Assembly: GCA_963835065.1 (NCBI GenBank)
Contig: CAWIEK010000053.1
Location: forward strand, 160,001 to 224,000
DNA from: an uncultured Chthonomonadaceae bacterium
Lineage (GTDB): Bacteria; Armatimonadota; Chthonomonadetes; Chthonomonadales; Chthonomonadaceae
DNA length: 64,000 bases
Reading direction: 5' to 3'
In this document: positions 1 through 64,000 of the stretch, in pieces
How the letters are laid out: each line of letters starts with the position of its first letter
Position numbering within the stretch: position 1 is the first letter of the stretch
Notes under the pieces: model-generated
Databases searched by the model: none
Told to the model about the DNA's origin: nothing
What the model saw: only the letters and a program-made list of their open reading frames with translations
Translations under genes and position numbers: made by a program

Positions 1-1
1 C

Positions 2-238
2 AATCCTTACCTGTCCTATGCGTTCGACATCACGCCCTATGTCACCCCCGGCCTGACATATCGGTTGCGCTGGGCTGAGGTGGACAACCTATCCGCTCTG
101 AACGTGGGAGTTGATAATGTCAGCGTACTTGCCTCTCCCAACGCAGTGCCCGAACCCGGCCCGCTTTCCCTGCTGTTGGGGCTGGCGTTCGGCTTTGCCG
201 TATGGCGGCGTAACTGTAGCCGTGTCTCACTCTCCTGA
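2..238 (+). CDS. PEP-CTERM sorting domain protein, 3' part (runs off window start)
   Basis: Frame 2 reads ...VDNVSVLASPNAVPEPGPLSLLLGLAFGFAVWRRNCSRVSLS*: VPEP, hydrophobic helix, basic tail. Confidence 0.85.
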   Translation, partial: NPYLSYAFDITPYVTPGLTYRLRWAEVDNLSALNVGVDNVSVLASPNAVPEPGPLSLLLGLAFGFAVWRRNCSRVSLS

Positions 239-316
239 GTGATGGCCTTTCACCCCGCGCTACACCCGGTCATAATACCGCGCGTGGCGCAATATCCAAC
301 AAGGAGAAGAACTCGA

Positions 317-1162
317 ATGGTAAGTGAACTCACAACGATCCAAGCGAGGCTGGAACGTCTCGAACAGGACAATGCGCCTAACCGATTCCCACTGCGTCAT
401 ACGCGCCGCCGGGTAGGGATGCAGATCGGACTGACTTTCTGCGCGGTCGCAGGAGCCATCCTCACTTTTGGCTCCCCTTCCACCGTTAAAGCACAGGGCT
501 ACGGTGTCACATTGGCCTCGCTTGACGCTCGCTTGAAAGCGGCTGAAGCGCTGATTTCGTCGCTAACTACCAGACTGCAAACGGATGAGGCGAAGATCGC
601 TTCGCTGCAAGACCAAATCAACCATATACCGTCTGGCCCTCCCGGCCCTCCCGGCCCACAGGGACCGAAGGGCGACAAGGGCGATACCGGCGCACAGGGA
701 CCACAAGGACCGGCTGGCACACTAGGCACATCCGCGCTTACCGCCTACAAACGGTACCCGTATCTGATTCCAGGTGGACAAGATGCCGCAAGTGCCTTTG
801 CCATTCCAGATGGTCTGAGTTACAATCTCTACTCTGTTGATCCAGGCCTCAATCTTGGCTTTGTTCCTACGCACATCGTGTTGCCTCATGCCAACTCCGT
901 ACCGGCGGGAACAGTGCTTATGATCCGACAGGAACCTACCTCCATCTTGCAGTTGTACAAGGACCTCCAAGTGGACGCCCGCGACGGAGATAGTATTGAC
1001 AATGGGGATAATAGTTTATTTAGTCCTCCTGGTCATCCTGGCAACTATCTGTCAAGCCCGACCTTGGGGTTGAGAGTGTACAGCGATGGAGTGCATCACT
1101 GGTGGAGCGACTCTAGAATTGCATTTCCCCTGTTACTGAACGGCGGCACAATAGGTGAGTAA
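317..1162 (+). CDS. Secreted/anchored protein with coiled coil and collagen-like Gly-X-Y repeat
   Basis: AAGGAG upstream of ATG 317; hydrophobic segment, heptad region, [28 protein letters not shown]. Confidence 0.75.
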
Positions 1163-1207
1163 CTCGGCTTCTCAACCCTCTGATCTATAGCCTGATTCCT
1201 CACGAAA

Positions 1208-1252
1208 AGCACATAAGTCTGGATAACACTTCATCATCCTGACTTATGTGCT
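1208..1252. terminator. Hairpin between convergent genes
   Basis: agcacataagtc ... gacttatgtgct 12-bp perfect stem. Confidence 0.5.
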
Positions 1253-1443
1253 GGCTTCTGATTACATCTGTCAAGTTTCTTTTCCTCGAAACTTTAGCCA
1301 CTGTCAGTTTTTGGATATTCCGTTAATACGGTTTGTACTCGTGGGGTAATCTCATCGCAACTTACGAACGTTACCTGATGAATAACGAAGTTTTCGTTAT
1401 AAGGCAATATCTGTATAGATCAGGCACGGAATAGGCAGACATT

Positions 1444-3671
1444 TTACTCGCGGATGCGGAAGCTGGAGGTGTCGGGGTCGCCGGGGAGCGGGGGCGCGTC
1501 CTGAACGGGCATGTTCATGCGCCGCCCGCCGTTGGGAGTGCCGCCCTCCACATACTGGCGCAGGCCGTCGGAAATCGCCTGCGCCACGCGCTGCTGGAAA
1601 TTGCCGTCTATGAGGTGACGCCGATCCTGCGTGTTGCTGATGTACGCCACTTCCACCAGTATCGCGGGCATTTTGCTCGCCCGCAGCACGGCAAGGCCAC
1701 TGTTGTACAAAATGCCGTCCGAGAGGGCGCCCTTGCTTGGTACGCCCGACACGGCCACAATCGCCTGCTGGACGCAGTTGGCGAGGGCGCGGCTGCTCGG
1801 ATCGCTCATGTGGTAGTACGTGCTGGTTCCCCGGCTTTCGCTGGTAAACGAGTCGTTGTGGATGCTCACGAACAGGTCGGCGTTGATGTCGTTGGCGAGA
1901 TACGGACGGTCATACAGGTTCACGTCCACATCTTTATCGCGCGTCATGACCACTTTCGCGCCCGCCGCTTCCAGAATTTCGCGCAGGCGCAGCGAGATTT
2001 GCAGCGTGATGTTCTTTTCCTGATAGCCCCCCGCCGTCGCGCCCGTTGACGAGCCGCCATGCCCGGCATCCACGACAATCACCTTGTCCGCCAGAGCGCC
2101 CGTCGCGTTGCGGGGCAGTCGCAGGTCAACCGAAATTTTGTTGGCCTGATTGTTGACCGTGAAGCCCACAAACCGGGACGTGTCAATGGTCACGCGGGTC
2201 AGGGGCGGCGTGTCCTGCACCAGTTCGGCGTGGATACCGCTCAACAGGGGGTGCGCCAGCGTCTGGTCGGCGGAAACGCCTTCGGGCAGATGCAGCAGGG
2301 CGTTGGGAATGTCTACCGCCAGCTTGCTGCCTTCCATATAGTGGATATAGGTTCCCGCCGCGCCACTCATAGCGATGTCGAGATGAACGCGGGTATCCCC
2401 ATCCGGCACAAGCGCCAGCCGCGCACTTCCACGGGCACATTGCGGTTCGGGCTGCCGCCCCGCGAGGGCGATTTGCCCCGGATGGAAGGCCGAACGGGAG
2501 GCGCGGCGGCAACGGTCGGTTTCTTCGGCGGGGTTGTGTTTCCCCCACTTTGCCCGCTCGGATCGGTAGCGCTGTTGTCCGCGCCGTTCTTAACCGTTTT
2601 ATCGGATTTATCGCCGCCAATGCCGCCCGGAGTCTGCACAGGTTGGGTATCGCCCTGATCGCCCGAACCGCCCGGACTCGGCAACGGAGAGCCGGAATTA
2701 GCGGCTGTTTTATCGCCACTTTTCTGCCCGCTTGCAATTGCCGCCTGCCCCGACTTCGGATTGGCTTTGCTGTTGCTGCCCCTGCCGTTCGCTTTTGAGT
2801 TTTGCGCCACGAGGGTTTTGCCGGTCGTCAGTTCCGCCGCAATGGTCAGGCTATGGTTGGCGGTTCCTTCCTGCTCCTTCACGCGCATTCCATCCGGCAG
2901 TTCGGCTACAATTCGCGCCGTGTCAATGCTGTACTGCGCCGCCCGCACTTTGGGCATCAGTCTATCATTTCCCGCAGACGACGAAGCGACAGGCTGAAAC
3001 TTTTCGTCCACGTCCGCGCCCACGCAGTCAATGTAGCCCCGCAGCGGCTTCTCGTCCGTAATCATGCAAGCTTTGTAAGGGACCGGGAAACTGGTCGTGA
3101 CGCGAAGCACGTTGTTTTGCAGCCGCGCGTCCGTCACCCGCGCCAGCAGATAGACGGTATCGCCTTTGGAGCCGGGAATGGGCTTGTTGTCGCGCCCCAT
3201 TTTTTCCGCGCGTACAATCACAGCGTTCGCCAACTTTGCCACTTCCGACAAGGCCAGCATGGATTTGTTGTTGGGACGCGCAAAGGCAATGTCTCCCTGC
3301 TTATGCGCAAGAGGCATGTTGATGTGCGCCGTTTCGCCCTTTTTGTCCGCCTTGCCCTCCATGCCAATCGCAGATAGGGCTTCCAGCGGGATGTACGTTT
3401 CGTCGTTGTCGGCAAGCGGCGTGGTCTTGCACATCACTTCGCGCCCGCCCACCTTCAAGTGAACGGGGGCAAGCGGCCCGTCCGCCTTTGCTTCCGCGCT
3501 CCACCCCATTGCGGCCAGAACGACAGGCAGGAAACCGCATTTCACAAGGATGCCAGCGCCGTAAAACCGCTTCACGGCGCGAGAAGGCTTTACAACGCGG
3601 GAACGCAATTCAATACGCGGCGAAGCAACAGTTGGAGTCACAAAACGAGTCCAGAATTTATTGTTTTGCAT
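1444..3671 (-). CDS. N-acetylmuramoyl-L-alanine amidase (Amidase_3) with AMIN-like domains, frameshift near 2400
   Basis: ORFs 2367-3671 and 1444-2409 overlap; motifs VDAGHGG, EK, SIHND, LVEVAY; signal-like N-terminus. Confidence 0.85.
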
Positions 3672-4003
3672 GGTGAAAGCACCTACCTTCAGGTCGGCAG
3701 TATTCGTGTGAAATCATTGTATTCCAAAGTTCCAAACGCCGAATAGCCGCCCGACTTCTGTGAGCAAGATGGCGGACGCTGAAAAAGGGCATGATGAAGC
3801 GGAAACGTTCAAACCAGCACAATCGTGACACAGGGCACGATAACAGGGAATTGTGAAAACGTAACGGCGTCAGATGAGTTGGCAGCGGGGCGCAAACTCA
3901 TTCTGAACGGACGCCCAAAAGCGGAAAAAGTTACCTGCCTTGCGCAGTATAACCTACTTTCCCCTCCCTTGTCCATAATCGGAAGATATTTTAATTTTCT
4001 TCT

Positions 4004-4903
4004 TTATCTTTGCAGGCGGCTGCTGAACCACGCGCTTGCCACAATGCCCAGTTTCTTCACCGTGCTGACGCGGGCGCGTTGTGAATACACATCATAATTG
4101 CGGCCTTCGATGCTGTTCAAAATGCCCCGATAGATGTTGAGCATGATGGACAGGGTAGGACGGCCTGCCTTATGAATCAGGGGAAACAGTTCGTGCGCTT
4201 GTTGGTAAAATCCTTTAGCGCGTTCGGTTTCGTAGCGCATCAGGGCGCGGAAACGGTCGGTCAGTTCGCCTTGCTTTAACTCCTGCTCCGTCACGCCGAA
4301 CCGCTGCAAATCTTCCTGCGGCAGATAAATGCGGTCCCGGTCGGCGTCCTCTTTAATGTCGCGCAGGATATTGGTCAGTTGGAAAGCCAGCCCGCAGGCT
4401 TCCGCGTACTGCATGGCGCGTCCATCCCGCTCGTCGAAGCCCCAAACGTGGATACAAACGAACCCGACGATGCTTGCCACGCGGTAACAATACTGGTGCA
4501 GTTCATCCCACGTCGCGTAGCGGGTCTTGGTCAAATCCATTTCCGTGCCGTCTATGAGGTCATGAAAGTAGGACGCGGGGATGTGGTAGCGCAGCACGGT
4601 TTCGTGGAAGGCGGGCAAAATCAGGCTGTCGCCGTAATCGCCCGCAAACGCCCGATCCAGCGCGGTTCGCCACTGCCGCATCTGTATGGCTTTGGTCTTG
4701 TCTTCCGCCGCCTCATCCGAAACATCGTCGCTGTAGCGCATAAAGGCGTAAATGGCGCACATGGCGGCCTTGCGTTCCGGCGTCAGCGTCAGGAACGAGT
4801 AGTAGAAGTTCTTGGCCTGCGTTTTGGCAACGTGTTCGCAATGCGCAAACGAGCGTTCCAGCAGGTCGGACTTGGACGATGAGATTATAGGCGGTGAAGT
4901 CAT
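4004..4903 (-). CDS. hpnD: Presqualene diphosphate synthase HpnD (squalene/phytoene synthase family)
   Basis: NFYYSF, DDVSD, YCYRVASIVG, FQLTNILRDIKED, RIYLP. Confidence 0.8.
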   Translation of the reverse strand: MTSPPIISSSKSDLLERSFAHCEHVAKTQAKNFYYSFLTLTPERKAAMCAIYAFMRYSDDVSDEAAEDKTKAIQMRQWRTALDRAFAGDYGDSLILPAFHETVLRYHIPASYFHDLIDGTEMDLTKTRYATWDELHQYCYRVASIVGFVCIHVWGFDERDGRAMQYAEACGLAFQLTNILRDIKEDADRDRIYLPQEDLQRFGVTEQELKQGELTDRFRALMRYETERAKGFYQQAHELFPLIHKAGRPTLSIMLNIYRGILNSIEGRNYDVYSQRARVSTVKKLGIVASAWFSSRLQR

Positions 4904-4918
4904 AGGCAGAACATCAGG

Positions 4919-5018
4919 AACAAATCACTTTGATACAGCACACTCCCGTATGCACGGGACAATTGGCCGCAGGCCTAACATCCGGTATTTTATATGCCGG
5001 GGCAGCGCGGCAGTACCA
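4919..5018 (+). repeat. Left arm of ~100-bp imperfect inverted repeat
   Basis: Core 4957-4995 matches the reverse complement of 6032-6070 at 37/39. Confidence 0.9.
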
Positions 5019-5047
5019 TGTTCAGGTGATTGCGCTATCAGAAAGCG

Positions 5048-5986
5048 TCAACTGAAATCCACGCCCACAAGGTGATCGAGCAGGATCAGGAACAGGCGGG
5101 CATTGCCGATGTCGCTATAACTGAAGGTGAAAATGCCCTGCGCGCCGATCCCGAAAAAGCCGGAGCGGGCGTCCGTGCGCCGCAGCGTCACCACGCCCTG
5201 ATTGATGGTGACGCGGGCAATCTCTTCCGTATTGCAGCGGGCGGTTTTGCCCCCGATGAACAGTTCGATATACCCCTCGCCCACCACCAGATAGTTGTTG
5301 TGCTGCAGGGAAAATCGGACGGCTCCGTTGCGCTGCAAGTCGGTTTTGGCGCGTTCAAACGCGAACGCGCTCCACGCCGCTTCTGCCGCGCCTGCGAATC
5401 GGAAAGCGTCTCCCGGCGGCGGGTCGCCCTTGGAACTGTGGTACGTGCCGCTCAGGGTAAACGGGCGATTGCCGCTCCCGCCCGACCACGTATAGTTGTA
5501 GGTTGTGCCGGTATACACGCCGTTGTAGTAGTTGCGGGTCTGCCGGGTACGCAGTTCCGCCACGTCCACAAAACGCAACAGGTCGCTTTGCCGGGGCGTG
5601 TCGTTGAGGTTCTTGATGTTGTAGCGGGCAACGCCGCTTTCCCCAACATACGTGCAGACGTTCGTTTTTCGGATGATCTTATAGCCGAGGAACGCGCCCA
5701 AACTGCCCGCCACGAGTACGCCCATTCCCAGAACCGCCTGACTGCTGCCGTCCTGCAGGCCCATCCACGCAAAGAAGGCGGCAAGCCCCCCTAACGCCAG
5801 CGCCGCAATCACGCGGGGCAGGGGCGGATTGGGATTTTTGTTGCGCAGGATGGTGGAATAGGCGCTGATGATTTTGCCGATTTCCATAGGCGGCGGCGCG
5901 AAAAACACGCGATCCGCTTCCAGCGCATTGCCGACATGATCGGTCACATCCGATGCCGGCGTCCATTCGTGCAGGGTTCCAATCAT
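5048..5986 (-). CDS. Hypothetical membrane protein (two TM helices, soluble C-terminal domain)
   Basis: 312-aa ORF with two hydrophobic segments around residues 58-102. Confidence 0.75.
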   Translation of the reverse strand: MIGTLHEWTPASDVTDHVGNALEADRVFFAPPPMEIGKIISAYSTILRNKNPNPPLPRVIAALALGGLAAFFAWMGLQDGSSQAVLGMGVLVAGSLGAFLGYKIIRKTNVCTYVGESGVARYNIKNLNDTPRQSDLLRFVDVAELRTRQTRNYYNGVYTGTTYNYTWSGGSGNRPFTLSGTYHSSKGDPPPGDAFRFAGAAEAAWSAFAFERAKTDLQRNGAVRFSLQHNNYLVVGEGYIELFIGGKTARCNTEEIARVTINQGVVTLRRTDARSGFFGIGAQGIFTFSYSDIGNARLFLILLDHLVGVDFS

Positions 5987-6008
5987 GGCGCTTTTTTCTC
6001 TGGTAGGG

Positions 6009-6108
6009 TGGTAGTGCCGCGTTTAACCAGTATATAAAATACCGGTTGTTAGACCTGCGGCCAATTGTCCTGCGGACATAAGGTTGTGCTGTGTTTAAGT
6101 GGTTTGTT
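6009..6108 (-). repeat. Right arm of ~100-bp imperfect inverted repeat
   Basis: Reverse complement aligns with 4919-5018. Confidence 0.9.
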
Positions 6109-6121
6109 TATGTATACGCGC

Positions 6122-7015
6122 TTATCGGGCGAACAGACGGCGAAATAAAATGGCAAATTGGCGGCGCTTGGATACGGACGGGCGGCTCGTCAGAACATCA
6201 TAATTTTGTTGTTCGATCAGGCGCAGCACTTCCAAGCCGCCCTGCGTGAACATTTCAATGTCTAATCGGACGCGCTTGTCCACCAATGCGCCCAACGCCG
6301 CGCCCTCTTCAAACATGGTTCGCGCCCGGTCTACCTCAAATTTCATCAGGGCGGCAAATTCGGGCGTGAAGTGCCGGGCAAATAATTGTGGTTCAGTGTA
6401 CCCGAAACGCCGCATATCTTCGAGGGGTATGTAAATACGATCTTTGTCCAAATCGCGCGTCACGTCCTGCCAGAAGTTGGCAAGCTGGAGCGCGGCGCAG
6501 GTTTTGTCGGACAGGGCAAGGCGCGGCGCATCGCTGTAGCCGCACAGGTACAGCACCAATCGCCCGACAGGGTTGGCGGAATAGCGGCAATACCCCATCA
6601 CATCGTCAAAGGTCGGGTAGCGCGTGGTCACTTGATCCTGCCGAAACGCGGTCAGCAGGTCGCGGAACGGATTGGGCGGGATGCCGAACTTTTCCACCGT
6701 TTCGGCCAGCGCGACGAAAACCGGGTGACGCGGTTCGCCCCGGTACATCGCGTTGAGTTCGTCCTCCCACCAATCCAGCAGAATCAATGCTTTTTGCGTG
6801 TCGCCTATTTCATCGCCCAGGTCGTCGCTGATGCGGCAGTAAGCGTACACATTATAAAAATGCTGGCGCAAGGGTTTGGGGCAGAAAATTCCGGCCACAA
6901 GAAAGTTCTCGTAGTGCGATTTGGCGAGACGTTCACAATAACGCCGCGCCTCCGCAATTGTGACCGGGCCGTCTGCATGGTAGGGATGTTCAATATCGTC
7001 GGCGGTAATGTCCAT
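6122..7015 (-). CDS. hpnC: Hydroxysqualene synthase HpnC
   Basis: HYENF, YAYCRISDDLGDE, YCRYSANPVGRLVL, LQLANFWQDV. Confidence 0.88.
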   Translation of the reverse strand: MDITADDIEHPYHADGPVTIAEARRYCERLAKSHYENFLVAGIFCPKPLRQHFYNVYAYCRISDDLGDEIGDTQKALILLDWWEDELNAMYRGEPRHPVFVALAETVEKFGIPPNPFRDLLTAFRQDQVTTRYPTFDDVMGYCRYSANPVGRLVLYLCGYSDAPRLALSDKTCAALQLANFWQDVTRDLDKDRIYIPLEDMRRFGYTEPQLFARHFTPEFAALMKFEVDRARTMFEEGAALGALVDKRVRLDIEMFTQGGLEVLRLIEQQNYDVLTSRPSVSKRRQFAILFRRLFAR

Positions 7016-7143
7016 ACCTCAAAATTACCCGAAAACCGCGTTCGGCGTCAACGGATTACGTAACCTCTTTGCGTTTTTGCGTTCAACGCCAGAACTGCCA
7101 CCATTTGCGTTGTCGCAGCAATCATTTTTTTCTGGTGAGACAA

Positions 7144-8788
7144 TCATTTATCCCTTTTGAAGTAGCCGTCCGATAGGGTACGCATGAAGGCTACAATCTG
7201 GTCTTCTTCCCTATCGGTCAGGTGCAGATTGCCAATGGTTGTATCCTTGTTGGAAGACACTTCGGGAGCGGGCCAGGCGCTCACCTTTTCGCCCTGCTCC
7301 CCGAAGCGGCAGCGCGGCAGCTTGTCACGGGTGTTGTAGAAATGAACCACTTCTTTCAGGCTCTTCAGGTAGCCGTTGTGCATGTAGGCTTTGACAAAAC
7401 CGCGATAAGGCCGCGCGTCCACGTTGCGCAGGGTTGGCGTTCGGAACTTGCCATCAAACTGCCCCGCGAGTTTTGCCCAATCCGCATTGATGCTGCCCGC
7501 GCCGCGCAGGTATTTCCCGGCTCCCAAATCTTTATAGCCTGTGCCTGCCGGGTTCGCCGCGTAGCCCTGCTGGTCGGGGTGATTTTCCACATAAAACGGC
7601 AAATCCAGATTTTTGGGAATACCGAGGTTTACGGCGGTAAAATCGGTAAACAGAGGCGCTTTGCCGGTCACGTCCGCCAGCGAAATTCTGCCTTTCGGCT
7701 GGTTCTCGGTTCCGTCCAGATGGCAACTGTTGCACTTCGCTTTGCCCCGAAACAGATTCCAGCCTGCCATTTCCTCCCGACTCAGCACCCTCTTGTCCGG
7801 GTTGGCAAGCGCAAAGTCGAATTTTGAGGTAAAGGGGCTGATGTCCGGCGAGGCTTGGTACGCCGCCATCGCAACCGCGATATGTTCAAAGGCGGCATTA
7901 ACAAGCGCCCGATCCCCGGCTTCCAGTGGAATCGGAAGGGGCGCGTTGGCGGGAGACGGGAGCGGGAATCGCAGACAGCCGCTCCATATCCGCAGGCCAG
8001 TGAATGGCAAGGGATTGTGTTCCCCATGTCCGCTCGAACAGAGTTTTATAAGGACTTTTCGCCACGCGGTACACCACGCTTGCCGGGTCCGCAAAGCCCA
8101 TGACATTGGCGTCCACAAGCGCGACTGCCGCCTGCTCCGCTGTGGGACTCGCCATGCGGTATCCTGTCGCCCGCATGTCCCAAAAGTTGCCGCCAAAGAA
8201 ATCCTGCGCGGAAGCGTTGTACTGGAGAATGGGCGCGAAAGCGGCGTAACTCAGGGTTTGCGGGCGACGGGCGCTGATACGAACGTTCGGCCCATTCGCG
8301 CCCGCATTGGTAATCAGGACGGAGCCGCCATACGCGACTGTCGTTCGATTATACAGGCTGACGCCGCCCGTATATCCCGCCTGTGGGTCGTGGCAACTTA
8401 AACACGCGAGGTTTTTGTTGACGGAAAGGTTCCGGTCGTGCATCAGCAGTTTGCCGAGCAGGGTTATCCGGTGGTAATGATCTTTGGGCGGCGCGGCCTT
8501 CATTTGCGCAAGGGTTTTGTCAAATCGCGCGGCGATAGTCGCGTTCAGCCGCCGGACATCCGCATCCTCTTTCGCGCCGCCGGGCAAGGTCGCCTGAATA
8601 TTCAGAAGCCGGGCATGGGATTGCGGCTGCGCAGAAGAGGTTTTCTGCCGCAATCTTGCTTTCTCCTCCGGCGCTTTCGCCCGCAATCGTGCTTTTTCCT
8701 GCGCGGGAAGCACGATTGCCGTCAACAGCAGACCCGCGAAAACAAGCAGCAATCCCAGGCGTGATTTGCGCGTAACCTCAGCGCTCAT
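7144..8788 (-). CDS. Di-heme cytochrome c peroxidase/MauG-like protein, frameshift near 7950-8000
   Basis: CLSCH and FWDMRA in 7898-8788; CNSCH, TPTLRNV and YMHNG in 7144-8196; signal peptide. Confidence 0.8.
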
Positions 8789-8905
8789 GCTATATGTTCC
8801 TTTTCAAACGAGTTTGAAACGAGGATTTCTCATAGCAACAACTACTTCCAAAGTGAAACATTAGTGCCACCGGAATTTCAGGAGCGTTGCGGTTAGGAAT
8901 CAACA

Positions 8906-8937
8906 TGCCGCCGGAACCAGGGTTGGCTTCGGCGGCA
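8906..8937. terminator. GC-rich hairpin
   Basis: tgccgccg ... cggcggca stem downstream of the 8994-9505 gene. Confidence 0.4.
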
Positions 8938-8993
8938 CAGTGGAGAATGTAGTAAGGTGTTTTTCGCGTATGTTCGCGTTGGTTTATGCCCCG

Positions 8994-9505
8994 TTACGAG
9001 GCGTGGACATGGATGCCGCCGCTTGTCAGGACGCCACCCACTTCGTACAGCACCGTTCCCGCGTCATGCCCGTCCGTCGCCACGACGCGAACGGAAATGG
9101 AATCGTGATGCTCGCCATCGTCGGTTGCGATAACACGAACGCGGGCGTGTCTGCCGTGCCAGAGCAGAGGCTCCCTCGAAATGCGCCGTATGCCCTGCGA
9201 TGCTCAGTTGGTCAATGGGATGAACCAGGAAGTGCTGGACGTTCTGCGCTTGCAGGTTCTTTTCGTTGAACTCGAAATGTTCCCTCCGGCCCATTATGCC
9301 CCTGCGTGACCGTAAAGGAAAACTCCCCATAGTGGTGGTCGTGGCCGATAGGAAATTCGCCGTGACCATCGGCGGTTGCGACAGAAGTCTGATACAAAGC
9401 GGCGTACAAACTTTTGTTGAAATGCTGCGCGCCCGCCGTTGCGGTTCCTGTTCCGAACAGCGCCAGTCCGGCAGCCGCCAAAACCAACCAACTTGCTTTC
9501 TGCAT
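8994..9505 (-). CDS. Small secreted His-rich beta-type protein, two frameshifts
   Basis: Stitched across three frames: signal peptide ...HGEFPIGHDHHYGEFSF / FNEKNLQAQNVQHFLVHPIDQLSIAGHTAHFEG / LWHGRHARVRVIATDDGEHHDSISVRVV...GGIHVHAS*. Confidence 0.6.
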
Positions 9506-9770
9506 TGAAAATCTGCTCCTCTTTCAAGACGTAAGGCTGCGCGCGGCAGAGGGGGCGCTTGGATTGACTCTCCAAAGCGCTGTTGCGCCTGCAAAACATA
9601 CCATGTTGCTGCATGATTTTGTTAAGCCAGTCTCATAGATAAGGGGGTGTTTCTTTGACCTTGCCTTACTTATCTTTGTTCCCGCAGAGGAGAAATTAAA
9701 TCGGCTTGTTTTTACCGGCCTATTTTCGACTTCACGGCGCGTCACGATTCGATTGGCATCCACAATGCCT

Positions 9771-11450
9771 CTAAGATTCTATACCGGGCAGAACAACTGT
9801 TACTGTCGTGCCCACTCCCAATTGGCTGGCAAACGTCAGGGTTCCGCCATGCGCTTCCACGATGCTGCGGCAGATGGACAGGCCCAGCCCCGTGCCGCCG
9901 GTTGGCCGGGTGCGGGACGCATCCACGCGATGAAACCGCGTTCCTAAATGCGGCAAATGCTCCGGGGCGATGCCGCTGCCGGTGTCCGTCACGGTGACAA
10001 CCACCTCATTTTGTCGGCGTCGCGCCGTGACGGTGATTGCCCCCTGCGCAGGCGTGTAGCGAACCGCATTATCCAGCAGGTTGCGGAACAAGCGCGCCAG
10101 TTCCGATTGGCAGCCCATGACCGTCAGCGTTTCCGGCTGCGCGTCGAGCGTGATGGGCGCGCGGTCTTCCTGTAAAGCCTGTTCCCGCGCCGTTTCCAGA
10201 ATCTCTACAATCAGCAATTCGCGCCGATCCTGTCCCATCTGCCCCTCGTCCGAACGCGCCAGCAGCAGCAAATCCTGCACCAACTGCGCCATGTTGTCCG
10301 CCGCATTGCTGATCTCCTGAAACGCGCGGCGTGACTTTTCATCGGTCGTTTCACGCCCAAGCGCCAATCCCGCCCGCCCCTTGATAATGGTCAGCGGCGT
10401 CTTCAGTTCGTGCGAAGCGTCGGCGGTGAAGCGCTGCTGTAGTTCGAGCAGTTGTTTTTGTTCCTGAAACGCCGTGTCCAGCCGTCCCAACATGCCATTG
10501 AACGTATCCGCGAGTTCCGCAAACTCGTCGCTGCCGACAACGGGTAGACGCCGCGCAAAACCGCCCGCGCCCCCTTCCATGCCGATACGCCCCGCCGCCT
10601 GCGTCATCCACTGCACCCGTCGCAGAACGCGGTTGGTCAGCGCCGATCCCATCCATCCCGCGCCAAGCAATCCAAGCGGAATCAGCAGCAGCAGCACCGT
10701 ATCCACGCCCGAAAGCGCGCGATACACTTCCTTCAAGGGGTAAGCGTTTTGTACGGCTCCCCGCTTGCCTTGGCGGTTAAACGCCGGCGCGGAAAGCACA
10801 CGAACCGGTTCCTCATCCACGATTACGGTATTGAAAACCGTGTCCCCCTTCAGCGCGCTTGCCAGGCCCGCTTTGTCCCAGATGGGGCGCGTATCTCTGG
10901 CAGCCTCCGACACGCCATTCTGTTCGTAATGGTGCGGGCGGTAGGGGTTCGACGAATCGGGCGGGCCGGGGCCGTGATGATCGCCGCCGTGAAAATCCGC
11001 AGGCGGCGGCCTGTCGGAACGGCTGCCCGTAACTCCGTTTTCCGTTAAATTGTCCGGCGGAGTGTGTTCGCCCGGAGGACCCGCTTCCAGTTCGTGTTCA
11101 TGAGGTGGCCCTTCCCGATTTTCCTCTCCGAAGGGTGGCCGACCTCCCGTTTCCTCGCCGGGGCGGGCGGGCGGCGGCGCGTGTTTGCTGCGGGGCGGGC
11201 GCGTAAACATATCAATGCCCCGCTCCAGCTCGTGATTGACGGACTGCATCAAAAATTGCAAAATGGCATAACGGCACACAACACCCAGCCCGCCCAGCAT
11301 CAGCGACAGCGCGATCACGTTCCACAAAATCAATTGCGTCCGCAACGAACCGAGCGAACGCTTCCACCGCGCGGGCAGCCGTGCGGCAAAACGGCGCGAG
11401 GCAGGTTGCATAACGATATTTTCCGCAGTATCTTCCACAACAATCTCCAT
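9771..11450 (-). CDS. Sensor histidine kinase (2 TM, HAMP, HisKA, HATPase)
   Basis: DASHELKTP, NLLDNAVRY, DTGSGI, GTGLGL. Confidence 0.92.
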   Translation of the reverse strand: MEIVVEDTAENIVMQPASRRFAARLPARWKRSLGSLRTQLILWNVIALSLMLGGLGVVCRYAILQFLMQSVNHELERGIDMFTRPPRSKHAPPPARPGEETGGRPPFGEENREGPPHEHELEAGPPGEHTPPDNLTENGVTGSRSDRPPPADFHGGDHHGPGPPDSSNPYRPHHYEQNGVSEAARDTRPIWDKAGLASALKGDTVFNTVIVDEEPVRVLSAPAFNRQGKRGAVQNAYPLKEVYRALSGVDTVLLLLIPLGLLGAGWMGSALTNRVLRRVQWMTQAAGRIGMEGGAGGFARRLPVVGSDEFAELADTFNGMLGRLDTAFQEQKQLLELQQRFTADASHELKTPLTIIKGRAGLALGRETTDEKSRRAFQEISNAADNMAQLVQDLLLLARSDEGQMGQDRRELLIVEILETAREQALQEDRAPITLDAQPETLTVMGCQSELARLFRNLLDNAVRYTPAQGAITVTARRRQNEVVVTVTDTGSGIAPEHLPHLGTRFHRVDASRTRPTGGTGLGLSICRSIVEAHGGTLTFASQLGVGTTVTVVLPGIES

Positions 11451-11468
11451 GTTGGTTTAGGGACAAAC

Positions 11469-11545
11469 AGTGCTGAATGATGAGTGATGAGTGATGAATA
11501 ACACGAGGCAATTTACTCATCACTCATCACTCATCATTCAGCACT
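11469..11545. repeat. Inverted repeat built from heptamer TGATGAG arms
   Basis: agtgctgaatgatgagtgatgagtga ... tcactcatcactcatcattcagcact. Confidence 0.85.
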
Positions 11546-11562
11546 TTAAAAGCCCTCAACTC

Positions 11563-12240
11563 TCAACCTTCTCCCGGCAGTCGCAGCGTATAGCCCACGC
11601 CATGCACCGTTTGTATCAGTTTCACGGCATGGCTGGCGTCTATTTTCTTACGCAACGTTCCGATGTAAACGTTGACCGTGTTTTCTACCGCGTCTTCATT
11701 CATCCAGATACGCTCCTGAATGGCTTCGCGGGTCAGCACTTTGCCCTCGTTCGCGGCCAGCGCGGCCAGCAGTTCAAACTCCCGATTGCTCAGGCCGATT
11801 TCAACCCCGGCGCGCGTCACGCGGCGCTGCGCCACATCTACCGCCAAATCTCCGACCTTAATCACGCGCGTTCGGTTCACCTTGTCCCGGCGCATCAGTG
11901 CCCGTACCCGCGCCATCAACTCCTGAAAATCGAACGGCTTGGGCAGATAATCGTCGGCTCCCATATCCAGTCCGCGCACCTTGTCTTTCACCGTGTCGCG
12001 GGCCGTCAGCATCAGGATCGGAACGCGATTGCGCTGCGCCCGCAGTTCCTCGCAAACGCTGAACCCGTCCCGGCGCGGCAGCATTATGTCCAGCACGATG
12101 AGATGGTACGTCGAATCCTGCGCCATCTCCAGCCCCGTCTGACCGTCGCGGGCCACATCCACCGCATAGCCCGCTTCTTCCAGTCCCTCGCGTATCATTT
12201 CGGAAATTCCGATTTCATCCTCGACTAAGAGTACCCGCAT
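11563..12240 (-). CDS. OmpR/PhoB-family response regulator
   Basis: LLVEDE, LDIMLP, GADDYLPKPF, TVHGVGY. Confidence 0.93.
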   Translation of the reverse strand: MRVLLVEDEIGISEMIREGLEEAGYAVDVARDGQTGLEMAQDSTYHLIVLDIMLPRRDGFSVCEELRAQRNRVPILMLTARDTVKDKVRGLDMGADDYLPKPFDFQELMARVRALMRRDKVNRTRVIKVGDLAVDVAQRRVTRAGVEIGLSNREFELLAALAANEGKVLTREAIQERIWMNEDAVENTVNVYIGTLRKKIDASHAVKLIQTVHGVGYTLRLPGEG

Positions 12241-12632
12241 TTGTCTTACCTCCGCGCTTTCATTACCCGGATGCCAATCCTGGAGAATGGCTTGTCTATC
12301 CAGGTCCCTGTCCAGGTCTCTATTCAATGTACGACACAAACATAAAAAGAAGATAAACGCGGCAGACGAGGCAAAAGAAATTTTGTTATCGAAATTTTCG
12401 GCGGCGGGCGCGTTTTTTATGAAATTTTTATAATTTTTTGGTACGGAGTATATTCACCGCTTCATTGTTTGTCCGCCCTCATGACGGGGCTGCCCCTGCC
12501 GGCTTTGTTGTTTGCAGCAGTAAACGCAACTCAGGCGCAAGCCACGCCTTTCCGCGTGTCCTGAATCAGTGTGTTTTCCTGATAAAGACCTCGTGAAGAA
12601 ACGGCTTTGCCTGCTCTCCGGGAGACTGTACC

Positions 12633-14078
12633 ATGAAATCGTGGAAACCGATCCACACCGTCACGCTGGGGTCATGCGCCCTGGCGCTCGCCACCCTTGC
12701 CGTGCCGACCACCACGCATAGTCAAAAAGCGGGAACACCTTCCAACTTCCTGGACTCGCTCAATGGGGAGGGCGTTTCCCGAACGCTTACCACGTATCCC
12801 ACTTTTGACCTGAACAATCCCTTCTTCAAGCCGTTGGGCATCAATGGCAGAACCTGCGCGACGTGCCATCCCATCAGCCAGGGAATGATCATCACGCCCG
12901 ATTACGCTGCGCAGGTTTTCCTCGCAACGCAGGGACTGGATCCTCTCTTCGCCCCCATAGACGGCGCGAATTCGCCCAAGTCGGACATGTCCACGTTCGC
13001 GGCGCGTCAGGCGAGTTGCAGCATGCTGCTGTCCAGAGGAGTGTTTCGCATCGGTATTCCCATGCTTCCCAACGCAGAGTTCACGCTGCAAGCCGTAGAC
13101 GATCCCTATGGCTACGCCAACCCGCAGGACGTCTCGTGTTTTCGTCGCCCGATGCCTGCTACGAATTTGCGCTTCCTGTCTACGGTGATGTGGGACGGAC
13201 GCGAACTGCAGGGACAGAAGAACATTCTCAGCGCGCTGGCGCAGCAGGCGCGGGACGCTGTTAAGGGGCACATGCAGGCGACTGCGCCGCCAAGCGCCGC
13301 GCTGGTGGCTAAGATTGTAGATTTCGAGACCAATTTGTATACGGCGCAAATTTACGACAACAGCGTAGGGAACCTTAACGCGCGCCAGATCGGAGCGGGA
13401 CCCGTCAACTTGATTGACCTGCCGTTCTTTGCGGGCATCAACGACGCCTTCGGCCTGGCTCAGAAACGGTACCCGTTCGATCCGAACGTGTTTACCTTCT
13501 ATGAGGATTGGCTGCCCCACTCGTCACAGCAGTCCGGCAGACAGTCATCCGGCAGGCAGGATTCGCAAGGGCATCACTCTCCCGATCAGCCTGCGTCAAC
13601 GCCGGCAGAGCAATCCGTCGCGCGGGGCGAGCGCCTGTTCAACACACGGCAGTTTACCATCAGCGGCGTGGCCGGGCTGAATGATGTCGTGGGCAAAACG
13701 GCCATCAAGGGAACCTGCTCTTCCTGCCACAGCAACCCGGAAGTCGGCAGCAACGCCCTGCCTCTGCTGCTGAACACGGGCATTGCGGATGGCGCGCTGC
13801 GCGCGCCGGACTTGCCCCTGTATACGCTGCGCAACAAGAAAACGGGCGCGACGCTGCAAACCACCGATCCCGGCGCGGCCATGACCACCGGGAAATGGAA
13901 TGACATCGGCAAGTTCAAAGTGCCGAGCCTGCGCGGGCTGGAAACCCACTCTCCTTACATGCACAACGGGTTTTCCGGCGACCTGCTCGACATTCTGGAC
14001 TTCTACGACAACCGTTTCCAGATCGGCCTGTCGGATCAGGACAAAGCCGACCTGCGCGCGTTTCTGGTTACGCTGTAA
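12633..14078 (+). CDS. Secreted di-heme c-type cytochrome (CCP/MauG superfamily)
   Basis: Signal peptide, CATCH, MWDGR, CSSCH, FKVPSLRG, YMHNG. Confidence 0.85.
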   Translation: MKSWKPIHTVTLGSCALALATLAVPTTTHSQKAGTPSNFLDSLNGEGVSRTLTTYPTFDLNNPFFKPLGINGRTCATCHPISQGMIITPDYAAQVFLATQGLDPLFAPIDGANSPKSDMSTFAARQASCSMLLSRGVFRIGIPMLPNAEFTLQAVDDPYGYANPQDVSCFRRPMPATNLRFLSTVMWDGRELQGQKNILSALAQQARDAVKGHMQATAPPSAALVAKIVDFETNLYTAQIYDNSVGNLNARQIGAGPVNLIDLPFFAGINDAFGLAQKRYPFDPNVFTFYEDWLPHSSQQSGRQSSGRQDSQGHHSPDQPASTPAEQSVARGERLFNTRQFTISGVAGLNDVVGKTAIKGTCSSCHSNPEVGSNALPLLLNTGIADGALRAPDLPLYTLRNKKTGATLQTTDPGAAMTTGKWNDIGKFKVPSLRGLETHSPYMHNGFSGDLLDILDFYDNRFQIGLSDQDKADLRAFLVTL

Positions 14079-14428
14079 TCCGTCTTCTGCGCCAAAGCGT
14101 AAATAGTATCGAACTACGGATGAATTTGACAGGCGTCCATAAGAATGTGATCCTTATGGCCGCTTGTTTATTGTGGAGAATATTCGACAAATTTTTGCCA
14201 GTATGCCAGTCTTTTTATCTGGTTTTTATATACTGCGCTTATACTGTTCCTATCGGCAGCCAAGTCAGCCTCAGCCTGCTCGTTTCAAATTCGCGTTTGT
14301 TCCCCTGCGGGTTCTCAAACAAACAACTTTTCAGCAGGCGACATGGGGGAGTGGCTGACCGGCGCATGTCTATGAATTCTATGGATGCTGTTGCGTTTAC
14401 TTCTGCAATGGCACTCCCGGCAACGTGA

Positions 14429-15115
14429 ATGAGGAAAGGAAAACCACTCGTGATCCAACATCGGCACTGCCACCGACGCTTGGGGCCGGCAGGCTTGTTT
14501 CTGGCCGCTCTGCTCGGCGCGGCAGCCCTGCCTGCCCAGGCGCAAACCATCCTGTCCAGCAACCTGTCCAGTCCTTCGGGGGGCGTTGACACGGCGACGG
14601 GAACCAACTGGCTGTCGGTCAGTTTCAATACGAACGCTTCGGCTTATACGCTCAACAACGTCACGCTCCTGCTGGCAAATTCCAGTGCGGGCGCGGGAAC
14701 GGCGGAAGTGGACATTTACACGGACGGCGGATTGCAGCCGGGAACGCTGCTCGGCGCGCTCACTTCTCCCGGCAGCATTTCCACCACACTGGCGGATACG
14801 ACATTTACTACGAGCGGCCTGTCCCTGGCAGCCAATTCTACCTATTGGACGGTTCTCAAAGCGAACACCGGCTCGTTTAATTTGTCATTTGCGAATGACG
14901 ACGCGAGTACGGGCAGTGGGTTCACGGATACCTATGGAAACAGCGCGGACGCCGGCGCTACGTGGTTTACCTTCACTGGCTTTCCCTACCAGATGAGCGT
15001 GACGGCAACAGCGGCGGTTCCCGAACCCGGCACAATCGCGTTGCTGGCAAGCGGAAGTCTGTTCGGCACGGGTTTGCTGCTGCGCTGCCGGGCGCGTTCC
15101 AGGCGAAGCAAGTAA
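14429..15115 (+). CDS. PEP-CTERM surface protein
   Basis: Signal peptide (AQA), Ser/Thr-rich beta domain, VPEPGT + TM + basic tail. Confidence 0.88.
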   Translation: MRKGKPLVIQHRHCHRRLGPAGLFLAALLGAAALPAQAQTILSSNLSSPSGGVDTATGTNWLSVSFNTNASAYTLNNVTLLLANSSAGAGTAEVDIYTDGGLQPGTLLGALTSPGSISTTLADTTFTTSGLSLAANSTYWTVLKANTGSFNLSFANDDASTGSGFTDTYGNSADAGATWFTFTGFPYQMSVTATAAVPEPGTIALLASGSLFGTGLLLRCRARSRRSK

Positions 15116-15168
15116 GCGATAAAATTCTACGCTGCGCCTGTGAAAGCGCAGGAGGAAAGGATAGAAGA

Positions 15169-16071
15169 ATGACGAGCGAAAACAATTCATTGCCCGTTGT
15201 CGGGCGGCGGCAAATGCTGCTGATGGGCGCGACCGGCATGATGACGCTGGTGGGGCTGTTCGGCAAAAGCGAACGCCAGGTGTTTGCGCAGAACTCGGTT
15301 GTGTCCACGCCCAACCTGGAAGAAGGTCCCTACTGGGTGGATGAGACAGGCACGGCGTTTCATCGTTCCGATGTGCGCGCCAACCTGGACGGCAGCAATG
15401 TGCAGATCGGATTGCCGCTGCATCTCGGCCTGACCGTCGCGCAGGTGGTGAATGGCGTTGTGACTCCCATGCCCAATGCCTACGTCTACATCTGGAGCTG
15501 CAACGCGCTGGGCGTGTACTCGGATGAAGCGGCGGAGAATTCGGCCAGCGACACGTATCTGCGCGGCTATCAGGTGACGAACGCGCACGGCAACGCGCAG
15601 TTTACCACGCTGTATTCCGGCTGGTACAGCGGACGGACGCCGCACATCCACATTCGGGTTCGGCTCTATGGCAACGGCACAAGCGCCACGCCCACCTACG
15701 ACTTCGAGACGCAGTTGTTCTACGATCCGGCGCTCACCAATGAAGTCTTCCATCGCGTCTACCCGTATACCACGCGCCCCATTTCTGACACGATCAACAG
15801 CACGGATCGGGTTTATACGGGCGGGTCGGAGGATGCCGATGGCGTGACCGCCAACGCGGGCGTATTGACGACCATCACAGCGGCGGATGATATGGCTTAC
15901 GCGGTCGGTTCCTTCCGCCTGATCCTCAACACGTCCCTTGCGGAAACAACCGGGAACGGCGGCGCAGGCGGCACAGGTGGTCCCGGTGGCGGCGGACCTG
16001 GTGGCGGGCCGGGTGGTGGCGGCGGTGGCACGGGCGGCGGCATGGGGGGTCCCCCGCCTCCCGGCCCGTAG
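15169..16071 (+). CDS. Tat-exported intradiol ring-cleavage dioxygenase-like protein
   Basis: GRRQML Tat-like motif, EGPYW, GVYS, GWYSGRTPHIH; Gly/Pro-rich tail. Confidence 0.82.
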   Translation: MTSENNSLPVVGRRQMLLMGATGMMTLVGLFGKSERQVFAQNSVVSTPNLEEGPYWVDETGTAFHRSDVRANLDGSNVQIGLPLHLGLTVAQVVNGVVTPMPNAYVYIWSCNALGVYSDEAAENSASDTYLRGYQVTNAHGNAQFTTLYSGWYSGRTPHIHIRVRLYGNGTSATPTYDFETQLFYDPALTNEVFHRVYPYTTRPISDTINSTDRVYTGGSEDADGVTANAGVLTTITAADDMAYAVGSFRLILNTSLAETTGNGGAGGTGGPGGGGPGGGPGGGGGGTGGGMGGPPPPGP

Positions 16072-16224
16072 CCCACGAGACCGAGTTACAAAACAAAGAC
16101 AAGTGTTACGCTCCCATTTCGCAGGCTGGCAGGCGACAACAATGGTTTCTCGCCTGCTTACCTGCTATAGCACAGAGTTTAACAGACGCCCAGATGAAAA
16201 TTTGACTTCAGGAGATTGCCCTAT

Positions 16225-17148
16225 ATGAACCACGAAACCAACCACGAGACGGACAATGAAGTACACAATGATGACATGCCTGTAGGCCGTATTCTCAATC
16301 GGCGCGAACTGCTTGCGCTTGTGGGCGCGGCGGGCATCGTCACCCTTGTCGGCTGCGGCGGCGGTTCCAGCACGACAAGCACAACCGGCGCGACGGGAAC
16401 CACCAGTACAACTACGTCCGGCGTGACCTCGACGGGCGCGGCCAGCGAAACCGGTTCCGGCGGCACAACCACCACTTCGGGCGGTTCGGGAACCACGTCA
16501 AGCGGCAGCATGAATGTCGTAGTAACCCCGGCAGTGACGGAAGGCCCGTTCTTTGTGGACGAAAACCTCAACCGCTCCAACCTGGTAACGGGCACAACCC
16601 GCGCCAGCGTGATCAACGGCCTACCCCTGATCCTCAACGTTAGCGCGTATACCATCAGCAACAGCGTGGCAACGCCGCTCAGTGGAGCGCATATAGACAT
16701 CTGGCACGCGGACGCGATTGGAACCTATTCCGACGAATCCAACGGAGGCATACAAAGCGAGAACACGAAGGGGCAAACGTGGCTGCGCGGCTACCAGGTG
16801 ACGGATGCCAACGGCGCGGTGAGTGTCACAACGATCTACCCCGGCTGGTATCAGGGACGCGCCATACACATCCACTTCAAGGTACGCACTTACGACGCTT
16901 CCGGCAATAAAACTCACGAGTTCACATCGCAGTTTTTCATTGATGATACGCTCAGTGACACCGTGCTTGCCAACGCGCCCTACAACACGCGGGGAACGCG
17001 CCAGGTGCGCAACGCCAACGACAGCGTTTACAGCGCCAAAGAAACGGATGGAACCACTGTCGGCTCCCACCTGATGCTGACGCTTACAAAGAACTCTTCC
17101 GGCTCCGGTTACACCGGCGCGTTCAGCATTGGTTTGGTGTTGAGCTAA
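16225..17148 (+). CDS. Tat lipoprotein, intradiol dioxygenase-like
   Basis: NRRELL, lipobox LVGC, T/S/G linker, EGPFF, IWHADAIGTYS, GWYQGRAIHIH. Confidence 0.85.
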   Translation: MNHETNHETDNEVHNDDMPVGRILNRRELLALVGAAGIVTLVGCGGGSSTTSTTGATGTTSTTTSGVTSTGAASETGSGGTTTTSGGSGTTSSGSMNVVVTPAVTEGPFFVDENLNRSNLVTGTTRASVINGLPLILNVSAYTISNSVATPLSGAHIDIWHADAIGTYSDESNGGIQSENTKGQTWLRGYQVTDANGAVSVTTIYPGWYQGRAIHIHFKVRTYDASGNKTHEFTSQFFIDDTLSDTVLANAPYNTRGTRQVRNANDSVYSAKETDGTTVGSHLMLTLTKNSSGSGYTGAFSIGLVLS

Positions 17149-17239
17149 ACCTAATACCGTACAAATATGAACCCGGCGGGCACAACAGGTGATACTGTTG
17201 GCGAATTCTTCATGTCGGCATCGGTGTTGACCTAAAACC

Positions 17240-18577
17240 CTATTTCGGCTGACTGAGGGTGGGGTCGCTGAGAAAATCGGTTCGGTACTTACATGCCTGA
17301 ATAATTTCGCGCTCGTATTGCGTCGCGTCCTCCAATTTAGTTAAATTGTGGGCAGTCATTATTCGCGCCAGCACGTCCGGGAAGGGGGCAATCGTGCCCC
17401 GATTTACTTTGCGGTCAAAGAGGGTTGTCAGACCGGCCTCGGATTTCACCACGTCCGACACTTTGCCCGTCAGCGTTTGCCCGTTCACCACAACGGTTAC
17501 GGCATCGTCGGCGGGCCAGTAGTGGGATTTGGCGACTTTGATTTGCGCGATTTGAAAGGCTTCGCTGCGCCGCCCCGCTTTTTGCCAGATGGCCGTCAGC
17601 CGCTTGTCCGCTATCGTCGCTTGTACCGCGTCCGCGCCCGTCAGTTCCGCGCCCGTTGTGGGGTCTACCACGCACAAGATTCCCTCCGGGGTTATGTCCA
17701 CGCCGTACTGATGAAAGTCATGGGCGTATTGGGCGGGCTGATCGGTTTTTTCCTGCCGCAGCACTTCCAGCAGGGAGCCGTTGCCGTTTCGCGCCGTGAT
17801 AAACTGAATGAACCCAATGCTGACAAACCCCGTGTCATAGGTGTTGACGCTATCGAAGCCGCCTTCCAATTTCGACACGGCTCCCGCCACGCGCTGCTCC
17901 GAAGTATTAAGACCGGCTTTGCCGAACAAGGCGTTTAACTGCGCGTCCGGCAGTTTTTTCAGCGAATTGCCGCTGTCCATCACGCCCTGCGGGAACCGAT
18001 AATAGGCAAAGGACGGCGACCCGACGCGAACGTTATCGCGGTACATAAGCGTGTCGCCATCCTCAAACGCAACGCTGTACAGCATCGGCACAACCGCGTT
18101 GGCAAAGGGCGGCGGGCTGCCGACTGCGGCCAGCAGATCGTCGGGAATGGGGCCGGGCAGGGGCGGCGGCAGGGGGTGCAGGGTGTTGGGCGTGGGGGCG
18201 CTGCCTACATCCACCGCGCCGTTCGCCCGATCCGCCACGTCCTGCGCCTGCCAGCGGTCATACGCGAGTTTGGCGTCCACCCATTGCTTCCAGGTTGTAT
18301 TCACAGCAGCCGCGCTGGTCGGGGATTGCGTGGGCGGCGCTTTGCCCGCGCCAATGGCGTTCTGGTACTTCCCGAACCATAGCGAGCCGTCCGGCGTCAG
18401 GCGCACTTGCCACAGCCCGGTCTTCTTCACATCATCGGGAACCCGTATTTTATAGCGTCCCGGTTCGGTCCAATAGGAAACGATTTTTGCCCGTTCGCCC
18501 AGTGAGAAAACGCCCTGCGCCTGCGCCGCAATCGGGCTGATACACGCGGCCAGAGCCGCCAAAAGAAAACGCGCCAC
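17240..18577 (-). CDS. Secreted protein with putative lysozyme-like C-terminal domain
   Basis: Signal peptide; SKLEGGFDSVNTYDTGFVSIGFIQF resembles a glycosidase E...D...SxGxxQ motif. Confidence 0.6.
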   Translation of the reverse strand: MARFLLAALAACISPIAAQAQGVFSLGERAKIVSYWTEPGRYKIRVPDDVKKTGLWQVRLTPDGSLWFGKYQNAIGAGKAPPTQSPTSAAAVNTTWKQWVDAKLAYDRWQAQDVADRANGAVDVGSAPTPNTLHPLPPPLPGPIPDDLLAAVGSPPPFANAVVPMLYSVAFEDGDTLMYRDNVRVGSPSFAYYRFPQGVMDSGNSLKKLPDAQLNALFGKAGLNTSEQRVAGAVSKLEGGFDSVNTYDTGFVSIGFIQFITARNGNGSLLEVLRQEKTDQPAQYAHDFHQYGVDITPEGILCVVDPTTGAELTGADAVQATIADKRLTAIWQKAGRRSEAFQIAQIKVAKSHYWPADDAVTVVVNGQTLTGKVSDVVKSEAGLTTLFDRKVNRGTIAPFPDVLARIMTAHNLTKLEDATQYEREIIQACKYRTDFLSDPTLSQPK

Positions 18578-18600
18578 TTGTTTCTTTCCCTTCTAAATGC

Positions 18601-18725
18601 GGGTGTTGAGTGTTAGGTGTTGGGTGTTAGGCATACCTATGATGACAAGTCTGCTGGTTTGAATAAAAGTGGGCAAAGCGCCCTGCGAACCTCCCCAATA
18701 CCCAACACCTAACACCCAACACCCT
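18601..18725. repeat. Inverted heptamer-arm element (GGGTGTT / AACACCC)
   Basis: gggtgtt gagtgtt aggtgtt gggtgtt ... aataccc aacacct aacaccc aacaccc. Confidence 0.8.
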
Positions 18726-18809
18726 CCCCATATTTCACTGTCCGGGCGTTGGTTTCCTGCGATTGCGTATAATTTGGAGCGTATTTCAAATTCAGGGGTC
18801 GCTTCAAGG

Positions 18810-18913
18810 GTTTTGTGATCAATGCCTGGTGGAACTCCAGCACGCGGTGTTTCGGGTCCGCGCCCATCATCCACGCGGGGAGTTTTGTGATCAATGCCTG
18901 GTGGAACTCCAGC
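18810..18913. CRISPR. Orphan CRISPR-like mini-array (2 repeats, 1 spacer)
   Basis: Identical 32-bp GTTTTGTGATCAATGCCTGGTGGAACTCCAGC at 18810 and 18882; 40-nt spacer; internal palindrome; no cas genes in window. Confidence 0.5.
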
Positions 18914-19032
18914 GCCACTGCCCATCGGTCCTGAATATGCTGGAACTTTCTCGCCTGCTTGGCCGTCTCCGTGGAAAACCTCTTTGCTTGTTCCTTTGTG
19001 AAAGTAACAAGCCTTATGAACAGGACAAAATC

Positions 19033-19266
19033 ATGAAAACGCTTGTTGTGCGTCTTGCCTTCGTGACCCTCTTGCCTGGCGTGCTGAGTTTGCCCGCTGT
19101 CGCGCAAGACCCGCATGATCACCATCCTACGATAACCGCTGTGCATCGGTACGCAAAGCGGAAAACGACCCATGCGGCGCATGTCACCCGTGTCGCGGGG
19201 CAGCGCGTACGCCGCTGGCCGCATCGAAAAGCGCATAACGCGCGCGCCTGGCTCAACAAGCATTAG
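19033..19266 (+). CDS. Small secreted His/Arg-rich protein
   Basis: AGGA upstream; signal peptide ending AVA; basic His-rich mature part. Confidence 0.6.
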   Translation: MKTLVVRLAFVTLLPGVLSLPAVAQDPHDHHPTITAVHRYAKRKTTHAAHVTRVAGQRVRRWPHRKAHNARAWLNKH

Positions 19267-19324
19267 CCGCGTGACAACGGAGAGGCGCAGGAAGCCCGGT
19301 CTGCATCGCGGTGAAAGCAAAGCA

Positions 19325-19372
19325 AAATCAGCCACAGAACGCCATCAAGCGGTTCCTGTGGCTGATTTGTTT
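19325..19372. terminator. Probable bidirectional terminator hairpin
   Basis: aaatcagccacag ... ctgtggctgattt between convergent genes. Confidence 0.65.
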
Positions 19373-19426
19373 ACACGGAATGGCGCAGGTAAGCATGAAC
19401 GCTTGCAAGAAGGGTGACTTCAGGAG

Positions 19427-20248
19427 TCAGGATTGGCGTGGGGCGCGTTTGGTTCTGGCGGGGGCGGCGCGGTAGCTCCAGGGCAGGGATGTGTTGTTTT
19501 TTTGCGCATCGCGCTCACGCCGGGAAGCGCGATGCAAACCCGGCAGGCTCCAGATCAGATTACATTGCAGCGATTTGAGATGCCGGCCGCCTTCCAGCGG
19601 CGTCTCGAACAAAACCTGAATGTAGCCGATGAACGGCAGGGTTTTCTCGAAGTAACGCGCGTCTTTCTTCACCAGCCAGCGGACTGCCGCTTCCTCGTCG
19701 CCTGTCTGCTCCGGCTGCGCCTTGTAAAACTGTTCAAGCAAGTCAAAGTAGGGCAGACGCTCCACGTCAGGAACGATCAACTGGCCTTGATAGGTGTGCG
19801 TCAGGGCGCTTTTGTCGGCGCGCTTGTCGCTCATAATGTTTTGCCAGGAGGACCAATGCGTCGTGTCCGGGCTGTAACGCGCGTACAGTCGTCCCAGGGA
19901 ATACGCGCCTATGTATTCAAAATCGGTGTTCAGGCTGGCATGAATGGTGACTGCCGATGTGGGCGTCCACGCAAAGCCCAGGGCAATCGGCTCTGTGGTC
20001 TGAAAACGGGTTCGGTTCAGCAGTCGGTTCGCCTCCGCATCATAGCCCAGCCCCTTTTCCGAAAACTTCAACGCTTCCGGGAAGGTTTCTACGCGCCCTT
20101 TCAGCGTGTCGGGGTGTGTAAAATCTAACACGAATTCCTCGCCCTGAATGATTTGCGCCCGCGCCCCTGCGCTCCACGCCACTCCCCACGCCAGCCACGC
20201 AAGGCAGAGCAATTTGTGTCGTAAGTTCTGTTGGTGGGTTCGCCGCAT
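19427..20248 (-). CDS. Hypothetical secreted protein
   Basis: Signal-like N-terminus ending ARA; globular composition. Confidence 0.7.
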   Translation of the reverse strand: MRRTHQQNLRHKLLCLAWLAWGVAWSAGARAQIIQGEEFVLDFTHPDTLKGRVETFPEALKFSEKGLGYDAEANRLLNRTRFQTTEPIALGFAWTPTSAVTIHASLNTDFEYIGAYSLGRLYARYSPDTTHWSSWQNIMSDKRADKSALTHTYQGQLIVPDVERLPYFDLLEQFYKAQPEQTGDEEAAVRWLVKKDARYFEKTLPFIGYIQVLFETPLEGGRHLKSLQCNLIWSLPGLHRASRRERDAQKNNTSLPWSYRAAPARTKRAPRQS

Positions 20249-20424
20249 AATGGCTCCTGTTCCGGCTGCGCCGCAGCGCAGCGTAAAATCGTGCCCTGAC
20301 GGGAACACGCTGCGCATTGGACGCCCCGCGCGCCCCTCGCGTTACATCCAAGCGCCGGGAAAACAGTGGCAAGCAAGGGATGAAAAGACAAGGATGAAGG
20401 ATGAAAGCGCCGGAAAAAGGGCAT

Positions 20425-20660
20425 GTAGAAAAAGAGTATGTAGAGGCAGCGTCGAAATCTTGGCAATGCAGCGCTTCCAGCCCGCTGTCTCGTTGTGTCT
20501 GGTTGTAGGGGTGAGGCGTCGTGGCCTCCAAAGCGTCAGGGCGAACGGGAGGGGTGGGACATGGGCCTGTACCTCCTTTGCTGCATAGTAGACACTTGTA
20601 CTGTTTAGACGGATGAGTGGAACAAAGGGTTCGCTTTTTTCGCGTGGTTTGGCTCTTTTT
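20425..20660 (-). ncRNA. Repeated ECF-promoter / micro-ORF / conserved-RNA unit, copy A
   Basis: GAACC-N16-CGTCTAAA (20604-20632), GGAGG, ORF MSHPSRSP* (20536-20562), conserved tail; homologous to copies at 36.2 and 60.6 kb. Confidence 0.6.
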
Positions 20661-20887
20661 TCTATCTTTTTACGGGATTGTTTTTGAGGGAGGGTTGCTG
20701 TTGGCGCTGTAAGGGACTTTCCCCAAAATAAACGTTCCGCCTGACCGAGTCGTGAACGACCCATCTACAGGGCGTTCCGCCAGCCGGTCTGCGACCGGAA
20801 CACTTATTTTGAGAAAGTTCCTAACATCCCTGTGCCACGCCCGTATTCGATAGTTGAGAATTGCCAACGCAGGTGGAGGCCGAAAGC

Positions 20888-21117
20888 ATGAACGCGCATC
20901 GTATCGAAACTGTTCTGTCGGATGAGGGATCGTGACTTTGCGCGGCCTTCCTTTCAAATCAGGGACGGCATTGGAAATCATTATTCTCGAACGCGATACT
21001 GGAACAGAGAAGGACGCAGACGAGGCAGAGCATGTCGCCGAGTGGCTGAACGCCTCGAAGCGGTCACTGCAAGATGTATGGGTCAACGACGAGGATGCCG
21101 TTTATGACAACCTATAG
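20888..21117 (+). CDS. Putative antitoxin ending WxNDEDAVYDNL, 1-nt frameshift near 20930
   Basis: GGAGG + MNAHRIETVLSDEG / IVTLRGLPF...WVNDEDAVYDNL*; overlaps the start of a MazF-like stub. Confidence 0.6.
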
Positions 21118-21146
21118 CCGAGGCGAGGTTATTTTGGTGACATTTC
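21104..21146 (+). pseudogene. PemK/MazF toxin N-terminal stub
   Basis: MTTYSRGEVILVTF, then breaks into the antisense MTase fragment. Confidence 0.55.
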
Positions 21147-21444
21147 GGTCACGGGCGCATCAAGGGGAGCGCAGGCAAGGGCAAGTTCTTCCCGCGAGAA
21201 GGGCGTCAGGCCAATGGCTTCGGAAAGCGCGTCTTTGTGGCTGCGGAGGACGCGAAAGAAGTTGACGGCCTCGCGATCCAGATCGTTGTAGGTTTCCACG
21301 GGCGAAGGCGGACGGTTGAGCAGAACGGCTGCCGACCCGCCGAACACGTCGCAGAAGTGAGTTGTCTGCGGGAGCAGGGGCAGCAGCCAATCCAGATGAC
21401 TGTACTTCCCGCCATACCAAGCCAAACGCGATCATCTTTTCCAT
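21129..21444 (-). pseudogene. Dam-like (D12 class) DNA adenine methyltransferase, 5' fragment
   Basis: WYGGK, DVFGGSAAV, YNDLD; truncated at ~100 aa, no DPPY. Confidence 0.8.
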
Positions 21445-21486
21445 GCAACCACTATTCACCAAGAAAAATATTACTTGCAATTGTAC

Positions 21487-22161
21487 TTAAGGAGCTAGAG
21501 CCGTACATAACTCCTGAATACGAGTAGTATTGCCGCCAACTTCACGTTGAATAGCGGAAATCATATCTTCGGAAGACATACCTCTGTTCGGAATATTGCG
21601 AAGCCAATCAAGTCTATTGATGATACGAGTTTTCTCAGTTTCACCAAGTTCCTGCAACAAATATATGCAGGCATCCACGTGAAATTCATGATTTCTAGGT
21701 GCTGGGCTTTGTTGTATTTGAGCCAACAAATAAGATTTTAGATTCTCCGATAACCCTTGACCGCTCCCCCTAACATCGGCCTTATGAATTCGGACCAGCC
21801 AAGGCATACTTTTAACTTCAGGCCAGTTCCCATCAACGGGTACAGGAATGAAATTACGTCCCGCCCGCAAAGAGTGTGCTACTTCTCGTCTGCAATAATC
21901 ACTATTGAAGTATGAGTGAGTGGCAAGACAAATGAAATGGGTTGCTTGGCTCGCCGCAGGTAGAAACACATTCTCGAAAGAGACACCAGGAGGTATCTCA
22001 CTGTTATCAAGAAAAACTCGTTGCCCCACGGCACGTAAGGTGTCGTACAAGTCCTTTGTAAGTTGATCCGCTTCTCCATGACGATAGGAGAGGAATATGT
22101 CGTATGGTTCTGTTGCTTGATTGGGATTGAAAACAATGTTTTCCGAGGCGCGATCTGTCAT
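21487..22161 (-). CDS. TIR-domain protein (possibly fused to the upstream multi-TM region)
   Basis: YDIFLSYRH, VFLD, YFNSDYCRRE; AGGAG before ATG 22161, but frame is open upstream. Confidence 0.85.
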   Translation of the reverse strand: MTDRASENIVFNPNQATEPYDIFLSYRHGEADQLTKDLYDTLRAVGQRVFLDNSEIPPGVSFENVFLPAASQATHFICLATHSYFNSDYCRREVAHSLRAGRNFIPVPVDGNWPEVKSMPWLVRIHKADVRGSGQGLSENLKSYLLAQIQQSPAPRNHEFHVDACIYLLQELGETEKTRIINRLDWLRNIPNRGMSSEDMISAIQREVGGNTTRIQELCTALAP

Positions 22162-22998
22162 ACTATCTCCTTCAGGTACACGAGGCGAACCGATTATTAT
22201 ATCGTATAACCACACATAGACTTTAACAACAAACTCAATAATTGTCCAGAATTTCCAGGGTACAACCTTGTTATCTTGGGCAGGGCGGCAACGGAGGAAA
22301 TTTACGAAAAAGTACGTAAATATTAATTTCATAATCGAAAAACTCACACGCATCCAATCAGACATAGCATTATCAGTGCCAAAATGAACTCCTATAGTAT
22401 AATGAATAGAGTCTAAAAGTTCAAAACAAGAGTATGCAAGAAGTACAACTTTTAATGTCGCATTGACTACTTGGTGTTTGGCGTCGTTTGTTTGATAAAG
22501 TTGAACAAGACCTGCACCAGTTTTCCAGTAGCCAAAAACAGTCGTTATAAAGCCTGTCCACTCACATCAATATTCGCTGAACTTCTCGCCTGGAATCCAT
22601 TTCTCAGTTGATGCATTAGATATGCTACCAGCCAATGTAAGAATTGCAAGGAAAATGAACGCTCCAACATCAATTGGTGCGATGCTGTTCGCTAAGGTAC
22701 CACTTTGTTCTTCTTCCGCCTCACGGCTCAAAAGAACACCTATGTATATTAGTAAGTAACCTCCGAACGCAGGTATGAGTTCGGCAGATGCTGGTCTCTT
22801 AATCTGAAAAAGTATGGTGTCGTAATATACTACCAATAAGGCGTAATGGAGAGCAAAAAGAGCAAAAGCGGTGACAATCCTTGATTTTCTATTAGGTTTA
22901 GGTATTACAACCGCTCCCCACATAGTAAGGAGGACACATATAACGCAAGAAAGCCATCCGAAAGTGGTCGAATAATGAATTGCATTGCGGCTATCCAT
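22162..22998 (-). CDS. Multi-pass membrane protein, frameshift near 22567, reads in frame into TIR
   Basis: ORF 22567-22998 (about 4 TM) continues in another frame CEWTGFITTVFG...LKVVLLAYSCFELL...MSDWMRVSFSIMKLIFTYFF...; low GC. Confidence 0.6.
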
Positions 22999-23370
22999 TG
23001 TTTATATACCTTAGAAGCAGAATATGCATGAAGACATACTATTGCATTGCTAATGCTGTGCTTGTCAATCGGTCATTGCTATAGCGCGAAGCACTAGCTT
23101 CGACAATAAACAATCGGATATACTACAAAAAAATACCCAGATCGTAATGTATAACATAGATATTAAAGACATACATGGCAAAATCTGAACTATTGTCTTC
23201 AGCATAGCCTCCAGTAGTCTAAATTGTGTGTACATTGAGACGCAAGCTTACTGCGCAAAGCCTTCGTCGTCTTCATCAAGAAATTCCACGTACAACTGCC
23301 GGTTTCCTTCCCATTGCATAACGAAATTTGAAAAATTTTCAAAAACTTTATGGACGTATGCCTTTACGGT

Positions 23371-24903
23371 CTACAAGTAAGATGCTTCACTATGTTCGAA
23401 CAAACGTAACGAAACAAAGCCCGCTTCCTGCAGAGCCTCTACGGAAATCGGCAGTGACTCTAAAGCGCGAGGTTCCACTTTGATGGCCCCGGAACCGTAG
23501 GATTTGCCGACACACGCGAGATTGGCAAGCACGGAAGGGTGCTGCAGCAGACGCCATACGCGGCTGATGGTTTCCGGGTCGTCTTGGCGTGGATAGACGC
23601 ACAGGAAACTGGTGAGCGGGAGAACATTGGCCTCGTTGCGGATAAAGCGCACGTTGCGGCGGCCTAAATACGCGAACAGGAATGGAGGTACGCGCCGTTT
23701 TTCCATGCTGTACCAGGGCTTGCGCTGGCTGATGAGAGCGCGTTGCGGCAGTCCGCGTTTTTCGCCTTCCAGCAAATACGCCTGAACCGAAGCCGGAAAA
23801 TCCTCTAGCGGGCGGGCATCCGGCGCAAACAGCAGAGTGGGCCGGCCTTCCTGTTCCAGTTGTTCCCAATCGTCGGGCGTGAAAACTTCCATTGTCACAT
23901 CACGGGTACGCCCGACCGCAGGCCGCAGGAACGCTTCGGGTATCTGTAATTCTTGTGCCTGCGCGCGGGTCAGGAAAAAGAATTCGTTGTCTCCTGTCGC
24001 TATGCCGCGCATTACGGCGCAGAAGTCGCCTAAGCGGGGGCAGCTCTCGTTATGGATACGCGGTACGCGGGAAAAACCGGTTTGCAAGCCTTCCGTTAGA
24101 AGCCGTGAATGGACGGAAATATCGGCGCGAGTTTCCGGCGGCAGGCCGTCCACAATCCAGTTTCGCAGGGCATCCGTCCACGCTTCCTGCACCTGCACCC
24201 ACAGAAACATGGGACGCGGTTCCGCCTTGCGTATCAGGAAGACAAGCGCGTTTGTGTCCACGCCGGGAAATGGAGAGGCTTGGGGTTCAAATGTAATCAC
24301 CGCATCCAAGCAGTAGTTTGTGGTAATCCACTGCCACAACGGACTGGCCGATTTCCCCTCGCACACATCGGCAGGCAGAATGAACGCCAGCCGTCCGCCG
24401 TCACGCAGCAGCGTGAGCGCCCGCAGCAGAAAATACACATGCAGCCCGGCGCGTCCGTCAAGCGCTTTGCCGAGCATTTGTTGACACCATGTTTTCAGCG
24501 TTTGTTTCGCGTCGAGGGAAAGCCGATGATGCCGAATGTAGGGCGGATTGGCAACAATGGCATTATACGTGTCATGGGGTGGATCAAACACAAAATCCCG
24601 AACTTCCACGCCCGCAAGGTCATTCTTAATTTGTTCGTCGCCGCTAGTTTTCCGCAGAATATCGGCGTCCAGTTCCGTTCCCATCAGCCGCACTTCGCGT
24701 CCCAACCGTTGTGCTTCCTGTTTGCCTGCCCGAAAGAACGCGCCCTCCCCAACTGCCGGATCGAACAGATGCTCGCTTCCTACTGCAAGAACATAAGCAG
24801 TCATTGCTTCCGCAACCCAGGCGGGCGTCCAGAACTGCCCCTTTTGCCGCAATACCTCTCGCGCTTCTCCCGTACCCGGCAGTTTTTGATGGTATATCGT
24901 CAT
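23371..24903 (-). CDS. N6-adenine DNA methyltransferase, type II RM class
   Basis: GQFWTP, FDPAVGEGAF, ANPPY, RGIATG. Confidence 0.9.
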   Translation of the reverse strand: MTIYHQKLPGTGEAREVLRQKGQFWTPAWVAEAMTAYVLAVGSEHLFDPAVGEGAFFRAGKQEAQRLGREVRLMGTELDADILRKTSGDEQIKNDLAGVEVRDFVFDPPHDTYNAIVANPPYIRHHRLSLDAKQTLKTWCQQMLGKALDGRAGLHVYFLLRALTLLRDGGRLAFILPADVCEGKSASPLWQWITTNYCLDAVITFEPQASPFPGVDTNALVFLIRKAEPRPMFLWVQVQEAWTDALRNWIVDGLPPETRADISVHSRLLTEGLQTGFSRVPRIHNESCPRLGDFCAVMRGIATGDNEFFFLTRAQAQELQIPEAFLRPAVGRTRDVTMEVFTPDDWEQLEQEGRPTLLFAPDARPLEDFPASVQAYLLEGEKRGLPQRALISQRKPWYSMEKRRVPPFLFAYLGRRNVRFIRNEANVLPLTSFLCVYPRQDDPETISRVWRLLQHPSVLANLACVGKSYGSGAIKVEPRALESLPISVEALQEAGFVSLRLFEHSEASYL

Positions 24904-24989
24904 AAGCCGCGCGTTCCAAACTTACGCTCTTGTGCGCCAACGCTCAACGCTTTCCCTTCTGCAACTTTGCCGTTGTCGAACTGAAAATG

Positions 24990-25412
24990 TTAGCGAGTCC
25001 AGTCTTCCCACTTCAAACCAACAATGTTACGGAAATCGCGCTCGTTTTGCGTTATCAAGAGAGCGTCGTTTACCAAAGTGATCGCAGCAATTTTCAGGTC
25101 GGGAGAACTGATACGGCGGTGTTGTTTACGGAGTTCGTCGTAGCGCATAGCGGCTTCCGAATCAAATGGCAAGACAGAAAGGTTGCAGTAATTCTCTAAC
25201 TGTGCCAGCAAGCGAGCATACTGAATTACTTGCGGCGCGGTACTCTTTGTCGCTGCAATGGCTGCTGTCCACCCACGAATTTGTTCCTCATAGGAGATAA
25301 CGGTAACGTGAACATCGGACGCAGGAATGTTAGCGAGGCGAGTAAGAAGCCGCCCCGCTTCGGCATTACGCCGCTCCAAAATGCTGATAGGGTTCGTGTC
25401 AAGAATAACCAC
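24990..25412 (-). CDS. vapC: VapC (PIN) toxin
   Basis: ILDTN, SYEEQIRGW, DLKIAAI, LITQNERDF. Confidence 0.9.
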   Translation of the reverse strand: MVILDTNPISILERRNAEAGRLLTRLANIPASDVHVTVISYEEQIRGWTAAIAATKSTAPQVIQYARLLAQLENYCNLSVLPFDSEAAMRYDELRKQHRRISSPDLKIAAITLVNDALLITQNERDFRNIVGLKWEDWTR

Positions 25413-25640
25413 TCAGAGTGTTTCCTCCTCGGCTTCGCCAACCTGCGATTCGCGCCACTCGCGCCCCAGGCGCATCGCTTCTTCGTAAAACGGGTCGTCC
25501 GAGAAGGTGCCGACAATGGCCTGCCAACCACGCTTTTCCCGCGCTGGCGGTTGCGCAAAGCGCTCCTCAAACTGGTGTTGCAACGTATCGAAGCGAGTTT
25601 CCAATGTGTGTAGTCTATCTTCTAGTGTTTCGGCTGCCAT
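25413..25640 (-). CDS. Antitoxin partner of VapC
   Basis: Adjacent upstream of vapC; paralog of 49568-49786 (GTF...EEAxRLGRE). Confidence 0.8.
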   Translation of the reverse strand: MAAETLEDRLHTLETRFDTLQHQFEERFAQPPAREKRGWQAIVGTFSDDPFYEEAMRLGREWRESQVGEAEEETL

Positions 25641-25785
25641 GTGGATATTCTCCTCGGTTCGCGCGCAGTTCCCTATCTGCTATCGTGACTATCTGAAAAA
25701 CGGTCTTACAAGGTTTATTATACCCGGCGTCTGATGCAGAGAAGAAAACAATCATGAGCGGCCTGCGACGGCGGCATGTGGGGCG

Positions 25786-27000
25786 CTATTGAAGAAGCGC
25801 GTAGGTTTCGCGGGCGATCTGGCGCTCTTCGTCGGTGGGAACGACCCACACACGCCTGCCGTCTCCCGTTCCCATAGCGGCGGGTTCCGGGCCGTTGATG
25901 TCTAAGTTGCGGACTTCGTCTAACCCAAAACCCATGAATTCTAAACCGGCGCAGATGCGTTGCCGCGTTTTGAAGGCGTGAGAGCCGATTTTGTCCGTGA
26001 AAATCAATGCGTCTGCGCCACCCATTGCCGCCGCGTATGCCCCGATGGTTTTGCGGATGCGATACGCGAAGGCTTCCAAAGCCAATTTTGCGTTTGGGTC
26101 GCCTTCATCCGCCGCTTTTTCCAAATCCCGCACATCGCTGCTGCGCCCGTTCGACAGGCCGAGCAAGCCGCTTTTTTTGTTGAGCAGGGTCGCCACCTCG
26201 TCGGCGCTCATGTTCAGGGCTTGCAGCAGGTAGAGAACGAGGCCGGGGTCTATATCGCCTGACCGCGTACCCATAATCAAGCCTTCCATCGGCGTAAAGC
26301 CCATGCTGGTATCCACGCTTTTGCCGTCGTGGACCGCGCACACGCTGGCTCCGCCGCCTAAATGACACAAAATCAGCCGCGTACCCGCCGCCTCCCGTCC
26401 CCATGCAAGCAAGGCGCGTTCGGTCACGTAAGCATAGGAGATGCCGTGAAAACCGTAGCGGCGCAGGTGATGCTGCTGCGCGAGGTCGTAGGGCAGGGCG
26501 TAGTGCGCGGTGACGGGCGGCAGGTCGTGGTGAAAGGCCGTATCGAACACGGCGACGTTGGGGATGTTGGGCAGGGCGCGTATCGCCGCTTCGATGCCCG
26601 CAATGCTGCCGGGCGTGTGCAGGGGAGCCAGGTTCGTCAGATCACGCAACTGCTGCAAAACCGTTTCGTCCACACGAACGGGCTGAACGAAATTCGGCCC
26701 GCCGTGTACCACGCGATGCCCCACCGCGTCAATACGAACCGTCTTGCCGCCATTGTGTTCCGGCGTGACGAGCAGGCGCAATGCCTGTTCCGCGGCAGAC
26801 GCCACATCCGGCGCGTCAATGGGTTTGCTCTGCTTGTCCGGCCCGATGGTCAGCTGCAAATGCGTATCCGGTACCCCAACCCGCTCGATTTCGCCAACCG
26901 CCAGAACGTTTTCCGGTTCCGTCAGCGGGCGCGGCGTTTCCATCGCGTACAGGCAAAATTTCAGGCTGGAACTGCCCGCATTGAGTACAAGAATGTTCAT
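25786..27000 (-). CDS. ackA: Acetate/propionate kinase
   Basis: LVLNAGSSSLK, GHRVVHGG, VFDTAFH, YGFHG, TSMGFTPMEGL, TDEE. Confidence 0.92.
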   Translation of the reverse strand: MNILVLNAGSSSLKFCLYAMETPRPLTEPENVLAVGEIERVGVPDTHLQLTIGPDKQSKPIDAPDVASAAEQALRLLVTPEHNGGKTVRIDAVGHRVVHGGPNFVQPVRVDETVLQQLRDLTNLAPLHTPGSIAGIEAAIRALPNIPNVAVFDTAFHHDLPPVTAHYALPYDLAQQHHLRRYGFHGISYAYVTERALLAWGREAAGTRLILCHLGGGASVCAVHDGKSVDTSMGFTPMEGLIMGTRSGDIDPGLVLYLLQALNMSADEVATLLNKKSGLLGLSNGRSSDVRDLEKAADEGDPNAKLALEAFAYRIRKTIGAYAAAMGGADALIFTDKIGSHAFKTRQRICAGLEFMGFGLDEVRNLDINGPEPAAMGTGDGRRVWVVPTDEERQIARETYALLQ

Positions 27001-27071
27001 CTTACTCCATTTAGGGTGATGTCTATTAGCGGCGATAGACTGAACCCCTCTTACGCCGCTGTATACTGAGC

Positions 27072-27138
27072 AGTTGATAGTTGATAGTTCGTAGTTGATA
27101 GAGATGCAGAAACTACGAACTTGCAGCGTCTCTTCGCT
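27072..27138 (-). repeat. 67-bp dispersed repeat, copy upstream of ackA
   Basis: Reverse complement matches 41606-41672 at 60/67. Confidence 0.85.
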
Positions 27139-29657
27139 CAGCGTTTTAATCGTACAATCGTGTAGGAATACGGGGCAACAGTCAGGCCGAACTGCTGACC
27201 GGCAGTTTCCAGTGTGGAATGGAGGCTGCGAATCTGCTCCGGCGCGTCCGGCGCGTTGACGGCTTTGAGATCGCCGCTTAATGTCCATATATCGGCGCGC
27301 GGCTGGACGTGTTCAAAATTGGCGAGGGTAATGTTGGCGCGTTGGGACGCGCTGCCGATGTTGACGATGTGCAGCGCGAGGGTTTTGCCGTCCTCGCTGC
27401 GCGTCGCGGTCACGTCTATATCCCCGTTTGTGTTTCCGAGCGGATTTCCCTCGGCGCTTTCGATGCGGCTTTCCACGCAGAGCGGCTGGTAATTAGTTGC
27501 CGCCATCTGCTGCGCGTAAAACGGCGGCATCCCCCATACCTTGTCGGGCGTGAAGAAGATTTGGCCCTGATCCCAGCCGTTGTCGTTTTGCTGCCAGGGC
27601 TGCAGGCAGTTGGCGGGGCAGTCCATGAGGACGAAATCGCCGTGACGTTGCGTGACGTTGAGGATGTGGGCGTGTCCGAGCGCGCGCTGCAAATCGTGGC
27701 GTCCGCCGTTTTCTTCGAAAATGCAGGCTTTCAGTTTGGTTCCGGGCGACCATGCTTGAAACAACTGCTGCATCTGCGTCAACTGCCGGTCTACGTTCGC
27801 GCCCTCATGCAGATCATCCCCGCCTACGTGAACATCCCACAGCGCGGCCTTATCCCCCAATTCCTGCACAATTTGTCTGCAAAACGGCTCATCGGGACGC
27901 CACCAGGCCGCGATTACGAACTGAAGGTTTGGGTCGCGTTGGCGCATGGCCGGATACAGCAGTTTGAAGCGTTCGAGGTAGCGGGCGTACCAGGCTTTAT
28001 CGCCGTCAATGGCTTCCTCGTTGCCGATTTCGATGGCGCGGACGTTGTAGGGGCGCGGGTGTCCGTTTTGGGCGCGCACTTTCCCCCATCGGGACGTGGC
28101 CGGTCCGTTGAGATACTCCACCATATCTGATGCGTCTTCGGGCGTTTCGTCAATGTTGATGGCAAAGGCGGGTTCGATATGCGCGGCCTCGCAAAACTGT
28201 AGGAATTCTTCGATGCCGAACCCGTTTGTCGAATGGGGATTCCACCAGCCTTTCACCTGCATGCGCCTGTCGCGGGGACCAAGCATCCATTTCCAGCGGT
28301 ACGTAGGCGCGTTTACCATCGAGCCGCCGTAGCGCAGGAACGTCAAGCCTTGTTTGACCATTACGTTCGCTATGTCGGCGCGGATGGGCAGGCTATGAAA
28401 CAAATCAGCCCCGGTTGGCATGAGTTCTACGTAATCTATCCACAGCGTTCCCGGCTTGTCAATCCACAGGGCAAAACGGGCGCGCGGGTCGGAAGCGTCC
28501 GCGCGCAGGGTAAATTCATAGCGCGTCCAGGCCGAACTCGCCCCCTGCGAACTGCTGAACGGAAGTTCCTGCCGGGCATACGTATGCTTGCCGTCCGCGC
28601 TTTGCAGGGCAGCGGTGACGTGTCCCGTAAGGTTCTGCCGCCGCAGATAAACGTACCCCGTAAATAACTGCCCCTTGCGGACGGCAATGCCCCACCGGTT
28701 CAGGCCGGAATTGGCAACGCCGACAACGCCTTCCCCCTCGCCGCGCTCGATACGCTGCGAATAGCCGTTATTGTAGGCGAACTTGTGATCCCATGTATAA
28801 TGCGCGGGCGCGTTTCCCGTTTGCAGCTTGTCCCACATACCGCTGAGGGTGTCGCTATTGCTGTCTGCCGCCGCCTGCTGAAGCGTATCCGTCGTTTTGC
28901 CCTGCGCGGTTGCGATGCTGAGATTGCGAAAAGCGGCGTTGGTGTTCCAGGTGCGCAGGCCGACTTTTCCCGTTAAAATAGCCTCTGCGCCTTCCGTGTA
29001 TTCCAATTGCGGCTGTGGCGCGTTATCCAGCGTAATGCGCAGGGTGGCTCCACTCAGTTCCACGCGCAAATGATGCCATTTTTGGGGCTGAATGTCGGCG
29101 GGAACCACTTTGAGCAGATGCCAGTCGTCGCGGTGTCGGTGCAGGGCAAGATTGCGGTCACTGGCGCTCAGGCTGATCTCGTACCCCGTCCACGTATCCG
29201 CGCCGACACGGGGATTGCTGACGCGAACGAGCAGCGCGGCATTTCCGGCTTTGGCGTCCGCAAACTGCAAATCGCACTCCACAACCCCGTCCCGCATTTC
29301 CCCGTCACCGCGCACCAGTTTCGCGCCCGCGTCGGCATCCACGCGCAGGGCATTGTCCTGAACCTGCCACTGCCCGCCATACGCCGTCCAGTTTGCAAGC
29401 GGGCTGCGGGTAAGGGGCGGCTCCTCAAAACTTTCGCCAAAAATCAACTGCGCGTACAAGCCGCCATAAATCTCATGGTTCACGTCTTCAATGCAAGAAC
29501 CCGTCATCCAGGACGTAATATGGTTCGTCACCTTGTCGGCGTTGACATGTATATTTAAAGGTTTTGATGTCTGCCCAACCGTCCTATTCGCGCTGACCAG
29601 CAGCAGGAACATGACAAGAAGAACCCCTATTCTTGACGTACACCCTTCATCCTTCAT
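27138..29657 (-). CDS. GH51 alpha-L-arabinofuranosidase-like protein with inserted DUF1080-like domain (start uncertain)
   Basis: EDVNHEIYGGLYAQ, LRYGG, IEIGNEE, C-terminal APYSYT. Confidence 0.8.
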   Translation of the reverse strand: MKDEGCTSRIGVLLVMFLLLVSANRTVGQTSKPLNIHVNADKVTNHITSWMTGSCIEDVNHEIYGGLYAQLIFGESFEEPPLTRSPLANWTAYGGQWQVQDNALRVDADAGAKLVRGDGEMRDGVVECDLQFADAKAGNAALLVRVSNPRVGADTWTGYEISLSASDRNLALHRHRDDWHLLKVVPADIQPQKWHHLRVELSGATLRITLDNAPQPQLEYTEGAEAILTGKVGLRTWNTNAAFRNLSIATAQGKTTDTLQQAAADSNSDTLSGMWDKLQTGNAPAHYTWDHKFAYNNGYSQRIERGEGEGVVGVANSGLNRWGIAVRKGQLFTGYVYLRRQNLTGHVTAALQSADGKHTYARQELPFSSSQGASSAWTRYEFTLRADASDPRARFALWIDKPGTLWIDYVELMPTGADLFHSLPIRADIANVMVKQGLTFLRYGGSMVNAPTYRWKWMLGPRDRRMQVKGWWNPHSTNGFGIEEFLQFCEAAHIEPAFAINIDETPEDASDMVEYLNGPATSRWGKVRAQNGHPRPYNVRAIEIGNEEAIDGDKAWYARYLERFKLLYPAMRQRDPNLQFVIAAWWRPDEPFCRQIVQELGDKAALWDVHVGGDDLHEGANVDRQLTQMQQLFQAWSPGTKLKACIFEENGGRHDLQRALGHAHILNVTQRHGDFVLMDCPANCLQPWQQNDNGWDQGQIFFTPDKVWGMPPFYAQQMAATNYQPLCVESRIESAEGNPLGNTNGDIDVTATRSEDGKTLALHIVNIGSASQRANITLANFEHVQPRADIWTLSGDLKAVNAPDAPEQIRSLHSTLETAGQQFGLTVAPYSYTIVRLKR

Positions 29658-29676
29658 CCTTCATCCTTCCTCCTTT

Positions 29677-30486
29677 TCAGGAGTGCATCACCTGCCCGCC
29701 GTCCACGTTGAGCGTTTGCCCGGTGATGTTTTTGGCGTGGGGCGAAGCGAGATAAACCGCCATTGCCGCGATTTCCTGCGGTTCCTGCCATTGGCCGAGC
29801 GGCGCGACCTGCCGCACTTTGGCCGCTCCCCACGCTTCGTAATCCCGTTGGTTTTCGGGCGATTGCCGCGCGTTCCATGCCTGCCATACGGAACGGTTCA
29901 AAGCGGTCTGCACCATGCCGGGACAGATGACATTGACGCGGACGCCATAGGGAGCCAAATCTTTGGCGGCGCATTGCGCGAAGTTGATAACCCCGGCTTT
30001 GGCCGCGCTGTACGGTGGGTCGGTTTGCGAACCGATCTGTCCCGCAATAGAAGCGAGAAACAGCATTGTGCCGTTTCGGTTCTTTGCCATTTCGGGCGCA
30101 AACGCATGGGCGGCATGAACAACGCCAAGCAGGTTGATTTCCAGTACGCGCCCCCAATCCGCCGGTTCCAGATTCCAGAAGGGAAACCCGAACTTGCCGG
30201 AACCTCGTCCTGCCGCGTAAATCAGATGTTCGCACGTTCCAAGCGCGGATTGAATGGTTTGCGCGGCGCTTTGCACGGCGGCATAATCCGTCGCGTCCAC
30301 CTGCAAGCCGAGCGTTTGTACGCCGTATGCCGCTGCCGTTTCCGCCGCTGTTGTTTCCACCCCCGGCGCAATATCCAGCAAAGCCACATTCGCGCCCTCA
30401 GCCGCGAACGCTTCCGCGATTGCCCGGCCCATTCCCTGCGCCGCGCCGATAACAACGGCGGTCTGTCCTTCCAGTTGTAAGTTCAT
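29677..30486 (-). CDS. SDR family oxidoreductase
   Basis: GAAQGMG, YSAAK, NVDGG. Confidence 0.9.
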   Translation of the reverse strand: MNLQLEGQTAVVIGAAQGMGRAIAEAFAAEGANVALLDIAPGVETTAAETAAAYGVQTLGLQVDATDYAAVQSAAQTIQSALGTCEHLIYAAGRGSGKFGFPFWNLEPADWGRVLEINLLGVVHAAHAFAPEMAKNRNGTMLFLASIAGQIGSQTDPPYSAAKAGVINFAQCAAKDLAPYGVRVNVICPGMVQTALNRSVWQAWNARQSPENQRDYEAWGAAKVRQVAPLGQWQEPQEIAAMAVYLASPHAKNITGQTLNVDGGQVMHS

Positions 30487-30507
30487 AATTGTGTTCAGTT
30501 ATAGTTA

Positions 30508-30659
30508 TTCACCACCAAGCCGCCAAGAACACCAAGAAGAAGAAAAGAAGAAAAGAAGAAGAGGAGAAAAGAGGCCGTTTATATTCGGCAAGCTGCATTA
30601 CAGTAAACCTCGTTGTTCTCTCTTGTCTTTCTTGGTGTTCTTGGCGGCTTGGTGGTGAA
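30508..30659. repeat. Element with 30-bp perfect inverted arms built from 9-mer units
   Basis: ttcaccaccaagccgccaagaacaccaaga / tcttggtgttcttggcggcttggtggtgaa. Confidence 0.85.
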
Positions 30660-30662
30660 AAA

Positions 30663-31406
30663 TTATTTTTGGTCATAGCCGGTCAGCGGGCGAACCCAGA
30701 TGTTGCGGAAGCGGACGAGGTCGCCGTGATCCTGCAGGCGGAGCGGGCCAATGGGCGGATGCGAACCTTTGGGCGCAAGATTGCGGTGCTGCGTAGGTCC
30801 TTGAAGCGGTGTGGCGTGGTGCAGGACAACGCCGTTGAGCAGCACGGTGACAACGCCGGGATGTTTCAACTCTTCGCCTTCAAAGCGGGGCGCGCTCCAC
30901 AGAATGTCATACGTCTGCCATTCGCCGGGCTTGCGGCAGGCGTTGACAAGGGGCGGATACTGCCCGTACAGCGCGCCCGTCGTGCCGTCCGCATACGTGG
31001 GGTTGTCATAGCAGTCCAAAACCTGAATTTCGTAGAGTCCCATCAGGAACACGCCGCTGTTGCCCCGCCCCTGACTGTCACCCTTGACGACGGACGGCGC
31101 GGCCCATTCCAGATGCAGTTGGCAATCGCCGAACTCCTGCGCGGTTTGTATGTCTCCGGTTCCGGGTACGACTTCCATAGAGCCATTTTCCACTTTCCAT
31201 GCTGCCGGCCCGCCTTTTACGGCGGTCCAGCCCGACAAATCGGTTCCACCAAACAAAACAACGGCATCGGACGGCGGCTGTCCGGGCGTTTCAGGCGTAC
31301 TTGCGGTTCCCGGCTGAATGATGCGCGGCTGCGGGCGCGTACTATCGTGTACCCTGTACGGCATTCCGGGGATCATGGGCGTATCATCGTATCCAAGAGT
31401 AGGCAT
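30663..31406 (-). CDS. DUF1080 (3-keto-disaccharide hydrolase-like) protein
   Basis: LFGGTDLSGW, GNSGVF, YEIQVLD, LQDHG, FRNIW. Confidence 0.85.
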   Translation of the reverse strand: MPTLGYDDTPMIPGMPYRVHDSTRPQPRIIQPGTASTPETPGQPPSDAVVLFGGTDLSGWTAVKGGPAAWKVENGSMEVVPGTGDIQTAQEFGDCQLHLEWAAPSVVKGDSQGRGNSGVFLMGLYEIQVLDCYDNPTYADGTTGALYGQYPPLVNACRKPGEWQTYDILWSAPRFEGEELKHPGVVTVLLNGVVLHHATPLQGPTQHRNLAPKGSHPPIGPLRLQDHGDLVRFRNIWVRPLTGYDQK

Positions 31407-31696
31407 GGTCAAGGCTCCTTTTAGTACATTGGGGTTGGGTATTCGGTGTTCGGTATTCGGTGTTTGGTGCTTATTTCGCATGGAACGCGAAAATGCCTGC
31501 TTCTGAAAATACTTTTTCCGAGGTTGGCAGTAAAAGAGAGAGAAGGAACTGGCGGAATCGTGGTGAATATCTACCTGCCGGATGTGTTCGCTCTCGACAT
31601 TCACCCGGTTAATGGCATTGCGCGTCGCCGCAACGCAACAGGCTTATGAAGAATGAGGCGACTGGCAGTGTCCGCGCCTATCGAAAGTAAAACACT

Positions 31697-32686
31697 ATGC
31701 AAATGCTGACGATACCGAACACAAACCTGACCGTTTCTATGCTTTCTCTGGGCGCGGGCGGATTGGGAACGCGCACTTCGGCGGATGATTCCATGCGCCT
31801 GCTCGACGCTTATGTGGAAATGGGAGGCAATTTTCTGGACAGCGCCCATATCTACGCGGCGTGGGTTCCCGGCGGCGAAGGCGCGAGCGAGCGTACCATC
31901 GGCAAGTGGCTGCAAACGCGGGGAAGTCGTTCGCAGGTCGTGATTGGAACAAAGGGCGGGCATCCGCACATGGACACGATGCACATTTCGCGCCTGTCAC
32001 CCGCAGAAATCGCGCAGGATTTGCAGGAGAGTCTGGAACGGCTTCAGGTGGACACGATAGACGTTTACTGGCTGCACCGCGATGATCCGGCCCGCCCGGT
32101 CGGTGAACTGGTGGAAACGCTGCATGAGGCTGTTGCGCAGGGGAAGATACGCTGTTACGGGTTTTCAAACTGGTCTGTCGCGCGTATGGAAGCCGCGCTG
32201 CACTACGCGCAGGAACGCAAGCTGACGGGTTTTGTCGCCAATCAGGTCGGCTGGAGTCTGGCGGAACGCAATCCGAATTGGGGCGACGCGACCATGCGCT
32301 TCATGGATGAAGAGACGCAGGCGTTTCATAGCAGGACAGGGTTGATGGCGGCGGCGTACTCGTCACAGGCAAACGGCTTTTTCGCGGGCGCGTATGGGCG
32401 CGGCAAACTTCCACCTACGCCCGGCGTCAATGCGGGCGTCGTGAATGCCTATTACAATGAAGCCAATTTCGCGCGGCTGGAACGGGCGCAAGAACTGGCC
32501 GCGCATTACGGCTGCACTCCCAATGCCATTGCGCTTGCCTATCTGCTCGGTCAATCCTTCCCCGCCTGCGCCATCCTCGGCTGCGGCACTCTCGACCATC
32601 TGCGCGAAAGCTGCGCCTACGCCTACTTTACACTTTCTGCGGAAGAAGTTGCTTGGCTCGATGAGTTCAGAGCAAGGAGTTATGAG
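31697..32686 (+). CDS. Aldo/keto reductase (natural stop missing; ORF reads through to 32953)
   Basis: FLDSAHIY, SERTIG, IDVYWLHRDD, GFSNW. Confidence 0.85.
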
Positions 32687-33269
32687 ATGACTCACAAATT
32701 TTCTGTGGAAAGATTGAGTTTGAAGAAAACGTACAACTTTCTGCGAGAAACTACAAATTTAATCTTACCTATCAAAAAGAAGAATGGAGTATGGATCTAC
32801 CCTAAACCCTTTCTGAGAAAAAAGGAATTCAGAGCAGTCTGCTATAAGGCTCCAGAACTTAATGTCCCTGCGGAAGGGGAGGAGTACGGCATCTGGTGCC
32901 TCGAAAACCTTACAATGCCCAAAACCTGGACTCTGGCGCTTAGGCATCTTTGACATGTCATTTAGAAACACATTGCTGTCTTATTCTTTCTTGTGCTGAA
33001 CGATTTCGCGGACGTTGATTTTACAGACGCCATTCTCGAAGAGTGTGATATGCGTCGTTGCAATTTCGAAAATGTGTGTTTTGTTGGGCGGATTTAAGCA
33101 GGGCAGACCTGAGAATGTCTTGCTTCGAGAATTGCAACTTCTCTGATGCGAACATGACGGGTACGAAGAAATGACACGCTCTCAAGTCAAAGGATTAAAT
33201 CTGTCAGAGCAACAAATGCAACAAATAGACTGGAAGCTTAAAGACGGCACAGAACCGCCAGGAGGTTAG
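32687..33269 (+). pseudogene. Pentapeptide-repeat protein, several frameshifts, lower GC
   Basis: Fragments NDFADVDFTDAILEECDMRRCNFENVCF, ADLSRADLR, SCFENCNFSDANM, ending DGTEPPGG*. Confidence 0.65.
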
Positions 33270-33339
33270 CAAGTGCAGCTTTACATGTGCATAAAAGGAG
33301 GCTTCTGTTGCCGTATGAACGAGAGCATAATATTCTCTG

Positions 33340-33649
33340 AGAGGACAGAGGTGCCGCGTTTATAAGTCGTCATAAACGGCGTCCTCGTCATTATCCCAGA
33401 CCTTTGTAAATGCGGGTTCGGAGAGCGCATCAGGGAACGGGTTAATTTCGCGTCGTCAATTTCATCGGCAGTTGGTAATTGAAGCAAATCGCGCCCTAAA
33501 ATACGCCAATTACGCCCAATCTTCACACCACGCGCAAGACCGGCATCCAGTAGATGCTGGACGCTTCGCCGCGAAATGCGCAACATGGCAGCCACTTCTT
33601 CGGGCGTGTAGTAGATATTCGGACTGATTTCGAGCTTCTGCATACTCAT
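33340..33649 (-). CDS. Excisionase-type HTH antitoxin ending WDNDEDAVYDDL (frameshifted), followed by a MazF stub
   Basis: YYTPEEVAAML...GVKIGRNWRI; shifted frame EPAFTKVWDNDEDAVYDDL*; overlapping MTTYKRG stub. Confidence 0.65.
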
Positions 33650-33660
33650 TTAACAAGATT

Positions 33661-33775
33661 TCCCGCCGTGCTTCCGGCAGAGTAGATTGCCACATTCTTG
33701 AAATTATACCACGCCTGTCAGGAGCTGCGCCTACGCCGACTTGAAATTGCAGCCGGAAGCAGCAGCATGGCTCGA
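33661..33775 (+). repeat. Fused junction of duplicated segments B1 (33661-33723) and A2 (33723-33775)
   Basis: B1 matches 36449-36511 at 55/63; A2 is homologous to the AKR 3' end 32609-32661. Confidence 0.85.
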
Positions 33776-33838
33776 AGGAAGTAACCTCACACTTGGTTCT
33801 TAATTCTAACTGTGCTGTGTATTAGGAAGGGTGTTCGC

Positions 33839-34201
33839 TTATTTGTCCGCCCGTGCCTTGTCCGCCAACTGAATGTTGTGTGCCTGCACAATCGCCTGCA
33901 GCAATCCCGGAAAACGCGTCTCGATCTCCGCACAGCGAGCGGTGTTGCGCATCTCAACCCCCTGCCGCTCGCTTCGGATGAGACCCGCTTCACGCAGGAT
34001 TTTGAAATGCCGAGAAAGCGTTGATTTCGGGATCGCTATCGCGCTGATGTTGAGGAAGCGCGAACAGGTCTGGGGGCAGCCCGAACTAATAATGTCGGCG
34101 TAGATCGCCACACGCACCGGATCGGCAAGCGCATACAGGATGCCTTCTACCGTGATGTCTTCCACGGACGGATGATAGAGAGATCGCATAGGTTTGGTCA
34201 C
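33839..34201 (-). CDS. ArsR/SmtB-family transcriptional regulator
   Basis: LYALADPVR, KSTLSRHFKILREAGLI. Confidence 0.88.
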   Translation of the reverse strand: MTKPMRSLYHPSVEDITVEGILYALADPVRVAIYADIISSGCPQTCSRFLNISAIAIPKSTLSRHFKILREAGLIRSERQGVEMRNTARCAEIETRFPGLLQAIVQAHNIQLADKARADK

Positions 34202-34512
34202 ACGGTCCTTACGGCCGTTTCATATCAGATTTGCCGGATTTGCCAAATTTGCCAGGTGAGCGCACGTTCGCATAGGTTCGTGCAGGTTTAAGTCCAGGCT
34301 GCTTACACTGCTTCCCTACGTATACAGTGCGCAGGGTGTTAGCCCTTCCCATCGCGTGGAAAAAATAGTTCAACTGTTCATTATTTCGGAACTATTGAAC
34401 TATTCTAAGGCGTAGAGTCGCGTAATTGTTGTTCCAAGGCTAATCCTCTTTCCTTCTGGACGATGCGGGACGCCGGAACAGGATGCAAGCAGGCATAGAA
34501 AAGGATACGAAC

Positions 34513-35259
34513 ATGGGCAAACTTACGGGAAAGGTCGCCGTTGTCACCGGCGCCTCAAAGGGCATCGGCGCCGGTATCGCCAAAGGACTGGCCGCGGAAG
34601 GCGCTTCGGTCGTCGTCAACTACGCTTCCAGCAAATCCGGTGCAGACGCTGTCGTCTCAGTTACGGAGGAGGCGGGAGGAACCGCAGTCGCCGTCGGAGG
34701 GGATGTTTCGACCGAAGCAGGCGCACAGGGCATTGTGGACGCCGCCATCCGCAACTATGGCCGTCTGGATGTGCTGGTGAATAACTCAGGAGTTTATGAT
34801 TTCGCTCCCCTGGAGGCCGTGACCGAAGCGGAGTTCCATCGCATCTTCAATACCAATGTGCTGGGCACGGTGCTGGTCACGCAGGCGGCAATCAAACACA
34901 TGGGCGAAGGCGGAAGCATTATCAACATCGGTTCCGGCGCCAGCCGTCTGACGCCCGCCAACTCCACAATCTATACCGGCACCAAAGGCGCGCTGGATGC
35001 GATTACCGGCGTCTGGTCGCGTGAATTCGGCCCGAAGAAGATCCGGGTGAACACAATCAACCCTGGTATGGTCGAGACCGAAGGCGCCCGTAGCGGCGGC
35101 TTCATCGGCTCGGACTTCGAAAAAACGCTGATTGCGCAGGCGCCGCTTGGTCGCACAGGGCAAGTCAGCGACATTGCTCCCATTGCCGTTTTTCTGGCCT
35201 CCGACGACTCCGGCTGGCTTACGGGGGAGCAGCTTCTCGCCACTGGTGGCATTCGCTGA
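34513..35259 (+). CDS. SDR family oxidoreductase
   Basis: TGASKGIG, NNSG, YTGTK. Confidence 0.9.
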   Translation: MGKLTGKVAVVTGASKGIGAGIAKGLAAEGASVVVNYASSKSGADAVVSVTEEAGGTAVAVGGDVSTEAGAQGIVDAAIRNYGRLDVLVNNSGVYDFAPLEAVTEAEFHRIFNTNVLGTVLVTQAAIKHMGEGGSIINIGSGASRLTPANSTIYTGTKGALDAITGVWSREFGPKKIRVNTINPGMVETEGARSGGFIGSDFEKTLIAQAPLGRTGQVSDIAPIAVFLASDDSGWLTGEQLLATGGIR

Positions 35260-35391
35260 AGGTGAAAGCCGTTACCAACTATTCGATGTAAAGCGATGCG
35301 CCTGCGGGAACCAGGTTCATTGCCCAATTTTTCAATCGCCCTGATCTTCTTATACGAAGATCAGCCGCGCCATTTTATAAAAGGAACCACA

Positions 35392-36141
35392 ATGAGTAAA
35401 TTAGCAGGTAAAGTCGCCCTGATTACCGGGGGCAACAGCGGTATGGGACTTGCCACCGCCCAACTTTTCGCCCGCGAAGGCGCCAAAGTCATTATCACCG
35501 GCCGTCGCCAAAAGGAGACGGAAGAGGCCGCGCAGAGCGCAGGAGACAATGTCGAAGGATTTGTCGGGGACATTGCGAATCTGGCGGATTTAGACCGTCT
35601 GCATGACCATCTCGCCAAAATTTATGGCAAAGTAGACATCATATTCGCCAACGCGGGCATTGGCGACTTTGTTCCCTTCGGACAGGTGACGGAGGAGCAG
35701 TTCGACCGAGTATTTGCGGTGAACGTCAAAGGAACCTTCTTCACCGTGCAGAAGTTGCTGCCTCTGATTCCCGATGGTGGCTCGGTGATCTTGAACGGCT
35801 CGAATGCCAGCATCAAAGGCATGGAAGCGTTCAGCACGTATTCCGCCACCAAAGCCGCTCTGCGCTCGTTCGCGCGAACCTGGACGACGGATCTCAAAGC
35901 GCGCAAAATTCGGGTCAACGTTCTTTCCCCCGGCCCGATAGATACGCCTATCTTTGGGAAAGCTGGATTGACCGACGAGCAGATCGAGGGGTTCAAGTCC
36001 CAGATAGCCTTTCAGGTTCCTCTGGGCCGTATTGGGCATGTGGACGAGATCGCGCTTCCCGCTCTCTTCCTCGCCTCCGACGACAGCAGTTTTGTGACGG
36101 GAACGGAACTCTTCGTGGATGGCGGCATGGCGCAAGTGTAG
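35392..36141 (+). CDS. SDR family oxidoreductase
   Basis: TGGNSGMG, ANAG, YSATK, VDGG. Confidence 0.9.
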   Translation: MSKLAGKVALITGGNSGMGLATAQLFAREGAKVIITGRRQKETEEAAQSAGDNVEGFVGDIANLADLDRLHDHLAKIYGKVDIIFANAGIGDFVPFGQVTEEQFDRVFAVNVKGTFFTVQKLLPLIPDGGSVILNGSNASIKGMEAFSTYSATKAALRSFARTWTTDLKARKIRVNVLSPGPIDTPIFGKAGLTDEQIEGFKSQIAFQVPLGRIGHVDEIALPALFLASDDSSFVTGTELFVDGGMAQV

Positions 36142-36211
36142 GATCAACGCCAGGTCTTTCGAAAATGCTCGTCCGATTGTTTGTGAAGAAGATAGAATAA
36201 AGTACAAAATA

Positions 36212-36450
36212 ACGCGGAAAAAGTGAACCCTTTGCCCCACACATTCGTCTGAATAGTAGTACAAGAGTCTACCATTCAGACGGATGATATCCAAATAGGA
36301 AGGGAGGTGCATGAGGATGTTCCCCTTCTCCCGTTCGCCCTGACGCTTTCGAGGTCACGACGCCTCTCTCCTACAACCAGACACAACGAGACATCGGGCT
36401 GGAAGCGCTGTATTGCCAAGATTTCGACGCTGCCTCTACATACCCTTTTC
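36212..36450 (+). ncRNA. Repeated ECF-promoter / micro-ORF / conserved-RNA unit, copy B
   Basis: GAACC-N16-CGTCTGAA (36225-36253), GGAGG, MFPFSRSP* (36317-36343), conserved tail. Confidence 0.6.
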
Positions 36451-36505
36451 CCGACGTGCTTTCGGCAAAGTAGATTGCCACTTTCTTGAAAGACTATCAC
36501 GCCTG

Positions 36506-37966
36506 TCAGGAAATGATAGATTGAATTGGTTCGACGGGGACGACGCCGACGAGTTTCTGGTTCAGGCCGCCGTAGAAGTAGGAGAGGCGGTTCGGGTCCA
36601 TGCCCATCTGGTGCAGAATGGTGGCGTGGAGGTTCTTGACGTGGTAGCGGTCTACCGCCGCTTCCATGCCCAATTCATCCGTTTCGCCCGCCGACACGCC
36701 GCCTTTGATGCCGCCGCCCGCCATCCACATCGTATAGCCGTAAGCGTTGTGGTCGCGGCCATCTCCCGTGCCGTGCGACGTGCGCCCGAACTCCCCGCCC
36801 CACACCACAAGCGTTTCGTCCAGCAATCCGCGCTGTTTCAAATCTTTCAGCAGTCCGGCAATGGGCTTGTCCGTGCGCCCCGCGTTGCGGTTGTGGTTGG
36901 CGACAAGGTTGCCGTGCGCGTCCCAAAAGTTCAGGAAGTTGGTGTTGCCGCCGCCCGCGTACAATTGGATGAAGCGGACGCCCCGCTCCACCATGCGCCG
37001 GGCGAGCAGGCAGCGATAGCCGAAATCGCGTGTTTCTTCCTTGTCCATGCCGTACAGCGCTTTGATGTTTTCCGGCTCATGCGGCAAGTCTACCACTTCG
37101 GGCGCAAAAATCTGCATTTTGTACGCGAGTTCGTAACTGGAGATACGCGCGGCGAGATTGGAGTTGTCGCTGCGGGTCTGGCGATGCCCTTCATTGAAAT
37201 GCTTGAGCGTGTCCAGCATGTCGCGCTGCATTTCATCGGTCATGCCATCCGGGCGCGTCAGATCAAGAATCGGATCGCCTGCCGCCCGCAGAACGGTTCC
37301 TTGATACGCGGCGGGCATGTAGCCGCTGCTCCAGTTTTTCGCGCCGGAAATCGGCCCGCCCGTCGTATCCGTCATCACGACAAAACCGGGCAGGTTCTGG
37401 TTGGCCGTGCCCAACCCGTAGTTGACCCACGATCCCAGACTGGGACTGCCGGAAATGATTTTCCCCGTGTTCATCTGAATCATCGCGGAGCCATGTACGG
37501 GCGCGTCCGAATACAGCGAATGGATAAACGCCATGTCGTCCACATGCTGCCCAACATGCGGGTACAGGTCGGAAACGTGTTTGCCGCACTGCCCGTACGG
37601 CTTGAACTTCCACTGCGGCTCCATCAGTTTCAGTTGTTTGGGCTTGTTGCCCTCGCGGAAACTGCGCACCGTAATGGTTTGCCCGTCCCGTCCGATCAGA
37701 TGCGGCTTATAATCGAACGTATCAAGCTGACTCGGCCCGCCATACATGAACAGGAAGATAACCGATTTGGCTTTGCCCGGCAGTTGCGGCGGTTTGGCAG
37801 CCAGAGGATTAGGTGTTGGGTGTTGGGTATTGGGTGTTGGGGCAGCGTTGGCGGGGGGCGCGAAGAAGCCGTCGGCGGACAGCATGCCTGTCAGTGCCAG
37901 CCCGGTAAAGCCCGCGCCGGTTTCCCACAACATTTCGCGCCGTGTTTTGCCGCATAATCCACTCAT
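36506..37966 (-). CDS. DUF1501 Tat-signal protein
   Basis: TRREML, IFLFMYGGPSQLDTFDYKP, WDAH, GEFGRT, GRDH. Confidence 0.88.
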   Translation of the reverse strand: MSGLCGKTRREMLWETGAGFTGLALTGMLSADGFFAPPANAAPTPNTQHPTPNPLAAKPPQLPGKAKSVIFLFMYGGPSQLDTFDYKPHLIGRDGQTITVRSFREGNKPKQLKLMEPQWKFKPYGQCGKHVSDLYPHVGQHVDDMAFIHSLYSDAPVHGSAMIQMNTGKIISGSPSLGSWVNYGLGTANQNLPGFVVMTDTTGGPISGAKNWSSGYMPAAYQGTVLRAAGDPILDLTRPDGMTDEMQRDMLDTLKHFNEGHRQTRSDNSNLAARISSYELAYKMQIFAPEVVDLPHEPENIKALYGMDKEETRDFGYRCLLARRMVERGVRFIQLYAGGGNTNFLNFWDAHGNLVANHNRNAGRTDKPIAGLLKDLKQRGLLDETLVVWGGEFGRTSHGTGDGRDHNAYGYTMWMAGGGIKGGVSAGETDELGMEAAVDRYHVKNLHATILHQMGMDPNRLSYFYGGLNQKLVGVVPVEPIQSIIS

Positions 37967-38007
37967 GCTGTCGTTCTCCTAATTCCAAAACCGTTTCAAC
38001 AAACGTT

Positions 38008-38115
38008 CGTAGGGACACAACATGTTGTGTCCGCAATCTGCCGTTGTGTCCGTAATTTATCTTCTTCGAGCGAGGACATCATTCGAGCGAGGACACAACA
38101 TGTTGTGTCCCTACG
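38008..38115. repeat. GTAG-type REP-like doublet
   Basis: cgtagggacacaacatgttgtgtcc ... ggacacaacatgttgtgtccctacg. Confidence 0.75.
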
Positions 38116-38156
38116 CCGTTAATTTGAAGTTGAAGCCTGCTTGTTCGTTGTCTGTC

Positions 38157-41138
38157 TTAATCCAGATAGAGAAATTCGTCCAAATTTAAGGCCATCAGGC
38201 AGAGCAGGTTTTGCGCCTGTTCCGGCTTTGCGCCGCGCCGCTGTAATCGCGTCAGCAGGTTCATGCCTTCAGCAATTTCTGCACTCGTTGGCGGACGCTG
38301 CTGTACGAGGGTCAGGACGCGGGTGGTGAAGGCGCGGGGTTCCTGACCGACTTCATGCCGCACTCGCGCCGCCAGTACACTCGCCTGCTTGTTGACAAAG
38401 GGGCCGTTTATCATGCCCAATGCCTGCGTGGGCTGCGTGGACGCGAAGCGGGCGGGCGTGGTGCGGTCAGTTTCCGGCAGGTCGAAGTTTGCCAGAAGGG
38501 GATAAATCAGCGAACGCTTGACGTGAATATAAATGCTGCGCCGGTTTACGTCTTCGGGTTTCATCTGCTCCGTATGCCAGTCCGCGCCGGGGATGGACTG
38601 CCCCGCCAGTATCTCTTTCGGGATTTCCGGGTAGATGCTGTCGCCGTACATCGTCGGGTTCAGGTTGCCCGCCACCGCTAGAAGGCTATCACGTATCTCT
38701 TCCGCCGTCAGCCGCCGCATATCGAACCGCCAGAACAAATCATTCTGCGGGTCCCGCGCCAATGCCGTCGGGTTGACCTGCGACGACTGCTTGTACGCAT
38801 TGCTCATCAATATCAGCTTGTGCAGTTTTTTGAAACTCCAACCGCAGGCAAAGGAGTTGATAGTTGAGAGTTGATAGTTGATAGGAGCGGCTTCATCCTT
38901 CATCCTTCCGCCTTCATCCTTTGCAACGAAGTTGCTTGCCAGCCAGTTCAGCAGTTCGGGATGCGTGGGGGCGGCTCCTTGCAGTCCGAAGTCGTTGGGG
39001 GTGCGTACCAGTCCCCTGCCGAAATGGTGCTGCCAGATGCGGTTGACGATCACGCGGGCGGTGAGCGGATTGTTGGGACTGGTGAGCCAGTTGGCGAGGG
39101 CGAGGCGCTGCCCGGTGGTTTTGGCGTTAGGAAGGGGACCGGGAAGCGTAGCCGTGCCGCCGCCTGCGCAAATGGGAAAACCCGCCTCCACTTTGTCACC
39201 CGGCGTGTTCGGATTGCCGCGCTGCATGAGAAACGTATCTGCAGGCTTGGGGCCGGATTCGCTGACGCACAGAATTTTTTCCGCGCTCGGTTGCTCCTGC
39301 TTGTCCAGTTCGGATTTGGTTTTTACAAGCTGCGCGTACTGGTTGGCGCGTTCCTGCGTGAACAAAATCGGGAGTTCGGCCGCTAGCAGGGTGGGCAGTC
39401 CCATCGCGTCACAGCTTTCCGCTGTGGAAAGGGGACGCCGCGCAAATCCCGGCCCGCTCCATGCCACGCTGATGCCGAACGGCCCTCTGCCTTGCAGATA
39501 ATCCAGCCGGAACGGCACCGACCCGGCGTCAAGATGCATGGTTGCATGCTGTTCCTGCCCCTGTCCGCCCGGCGAGTTTTTTCCAGCGTTTTCTTGCCCG
39601 CAAGCGAGATACGCGAGCTGTCGTCGCTGTCCAGATAAAAGGTGTACTCGCCCTCTTTCGGCGCGTTCAGGATTCCCTCAAACACAAAGCCGAAGTTTTC
39701 CTCGCGCTTGTGCGGGCGCAGGTCAATGAACGCAGGCGTCAGAGTACGCCGACTGAAACGGGTTTCAGTTTGTCGAAGTTGGGGAAAGCCGGCTAGGCTC
39801 CCTGAAAATAGCGGTAATGCAGGTCGGACAGGTCGCTCGGATTGACAAGCTGCGCCCGTGTTCGCGCCATGCGGTTTCGATGGCAGCGATTGCCGCTTGA
39901 TTGGCTTTGCGTTTGGCCGCCAGTTCCGTGACTGCGCGCTCGTACTCCTGCTTCTTTTCCGCGGTTGGGAAGTACAGGGCTTCGTCGGTCGGCCCGCCAT
40001 TTTTGAAGCGGTTGATGTTGTGGAAGATGGCAAGGAAGCGGTAATAATCTTTTTGCGGGATTGGGTCGAGTTTGTGGTCGTGGCAGCGGGCGCAGTCCAG
40101 CGTCAGGCCCAAAAACGCCTGCCCGGTCGTGGCAACCAGATCATCCAGTTCGTCGTACTGCGCCTGCAGCATGTCGGCAGGCTCATCGTCCCAGATGCCC
40201 AGGCGATAATAAGCGGTTGCGACGAGGGCATCGCCGTTGGCGTCGGGCAGTTCATCGCCGGCGATCTGTTCGCGCACAAAGCGGTCATAAGGCTTGTCGT
40301 CGTTGAAGGCGCGGATCACGTAATCGCGGTACTTGGTGATGTAGGGTTTGGGGTTGTCGCGCTCGTAGGAATTGGTTTCTGCATAGCGCACGAGATCGAG
40401 CCAGTGCCGCCCCCATTTTTCGCCATAGTGCGGACTGGCAAGCAGGCGATCCACAACTTTTTCCTAGGCGTTGGGCGATTTGTCGTTTTCAAACGCGCTC
40501 ACTTCTTCGGGCGTGGGCGGCAGGCCGATCAAATCGTAGGTGACGCGGCGGATCAGTTCGCGGCGGGTGGCGGTGGGGGAAGGTTTTAATCCGGATGCTT
40601 CCAAACGCTGCACAATAAAAGCGTCAATGGGATTGCGTATCCAGGCGGCATTATGCGCGTTTTTGATTGTGGGCACAATGGGACGCGTTAGTGGCTGAAA
40701 TGCCCAGTGCGTTTTGCCTTTTTCCATCAGCGAAGGCGCGGACAGCGTGGCGTTCGTCGGCCATTTCGCGCCCTGCCGCACCCACGTTTCCAGCGCGGCG
40801 ATTTTGTCTGCGGGCAGGCTGGCTCCAAGCGGCATACGCGGCTTGCCGCCTTCGCCTTTGATGCGGCGAACCACTTCCTGCGCCTGCGCCGCCGAAACAG
40901 GCGCGTCCAAACGCAAGTCGCCCTGCGCCGCGTCCTTGCCATGACACCCCACGCACGAGGCCAGCAGCGTAGGCCGTACTTTCGACTCAAACAAATTAGA
41001 GTTGGAAGCCGCCGGAGGAGAAGGAACGGGAACAGGCAACGGCGCGGTTTTTTGTCCCCATGCCGCCAGCGTCAGCAGCGCAATCGGCAACGCCACGCCC
41101 ATCTGCAAACTCATTCGTACTCGCCTGTGTTGTTTCAA
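38157..41138 (-). CDS. PSD1 (DUF1549/DUF1553) + planctomycete cytochrome c + PA14-like protein; in-frame TAG at 40464 and frameshifts
   Basis: CVGCH, HWAF, RRVTYDLIGLPP, HWLDLVRYAET, CARCHDHK, NRIWQHHFGRG. Confidence 0.82.
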
Positions 41139-41605
41139 ACCGTCTTCCTATCTCGTGAAATACTGTCCGGGTACTGAAAGTACCCGGCAGGAAAGTACAA
41201 GCGTCCTGCGGACGCGGGAATCTTTCTACAGAGTTGCGTCCGTAGGACGCTTGTTTTGTTCAGACGGGGATTTTCAATCCCCGGCAACAGACAAGGCAAG
41301 GCCGCGCCTGCAAAATGGAGCCATCTTCTTAAAGATTGACACTTTTTTGCGGGCAAAGTAACAGGAAAGTGGCGGGGAAACAGGCGGGAAAGGCAAGTCT
41401 GAAAAATTATGACTAAACAGTCCTAAAATCAGGAACCATGCGCGTTTTGAAGTGGTACAATAAGATAGACTTAGACGACTTTAGCATGGTACGCGCAAGT
41501 CGAAAGCCAAAGCAAAGAATATAGGCCGGGATTGAAACATTGCGCTTCCGAGGTGCGTATATCCTTCACCGGCTTCCTGTTAAGTGGCCCCTGCATAGTA
41601 CCAGA

Positions 41606-41672
41606 AGCGGAGGGACGCTGAAAGTTCGTAGTTCCTGCATGTCTATCAAGTAAGAACTATCAACTATCAACT
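41606..41672 (+). repeat. 67-bp dispersed repeat, copy upstream of hsp20
   Basis: Matches the reverse complement of 27072-27138 at 60/67. Confidence 0.85.
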
Positions 41673-41697
41673 TCTTTAGTAAGGAGGGTGGGAAAGA

Positions 41698-42138
41698 ATG
41701 GCGAGACGAGAGTATAACCCGCTCGATGTGTTCCTGCTGTTGGATTCCGATATTCGCCGTACGGCGGTAAATGCGCAGCGCGCGCTTCAATTTCAGCCCG
41801 CGATTGATATGTACGAAACCGCGTCGGCGCTCGTCGTGGAAATGGAACTGGCCGGGATTGTGCCGGAGCGGTTGAGCATCACGCTGTCGGCGGATGACCG
41901 CGTTCTCAGCGTTGCGGGCGAACGGCGCGAACCGCAGGCCGACCACCGGGAGCGGACGCGCTGCTATCATCTGGAAATTTTCTTCGGGCAGTTTGAGCGG
42001 CAAATCGTATTGCCCTCCAATGTCGCCTTCGACCGCGAAAACATCACGGCCAATTACCGCGACGGCTTTCTCATCATCGCCCTGCCCAAACGCGCCGAAC
42101 CCCGCCATGAGAAGCGGGTAATTCAAGTGCAGAAGTAG
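41698..42138 (+). CDS. Hsp20/alpha-crystallin small heat-shock protein
   Basis: PAIDMYE, GQFERQIVLP, ANYRDGFLIIALPK; AAGGAGG upstream. Confidence 0.9.
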   Translation: MARREYNPLDVFLLLDSDIRRTAVNAQRALQFQPAIDMYETASALVVEMELAGIVPERLSITLSADDRVLSVAGERREPQADHRERTRCYHLEIFFGQFERQIVLPSNVAFDRENITANYRDGFLIIALPKRAEPRHEKRVIQVQK

Positions 42139-42268
42139 TGAGTAGTGAGTAGTCAGTAGTCAGTAGAAGTCCTACTCACTTCTTTCTTAATTGCACAAGC
42201 TTAATTGCACAAGGCTTTGAGTAGACAGGCATTTCTACTGACTACTGACTACTCACTACTCACTACTC
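42134..42268. repeat. Heptamer-arm (TAGTCAG/TAGTGAG) inverted element
   Basis: Inverted arms; inner gagtagacaggcatttctac shared with the copy at 54490-54599. Confidence 0.85.
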
Positions 42269-42279
42269 TTGGAGCCAAC

Positions 42280-44898
42280 ATGGACCCGAAAAACTTATCA
42301 AGCATATTAGAAGAAGTGGATTTAAATCAGCATGGACGATCAAGACACATCGGATGACAATGAAGACAATGGATTGGAATCGCGGCAGAACATCCCGGAC
42401 GAGATCAATCTGCTGCCCCTGCGCGAAGTGGTGATGTTTCCCGTCGTGGTCGCGCCGCTGGGCGTGGGGCGGGAAAACAGCATCAAATTGGTCAATGAAA
42501 GCGTTGTCGGGCGGCAACCGGTTGATTGCGGTCGCCTGTATGAAAGACCCGCAGATTGAGAACCCAACGCTGGACGACGTGTATAAAATCGGCAGCGTGG
42601 TGGCGATTCGCATGATGGCGCAGGTTCCCGAAGGAATCCGGCTGATTGTGCAGGGCATACAGCGGTTTGAGATTGTGGAAGCCGTACAGACCACGCCCTA
42701 TTTGCGCGTAAAAATTCGGCTGATTGAGGAACCGGAGATTGCGGAAGAGGATCGGCTGGAAATCGAAGCCCTGCGCCGGCAGATCAGCCAGATGTTCAAC
42801 CGCATCGTGCAGTTGTCGCCCGACCTGCCCGATGAGATGCAGAACGTGCCCAATAATGTGCAGGACGCGGGTACGCTGACGGATCTTGATCGCGCAGCAG
42901 ATGCCCCGCCTGACGTTCGAGGAGCGGCAGGAGATACTGGAACTCATTGAAATCAAGCCGCGCATGACGCGCCTGATGGAACTGCTCGGACGCGAAGTGC
43001 AGGTTTTGGAATTGGGCAACCGGCTGCAATCCGAAGTGGCGCAGGAGTTGGGCAAAACGCAGCGCGACTACTATTTGCGCGAACAGATACGCCAGATTCA
43101 GAAGGAATTGGGCGAGGGCGATGACCGGACGCAGGAGATAGACGAACTGCGCGAAAAAATCGCCGCGTCGGGCATGACCGAAGAAGCCCGCAAGGAAGCC
43201 GACCGCGAACTCGACCGGTTGGGGCGGATGAACCCGGCTGCGCCCGAATACAACGTCACGCGCACCTATCTGGACTGGATGGTGCAGATGCCCTGGACGA
43301 CGGCGAGCGAGGACAATCTGGATATTGCGGCGGTGAAGGAAGTTCTGGACGCCGACCATTACGGTTTGGAGAAGATCAAAGACCGAATTTTGGAATACCT
43401 GTCTGTGCGCAAGTTCAAGGCGGACGGCACGGCGCGGCAGCCGATTCTGTGCTTTTCCGGCCCTCCCGGCGTGGGCAAAACCAGTCTGGGCAAGTCCGTC
43501 GCCAAAGCGATGGGGCGCAAGTTCGTCCGCATGTCGCTTGGCGGCGTTCGGGACGAGGCGGAAATACGGGGACATCGGCGCACGTACATCGGGGCGCTTC
43601 CCGGCCAGTTCATACAGGGCATCAAGCGGGCGGAAACCAATAACCCGGTCTTCCTGCTGGACGAGATTGACAAGGTGCAGGCCGATTTCCGGGGCGACCC
43701 ATCGGGCGCGTTACTGGAAGCGCTCGACCCGGAGCAGAACAACTCGTTCCGCGATCACTATCTGGACGTGCCGTTCGACCTGAGCAAAGTGCTGTTCATT
43801 ACGACTGCGAACGTGCTGGATACCATTCTGCCGCCCCTGCGCGACCGCATGGAGATCATCGAACTGGCGGGCTATACGGAAGAAGAAAAGGTTGCCATTG
43901 CCGAAAAGCACCTGATTCCCAAGCAGGCCGGGGAACACGGCATTGAGGAGAAGATCACGTTCACGTCGCTTGCGGTGCAATTGATTGTGCGCGGGTACAC
44001 CAAAGAAGCGGGCGTTCGCAATCTGGAGCGCGAAATCGCCACCGTGTGCCGCAAAGCGACGCGCGCGTTTGCCGAAAGCAAGTTCGAGACACTGGACGTG
44101 ACGGAAGCGGTTGTGATGGAGTATCTGGGCGCTCCTCGCTTCGAGCAGGAGGAAGCCATTGAGCGCGTGGAACACGCGGGCGTGGCGACGGGATTGGTGT
44201 GGACGCCGATGGGCGGCGACATCATCTTCATCGAAGCGACGGCCATGCCCAGCCCGTCCAATCGTCCGTCAACGCTGACAATTACGGGGCAGTTGGGGGA
44301 TGTGATGCGCGAGTCGGCGCAGGCCGCCCTCTCGTATGTCCGCGCCCATGCCGTCGAAATCGGCGCTCCGGCGGACTTCTACGAGAAGCACGACATACAT
44401 ATCCACGTCCCGGCGGGCGCGATCCCGAAGGATGGGCCGAGCGCGGGCGTGACGATGACAACGGCGCTTGCGTCCCTGTTCAGCGGGCGACACGCCAAAC
44501 CGCTGCTGGCAATGACGGGCGAGGTCACGCTGTCAGGCAAAGTGCTGCCGATCGGCGGCGTGAAGGAGAAAGCGTTGGGCGCGCGTCGGGCGGGCATCAA
44601 GACCATTCTCGTGCCCGAACGCAACCGCAAGGACGTGATGGAAGACCTGCCCGAAGAAGTCCGCAGTGAACTCGACATCCACTTCATGTCGGAAGTGAAG
44701 GACGTGCTGGAACTGGCGCTGGAACCGAAACCCGGCGCGGCAGTGGGCGAAAAACCGGAAGGCAGCAAAGCGCAAACGCCGCCCAAAAAGGACAAAACTC
44801 GCCGCGCGCCTGCCGTGCCCAAAGTGGTTCCCGAAATGCCCGGCGCAGGCTCTCCGCTTGCATTAGGAGAGAAGTTAGCCGCGAATACACGCGAATAG
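42280..44898 (+). CDS. lon: ATP-dependent protease Lon, frameshifts in the 5' part
   Basis: LPLREVVMFP, GPPGVGKTS, LDEIDK, PKDGPSAG, GGVKEK. Confidence 0.93.
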
Positions 44899-44908
44899 AC
44901 TGCTTGAT

Positions 44909-44944
44909 TGCCCCTCTTTCAACTTGGAAGGAGGGGCATTTTTC
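44909..44944 (+). terminator. Rho-independent terminator after lon
   Basis: tgcccctc ... gaggggca + T run. Confidence 0.8.
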
Positions 44945-45027
44945 TTGTCTTGCGCTGTGTTCGCAGGACAGAGGACAGGCAGTTATGTCATCTATTATCC
45001 CGTTTTGTAGGGTACACTAAAAACATC

Positions 45028-45228
45028 ATGACACCTTATATCACCCACACACGAGAAGAAGAAACGCTGAAAGCGAAAACGCGCTGGTTCCGCTCTTTGT
45101 CATTGGCAGAGCGCATGGATTACCTCTGTGCTATTACCGATTTGATTTTGGAGAACAACCCAAAGGTACGGGACGCTAAGAATGCTCGACCGACTGCGCA
45201 ACGTGTTCGTATCCTTTCAGCAACATGA
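45028..45228 (+). CDS. Small protein, partner of a nucleotidyltransferase
   Basis: 66 aa; overlaps the NTase remnant start. Confidence 0.55.
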   Translation: MTPYITHTREEETLKAKTRWFRSLSLAERMDYLCAITDLILENNPKVRDAKNARPTAQRVRILSAT

Positions 45229-45384
45229 GGTACATTATGTTGTTATTGGCGGAATAGCCGCCGTTCTACGCGGCGTACCTCAGTGGCTTCTAAGTGCGCG
45301 GCAAAGCGTCCGAAAGACTTGAATGACGTGCAGGCGCTAAACCTGATGACACAAACAGCAAATGAACACGAACAGGCTGTTTGA
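45182..45384 (+). pseudogene. Nucleotidyltransferase with large internal deletion
   Basis: N-term YVVIGGIAAVLRGVP joined out of frame to C-term ASKCAAKRPKDLNDVQAL. Confidence 0.65.
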
Positions 45385-45418
45385 TTGTCTCTCCTTGAGA
45401 TGGAATTTGGAGGATATT

Positions 45419-46871
45419 ATGCAAAAGCGGAAAATAAAAAACCACAATACTGATGCTACCAATGTTGGAACGGGTGCAGGAAATGCACATAGCGGACAAA
45501 ACTATGCTGATCATGTCGTGTTTGGTAGCAAGAATGGTCATGGCTTTGCTGCTGAAAAGGCTAACCATCTATTCGATCAGAGTATGGGGAAAGACGCTTC
45601 TATTATTGGAAGCGATAACGTCAAGAATGGCGCTGACCGTCTTGTCAATGGCAAGTTTATACAAAGCAAGTATTGTGCCACAGGTGCTAAATGCGTTAAT
45701 GAGTGTTTTGATGAATTAGGCAACTTTCGTTATTGGCACTCTAACGGAAAGCCGATGCATATCGAAGTTCCGTCTGACCAGTACAACGCATCTGTACGTC
45801 AGATGCAAAAACATATAATAAACGGCAAAGTGCGCGGCATTACTGATCCTGAACAGGCACAAGAAATCATTCTTAAAGGTCAATGCAGCTATAAACAAGC
45901 CTGTTTGATTGCCAAAGCAGGAACTATTGAAGGCTTGACCTATGATGCTGTAAATGGTATCAGACTTGCAGGAACTTCGGCGGGTCTGTCAGCAGCAGTT
46001 ACATTTGCGGTAGTGCTATGGAACGGTGAAGACTTTGAGGCCGCCCTTCATGCCGCGTGTTACTCTGGTTTTAAAGTTGGTGGTGTAGCTTGGGTCACTA
46101 ATCTGATAAGTGTTCAGATTGGTAGAACAGGACTTGAACAAAGTTTACGTACAACAAGTGACTTATTAGTCAGAAAAATTGGTGCTAAACGAGCAAGTCA
46201 GATAGCGAATGCTATCAGGGGCGGAAATCCAATTTATGGTGCTGCAGCAATGAACAATCTGAGTAAGTTGCTGCGAGGCAACATAGTCTCGTCTGTAATC
46301 ACAACTTTAGTGCTGTCAAGTTCTGATCTGTACAAGATGTTTAATGGTCGTATATCAAGGACTACAGTTGACGAAAAATGTTACAACAACTGCTGCTGGT
46401 GTAGCTGGTGGTGCCACTGGATGGCAAGTGGGAGCAACAATAGGTACCTACATTGGTGCTGCTGTACCACTTCCAGTTAATGCATGTAAAATTGTGGGAG
46501 GATTGATTGGGAGTTTAATTGGAGGCAACGTTGCACAAAAAGCGACAATCTGTATTATGGACAGCGTTGTAGATGATGATGCAGTACAAATGCACAAAAT
46601 TCTCATGCGTATATTTTCTGAACAGGTTCAGTTGTACATGCTTGGACAAGGTGAGGTGGATGAATTACTCGCTGAACTCGTTTCTATAGACTTGAAAGCT
46701 AAGTTCCAAGATATGTACTCCTCATCTGACAGAGAATACTTCGCGCTGAAATTAGTTAATCCATATATTGAAATACTGACAAATAAAAGACAGAAGATAC
46801 ATCTTCCTTCTGACGAACAACTTCTTGAGGCAACCAATACATTATTAGCCTTGGTAGATGATCCAGAGTAA
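45419..46871 (+). CDS. Low-GC protein, YeeR-like, with Gly-zipper helices; frameshift near 46360
   Basis: GHGFAAE, DNVKNGADRLVNG..IQSKYC; C-terminal GxxxG repeats; family call from recall only. Confidence 0.55.
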
Positions 46872-47268
46872 GTCAGCACTACATACATTTGAACTTTTGG
46901 GAAATGGCACACTCGCTCAACTAACGCATTCTGGAGGGTTGAAGGCGAGAATGAAGTCGCTATGCGGAACGGCAGGACTGATCAAAAATCGTGAGAGGTT
47001 TTTCACTTCGCTAGGCTATAGAGGTTTGTGTTTCTTTCGCTTTTTGGTTTTTGGCATTGTGCAAGAGTTTGTGCTGGTTCGACTAGTGGCGGTTACGGTA
47101 GAATTCGATTTTGCGCAGGAAAGGAGCAATCTACGTGGACGAATGTACAGAACTGGCAGTTGCCGCCTGCCTGCAAAGCGCAGGACATGATGTGATGTTT
47201 GTTTAAAACGAAGTCGCAGTAGTGATTGCCGCAACGGTGATTCAGAAAGTCATGATGAGAACCATATT

Positions 47269-47727
47269 ATGATTACCAACGACAAAGACATTGACGAAAT
47301 CGCCATCGAACTCTTCCGCAGGTTCGCTCGCATGGAGTATGCTCTAAAAGCGGCGGGATTTCACAATGGTGAGGGCAAAGCGGAAGCCAATTGGGATAAA
47401 TTCGCAGTTTCAATCAGGGGGCGATTAGAAATCAACCCAAGAATTGCAGACGCTGTCAAATACATGACAGAAAATCCGCCAAAGAACCAAGTCGTTCTTA
47501 ACGGCAATCTCGAATGGCAATCCGCCTCACGTGATGACAGCCAGACACATGAGTTGCTTCTGTGCGTTCGACGTGTGCGGAATAATCTATTTCATGGCGG
47601 TAAGTTCAATGGTCATTGGTTCGAACCAGAACGAAGTGAAATCCTTCTCCGCCATAGTCTGAGTATTTTGGATGCTTGTCTACGAGCATCCCCGGATTTA
47701 GACGAGGCATTCAAAAGTGATAGCTGA
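47269..47727 (+). CDS. HEPN-like protein
   Basis: RxxxxH motif RNNLFH(GGK); predicted all-helical. Confidence 0.65.
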   Translation: MITNDKDIDEIAIELFRRFARMEYALKAAGFHNGEGKAEANWDKFAVSIRGRLEINPRIADAVKYMTENPPKNQVVLNGNLEWQSASRDDSQTHELLLCVRRVRNNLFHGGKFNGHWFEPERSEILLRHSLSILDACLRASPDLDEAFKSDS

Positions 47728-47797
47728 ACCGCATTTGTAGCGGCCTGACCGCTACAGCCTACGAAACTGTCAATGGTATCAAAACAACAGGAATGGT

Positions 47798-48200
47798 ATG
47801 ACCACGCTTTCAATTAAGACAAAAGTGACTGTGGACGACTTTGTTGAGGCGGCAGAGCAACTCCCCACCGCCGAGTTGGAACAGCTTGCCCGCCGCCTGC
47901 TTCACATTCAGGCGCGTCGGAAAGCGCCCCATCTGTCACAACGAGAAGCGGAACTGCTCGAAGGAATTGCGCAAACCGGCACGTTTGCGCAGCAGGCCAG
48001 ATACCACGACCTGAATACAGCAATTAGAACACCGCCCTCTAACATACGACGAGCAGAACGAATTGCATGAACTCATCGCGCAATCCGAAGCCTGCACCGC
48101 GCAACGCCTTGCCCTGCTGATCGAACTCTCCCAACTGCGCCGCGTTTCCCTTCCTGCCCTGATGAAACAACTGCAAATCAAGGCTCCCGACGTTGTCTGA
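47798..48200 (+). CDS. Putative antitoxin partner of HNH toxin, frameshift near 48025
   Basis: REAELL...; shifted frame QRLALLIELSQLRRVSLPALMKQL; overlaps the HNH start. Confidence 0.6.
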
Positions 48201-48618
48201 ATACGTGTCGAAAAAACTTCGCGCTGAGATTGCCCGTCGCTCCGGAGGACGCTGTGAATACTGCTGTTCTCCGTCAACATTCAGCATTGATCCTTTTGTT
48301 GCCGAGCATATCCACCCTGTCGCCAAAGGTGGCTTAACCGTTGCCGACAATCTTGCGTATGCGTGTATGGGCTGCAATGGCTATAAGCAGGACAAAACGG
48401 AGGCTTACGACGCCGTAAGTCAAACTGTCGCTGTCCTGTATCATCCGCGTACGCATGTTTGGCACGAGCATTTTGTGTGGAATGAAGAGTTTACGCATCT
48501 TGTTCCGTTGACGGTCATCGGGCGCGTGACGATTGCAGAACTGCAACTCAATCGTGAGGGTGTGCGCAATGTTCGTCTGCTTCTCATTATGGCTGGTCTC
48601 CATCCTCCGCGCCGATAA
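48193..48618 (+). CDS. HNH endonuclease
   Basis: CEYC, EHIHP, NLAYACMGCN, HPR...W.EHF. Confidence 0.88.
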   Translation: MSEYVSKKLRAEIARRSGGRCEYCCSPSTFSIDPFVAEHIHPVAKGGLTVADNLAYACMGCNGYKQDKTEAYDAVSQTVAVLYHPRTHVWHEHFVWNEEFTHLVPLTVIGRVTIAELQLNREGVRNVRLLLIMAGLHPPRR

Positions 48619-48667
48619 TGCTGTTCCTCTTTACAGTCGCTTGAAGAGTGACAAGCAATCTCGTTCT

Positions 48668-49009
48668 TTATGAAACGGCGAACTCGGTGAGGTGGCGGAC
48701 TTCGGGCGGGTTGAAGGCGAGAACAATGTCGCTGTGCGGAACGCCCAAATGTACCAATTCACCAGCGATGCCGTGTTTTGTCCAGTCTTCTTCAATCCAG
48801 ATTTTGCCGTTTTTGAGGCGCAGATAGAACAAAGGACGACTAACGCGGGTTTCGCCGCGCCAGCCGACGCTCGTTACCATGTACTGCCCGTGTTCGTCAT
48901 CGGACACAATCTGCAAGTCTACACCCGTATCGGTCGCATCCTCATACCAACTGCGATAGTCTTCCAGCAGGGCATGTATCACCTGCCGGTACTGATTTAT
49001 TCGATCCAT
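48668..49009 (-). CDS. xisI: XisI protein
   Basis: GKIWIEEDWT..GIA.EL..LGVPHSDIVLAF.PPEVR. Confidence 0.88.
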   Translation of the reverse strand: MDRINQYRQVIHALLEDYRSWYEDATDTGVDLQIVSDDEHGQYMVTSVGWRGETRVSRPLFYLRLKNGKIWIEEDWTKHGIAGELVHLGVPHSDIVLAFNPPEVRHLTEFAVS

Positions 49010-49413
49010 TCTGAAATCTCCTCGCTGCTGACCCGCACGATGAGCAAGGGCAAGCGGTGCAGTTCCCGCATCCGCTGAAACGCCTTCACTTGCAGCATCT
49101 GGTCATAGATTACACTGCTGATGGCAAGATACAGTTTGCGCGTTGCATCCACATCCGAGAGTATTCCCGCATAAACCATGTACTGCCCCATTGCGTTCTC
49201 AAGATCGTTCATAGGCGATTGCCCGATGAAGCTTTTGATTTCAACGGCAATCTGCTGCCCATTCCGCTCCGCCGCCAGAGGTAACTCCGCTGCCAGATCA
49301 ATCAGAACCTTCTCATCCCCGTACTTGATGATATACGGATCATGCGTGATCGTCCAGCCGTCTTTGACAAGGGCGTGTTTGACAGCTTCATGAATAGTGT
49401 CTTTGCGCGGCAT
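48997..49413 (-). CDS. xisH: XisH protein
   Basis: HEAVKHALVKDGWTITHDP, IAVEIKSF. Confidence 0.88.
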   Translation of the reverse strand: MPRKDTIHEAVKHALVKDGWTITHDPYIIKYGDEKVLIDLAAELPLAAERNGQQIAVEIKSFIGQSPMNDLENAMGQYMVYAGILSDVDATRKLYLAISSVIYDQMLQVKAFQRMRELHRLPLLIVRVSSEEISEWIE

Positions 49414-49567
49414 ATATTCTCCTGTACGCAAATTGTACCCGAACGGCAAGGCTGTGAAACAACTTATTTTTGTTGCTGGAATCAGCGTTGCGCGAAAACT
49501 TGTATTGGTTCGCCAAGCAACGGCTATGGTATAATTCGGTTATCCGCAGGAAAGGAGCAATCTATTC

Positions 49568-49786
49568 ATGGCAGCCGAAACTTTGGAGCAGCGCGTGGCG
49601 GCAGTGGAGCAGGAACTCGCTCAACTTAAGCAGCAACTACAAAAGGAAACGCAGCCTGATCCCCTCCCTTGGTGGGAACAGATATTTGGAACCTTTGCCA
49701 ACAGCGAAGCGCACGAAGAAGCCACTCGCTTAGGGCGTGAATACCGCGAATCCTTGCGTCCGAAAGCCGATGAGGAGATGGATTGA
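49568..49786 (+). CDS. Antitoxin partner of VapC
   Basis: Extended -10 TGGTATAAT, AAGGAG; overlaps vapC. Confidence 0.8.
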   Translation: MAAETLEQRVAAVEQELAQLKQQLQKETQPDPLPWWEQIFGTFANSEAHEEATRLGREYRESLRPKADEEMD

Positions 49787-50208
49787 TGTATCTCCTTGAC
49801 AGCGATCACATGAGTTTGTTGGAACGCGGCGGGGCGGAAGGCGTGAAAATACGCAGTCGCCTGCGTACCACCGCGCTCGATGATGTCGCAACAACAATTA
49901 TCAGCTATGAAGAGCAGATACGCGGTTGGATGGCGCGGCTTGCCGGCATCACGGAACTGGAAAAGCAGATGAATGACTACTCCGAACTCAAGCGCCTGCT
50001 CAATAACTATTGTCGTATCGCTGTTGTTGAATTTGATGCAAAGGCAATAGCGGAATTCAGGCGTTTGCGACAAGCCAAAATCCGCGTGGGCACGATGGAC
50101 TTGAAAATCGCTGCAATTGCCCTTGCTAACGATGCAACGGTCTTGACGAGAAACACGCAGGATTTCTCTCGTGTGCCCAACCTCAAATTTGAGGATTGGT
50201 CTGTCTGA
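49783..50208 (+). CDS. vapC: VapC (PIN) toxin
   Basis: LLDSD, SYEEQIRGW, MDLKIAAIA, TRNTQDF. Confidence 0.9.
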   Translation: MMYLLDSDHMSLLERGGAEGVKIRSRLRTTALDDVATTIISYEEQIRGWMARLAGITELEKQMNDYSELKRLLNNYCRIAVVEFDAKAIAEFRRLRQAKIRVGTMDLKIAAIALANDATVLTRNTQDFSRVPNLKFEDWSV

Positions 50209-50261
50209 CAGTGCCGAACCTCATTCAAAAGTTCCATTCATGTACTTTGGGAGAACGTTAG

Positions 50262-50468
50262 ATGAGCGGTGATTCATTGATGGGGCGTATTGTCAGCAGC
50301 CCTGAAGTGATGGCAGGCAAGCCCGTCATCAAGGGTACGCGCCTGACCGTAGAGTACATTTTGAACCTTCTGGCGCATGGAGCCTCGAAACAGGAAATCC
50401 TCAGCGAGTACGTGGGACTGACTCCAGAAGATATTCGCGCCTGTTACCTGTTTGCTGATAAGGCGTAA
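50262..50468 (+). CDS. DUF433 antitoxin-like protein
   Basis: GKPVIKGTRLTV, EDIRAC. Confidence 0.85.
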   Translation: MSGDSLMGRIVSSPEVMAGKPVIKGTRLTVEYILNLLAHGASKQEILSEYVGLTPEDIRACYLFADKA

Positions 50469-50513
50469 CGTATTTCGCCCTATGCAGTTGTGTTATAATG
50501 AAGGCGGAGGAAA

Positions 50514-50729
50514 ATGAACATGGACGAGAACGTTCTGACACAATCCGGTTTCAATCCGACGGTTGAAGAAACGGAGACGCTGGAAAACTACCTTGCCGAA
50601 ATGCCGCGCCTGCACATCCTCATGGATGCCGATCAAGAAGAGATTGAGCGTCTCAGAGCCGATAACCGCGACCTGAAAGCGGAAACACGCGCCATGTTGA
50701 CCACTCTGAAGGCAATGGTGCTGACATGA
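50514..50729 (+). CDS. Small coiled-coil hypothetical protein
   Basis: TATAAT and GGAGG upstream; 71 aa. Confidence 0.55.
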   Translation: MNMDENVLTQSGFNPTVEETETLENYLAEMPRLHILMDADQEEIERLRADNRDLKAETRAMLTTLKAMVLT

Positions 50730-50835
50730 TGAAGCCGGTGCTTGACTTTGCGAAACAGATTGTCTCGCTGACAAACGATGTGAAGCAGTGCAAAGCCGAC
50801 ATCCTGAAATTGGAACAGGGACAAAAAGAGATAGC

Positions 50836-51575
50836 CGCCGGACTATATCGCCGCAGTTCAGGAACGTTGCCGCATTGTTTCCACTGAGCGTATTGTCTAC
50901 CCGGACGCGCTAATCCGGCACGAACAGCCTGCGCAGACGAGTAGCGGCGTGGTGACGGCTACGCTTCTGCGCGAATCGGCGGAAGGACAAGCCGACGCGC
51001 CTCTGATTTTCGAAGCCTTGCCTTTTGAACCGCGCGAAACCTACATTGATATTTTGCTTGCCGGGATGCCGCAACGGATCATAACGAGTATTGAACTGCT
51101 CAGTCCTGACAACAAGCGGGGTGGGAAAGTCAGGAAGCGTATCTGGCGAAAAGCGTGAAACGCTTGTCAGCCGAACGCATCTGGTCGAAATAGACTTGCT
51201 GCGCGCCGGGACGCCGACTGTCGCCGTAACGCGCGTGGGAACACCGGACACGCTGCGCTGTGATTATATGATTTGCCTGCACCGCGCCGAGACAGGCAGC
51301 GTTTCGAGGTCTGGCCTGTAATGATACAGCAAACTTTACCCCGGATCTCCATTCCCTTGCAGGGAACAGACTCCGACATAACATTAGACTTGCAGCCTTT
51401 GTTGAATTACTGCTATGACGTGGGGCACTTCGGAAGGCAAATTGATTACACACAGGAACCGAGTCCGGCATTAACCGGCGACAATGCGCTCTGGGCCAAT
51501 GCCCTGTTGCGCGAACAAAGCCTCCGTAGAGTTCAACGCTGTTGCGTAAGCAAGCGCGGCATTAAAGACTGTTAA
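50836..51575 (+). pseudogene. DUF4058-like protein, 5'-truncated and frameshifted
   Basis: IELLSPDNK, HLVEIDLLRAG, LPRISIPL, LDLQ. Confidence 0.7.
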
Positions 51576-51636
51576 TTGAGTTGAAGCAACCGGATTACCT
51601 CACGAACAGCCGCAAACATCTTTTTGGACGACTCTA

Positions 51637-51665
51637 TTGACGTCATGTGTAGCCTGTGTTATACT
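51637..51665 (+). promoter_or_regulatory. Sigma70-type promoter (candidate cassette promoter)
   Basis: TTGACG-N17-TATACT. Confidence 0.6.
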
Positions 51666-51910
51666 GGTCGAAATTAAGCGTTAATGTCCATAACGATCAA
51701 CGGGTCTGCCGTTATTACAGTTTGTAGATGCGGCATTTGCCGTTTATTATCCTGATTATACCTACAAAGCGTCGGTATAATCATTAGTTGGGCTGGCGGG
51801 TTTGAAGGGTGTTCGTTGGTTTGGCGGGCAGGTATCGGATTCACTGAGGCGAATATTCCAGAACGCAGGGTTTCTCGGTTCTGGCGTACTTTATTTTGGG
51901 AGAGGACGTA

Positions 51911-52447
51911 ATGAAAGCAATCCGTGCGCTGACAATCGGTTTTGCGCTGGTGTGCCAGATTTATGGGATACTTGTCGGATTGTCCATCTTGTGGAGAGGA
52001 ATACAGATCCTTTTGGGCCATCAAACGACCGTCTATGTAGCAGGCTCTCCATACGCGCTGCCGCTCACTCACTTTAATCCAGGGCTTGGCTATTTCTGCT
52101 TCGGGTGGGGTCTGACGTACTCAGTCTTCAAGAACGCCTCTCAGAGAAAGGGCGGATTTACCGCGTTCTGCGCTGCATTATTTGGCTTGGCAAACATAGT
52201 CGTCGGTGCAGCAGATCTGCTGGGATGGGGAATCGGATTTTACTGGTCGGCACCGGGTTTTCCAGGTTTTTGCTACGCCATGCTCCTGGGTGGTTGGGTG
52301 TTTGGGATCACCATGGGAGCAATACCGCTTACTGTTTCATCCATAACGGAGCGCGAAAAGCCCACGTATAAGCCCATGTATGATGATGGCGGTATTGCCA
52401 TGCATGATGATGGCGGTGATGATGGCGGTATTGGGAGATTTGACTGA
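51911..52447 (+). CDS. Four-TM hypothetical membrane protein (candidate gene cassette)
   Basis: GAGGA upstream; four hydrophobic segments; attC downstream. Confidence 0.7.
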   Translation: MKAIRALTIGFALVCQIYGILVGLSILWRGIQILLGHQTTVYVAGSPYALPLTHFNPGLGYFCFGWGLTYSVFKNASQRKGGFTAFCAALFGLANIVVGAADLLGWGIGFYWSAPGFPGFCYAMLLGGWVFGITMGAIPLTVSSITEREKPTYKPMYDDGGIAMHDDGGDDGGIGRFD

Positions 52448-52686
52448 CGAACCTGGCCCATCCGTGCGCCGCAGCCGACGCCGTGGGTCGCCATCGCTTT
52501 TCCAAGCCCTTTTGCTCGGCGTGGCTGATCTTGTTACGTTGGGCAGCGTTGAAAGTCGAAGCCGGGGCAGGTTGACGAGGGGGTTTGTCTGGACGAAGCA
52601 CGAAGCAAACTATCAGGCGATAGCCCGCGCAAAGCCGCACAAACAGCGTGGCATCACCGGCTTTCCAATGCGGCTTTCCAGTGCCC

Positions 52687-52777
52687 ACCCAACAAAGTGC
52701 TGCACCGGACGCGCCAGCCGTCGGTTCCGCCTGGCGAAGGTCCGCTGTTTGCGCGCCGGTCAGTTTGATTGTTCGAC
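52687..52777 (+). mobile_element. Integron attC site
   Basis: R'' ACCCAAC, CTG(C)ACCGG(A)CGCGC pairs with GCGCGCCGGTCAG (two extrahelical bases), R' GTTCGAC. Confidence 0.72.
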
Positions 52778-52951
52778 GGCAGAAACTTAATGCCTCTCAG
52801 CAGGCTAAGATAGTGGTTGAGGGGCAGAGCGCATACGGTGTTGGCACTCTGTTGTCTCTTGTCCGCCGCCTGCTTCAAATTAAATACACGCACGTGATCG
52901 TTTTACCAGAATCGAATCTCGTACTTTTCGACACTGTTTAGGAACAAGCCT

Positions 52952-53242
52952 ATGATTACTATAACCCTGCCGCCGGAGTTGGAACAGGCATTTTCTGAGC
53001 AGGCCGAGCAGCAAGGCACGACGCCGGAACTGCTGGCGCTGGATGTGCTGTATAAATGGGGAGCGTGTGCCTCCTTTCCCGCCGAACTGCCACAGGGCGC
53101 AACGCTTGCTGACGCGCTTGCCGATTATATCGGAGCGGTCAGCACCAGAGACAAATATCCAACAGGCTCTACACTGTCAGAGAATACAGGGCGTAAATTC
53201 GCAGCGGGCATGATGAAGAAGCATCAGGCAGGCAAATTGTGA
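52952..53242 (+). CDS. Putative antitoxin
   Basis: ITLPPELEQ...; GTGA overlap with the PIN gene. Confidence 0.7.
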   Translation: MITITLPPELEQAFSEQAEQQGTTPELLALDVLYKWGACASFPAELPQGATLADALADYIGAVSTRDKYPTGSTLSENTGRKFAAGMMKKHQAGKL

Positions 53243-53598
53243 ACCTCACCGATACTGGGCCTCTCATAGCCTTGCTTGATGACAATGACACACACCACCT
53301 CGCCTGTGTTGCTGTTGTACGCCTCCTGCCTAACAAGCCTCTGCTGACTACATGACCTTGTTTCACCGAAACTATGTACTTTCTGGGCGAAGAGGGCGGC
53401 TACCGCTACCAAGAGCGTTTATGGCGCTTGCGGCGTGAGGGAACTCTGGCGCTTGCGGAACTCACCGAAGCTGAAATTGATCGCATGGACACGCTGATGC
53501 GACAGTATCAAGAAATGGCGGCGGACGAGGCGCGGGAAGCGGAAGCATTGGAATGGGCGGAAGCAACGGTGGAGGATGTCGCCCATGCAGCGCGGTGA
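53239..53598 (+). pseudogene. PIN toxin (TGA at 53353) fused to a MazE-like antitoxin C-terminus
   Basis: LTDTGPLIAL...LLTT*PCFTE...YQ|EMAADEAREAEALEWAE. Confidence 0.7.
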
Positions 53599-53908
53599 GG
53601 TCTGGTGGGTACGTTTTGGCCCGGCTGTCGGCGGCGAAATTCAGAAGGAACGGCCCGCCATCATCGTCAGCAATGATGGCGCCAACCGTTTTCTGAACCG
53701 CGTACAGGTGGTTCCCCTTACCGGCAGCACAGGCAAACTCTACCCCGGTGAAGCCAACGTTACTCTGAACGGCCAGCCGCATAAAGCAATGGCGGATCAG
53801 TTGACGACAGTGAGCAAGCAGCGCGTCATTAATCGAGAGGGCAGCCTTTCCACAACGGATATGCAGCAGGTTGAACAGGCCATCAAAGTTCAGCGCGGCT
53901 TGCCATGA
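53585..53908 (+). CDS. mazF: PemK/MazF toxin
   Basis: RGEVWWV, GGEIQKERPAIIVSND, VVPLT, DQLTTVSK. Confidence 0.9.
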   Translation: MQRGEVWWVRFGPAVGGEIQKERPAIIVSNDGANRFLNRVQVVPLTGSTGKLYPGEANVTLNGQPHKAMADQLTTVSKQRVINREGSLSTTDMQQVEQAIKVQRGLP

Positions 53909-54028
53909 TACCAAGCCATGAAAAGATAATTCAACGCCTGCGCAAGAACTACAACTTGCCGCAGGCAAATTGGCTTGCCTATAGAGTTTCACGAGACGGC
54001 GAACTCGGTGAGGTGGCGCACTTCGGGC

Positions 54029-54378
54029 GTTGCGCATGGGCGGCATAGGCGGCATCTAACGTGACTTGCCGCTGCGCCAGTAACTTGGGCGCGTCCCCCA
54101 AATGCACCTGTTCGGGCGTGAGCAGCACCAAGCCGGTATGGTGGCGGCGCGTGTTGTACCAGATGAAGTAGTTCTGGCAGAACGTCTGGGCTTCCTCCTG
54201 GCTGGCAAAGCGCTGCGGGAAGTGGGAGCTGTACTTCAAGGTTTTGAACCCGGCTTCCGAATACGGGTTGTCGTTGCTGGCGCGCGGGCGGCTGTGAGAA
54301 CGGCGCGCAGTTTGCGGAAGTTGGCAAGCGTGGAAGAGTACAGCCCTTCGCGGCGCAGCAACGCGCCCAACTCACCGG
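54029..54378 (-). mobile_element. IS3-family transposase remnant with internal deletion
   Basis: LGALLRREGLYSS (orfA) joined to SNDNPYSEAGFKTLKY...WYNTRRHH.GL..LTP (orfB 3'). Confidence 0.75.
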
Positions 54379-54489
54379 CTTAGAGCCTATCTCGATAGGG
54401 CTTGTCCTTGCGTCCGTAGGACGCTTACACTATTTCCTGTGCGGGATTTTGTCTCACCCTTTTGTGGCACACAGGGAAGTGAGCAGAGA

Positions 54490-54599
54490 AGTAGTCAGTA
54501 GTCAGTAGTCAGTAGAGGAACCTTCTTCTATAAACCGGTTGCGGTTGTAAATCTGTGAGTAGACGGGCATTTCTACTGACTACTGACTACTGACTACTT
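54490..54599. repeat. Heptamer-arm (TAGTCAG) inverted element
   Basis: Sister of 42134-42268. Confidence 0.85.
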
Positions 54600-54611
54600 C
54601 TGGAGCAATTT

Positions 54612-55469
54612 ATGCGCGGTAAAGTGTGCCTGATTACGGGCGGCACGGGCGGCATCGGCAGGCAAACGGGGCTGGAACTGGCGAAACAGGGCGCAACCGT
54701 CGTGCTGGCAGGGCGCAGCGCGGAACGGGGCACGGAAGCCGTAGCCGCGATTCGGAAGCAGAGCGGCAATGCCGAGGTTGCGTTTTTGCAGGGCGATTTA
54801 TCCTTGCAGGCAGGCGTTCGCGCCCTGGCCGCAGACTTTCAGCGCAGGTATGATCGCCTGGACGCGCTGATAAACAACGCGGGCGTGGTCAAGAAACAGC
54901 GCGAACTTACGGCGGACGGGTTTGAAACGACGTTTGCCGTAAACCATCTGGCTCCGTTTCTGCTCACGCACTTGTTGCGGGATGTTTTGGCGGCAAGCGG
55001 GCGCGTAGACAATCCCGCCCGCATCCTCAACGTATCTTCCGCCGCGCATAAAGTGTTGTGGAAGGGACTGGATTTCGATAACCTGCAAGGCGAAAAGCGG
55101 TTTCGGTCTTTCCGCGCCTATGGCGCTTCCAAATTGGCGAACGTGCTGTTTACCCATGCCCTTGCGAAACGGCTGCAAGGCACATACGTTACGGCTTACG
55201 TCCTGCATCCGGGCGTCATCAACACGGACATCAGCCGCGAAAACGACACGCCGTTTGTGCGCCTCGCGTACCGGGTTTGGGGCCGTTCCCTGGAAGAAGG
55301 GGCGCGGACGTCCGTGTATCTCGCCACCTCGCCCGAAGTGATTCCCCTTACCGGCATGTACTTTGAGGACTGCCACGCCGCGCCCTCCTCCCGCGCTTCC
55401 TACAACCGCGACGCGGAAGAGCGCTTGTGGGGAATCAGCGAGCAGTTGACGCAATGCCGCTCGTTTTAA
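54612..55469 (+). CDS. SDR oxidoreductase (retinol dehydrogenase-like)
   Basis: TGGTGGIG, NNAG, YGASK, LHPG. Confidence 0.9.
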   Translation: MRGKVCLITGGTGGIGRQTGLELAKQGATVVLAGRSAERGTEAVAAIRKQSGNAEVAFLQGDLSLQAGVRALAADFQRRYDRLDALINNAGVVKKQRELTADGFETTFAVNHLAPFLLTHLLRDVLAASGRVDNPARILNVSSAAHKVLWKGLDFDNLQGEKRFRSFRAYGASKLANVLFTHALAKRLQGTYVTAYVLHPGVINTDISRENDTPFVRLAYRVWGRSLEEGARTSVYLATSPEVIPLTGMYFEDCHAAPSSRASYNRDAEERLWGISEQLTQCRSF

Positions 55470-55701
55470 TTGCCTGCAAGTACCATATATTTGAAAGTAC
55501 ATACATCGAATTGGAACTGATTCGCCGTTGCTGCGTGAAATAGTCTGTTCGATACGCCTGCGCGGAACATGGCGGCGTTCAAAAGCGGTGTTGGGCATGT
55601 CCTAAACTTGATTTATTGGTCAAGGCGCAAAGTCAACGTCAATCGCGAGTACAAATTGAATCGCATGATGGCTGAACACGAAGCTGGAAAGGAAGATTCG
55701 G

Positions 55702-56976
55702 ATGAAAACTGCGGGGTTTGCATCGCTTACGCGCGGTTCGGCGCTGCTCGGCCTGAGCGCCTGTATTGGGTTTGGCGTTATTGGCTGCCGGGGCAAGTCG
55801 AACAATGCCGTAACAGTGGCTGACGGCATATCCGGGCAAAATACCAGCCAGAACGTCGGCGGAGCCAGCGCTGCTGTTTCGGGCGCAACAGTCAGCGACG
55901 CGGACGCGCAGCAGTTTACCGATAAAATGTCCCGCGCCATGAGAAGCAACGATGTTACGGGAATGTCCAACCTGATAGACGTGGACGCGCTGGCAAAAGC
56001 CAGTGTCGCCGACTTGAACATTCCCAACCTGGACATGGCCGGGTTTACACAGGGGATGCGCCAGTCCCTTGCCACTCCCACCGGCCTGCCCGCCCAACTC
56101 GCGCAAAGCATCGCCAATGGCGGCAGCGTTGACCTGCTGCGGTTTGTGGAGGTAGACCATCAGAAACGCGCCCGTATGCGCCTGGTGCATCCCAACAACG
56201 GCGGCGTCAACTACATTGATTTCATTTTGGGGCGCGATGGGGCGGGGCAAGTCGTGGCGCAGGATATGTACATCTTTTACAGCGGCGAACTGCTGTCGCA
56301 AACGGTGCGCAGGCTGGCCGTGCAGATGGCCGCGCAGGGAAACCAGAGTCTGCTGGAACGGCTCAAGGGCACGGAATCCGAATTTGTCAAGCATATCGGG
56401 GATGTAGAAGGAATCACGACGGCCCTTGCCGCCAAAAATGGCGGGGAAGCGGCACGGCTGTTCGACGCCCTGCCCGACAGCCTGAAACAAAACAAAACTC
56501 TGAAACTGATGCACATTCAGATTGCGGAACTGCAAGGGGATACGCAGTATACGCAGGCGATTGCCGATTTTCGCGCCGCCTTCCCCAACGACCCGGCCAG
56601 CGACCTGATCAGCATTGACTACTACCTGCTCAAAAAGCAGTACGACAAATCCCTGGAAGCGGTGAACAAGCTGGACAGTTCCCTGGGCGGCGACCCGTAC
56701 CTGAACGTGATCCGCGCCTACCTGTACATCACCGAAGACAAAATGCCGCAGGCGCAGGACGCGGCGGAAAAAGCCGCGCAGCAAATGCCGGATAACAAGG
56801 ATGCCAATACTGTCGTGCTGCTGACGGCGCTGATCAACAAGCGTTACGAACCCGTGCCTGCCGCGCTCAACGCCCTGAAAAAAGCGGGAGAAGCCATCCC
56901 TGACGTTGCGACAAACGAGAAGTACGCCGGTTTCCGCAGTTCGCCGCAGTACAAAGAGTGGCAGAAGATGCAGTAG
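55702..56976 (+). CDS. Putative lipoprotein with TPR-like C-terminus
   Basis: Lipobox-like VIGC; helical repeats. Confidence 0.65.
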   Translation: MKTAGFASLTRGSALLGLSACIGFGVIGCRGKSNNAVTVADGISGQNTSQNVGGASAAVSGATVSDADAQQFTDKMSRAMRSNDVTGMSNLIDVDALAKASVADLNIPNLDMAGFTQGMRQSLATPTGLPAQLAQSIANGGSVDLLRFVEVDHQKRARMRLVHPNNGGVNYIDFILGRDGAGQVVAQDMYIFYSGELLSQTVRRLAVQMAAQGNQSLLERLKGTESEFVKHIGDVEGITTALAAKNGGEAARLFDALPDSLKQNKTLKLMHIQIAELQGDTQYTQAIADFRAAFPNDPASDLISIDYYLLKKQYDKSLEAVNKLDSSLGGDPYLNVIRAYLYITEDKMPQAQDAAEKAAQQMPDNKDANTVVLLTALINKRYEPVPAALNALKKAGEAIPDVATNEKYAGFRSSPQYKEWQKMQ

Positions 56977-57005
56977 CCGCGTAAACAGCCTGATTGACGC
57001 TGATG

Positions 57006-57041
57006 AAATCGCCCGAATGGTTCAACCGTTCGGGCGATTTT
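57006..57041 (+). terminator. Terminator hairpin
   Basis: aaatcgcccgaatgg ttcaa ccgttcgggcgattt. Confidence 0.75.
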
Positions 57042-57118
57042 GCCGTTTGTTTTGCCTGAACGGTTACGGTTACGGGCGGCTTCTGCGCAGGGGGCGTGTT
57101 TTGCGGTACAATAGCCAC

Positions 57119-58541
57119 ATGGCTATTAAATTTTCAGAACCTACTACGGCGCACAATATAATTCCTTCGCAGCATACTGTTCCTTCTCCCAAAGGGCGCG
57201 TCAGCCTTATCAATTTGGGCTGCGCGAAGAACGAGGTGGACAGCGAGGAGATGCTCGGCCTGCTGCAAAGCGAAGGCTACGGCGTCGAGTTCGCCCACAA
57301 TAGCAAGGCCGTTCGCGCTGATGCCGACGTGGTTGTTATCAATACCTGCGGCTTTATCGAAGCGGCAAAAGAAGAATCTATCAACACCATTCTGGAAGCC
57401 TTGCAGCGCAAGGAGCGGGGCGAGATCAAAAAGGTGGTTGTGGCGGGCTGTTTGGTGCAGCGATATGCCAAAGAACTGGCGCTGGAACTCCCGAACGTAG
57501 ACGCTTTCATCGGCACAGGGCAAATGGGACAGATCGGGCAAGTGGTGGGCGACGCGCTGATTCGGCCCGGCCAACTGCTGCAAATCGGAGCGAAGCCGCA
57601 CCATCAATGGCTGGACACGCCCACCCGCGCCCGCATTGGGCAGTCCGTGGACGGCGTACCTGAAAATCTCCGAAGGCTGCGACCATGCCTGCACGTTCTG
57701 CGCCATCCCCAGTTTTCGGGGCCGGCACGTCAGCAAGCCAATGGAGAAAATCATTGCCGAAGCCGAACTGCTCGTCTCACAGGGCGTGAAAGAAATCAAC
57801 CTCATCGCGCAGGACTCCACACAGTACGGCTACGACCTGTACGGCAAAATGCGCCTGCCGGAACTGCTGCGCGAACTGTCGCAAATCAACGGCGTGCAAT
57901 GGCTGCGCCTGTTTTACTGCTACCCTTCCCGCGTGAACCGGGGCATCATAGACGCGATTGCCACCACGCCCAAACTGCTGCACTACATTGATATGCCGCT
58001 CCAGCACGCCGACAACGAAATGCTCCGCCTGATGCGCCGCCCCATGACATACGAGGGCTACCTCAAACTGCTGGCCGACTTCCGAGCCGCCGCGCCCGAT
58101 GTCGCCATACGCACGACGTTTATTGTCGGCTTTCCCGGCGAAACCAAAGAACACTTTGCCACGCTGGAACGTTTCGTCGAAGAAGCGCGATTTGACCGCG
58201 TGGGCGTGTTCGAGTATTCGGTTGAGGACGGTACGCCGAGCGCGGATATGGAGCCGAAAGTGCCTGGCCGCACCAAGCGAACGCGCAAGGAAAAACTGAT
58301 GGCGCGGCAGCAGCCCATTTCGCTGGCCTGTAATCAAAAGTGGGTTGGGCGCGAGTTGGACGTACTTGTAGAAAGCCGTTCGCCACTTGATGTTACCACG
58401 ATGATAGGCCGCAGCTTCCGCGACGCGCCCGAAATTGATGGGCAGGTGTACGTGAAAAAATGCGCCGCGCAGCCCGGTTCGTTCGTCCGCGCCCGCGTCA
58501 CCGAAGCCCGCCCCTACGATCTGGTTGCCGAACCTGTGTAA
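57119..58541 (+). CDS. rimO: Ribosomal protein S12 methylthiotransferase, frameshift near 57638
   Basis: LGCAKNEVDSE, NTCGFI, GCLVQRY, CDHACTFC, DAPEIDG (TRAM domain). Confidence 0.92.
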
Positions 58542-58558
58542 GATTTTGGGATAAAACT

Positions 58559-58798
58559 ATGCAGCAAGTTACTTTAGAAGAAGCCAAAGCGCATTTAACG
58601 GAACTGGTGGAAGCCGCCGCGCATGGCGAAGAAGTGTTTATTACGAAAGAAGACGGTCTTTCCGTTCGGCTTGTACTTCACCATTCTGGCACACAAGAAC
58701 CTGAGCGCCGGAAGCGTCAGTTTGGCAGCGCAAAAGGGCTGATGACAATGGCTCCTGATTTCGACGCGCCACTCGACGACTTCAAAGAGAATATTTGA
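58559..58798 (+). CDS. Phd/YefM-like antitoxin (orphan)
   Basis: EAKAHLTELVEAA..GEEV.I; RQFGSAKG..MAPDFDAPL. Confidence 0.8.
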   Translation: MQQVTLEEAKAHLTELVEAAAHGEEVFITKEDGLSVRLVLHHSGTQEPERRKRQFGSAKGLMTMAPDFDAPLDDFKENI

Positions 58799-58906
58799 AA
58801 CAAAAGTATTTGTGTGTAAAACAACAAAAATTAGTGGCGGAAGCCACTTGGGGCGGAATTACGTTTGTACAACTCGCATTTCTGGAAAGGAAATTGATAA
58901 TTACAC

Positions 58907-60589
58907 ATGACTGATATTGAAAACGGCACGAACGGCAAGCTGCAGATTATTTCGCTCGGCGGCAGCGGCGACATCGGCAAAAACATGCTTGCGTTTCGCT
59001 ATGAAGACACCATTCTGATCGTGGATTGCGGCGTCAGCTTCGCCAACGAGGAGCAGCCCGGCGTTGACCTGATTATTCCCGACATCACGTACCTGCTGGA
59101 ACACCGCGAAATGGTGAAGGGCATCTGCCTGACGCACGGGCATGAAGACCATATCGGCGCCCTCCCGTTCGTGCTGAAGCAACTGCCGCTTCCCCTGTAT
59201 GGAACGCCGCTCACCCTGGGCATGGTACGCGAAAAACTCAGCGAACATGGGCTTGTCGCCAGCACCAGTTTCAACCCGTACCCGGAGGGCAAAGCGGTGG
59301 AATTCGGGCCGCTGTCCGTGCGGGCAATCCATGTCACGCACAGCCTGCCGGACGCGGCCAGCCTGGTGATTACGTCGCCGGTGGGAACGGTCGTGCATAC
59401 ATCCGACTTCAAGATTGACAACACGCCCGTTGACAACCGCTTGTTCGATTCCAGCAGCTTTGCGCAGATCGGCGACAAGGGCGTAAGATTGCTGATTTCC
59501 GACAGCGTGAACGTGGAGCGCAAAGGCTGGTCGCCCTCGGAGCGCAGTTTGGTTCCCGTTTTTGACCGCTTCATGCGCGACAGCCTGGGGCGGGTGATCG
59601 TGGCGACGTTCGGCTCCAACCTGCACCGGGTTCAAACGGTTGTGGACACGGCGACGCGGTATGGGCGCAAGGTGGCGATCTTCGGGCGCAGCATGACGCA
59701 AAACGTGGCGACGGCGCGGGCGTTGGGCATTTTGCGCATTGCCGACCATCAGCTTGTGAAAGTGGAAGACATCGGCAAGTACCATCCCGTTGAAATCGCG
59801 ATTCTGACAACGGGCAGTCAGGGCGAACCCCTTGCCGGCCTGACGCGCATGAGCCGCGACGAGAATTCCAAAATTCAGATTGACAAGACCGATACAATCA
59901 TTTTGTCTTCCACGCCGATTCCCGGCAACGAGGATATGGTGTGGCGCGTGGTCAACCGCATCTTCCGGCTTGGCGCGACTGTGGTTTACGAGGCCATTCA
60001 AAACGTGCATGTGTCGGGGCACGGCTATCAGGAAGAACTCAAAATGATGATCAACCTGACCCGCCCCGATTTCGTCGCGCCCTATCACGGCGAAGCGCGG
60101 CACTACCATGCGTACCGTCAGATGGCATTAGATATGGAGTATCCGCCCGAAAACATCCTGACGTTTGATGTGGGACAGATGCTCGTTATGGACGAAAACG
60201 GCGTCCGCAAAGGCACGGAAACGGTTGCGCACGGCAGCGTACTCGTGGACGGCATTTCTACGGGCGGCGTGTCGGACGTGGTTCTGCGTGACCGGCGGCA
60301 TTTGTCTACGGACGGAACCGTGATTGTCACGATGACGATGGACCGCAGCACAGGCGAAGTGCTTTCCGGCCCGGATTGGCTGTCGCGGGGTTTCCTCAAG
60401 CCGGAAGACAGCAGCGAGTTGTTCGAGGCGGCGAGTGAGCGCGTGTGTCAGGCGGTGGAGGAACTCAACTACACGGAAGGCTCGGACGTGGACACGGTTC
60501 GCGTGACTGTCCACGACACGGTAGCCAAGTACCTGCGCAAGCGCACCAGCCGCCGCCCCGTCGTGGTTCCCGTCATCATGGAGATTTAA
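58907..60589 (+). CDS. rnj: Ribonuclease J
   Basis: IGKNM, THGHEDHIG, TGSQGEP, HVSGH. Confidence 0.93.
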   Translation: MTDIENGTNGKLQIISLGGSGDIGKNMLAFRYEDTILIVDCGVSFANEEQPGVDLIIPDITYLLEHREMVKGICLTHGHEDHIGALPFVLKQLPLPLYGTPLTLGMVREKLSEHGLVASTSFNPYPEGKAVEFGPLSVRAIHVTHSLPDAASLVITSPVGTVVHTSDFKIDNTPVDNRLFDSSSFAQIGDKGVRLLISDSVNVERKGWSPSERSLVPVFDRFMRDSLGRVIVATFGSNLHRVQTVVDTATRYGRKVAIFGRSMTQNVATARALGILRIADHQLVKVEDIGKYHPVEIAILTTGSQGEPLAGLTRMSRDENSKIQIDKTDTIILSSTPIPGNEDMVWRVVNRIFRLGATVVYEAIQNVHVSGHGYQEELKMMINLTRPDFVAPYHGEARHYHAYRQMALDMEYPPENILTFDVGQMLVMDENGVRKGTETVAHGSVLVDGISTGGVSDVVLRDRRHLSTDGTVIVTMTMDRSTGEVLSGPDWLSRGFLKPEDSSELFEAASERVCQAVEELNYTEGSDVDTVRVTVHDTVAKYLRKRTSRRPVVVPVIMEI

Positions 60590-60595
60590 CGGTAC

Positions 60596-60893
60596 GTAGA
60601 AAAAGGGTATGTAGAGGTCATCGTCGAAATCTTGGCAATACAGCGCTTCCAGCCCGATGTCTCGTTGTGTCAAGTTGTAGGAGAGAGGCGTCGTGACCTC
60701 GTAAGCGTCAGGGCGAACGGGAGGGGTGAAACATAGGCTTTGCACCTCCCTTTTGTCTTGGTTGAGAGTTGAGGGTTGAGAGTTGAGAGGAACTCGAACT
60801 TTTAGCCTTCGCCTCTATGTAGACGGTATTCTACTGTTTAGACGGCTGTTTGAGGCATAAGGTTCGCTTTTTTCGCGTGGTTTGGCTCTTTTT
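60596..60893 (-). ncRNA. Repeated ECF-promoter / micro-ORF / conserved-RNA unit, copy C
   Basis: GAACC-N16-CGTCTAAA (60837-60865), GGAGG, MFHPSRSP* (60708-60734), conserved tail; heptamer insert in the leader. Confidence 0.6.
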
Positions 60894-61226
60894 GAGAAAT
60901 AAGGGCAAACCGTGAACACACCAAAAGAACATGAATACCCCGGAACAACAGATAAAAACGGATCGCGCCATGCAGCGGGCGCGTGAGATAATACGGCACG
61001 AATGGATAGAAGCGGGAAAGACTGAAGAAGAACTGGATAAAGAAGAGCAGAATTCTCGAACTCTTTGACGAGCTATTAGGAGAGGGACGCGAGCCGGAAG
61101 ACATTCACGCCGAATGGAAGGGCAAATCCACTGCCGAGATTTTGCATACCTACGCTGTGCCTACAGCAAGCTGATAAAGCGCGTGTTCGGACGCATAGTT
61201 ATCGAGATTGCCTTAAGAACGAAGAA

Positions 61227-62207
61227 ATGTGGAAACAAACTGAAAACCTCGCAGCCCTTATCCCGCTCCATGCCAAGATTATCTATGAAGCCAACATTGA
61301 AGGCAGCCATGATTGGCAAATTGTTCGCTCTTTCGTTCGCTTTGATCAGGCAAAGCGTGAGGACTGGAAACCTATCGCATCCTTCACACTGGCAGGCGTA
61401 ACTTATGACAACCGCTTTCACAACCGAACAGAAGCTTTTCGTAAATCGGGTAGCGTCAGCCGTTATTGGGTAAAAGAAAGCACTGCGCGTACCCTTACTG
61501 AAAAGAACCATTTTGGTGTATGGGAAATGCGTGAGGGCCATGTTGTATTTTGGCAGACAATACTTCCAATTATACGAATAGAAAATGCCATACGCCCCTC
61601 CGCCAACTTGCCAATGTCATACGCTGATGAAGTAGATGCTGAGGTTGTTTACTATGAAGGAGCGGTTCGGCAGATAAAAGTTGATGCCTACGAGCGCAAT
61701 ACGCAGGCACGGAATGAGTGCATAAAACTTCATGGGGCACAATGTTGTGTCTGTGGCTTTGACTTTGGCAAAGTGTATGGAGAGATTGGCGAAGGCTACA
61801 TTCACATTCATCATTTGCGTCCATTGGCTGACATCAGGGAGCAGTACACAGTTGATCCGGTGACTGACTTACAACCCATTTGCCCTAATTGTCACGCCAT
61901 GCTTCATCGTAGGAAGCCGCCCTACAGTATCGAGGAAATGAAAGACATATTGGAAGCAGAACTCTTGCAAACGATCTATCAGGAGAAGCGTCCCGGCTTT
62001 CAAGAACGTTTCGATGAACTGAACGCAAGAGGGCGTACATTCACTCTGACAGCCGCCGAGCAAGAAGAGCGGTTACGGCTTGTGGAGGAGTCAGAGGCTT
62101 TCACTGTTCAACGATTACAGGCGCTTGTCGAACTGGCACAGCTTCGTCAGGTTTCTTTGCCTGCGCTGATGAAGCAGCTTGGCATCAAGCCTCCCGCTGT
62201 TGTATGA
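61227..62207 (+). CDS. McrA-like HNH endonuclease fused to an antitoxin C-terminal remnant (start uncertain)
   Basis: YERN..AR..C...HG..C.VCGFDF, HIHH, CPNCHAMLH; tail VSLPALMKQL also in 47798-48200. Confidence 0.75.
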   Translation: MWKQTENLAALIPLHAKIIYEANIEGSHDWQIVRSFVRFDQAKREDWKPIASFTLAGVTYDNRFHNRTEAFRKSGSVSRYWVKESTARTLTEKNHFGVWEMREGHVVFWQTILPIIRIENAIRPSANLPMSYADEVDAEVVYYEGAVRQIKVDAYERNTQARNECIKLHGAQCCVCGFDFGKVYGEIGEGYIHIHHLRPLADIREQYTVDPVTDLQPICPNCHAMLHRRKPPYSIEEMKDILEAELLQTIYQEKRPGFQERFDELNARGRTFTLTAAEQEERLRLVEESEAFTVQRLQALVELAQLRQVSLPALMKQLGIKPPAVV

Positions 62208-62426
62208 GTATGTTTTCAACCAGTACTGCAAACCCTACGAAAAACATCTCGGCAGCCATAAAGGACACAGACGGGGCAGTGAAGAATAAAGGGGCAAGGC
62301 AACTATCTACGTTGCTTTGCCCTTAAACTTTGATGTTCCACTCTTTTGATTCCTTGTGTTCTCTTTTCGTTTATTTCGTGTGTTTCGCGGTTCATCAAGC
62401 AGTTTACCCATAGGAGGTTCGTTTCA

Positions 62427-63881
62427 ATGGCGAAGAAGATAGCGATGATCGGCGCGGGCAGCGTCGTGTTTTGTAAAACGTTGATGAGCGACATTATGGC
62501 GACACCCGCGCTTGCCGACAGCGAGTTCGCGCTGATGAGTCCGACGGAAAGCAAGCTGCGGCGCATGGAAGCGTTCGGGCAGCGCATGGTGCGGGACAAC
62601 GACCTGCCCGGCAAAGTGTGGGCGACAACGGACAGGCGCGAAGCCATTCAGGACGCGGATTTCGTCGTCGTGATGATTCAGGTGGGCGGCTTTCATGCGT
62701 ATGGCGTGGATTACGAGATACCGCTGCGGCACGGCATTGACCAGTGCATTGGCGATACGTTGGGACCGGGCGGCATTTTCCGAGGACAACGGCATATTCC
62801 CGTACTGGTGGACATTGCCCGCGATATGGAAGCCGTTGCCAGACCGGGCGCGATTATGCTCCAATACGCGAACCCAATGGCCGCGAATTGCCTTGCGCTT
62901 GGGCGGGTCAGCAATGTGCCGTTCATCGGGCTGTGTCACGGCGTACAAACCACGCTGGATTTGATTGCCGGGTACTGCCATGTGCCCAAAGACGAGATTA
63001 CGTTTGTGTGCGGGGGAATCAACCACATGGATTGGTTTCTGAAATTGGAACACAAGGGGCGCGATTTGTACCCGCAATTGCGCGAATGTTTCGAGAAGCC
63101 GGAGTATTACAAGAACGAGAAGGTGCGGGGCGAAGTGTTCCGGCAGTTCGGCTATTTCATGACCGAATCAACGGGGCATCTGAGCGAGTACGTGCCCTGG
63201 TTTCGCAAAAGCAAGGACGCGCTGGATTTGTACTGCGACGAACCCGCGTTTGGCGGCGAATCGGGCGCGTACTACAAGTGGGGCAAGGCAATGGCGGAAA
63301 AGTACGCCGAAGTGGACCCGCTTCAATTTGAAACAACCGCGATTGAGGCTCGCAGCGTAGAATACTGCTCCTATATTCTGGAAGCGGTCACGACGGGCAA
63401 GCCGTTCCGACTGATGGGGAACGTGTACAACAAGGGTTATATCACCAACCTGCCGTCCGATGCCTGCGTGGAAGTGCCGACGTTTGCCGATGATACGGGC
63501 CTGCATCCGACCGTGATTGGCAATCTGCCGCCGCAGTGCGCCGCCCTGTGCATGACCAATATCAACGTGCAGCAATTGTGCGCCGAAGCCGCCCTGAGCG
63601 GCGACCCGGAACACATCGTACACGCGCTCGCCCTTGACCCGCTCACGGCTGCTGTGCTGACGCTGAAAGAAATCCGGGATATGACCGGCGAAATGCTCCA
63701 AGAACTGCGCCCTTACCTGCCGCAGTTTGAAGGCAAGGAATTGCGCCCCACGCCCATTATCAGCATCCCGGAAAACTGCGCGGCGGTAGACGTGCCGCTC
63801 GACCCCGCCCTCGCCATCGGCAAACGCTTCGGTACGCTGATTGAACAAAAAACCGACGCAGCCGAACCAGTACCAGCGTAA
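62427..63881 (+). CDS. melA: GH4 alpha-galactosidase
   Basis: IGAGSVVF, DTLGPGG, YANPMA, GLCHG, GINHM, TESTGHLSEY. Confidence 0.88.
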   Translation: MAKKIAMIGAGSVVFCKTLMSDIMATPALADSEFALMSPTESKLRRMEAFGQRMVRDNDLPGKVWATTDRREAIQDADFVVVMIQVGGFHAYGVDYEIPLRHGIDQCIGDTLGPGGIFRGQRHIPVLVDIARDMEAVARPGAIMLQYANPMAANCLALGRVSNVPFIGLCHGVQTTLDLIAGYCHVPKDEITFVCGGINHMDWFLKLEHKGRDLYPQLRECFEKPEYYKNEKVRGEVFRQFGYFMTESTGHLSEYVPWFRKSKDALDLYCDEPAFGGESGAYYKWGKAMAEKYAEVDPLQFETTAIEARSVEYCSYILEAVTTGKPFRLMGNVYNKGYITNLPSDACVEVPTFADDTGLHPTVIGNLPPQCAALCMTNINVQQLCAEAALSGDPEHIVHALALDPLTAAVLTLKEIRDMTGEMLQELRPYLPQFEGKELRPTPIISIPENCAAVDVPLDPALAIGKRFGTLIEQKTDAAEPVPA

Positions 63882-63896
63882 GACAAACAGATTTAA

Positions 63897-63965
63897 ACCA
63901 CGGAGAACACGGAGGACACGGAGGGAGAAAGAATAAACCACGGGGGACACGGGGAACACGGGGAG
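63897..63965 (+). repeat. 9-mer tandem repeats (CACGGRGRA-like)
   Basis: cacggagaa cacggagga cacggaggg ... cacggggga cacggggaa cacggggga. Confidence 0.8.
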
Positions 63966-64000
63966 AAGATGGGATAGAAGAGGCGGGGTTGGAGGGAGAA

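Follow-up and report, generated by a model that had tools for sequence, protein, structure and literature searches.

Arrest peptides typically precede the gene that they control, the interiors of MITEs usually drift and sibling sRNA sets generally come in handfuls; sibling or dual-function sRNAs include Qrr, csRNA, SgrS and SR1. The unit described here consists of a predicted stress promoter, an 8-11-codon frame that ends in Pro-stop and a conserved tail of ~105 bases, and it is present genome-wide in 162 intact copies, three of which lie in the window, by which we mean the whole 64-kb stretch of DNA that was analysed. Like the MITEs Correia, QMITE1/2 and BOX, as presented in excerpts of PMC10969869, the unit is dispersed, intergenic and high in copy number, and one of its subfamilies has TIRs and target duplications and relies on a transposase in trans, but here the cargo is better conserved than the TIRs, there are two unrelated shells (ISAs1- and ISAzo13-type), most copies show no shell and the ECF-type promoter points into the unit's own ORF and RNA. 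With arrest leaders (TnaC, PepNL and NanCL, which arrest at stops, and the RAPP/RxPP peptides ApdA and ApdP) it shares a short ORF with C-terminal Arg and Pro, selection at the amino-acid level and arrest at or beside the stop, which in our case is a prediction only. Unlike those leaders it mostly has no regulated downstream gene (101/161 convergent), ends in R-x-P-stop rather than RxPP, and joins a fixed-distance hairpin to a conserved non-coding core in 162 copies. OmrA/B, in the sections of PMC4211561 that deal with them, are likewise near-identical sRNA genes under one regulator, and dual-function sRNAs likewise place peptide and RNA on one transcript; here, in contrast, no seed-target enrichment was found, the spread involved transposon shells and the copies are far more numerous. 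The 5' stabilisers of RNase J hosts (the ermC stall, STAB-SD and hbs; portions of PMC3997798 and PMC5737220) also set a strong Shine-Dalgarno sequence or stalled ribosome before an RNA body, but the protected body here would be a short non-coding core and not an mRNA. Searches of open-access papers brought up no description of the element.

The three window copies and the extent of the family

The original prediction placed three copies in the window (A, B and C, on the minus, plus and minus strands), and direct re-reading of the sequence confirms that all three are real. As had been claimed, GAACC and CGTCT(A/G)AA boxes stand 16 nt apart in each, GGAGG precedes the ATG by 9 (A), 9 (B) or 10 nt (C), the ORFs read MSHPSRSP-stop, MFPFSRSP-stop and MFHPSRSP-stop, and the hairpin GAGGY-cacgac-GCCTC and a near-identical tail follow. 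Copies B and C do aim at the 3' ends of the DUF1501 and RNase J genes, respectively, and copy A aims at a co-directional 296-aa ORF that has no Pfam match. In a covariance-model search the three copies gave E-values of 1e-27 to 3e-26, far beyond chance with a model built partly from the same copies, and no fourth copy was found in the window. Their features are as follows.

20437..20675, minus strand: copy A, whole unit, from an A-rich upstream tract to TCTACATA
20604..20632, minus strand: copy A, predicted ECF-type promoter, GAACC-N16-CGTCTAAA (-35 box 20632-20628, -10 box 20611-20604)
20588..20594, minus strand: copy A, second -10-like motif, TGTCTAC
20572..20576, minus strand: copy A, Shine-Dalgarno GGAGG
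20536..20562, minus strand: copy A, micro-ORF MSHPSRSP-stop
20513..20528, minus strand: copy A, hairpin, 7 nt past the stop
20437..20491, minus strand: copy A, 3' core with closing helix, UGRAA-loop hairpin and invariant TGYATTGCCA (20461-20470)
36185..36442, plus strand: copy B, whole unit
36225..36253, plus strand: copy B, predicted promoter, GAACC-N16-CGTCTGAA (boxes 36225-36229 and 36246-36253)
36303..36307, plus strand: copy B, Shine-Dalgarno GGAGG
36317..36343, plus strand: copy B, micro-ORF MFPFSRSP-stop; a second in-frame ATG lies at 36311
36351..36366, plus strand: copy B, post-stop hairpin
36388..36442, plus strand: copy B, 3' core, with invariant TGTATTGCCA at 36409-36418
60608..60895, minus strand: copy C, whole unit, with a long leader containing CTCTCAA repeats
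60837..60865, minus strand: copy C, predicted promoter, GAACC-N16-CGTCTAAA (boxes 60865-60861 and 60844-60837)
60745..60749, minus strand: copy C, Shine-Dalgarno GGAGG
60708..60734, minus strand: copy C, micro-ORF MFHPSRSP-stop
60685..60700, minus strand: copy C, post-stop hairpin
60608..60663, minus strand: copy C, 3' core, with invariant TGTATTGCCA at 60633-60642
58907..60589, plus strand: RNase J gene, convergent with copy C; the host thus encodes a 5'-3' exoribonuclease

The search for homologues in relatives, which had been proposed as a check, was positive at the DNA level for 2 of 40 relatives, both of them congeners. They carry 13 (genome G001) and at least 48 copies, a range of 13 to 162 in genomes of similar size, and no decayed cores were found in the unit's own genome. 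Pattern search gave no copy in 65 non-congeneric genomes of the class, nor did the covariance model in 39 non-congeneric genomes of the family; with a looser pattern, 299 other genomes of the phylum gave two single matches, no more than the control, which also gave two. Among 92 pattern matches in metagenomes none exceeded 13 bits, and viral contigs, phages and plasmids gave 0. In the genomes searched, the unit is not found outside the genus. The failure to match it to a known family is also upheld, in that covariance-model search of the window against Rfam gave no match at any family's gathering threshold, copy B yielding only sub-threshold ones (E>1), and five congener loci gave one unrelated sub-threshold match only. 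Likenesses of short stretches within the core to tRNA loops, the tmRNA 5' end and the SAM-II and guanidine-II motifs were dropped when Rfam gave no support.

Conservation of the promoter, micro-ORF and 3' core

The claimed ECF-type promoter, an AAC-type -35 and a CGTC-type -10 element at 16-17 nt, is conserved against a free spacer, and the part of PMC3397946 that treats such promoters gives CGTC as typical of ECF -10 elements. The boxes are kept in 153/162 copies, with 16 nt between them in 99 and 17 nt in 50 of the 153, and only 14 comparable matches occur elsewhere in the genome. Divergence was scored in 16 copies picked by their common transposon shell, where changed sites number 0/112 in the -10 box and 2/96 in the -35 box (0-2%), 51/240 (21%) in the promoter spacer, 172/1301 in the left shell, 31/320 and 42/299 in the TIRs (10-14%) and 52/1119 in the core (4.6%). 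These counts show that the promoter boxes are under selection and that the ends have diverged more than the core and the boxes. Directly past the -10 box, 151/152 copies match GTCTAC with at most one mismatch. The genome has 57 sigma-70 region-2 matches, but none of the sigma genes clearly carries such a promoter itself, the top score of 14.2 bits lying close to the 99th percentile for random genes; nor are copies enriched beside sigma genes (6/57 vs ~11% background). ECF boxes are missing from some congener copies, which have a different promoter-like motif instead. An antisense promoter in the long leaders is weak (median 7 bits, 86 leaders).

The ORF, of 8-11 aa and with length changes in steps of three nt, is intact in 155/162 copies, and Pro-stop is kept in 201/201 copies examined, with each of the four Pro codons and of the three stops in use. 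Among 200 pattern-matched copies from the three species, the last Pro codon is CCC in 157, CCT in 24, CCG in 14 and CCA in 5, and the stop is TGA in 170, TAA in 29 and TAG in 1; in 184 of the 200 the residue at -3 is Arg, encoded by four different codons. A pyrimidine directly follows the stop in 200/200, whereas for predicted genes the figure is ~43%. From stop to hairpin the gap is 7 nt in 196/201 copies, with 59 different spacer sequences, and the hairpin is paired at four positions in 200/200, with an A-U pair replaced by U-A in 4 copies. The peptide C-terminus and the stop-to-hairpin distance are thus under selection. The proposed pairing of GGAGG with the ORF is not supported as a conserved feature, clearly beating synonymous shuffles in the MFH-type subfamily only and not in the relatives' main subfamily, and occlusion of the Shine-Dalgarno sequence by the ORF or by post-hairpin sequence was rejected as not conserved between subfamilies. 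A SECIS element, readthrough, a frameshift cassette and a coding 3' extension were likewise set aside, 30/200 stops being TAA or TAG and the stop-to-core distance taking every value from 73 to 77. A tRNA-Sec is nonetheless present in the genome.

In the core, the 10-mer TGYATTGCCA (UGYAUUGCCA in the RNA) is unchanged in 198/198 copies scored and is predicted to be single-stranded. Whole-unit folds are not stabler than shuffles (z +1.17, +1.10 and -0.63), two-sided changes within the core are mostly due to a single lineage of G001, and a 5' leader hairpin is weak, with 69/152 at or below the 10th percentile of shuffles.

Spread and chromosomal placement of the copies

Copies have spread inside shells of ISAs1 and ISAzo13 type, which eroded afterwards. 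TIR remnants occur in at least 48/162 copies and both ISAs1-type ends in 15/162, with none in the three window copies. The family was thus spread partly by IS-derived shells, which had been missed earlier. A 10-bp target duplication is exact in 5/16 shelled copies and has one mismatch in 3 more; a generic scan found none outside the shelled subfamily. An ISAs1-type transposase (PF13808) sits between the same ends in genome G002 and is absent from the unit's own assembly, and two 1362-bp ISAzo13 elements (PF07592) in the own genome carry the same second TIR. Of 29 congener loci, 8 are shared and 17 have a homologous flank without a copy. Cores are homogenised within each genome, the mark of concerted evolution, 5' modules have been swapped at shared loci, and the other genome has both flanks contiguous for 3/13 loci against 52/85 control windows.

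The original prediction that the copies border accessory DNA does not hold genome-wide, as adjacent genes show no difference from other-gap genes in GC3, length or codon score, and flank GC shows none either (p 0.16-0.59). The upstream flank has a homologue for 15/29 congener copies vs 103/148 control windows, a deficit that is a weak hint in the direction opposite to this composition-based null. The unit's description as something other than a leader is well founded, the downstream gene being convergent for 101 of the 161 copies with a neighbour and co-directional for 60. Within co-directional gene gaps the copies are antisense 61 vs 24 (p 7e-5), and local GC skew gives no replication-strand bias. 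The copies are evenly spread and avoid one another: only 4/105 intervals are shorter than 10 kb where 20-27 (about 22) are expected under six nulls, with 0/2000 draws as low in each, and close pairs are scarce in both orientations (direct 3, inverted 1), whereas a control repeat with 69 copies shows no avoidance. A link to retron (type XIII) ncRNA was also rejected; the retron RT operon has its own unrelated ~200-nt repeats, which model R1 misses.

A hypothetical ribosome-parking RNA and its alternatives

What had been predicted as a multicopy stand-alone unit is borne out in its promoter, selected micro-ORF and conserved non-coding tail, at a size of 162 copies. Sequence comparison shows selection, spread in two unrelated shells, retention at shared loci, homogenisation and mutual spacing. 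We favour, tentatively, a reading in which the unit is an ECF-driven stand-alone small RNA gene whose transcript parks a ribosome at Pro-stop and so protects the core downstream. We propose that a stress (ECF) sigma factor would transcribe the unit and that termination would be slow at R-(S/P)-P-stop with a pyrimidine next, with the hairpin placed at the downstream edge of the ribosome. The parked ribosome may then block 5'-3' decay by RNase J and shield the core, which would bind a partner, either the ribosome itself or a protein, and the likely net effect would be a sink that takes up ribosomes, release factor and peptidyl-tRNA-Pro during stress, its capacity set by copy number. RxPP stallers are a precedent, RAPP alone being insufficient for stable arrest as far as the excerpted PMC7897499 goes; over-expressed TnaC leads to arrest at stop codons and tRNA-Pro depletion (in part of PMC11890864), and stalled ribosomes are 5' roadblocks to RNase J (in part of PMC3997798). 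Against parking, R-S-P-stop is one residue short of the RxPP stallers, whole-unit folds do not go beyond shuffles, two-sided core changes are mainly from one lineage, the search for a cognate sigma gave none and some congener copies are without ECF boxes. A purely diffusible RNA would leave the spacing unexplained, 13 to 162 copies in similar-sized genomes are hard to reconcile with a tightly dosed essential role, and gene conversion alone could keep copies intact-looking.

In a local role in cis, which we consider somewhat unlikely, transcription units at even intervals, each with its tethered ribosome, would form chromosome-domain barriers or antisense brakes on neighbours. The scarcity of intervals below 10 kb (4/105 vs 20-27, without avoidance by the control repeat), the antisense excess in co-directional gaps (61 vs 24, p 7e-5) and the 8/29 congener loci kept in place all fit such a role, but G001, with 13 copies only, implies that regular spacing is no genus-wide need, most congener loci are unshared (17/29 flank-only), and a barrier has no obvious need of an invariant 10-nt RNA motif. 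The signs of mobility, namely TIR remnants in at least 48/162 copies, both ISAs1-type ends in 15, exact 10-bp duplications in 5/16, a more than tenfold difference in copy number, 5' modules swapped at shared loci and two-flank contiguity at 3/13 loci vs 52/85 control windows, would suit selfish cargo, a transcribed and translated unit that aids its own persistence or spread (by an addiction-like cost of loss, biased gene conversion or help to the shell transposase) and not the host. We judge this unlikely, given that the same cargo sits in two unrelated transposase families with TIRs more diverged than itself, that the window copies have no shell left and that the copies inspected have no linked toxin, recombinase or RT gene.

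An alternative that we regard as improbable takes the RNA to be a base-pairing sRNA with an invariant UGYAUUGCCA seed and the ORF to be a mere 5' stabiliser. Complements of the motif lie near 25/6473 predicted gene starts, as expected from their genome frequency and from 7 control words, and 16S rRNA contains neither the 7-nt complement nor any of three wobble variants; this counters the appeal of a 10-mer that is unchanged in 198/198 copies and predicted single-stranded, and of the sibling sRNA sets known to exist (PMC4211561, in part). It is very improbable that the product is a released Pro/Arg-rich peptide inhibiting other ribosomes in trans like apidaecin: micro-ORF peptides such as MPVYIRPP and MPVYTRPP echo the apidaecin PVYI and RPP stretches, but they have no C-terminal Arg-Leu, which is critical for apidaecin in the portion of PMC11347161 concerned, the N-termini vary freely and the constant distance of 7 nt to an RNA hairpin speaks for action in cis. 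Least probable of all is that the unit is a neutral MITE-type relic whose copies look alike through recent spread and gene conversion. MITEs often bear promoters, ORFs and sRNAs (PMC10969869, in part), one subfamily has TIRs and target duplications, and the copies evolve in concert, but this reading is contradicted by synonymous-only changes in the last codon, stop-to-stop swaps, length steps of three and a fixed spacer length in three species, and by boxes conserved while spacer and TIRs drift.

Here, then, is a promoter-ORF-RNA cassette without a downstream gene that is intact in 162 places, outlives speciation at shared loci and is self-spaced. The ribosome-parking reading may, more tentatively still, define a new class of bacterial RNA gene, in which ~160 evenly spaced copies, captured by unrelated shells and kept uniform by gene conversion, determine the dose of a stress-induced RNA that parks ribosomes, such that one ECF sigma factor with a near-single-RNA regulon could store ribosomes or brake translation nucleoid-wide. 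If ribosome parking is true, the unit would be a new RNA-based throttle or store of translation capacity, tuned by copy number; if local action is true, it would be a new type of chromosome landmark. Either way, the ~200 natural variants amount to a large mutational scan of a termination-arrest context, open to in vitro testing with no need to culture the host.

Census of the repeated unit

The re-read sequence agrees with the original prediction for all three copies of the unit in the window (A, B, and C), each of which combines ECF-type promoter boxes, an SD sequence, a short ORF ending in proline and a stop, a hairpin, and a conserved 3′ core.

20437..20675 (-), copy A, facing a co-directional ORF without a Pfam match
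36185..36442 (+), copy B, pointing, as predicted, at the 3′ end of the DUF1501 gene
60608..60895 (-), copy C, pointing, as predicted, at the 3′ end of the RNase J gene

A covariance model, whose training set included copies A, B, and C, matched only these three in the window, and the element has no match in Rfam, nor in the RNA-family library or open-access literature searched. BLAST and HMM searches of the organism's own assembly (8.0 Mb, 92% complete) gave 162 copies scoring 105–152 bits, with no weaker match at E ≤ 0.01, and since four pairs sit in duplicated segments these represent about 158 independent loci. By the calls of a simple gene finder, 160 of the 162 lie outside genes. Sub-model searches of this genome returned no orphan cores and two orphan promoter blocks. 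Two congener genomes, G001 and G002, hold 13 and at least 48 copies, respectively; outside the genus, searches of the family, class and phylum sample and of metagenome, viral, phage and plasmid collections did not find the element. Two G002 copies (L216, contig C14 at ~637.8 kb; L217, contig C9 at ~78.5 kb) are 5′-truncated and retain just the core's 3′ half; the own genome yielded no core truncated in this way.

Promoter, micro-ORF, and RNA structure

GAA(C/A)C, a spacer, and YGTCTAA stand behind an A-rich tract in 153/162 copies, the spacer being 16 nt in 99 and 17 nt in 50. ECF promoters commonly have CGTC at −10, according to passages of PMC3397946. A matrix trained on the copies themselves gave only 14 matches above 17 bits elsewhere in the genome, three of them above 24 bits; downstream of the best three (G000:C37:93821, C5:7889, and C68:97252, in the own genome) lie genes for a T2SS/pilus ATPase, an alpha/beta hydrolase, and a small gene without a Pfam match. 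For a non-circular test, 16 copies were chosen by their common transposon shell (the IS-derived ends around a copy), and here changes number 0/112 in the −10 box, 2/96 in the −35 box, and 51/240 in the spacer, with 172/1301 in the left shell, 31/320 and 42/299 in the terminal inverted repeats, 28/480 in the ORF, and 52/1119 in the core. Among the genome's 57 sigma-70 region-2 matches, no sigma gene has a clearly matching promoter of its own. In 151 of 152 copies the −10 box is soon followed by a second GTCTAC (≤1 mismatch), possibly a promoter-proximal pause element or operator.

20588–20594, second −10-like motif
36266–36272, second −10-like motif
60819–60825, second −10-like motif

Because a TTCTAA-led motif replaces the ECF boxes in one own copy and several from the congeners, the SD-ORF-core unit has come to stand behind more than one promoter.

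An SD, an ATG, and an 8–11-codon frame to the common stop are found in 155/162 own copies; five lose the frame within or beside short homopolymer runs, possibly through long-read errors, and one duplicated pair has ATT in frame. Splits into overlapping frames, probably long-read indel errors, are also seen in a DUF1549/PSCyt gene and a UPF0004-radical SAM-TRAM gene of the window, and perhaps in its Lon gene.

39765–41138, apparent split gene
42886–44898, apparent split gene
56906–58541, apparent split gene

The survey of ORFs and stops covered 162 own and 39 distinct related copies (n=201). As the copies are related, the counts do not represent independent events, and the case for selection on the ORF is built on which types of change are tolerated. 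A proline codon and a stop precede the hairpin in all 201 (200 matched by pattern, and a single one, whose spacer is 9 nt, identified visually). Across the 200 pattern-matched copies each of the four codons serves for the final proline, the stops are TGA (170), TAA (29), and TAG (1), and position −3 is Arg (184, four codons), Leu (10) or His (6); the base directly after the stop is always a pyrimidine in the copies examined. The frame is kept in 38 of the related copies (8–16 aa, five of them starting with GTG, TTG or CTG), and one has a premature stop. The stop-to-hairpin spacer is 7 nt in 196/201, in 59 different sequences. The stop-to-core distance can be 73, 74, 75, 76 or 77, and the tail is therefore non-coding.

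Four positions of the hairpin are paired in 200/200 copies, four G001 copies having exchanged A-U for U-A; at the fifth pair, 149 copies have U-G and 49 have C-G. The core is closed by a 6–7-bp helix that tolerates mismatches and contains a short hairpin with the loop UGGAA (182 copies), UGAAA (12) or GNRA (4); TGYATTGCCA is invariant in 198/198. Two-sided changes occur at four pairs of a 20-sequence alignment, mostly in one lineage, versus 1.3 ± 0.6 in shuffles, and the folding energy of the whole unit is unremarkable. Compared with synonymous shuffles, the proposed pairing of the SD with the ORF is stronger in the 59 copies of the MFH subfamily (mean rank 0.05); in the 18 copies of the relatives' MPV subfamily it is not (mean rank 0.47). 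Both subfamilies are named by the ORF's first residues. Judged by sequence conservation, the element is real and under selection.

Spread, placement, and reverse transcriptase loci

Inverted ends starting CAGGG bracket 15 copies; of 16 aligned copies, five have a perfect 10-bp target duplication and three have one with a single mismatch. In G002 these ends also bound an ISAs1-type transposase, of which the own assembly has none. Decayed ISAzo13 ends lie at other copies (20 downstream ends). The own genome has two full-length ISAzo13 elements, with the transposase split in two frames, and 13 mini-elements of 79–92 bp share the ends of these elements.

G000:C41:162052-163414, ISAzo13 element, 1362 bp
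G000:C53:451923-453285, ISAzo13 element, 1362 bp

A shell remnant of some kind is present at ≥48/162 own copies and at none of copies A, B, and C. Projection onto an own copy was obtained for 8/29 G002 loci and 1/13 G001 loci (chance ~3% per flank); the other G002 loci comprise one empty site in the own genome, 17 homologous flanks without a copy, and three uninformative cases. For each of the eight shared G002 loci, the own copy resembles other own copies more than it does its counterpart at the same position, and it has the dinucleotide diagnostic of the own genome; 5′ modules have been exchanged at several shared loci. The copies have evolved in concert, probably through gene conversion. 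Contiguous flanks were seen in the own genome for 3/13 G002 copies versus 52/85 control windows, with control gaps counted in both orientations.

Only 4/105 inter-copy intervals are below 10 kb versus 20–27 expected under six nulls, an avoidance not seen for a 69-copy control repeat. Close pairs are equally scarce in inverted and direct orientation, which loss by simple deletion between direct repeats would not suffice to explain. In gaps between co-directional genes, 61 copies are antisense against 24, as an active promoter would predict. Genes adjoining copies are of ordinary composition. TIR-domain, DNA methyltransferase, PIN, HNH, and XisH genes form small patches in the window.

21487–25412, defence-like or mobile patch
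48193–49449, defence-like or mobile patch
61227–62207, defence-like or mobile patch

A type XIII retron (typed after parts of PMC7736814 and PMC13712802) occurs in all three congeners and was rejected as the element's partner, since it has its own unrelated ncRNA repeats and is also in four genomes without the element. No conserved ncRNA lies directly upstream of its RT. A ~200-nt conserved non-coding unit with a variable long hairpin precedes the operon, in the three congeners as two to three diverged copies in tandem and in a further genome, G020, as one; these may be multiple msr-msd-like genes serving one RT. Separately, a stand-alone RT gene near ribosomal protein genes has a CRISPR-like repeat array and a fragment of cas1 beside it.

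G000:C50 ~52.5–60.6 kb (L282; L297:3705-4520; also L298, L299, L301), retron operon of RT, SWIM-BRCT protein, and WGR/HEAT-like protein
L281:5430-10029 (G000:C49 ~681–686 kb), stand-alone RT locus

Proposed way of working

The conserved features appear to be those that a terminating ribosome would sense, namely nascent Arg-x-Pro, the stop, the next base, and a helix whose fixed distance from the stop presumably matches the ribosomal mRNA entry region. Reportedly, from one study's title, a C-terminal proline induces SsrA tagging. Passages of PMC7897499 describe stalling of E. coli ribosomes by RxPP and HGPP, and RAPP alone as insufficient in natural peptides; those of PMC11890864 allow arrest at stop codons for short peptides and have excess TnaC depleting tRNA-Pro. 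Downstream RNA is shielded from RNase J by stalled ribosomes in the relevant parts of PMC3997798 and PMC5737220.

A local chromosomal role, to be weighed with the scarcity of close copies, is unlikely, and selfish cargo, with IS-derived ends at many copies and none at A, B, and C, is slightly less likely again. We regard a base-pairing sRNA, with the invariant motif as its seed, as improbable. A peptide acting in trans (compare parts of PMC11347161) seems very improbable, and a neutral relic, set beside the kinds of change tolerated in the ORF, marginally more so. The element's predicted way of working resembles an arrest-peptide 5′ stabilizer fused to an sRNA, and it travels like MITE cargo; it belongs to neither class. 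Because of the conserved termination features and the precedents for stalling and RNase J protection, we tentatively favor, at somewhat short of even confidence, a predicted stand-alone RNA that would park a ribosome ahead of a protected core.
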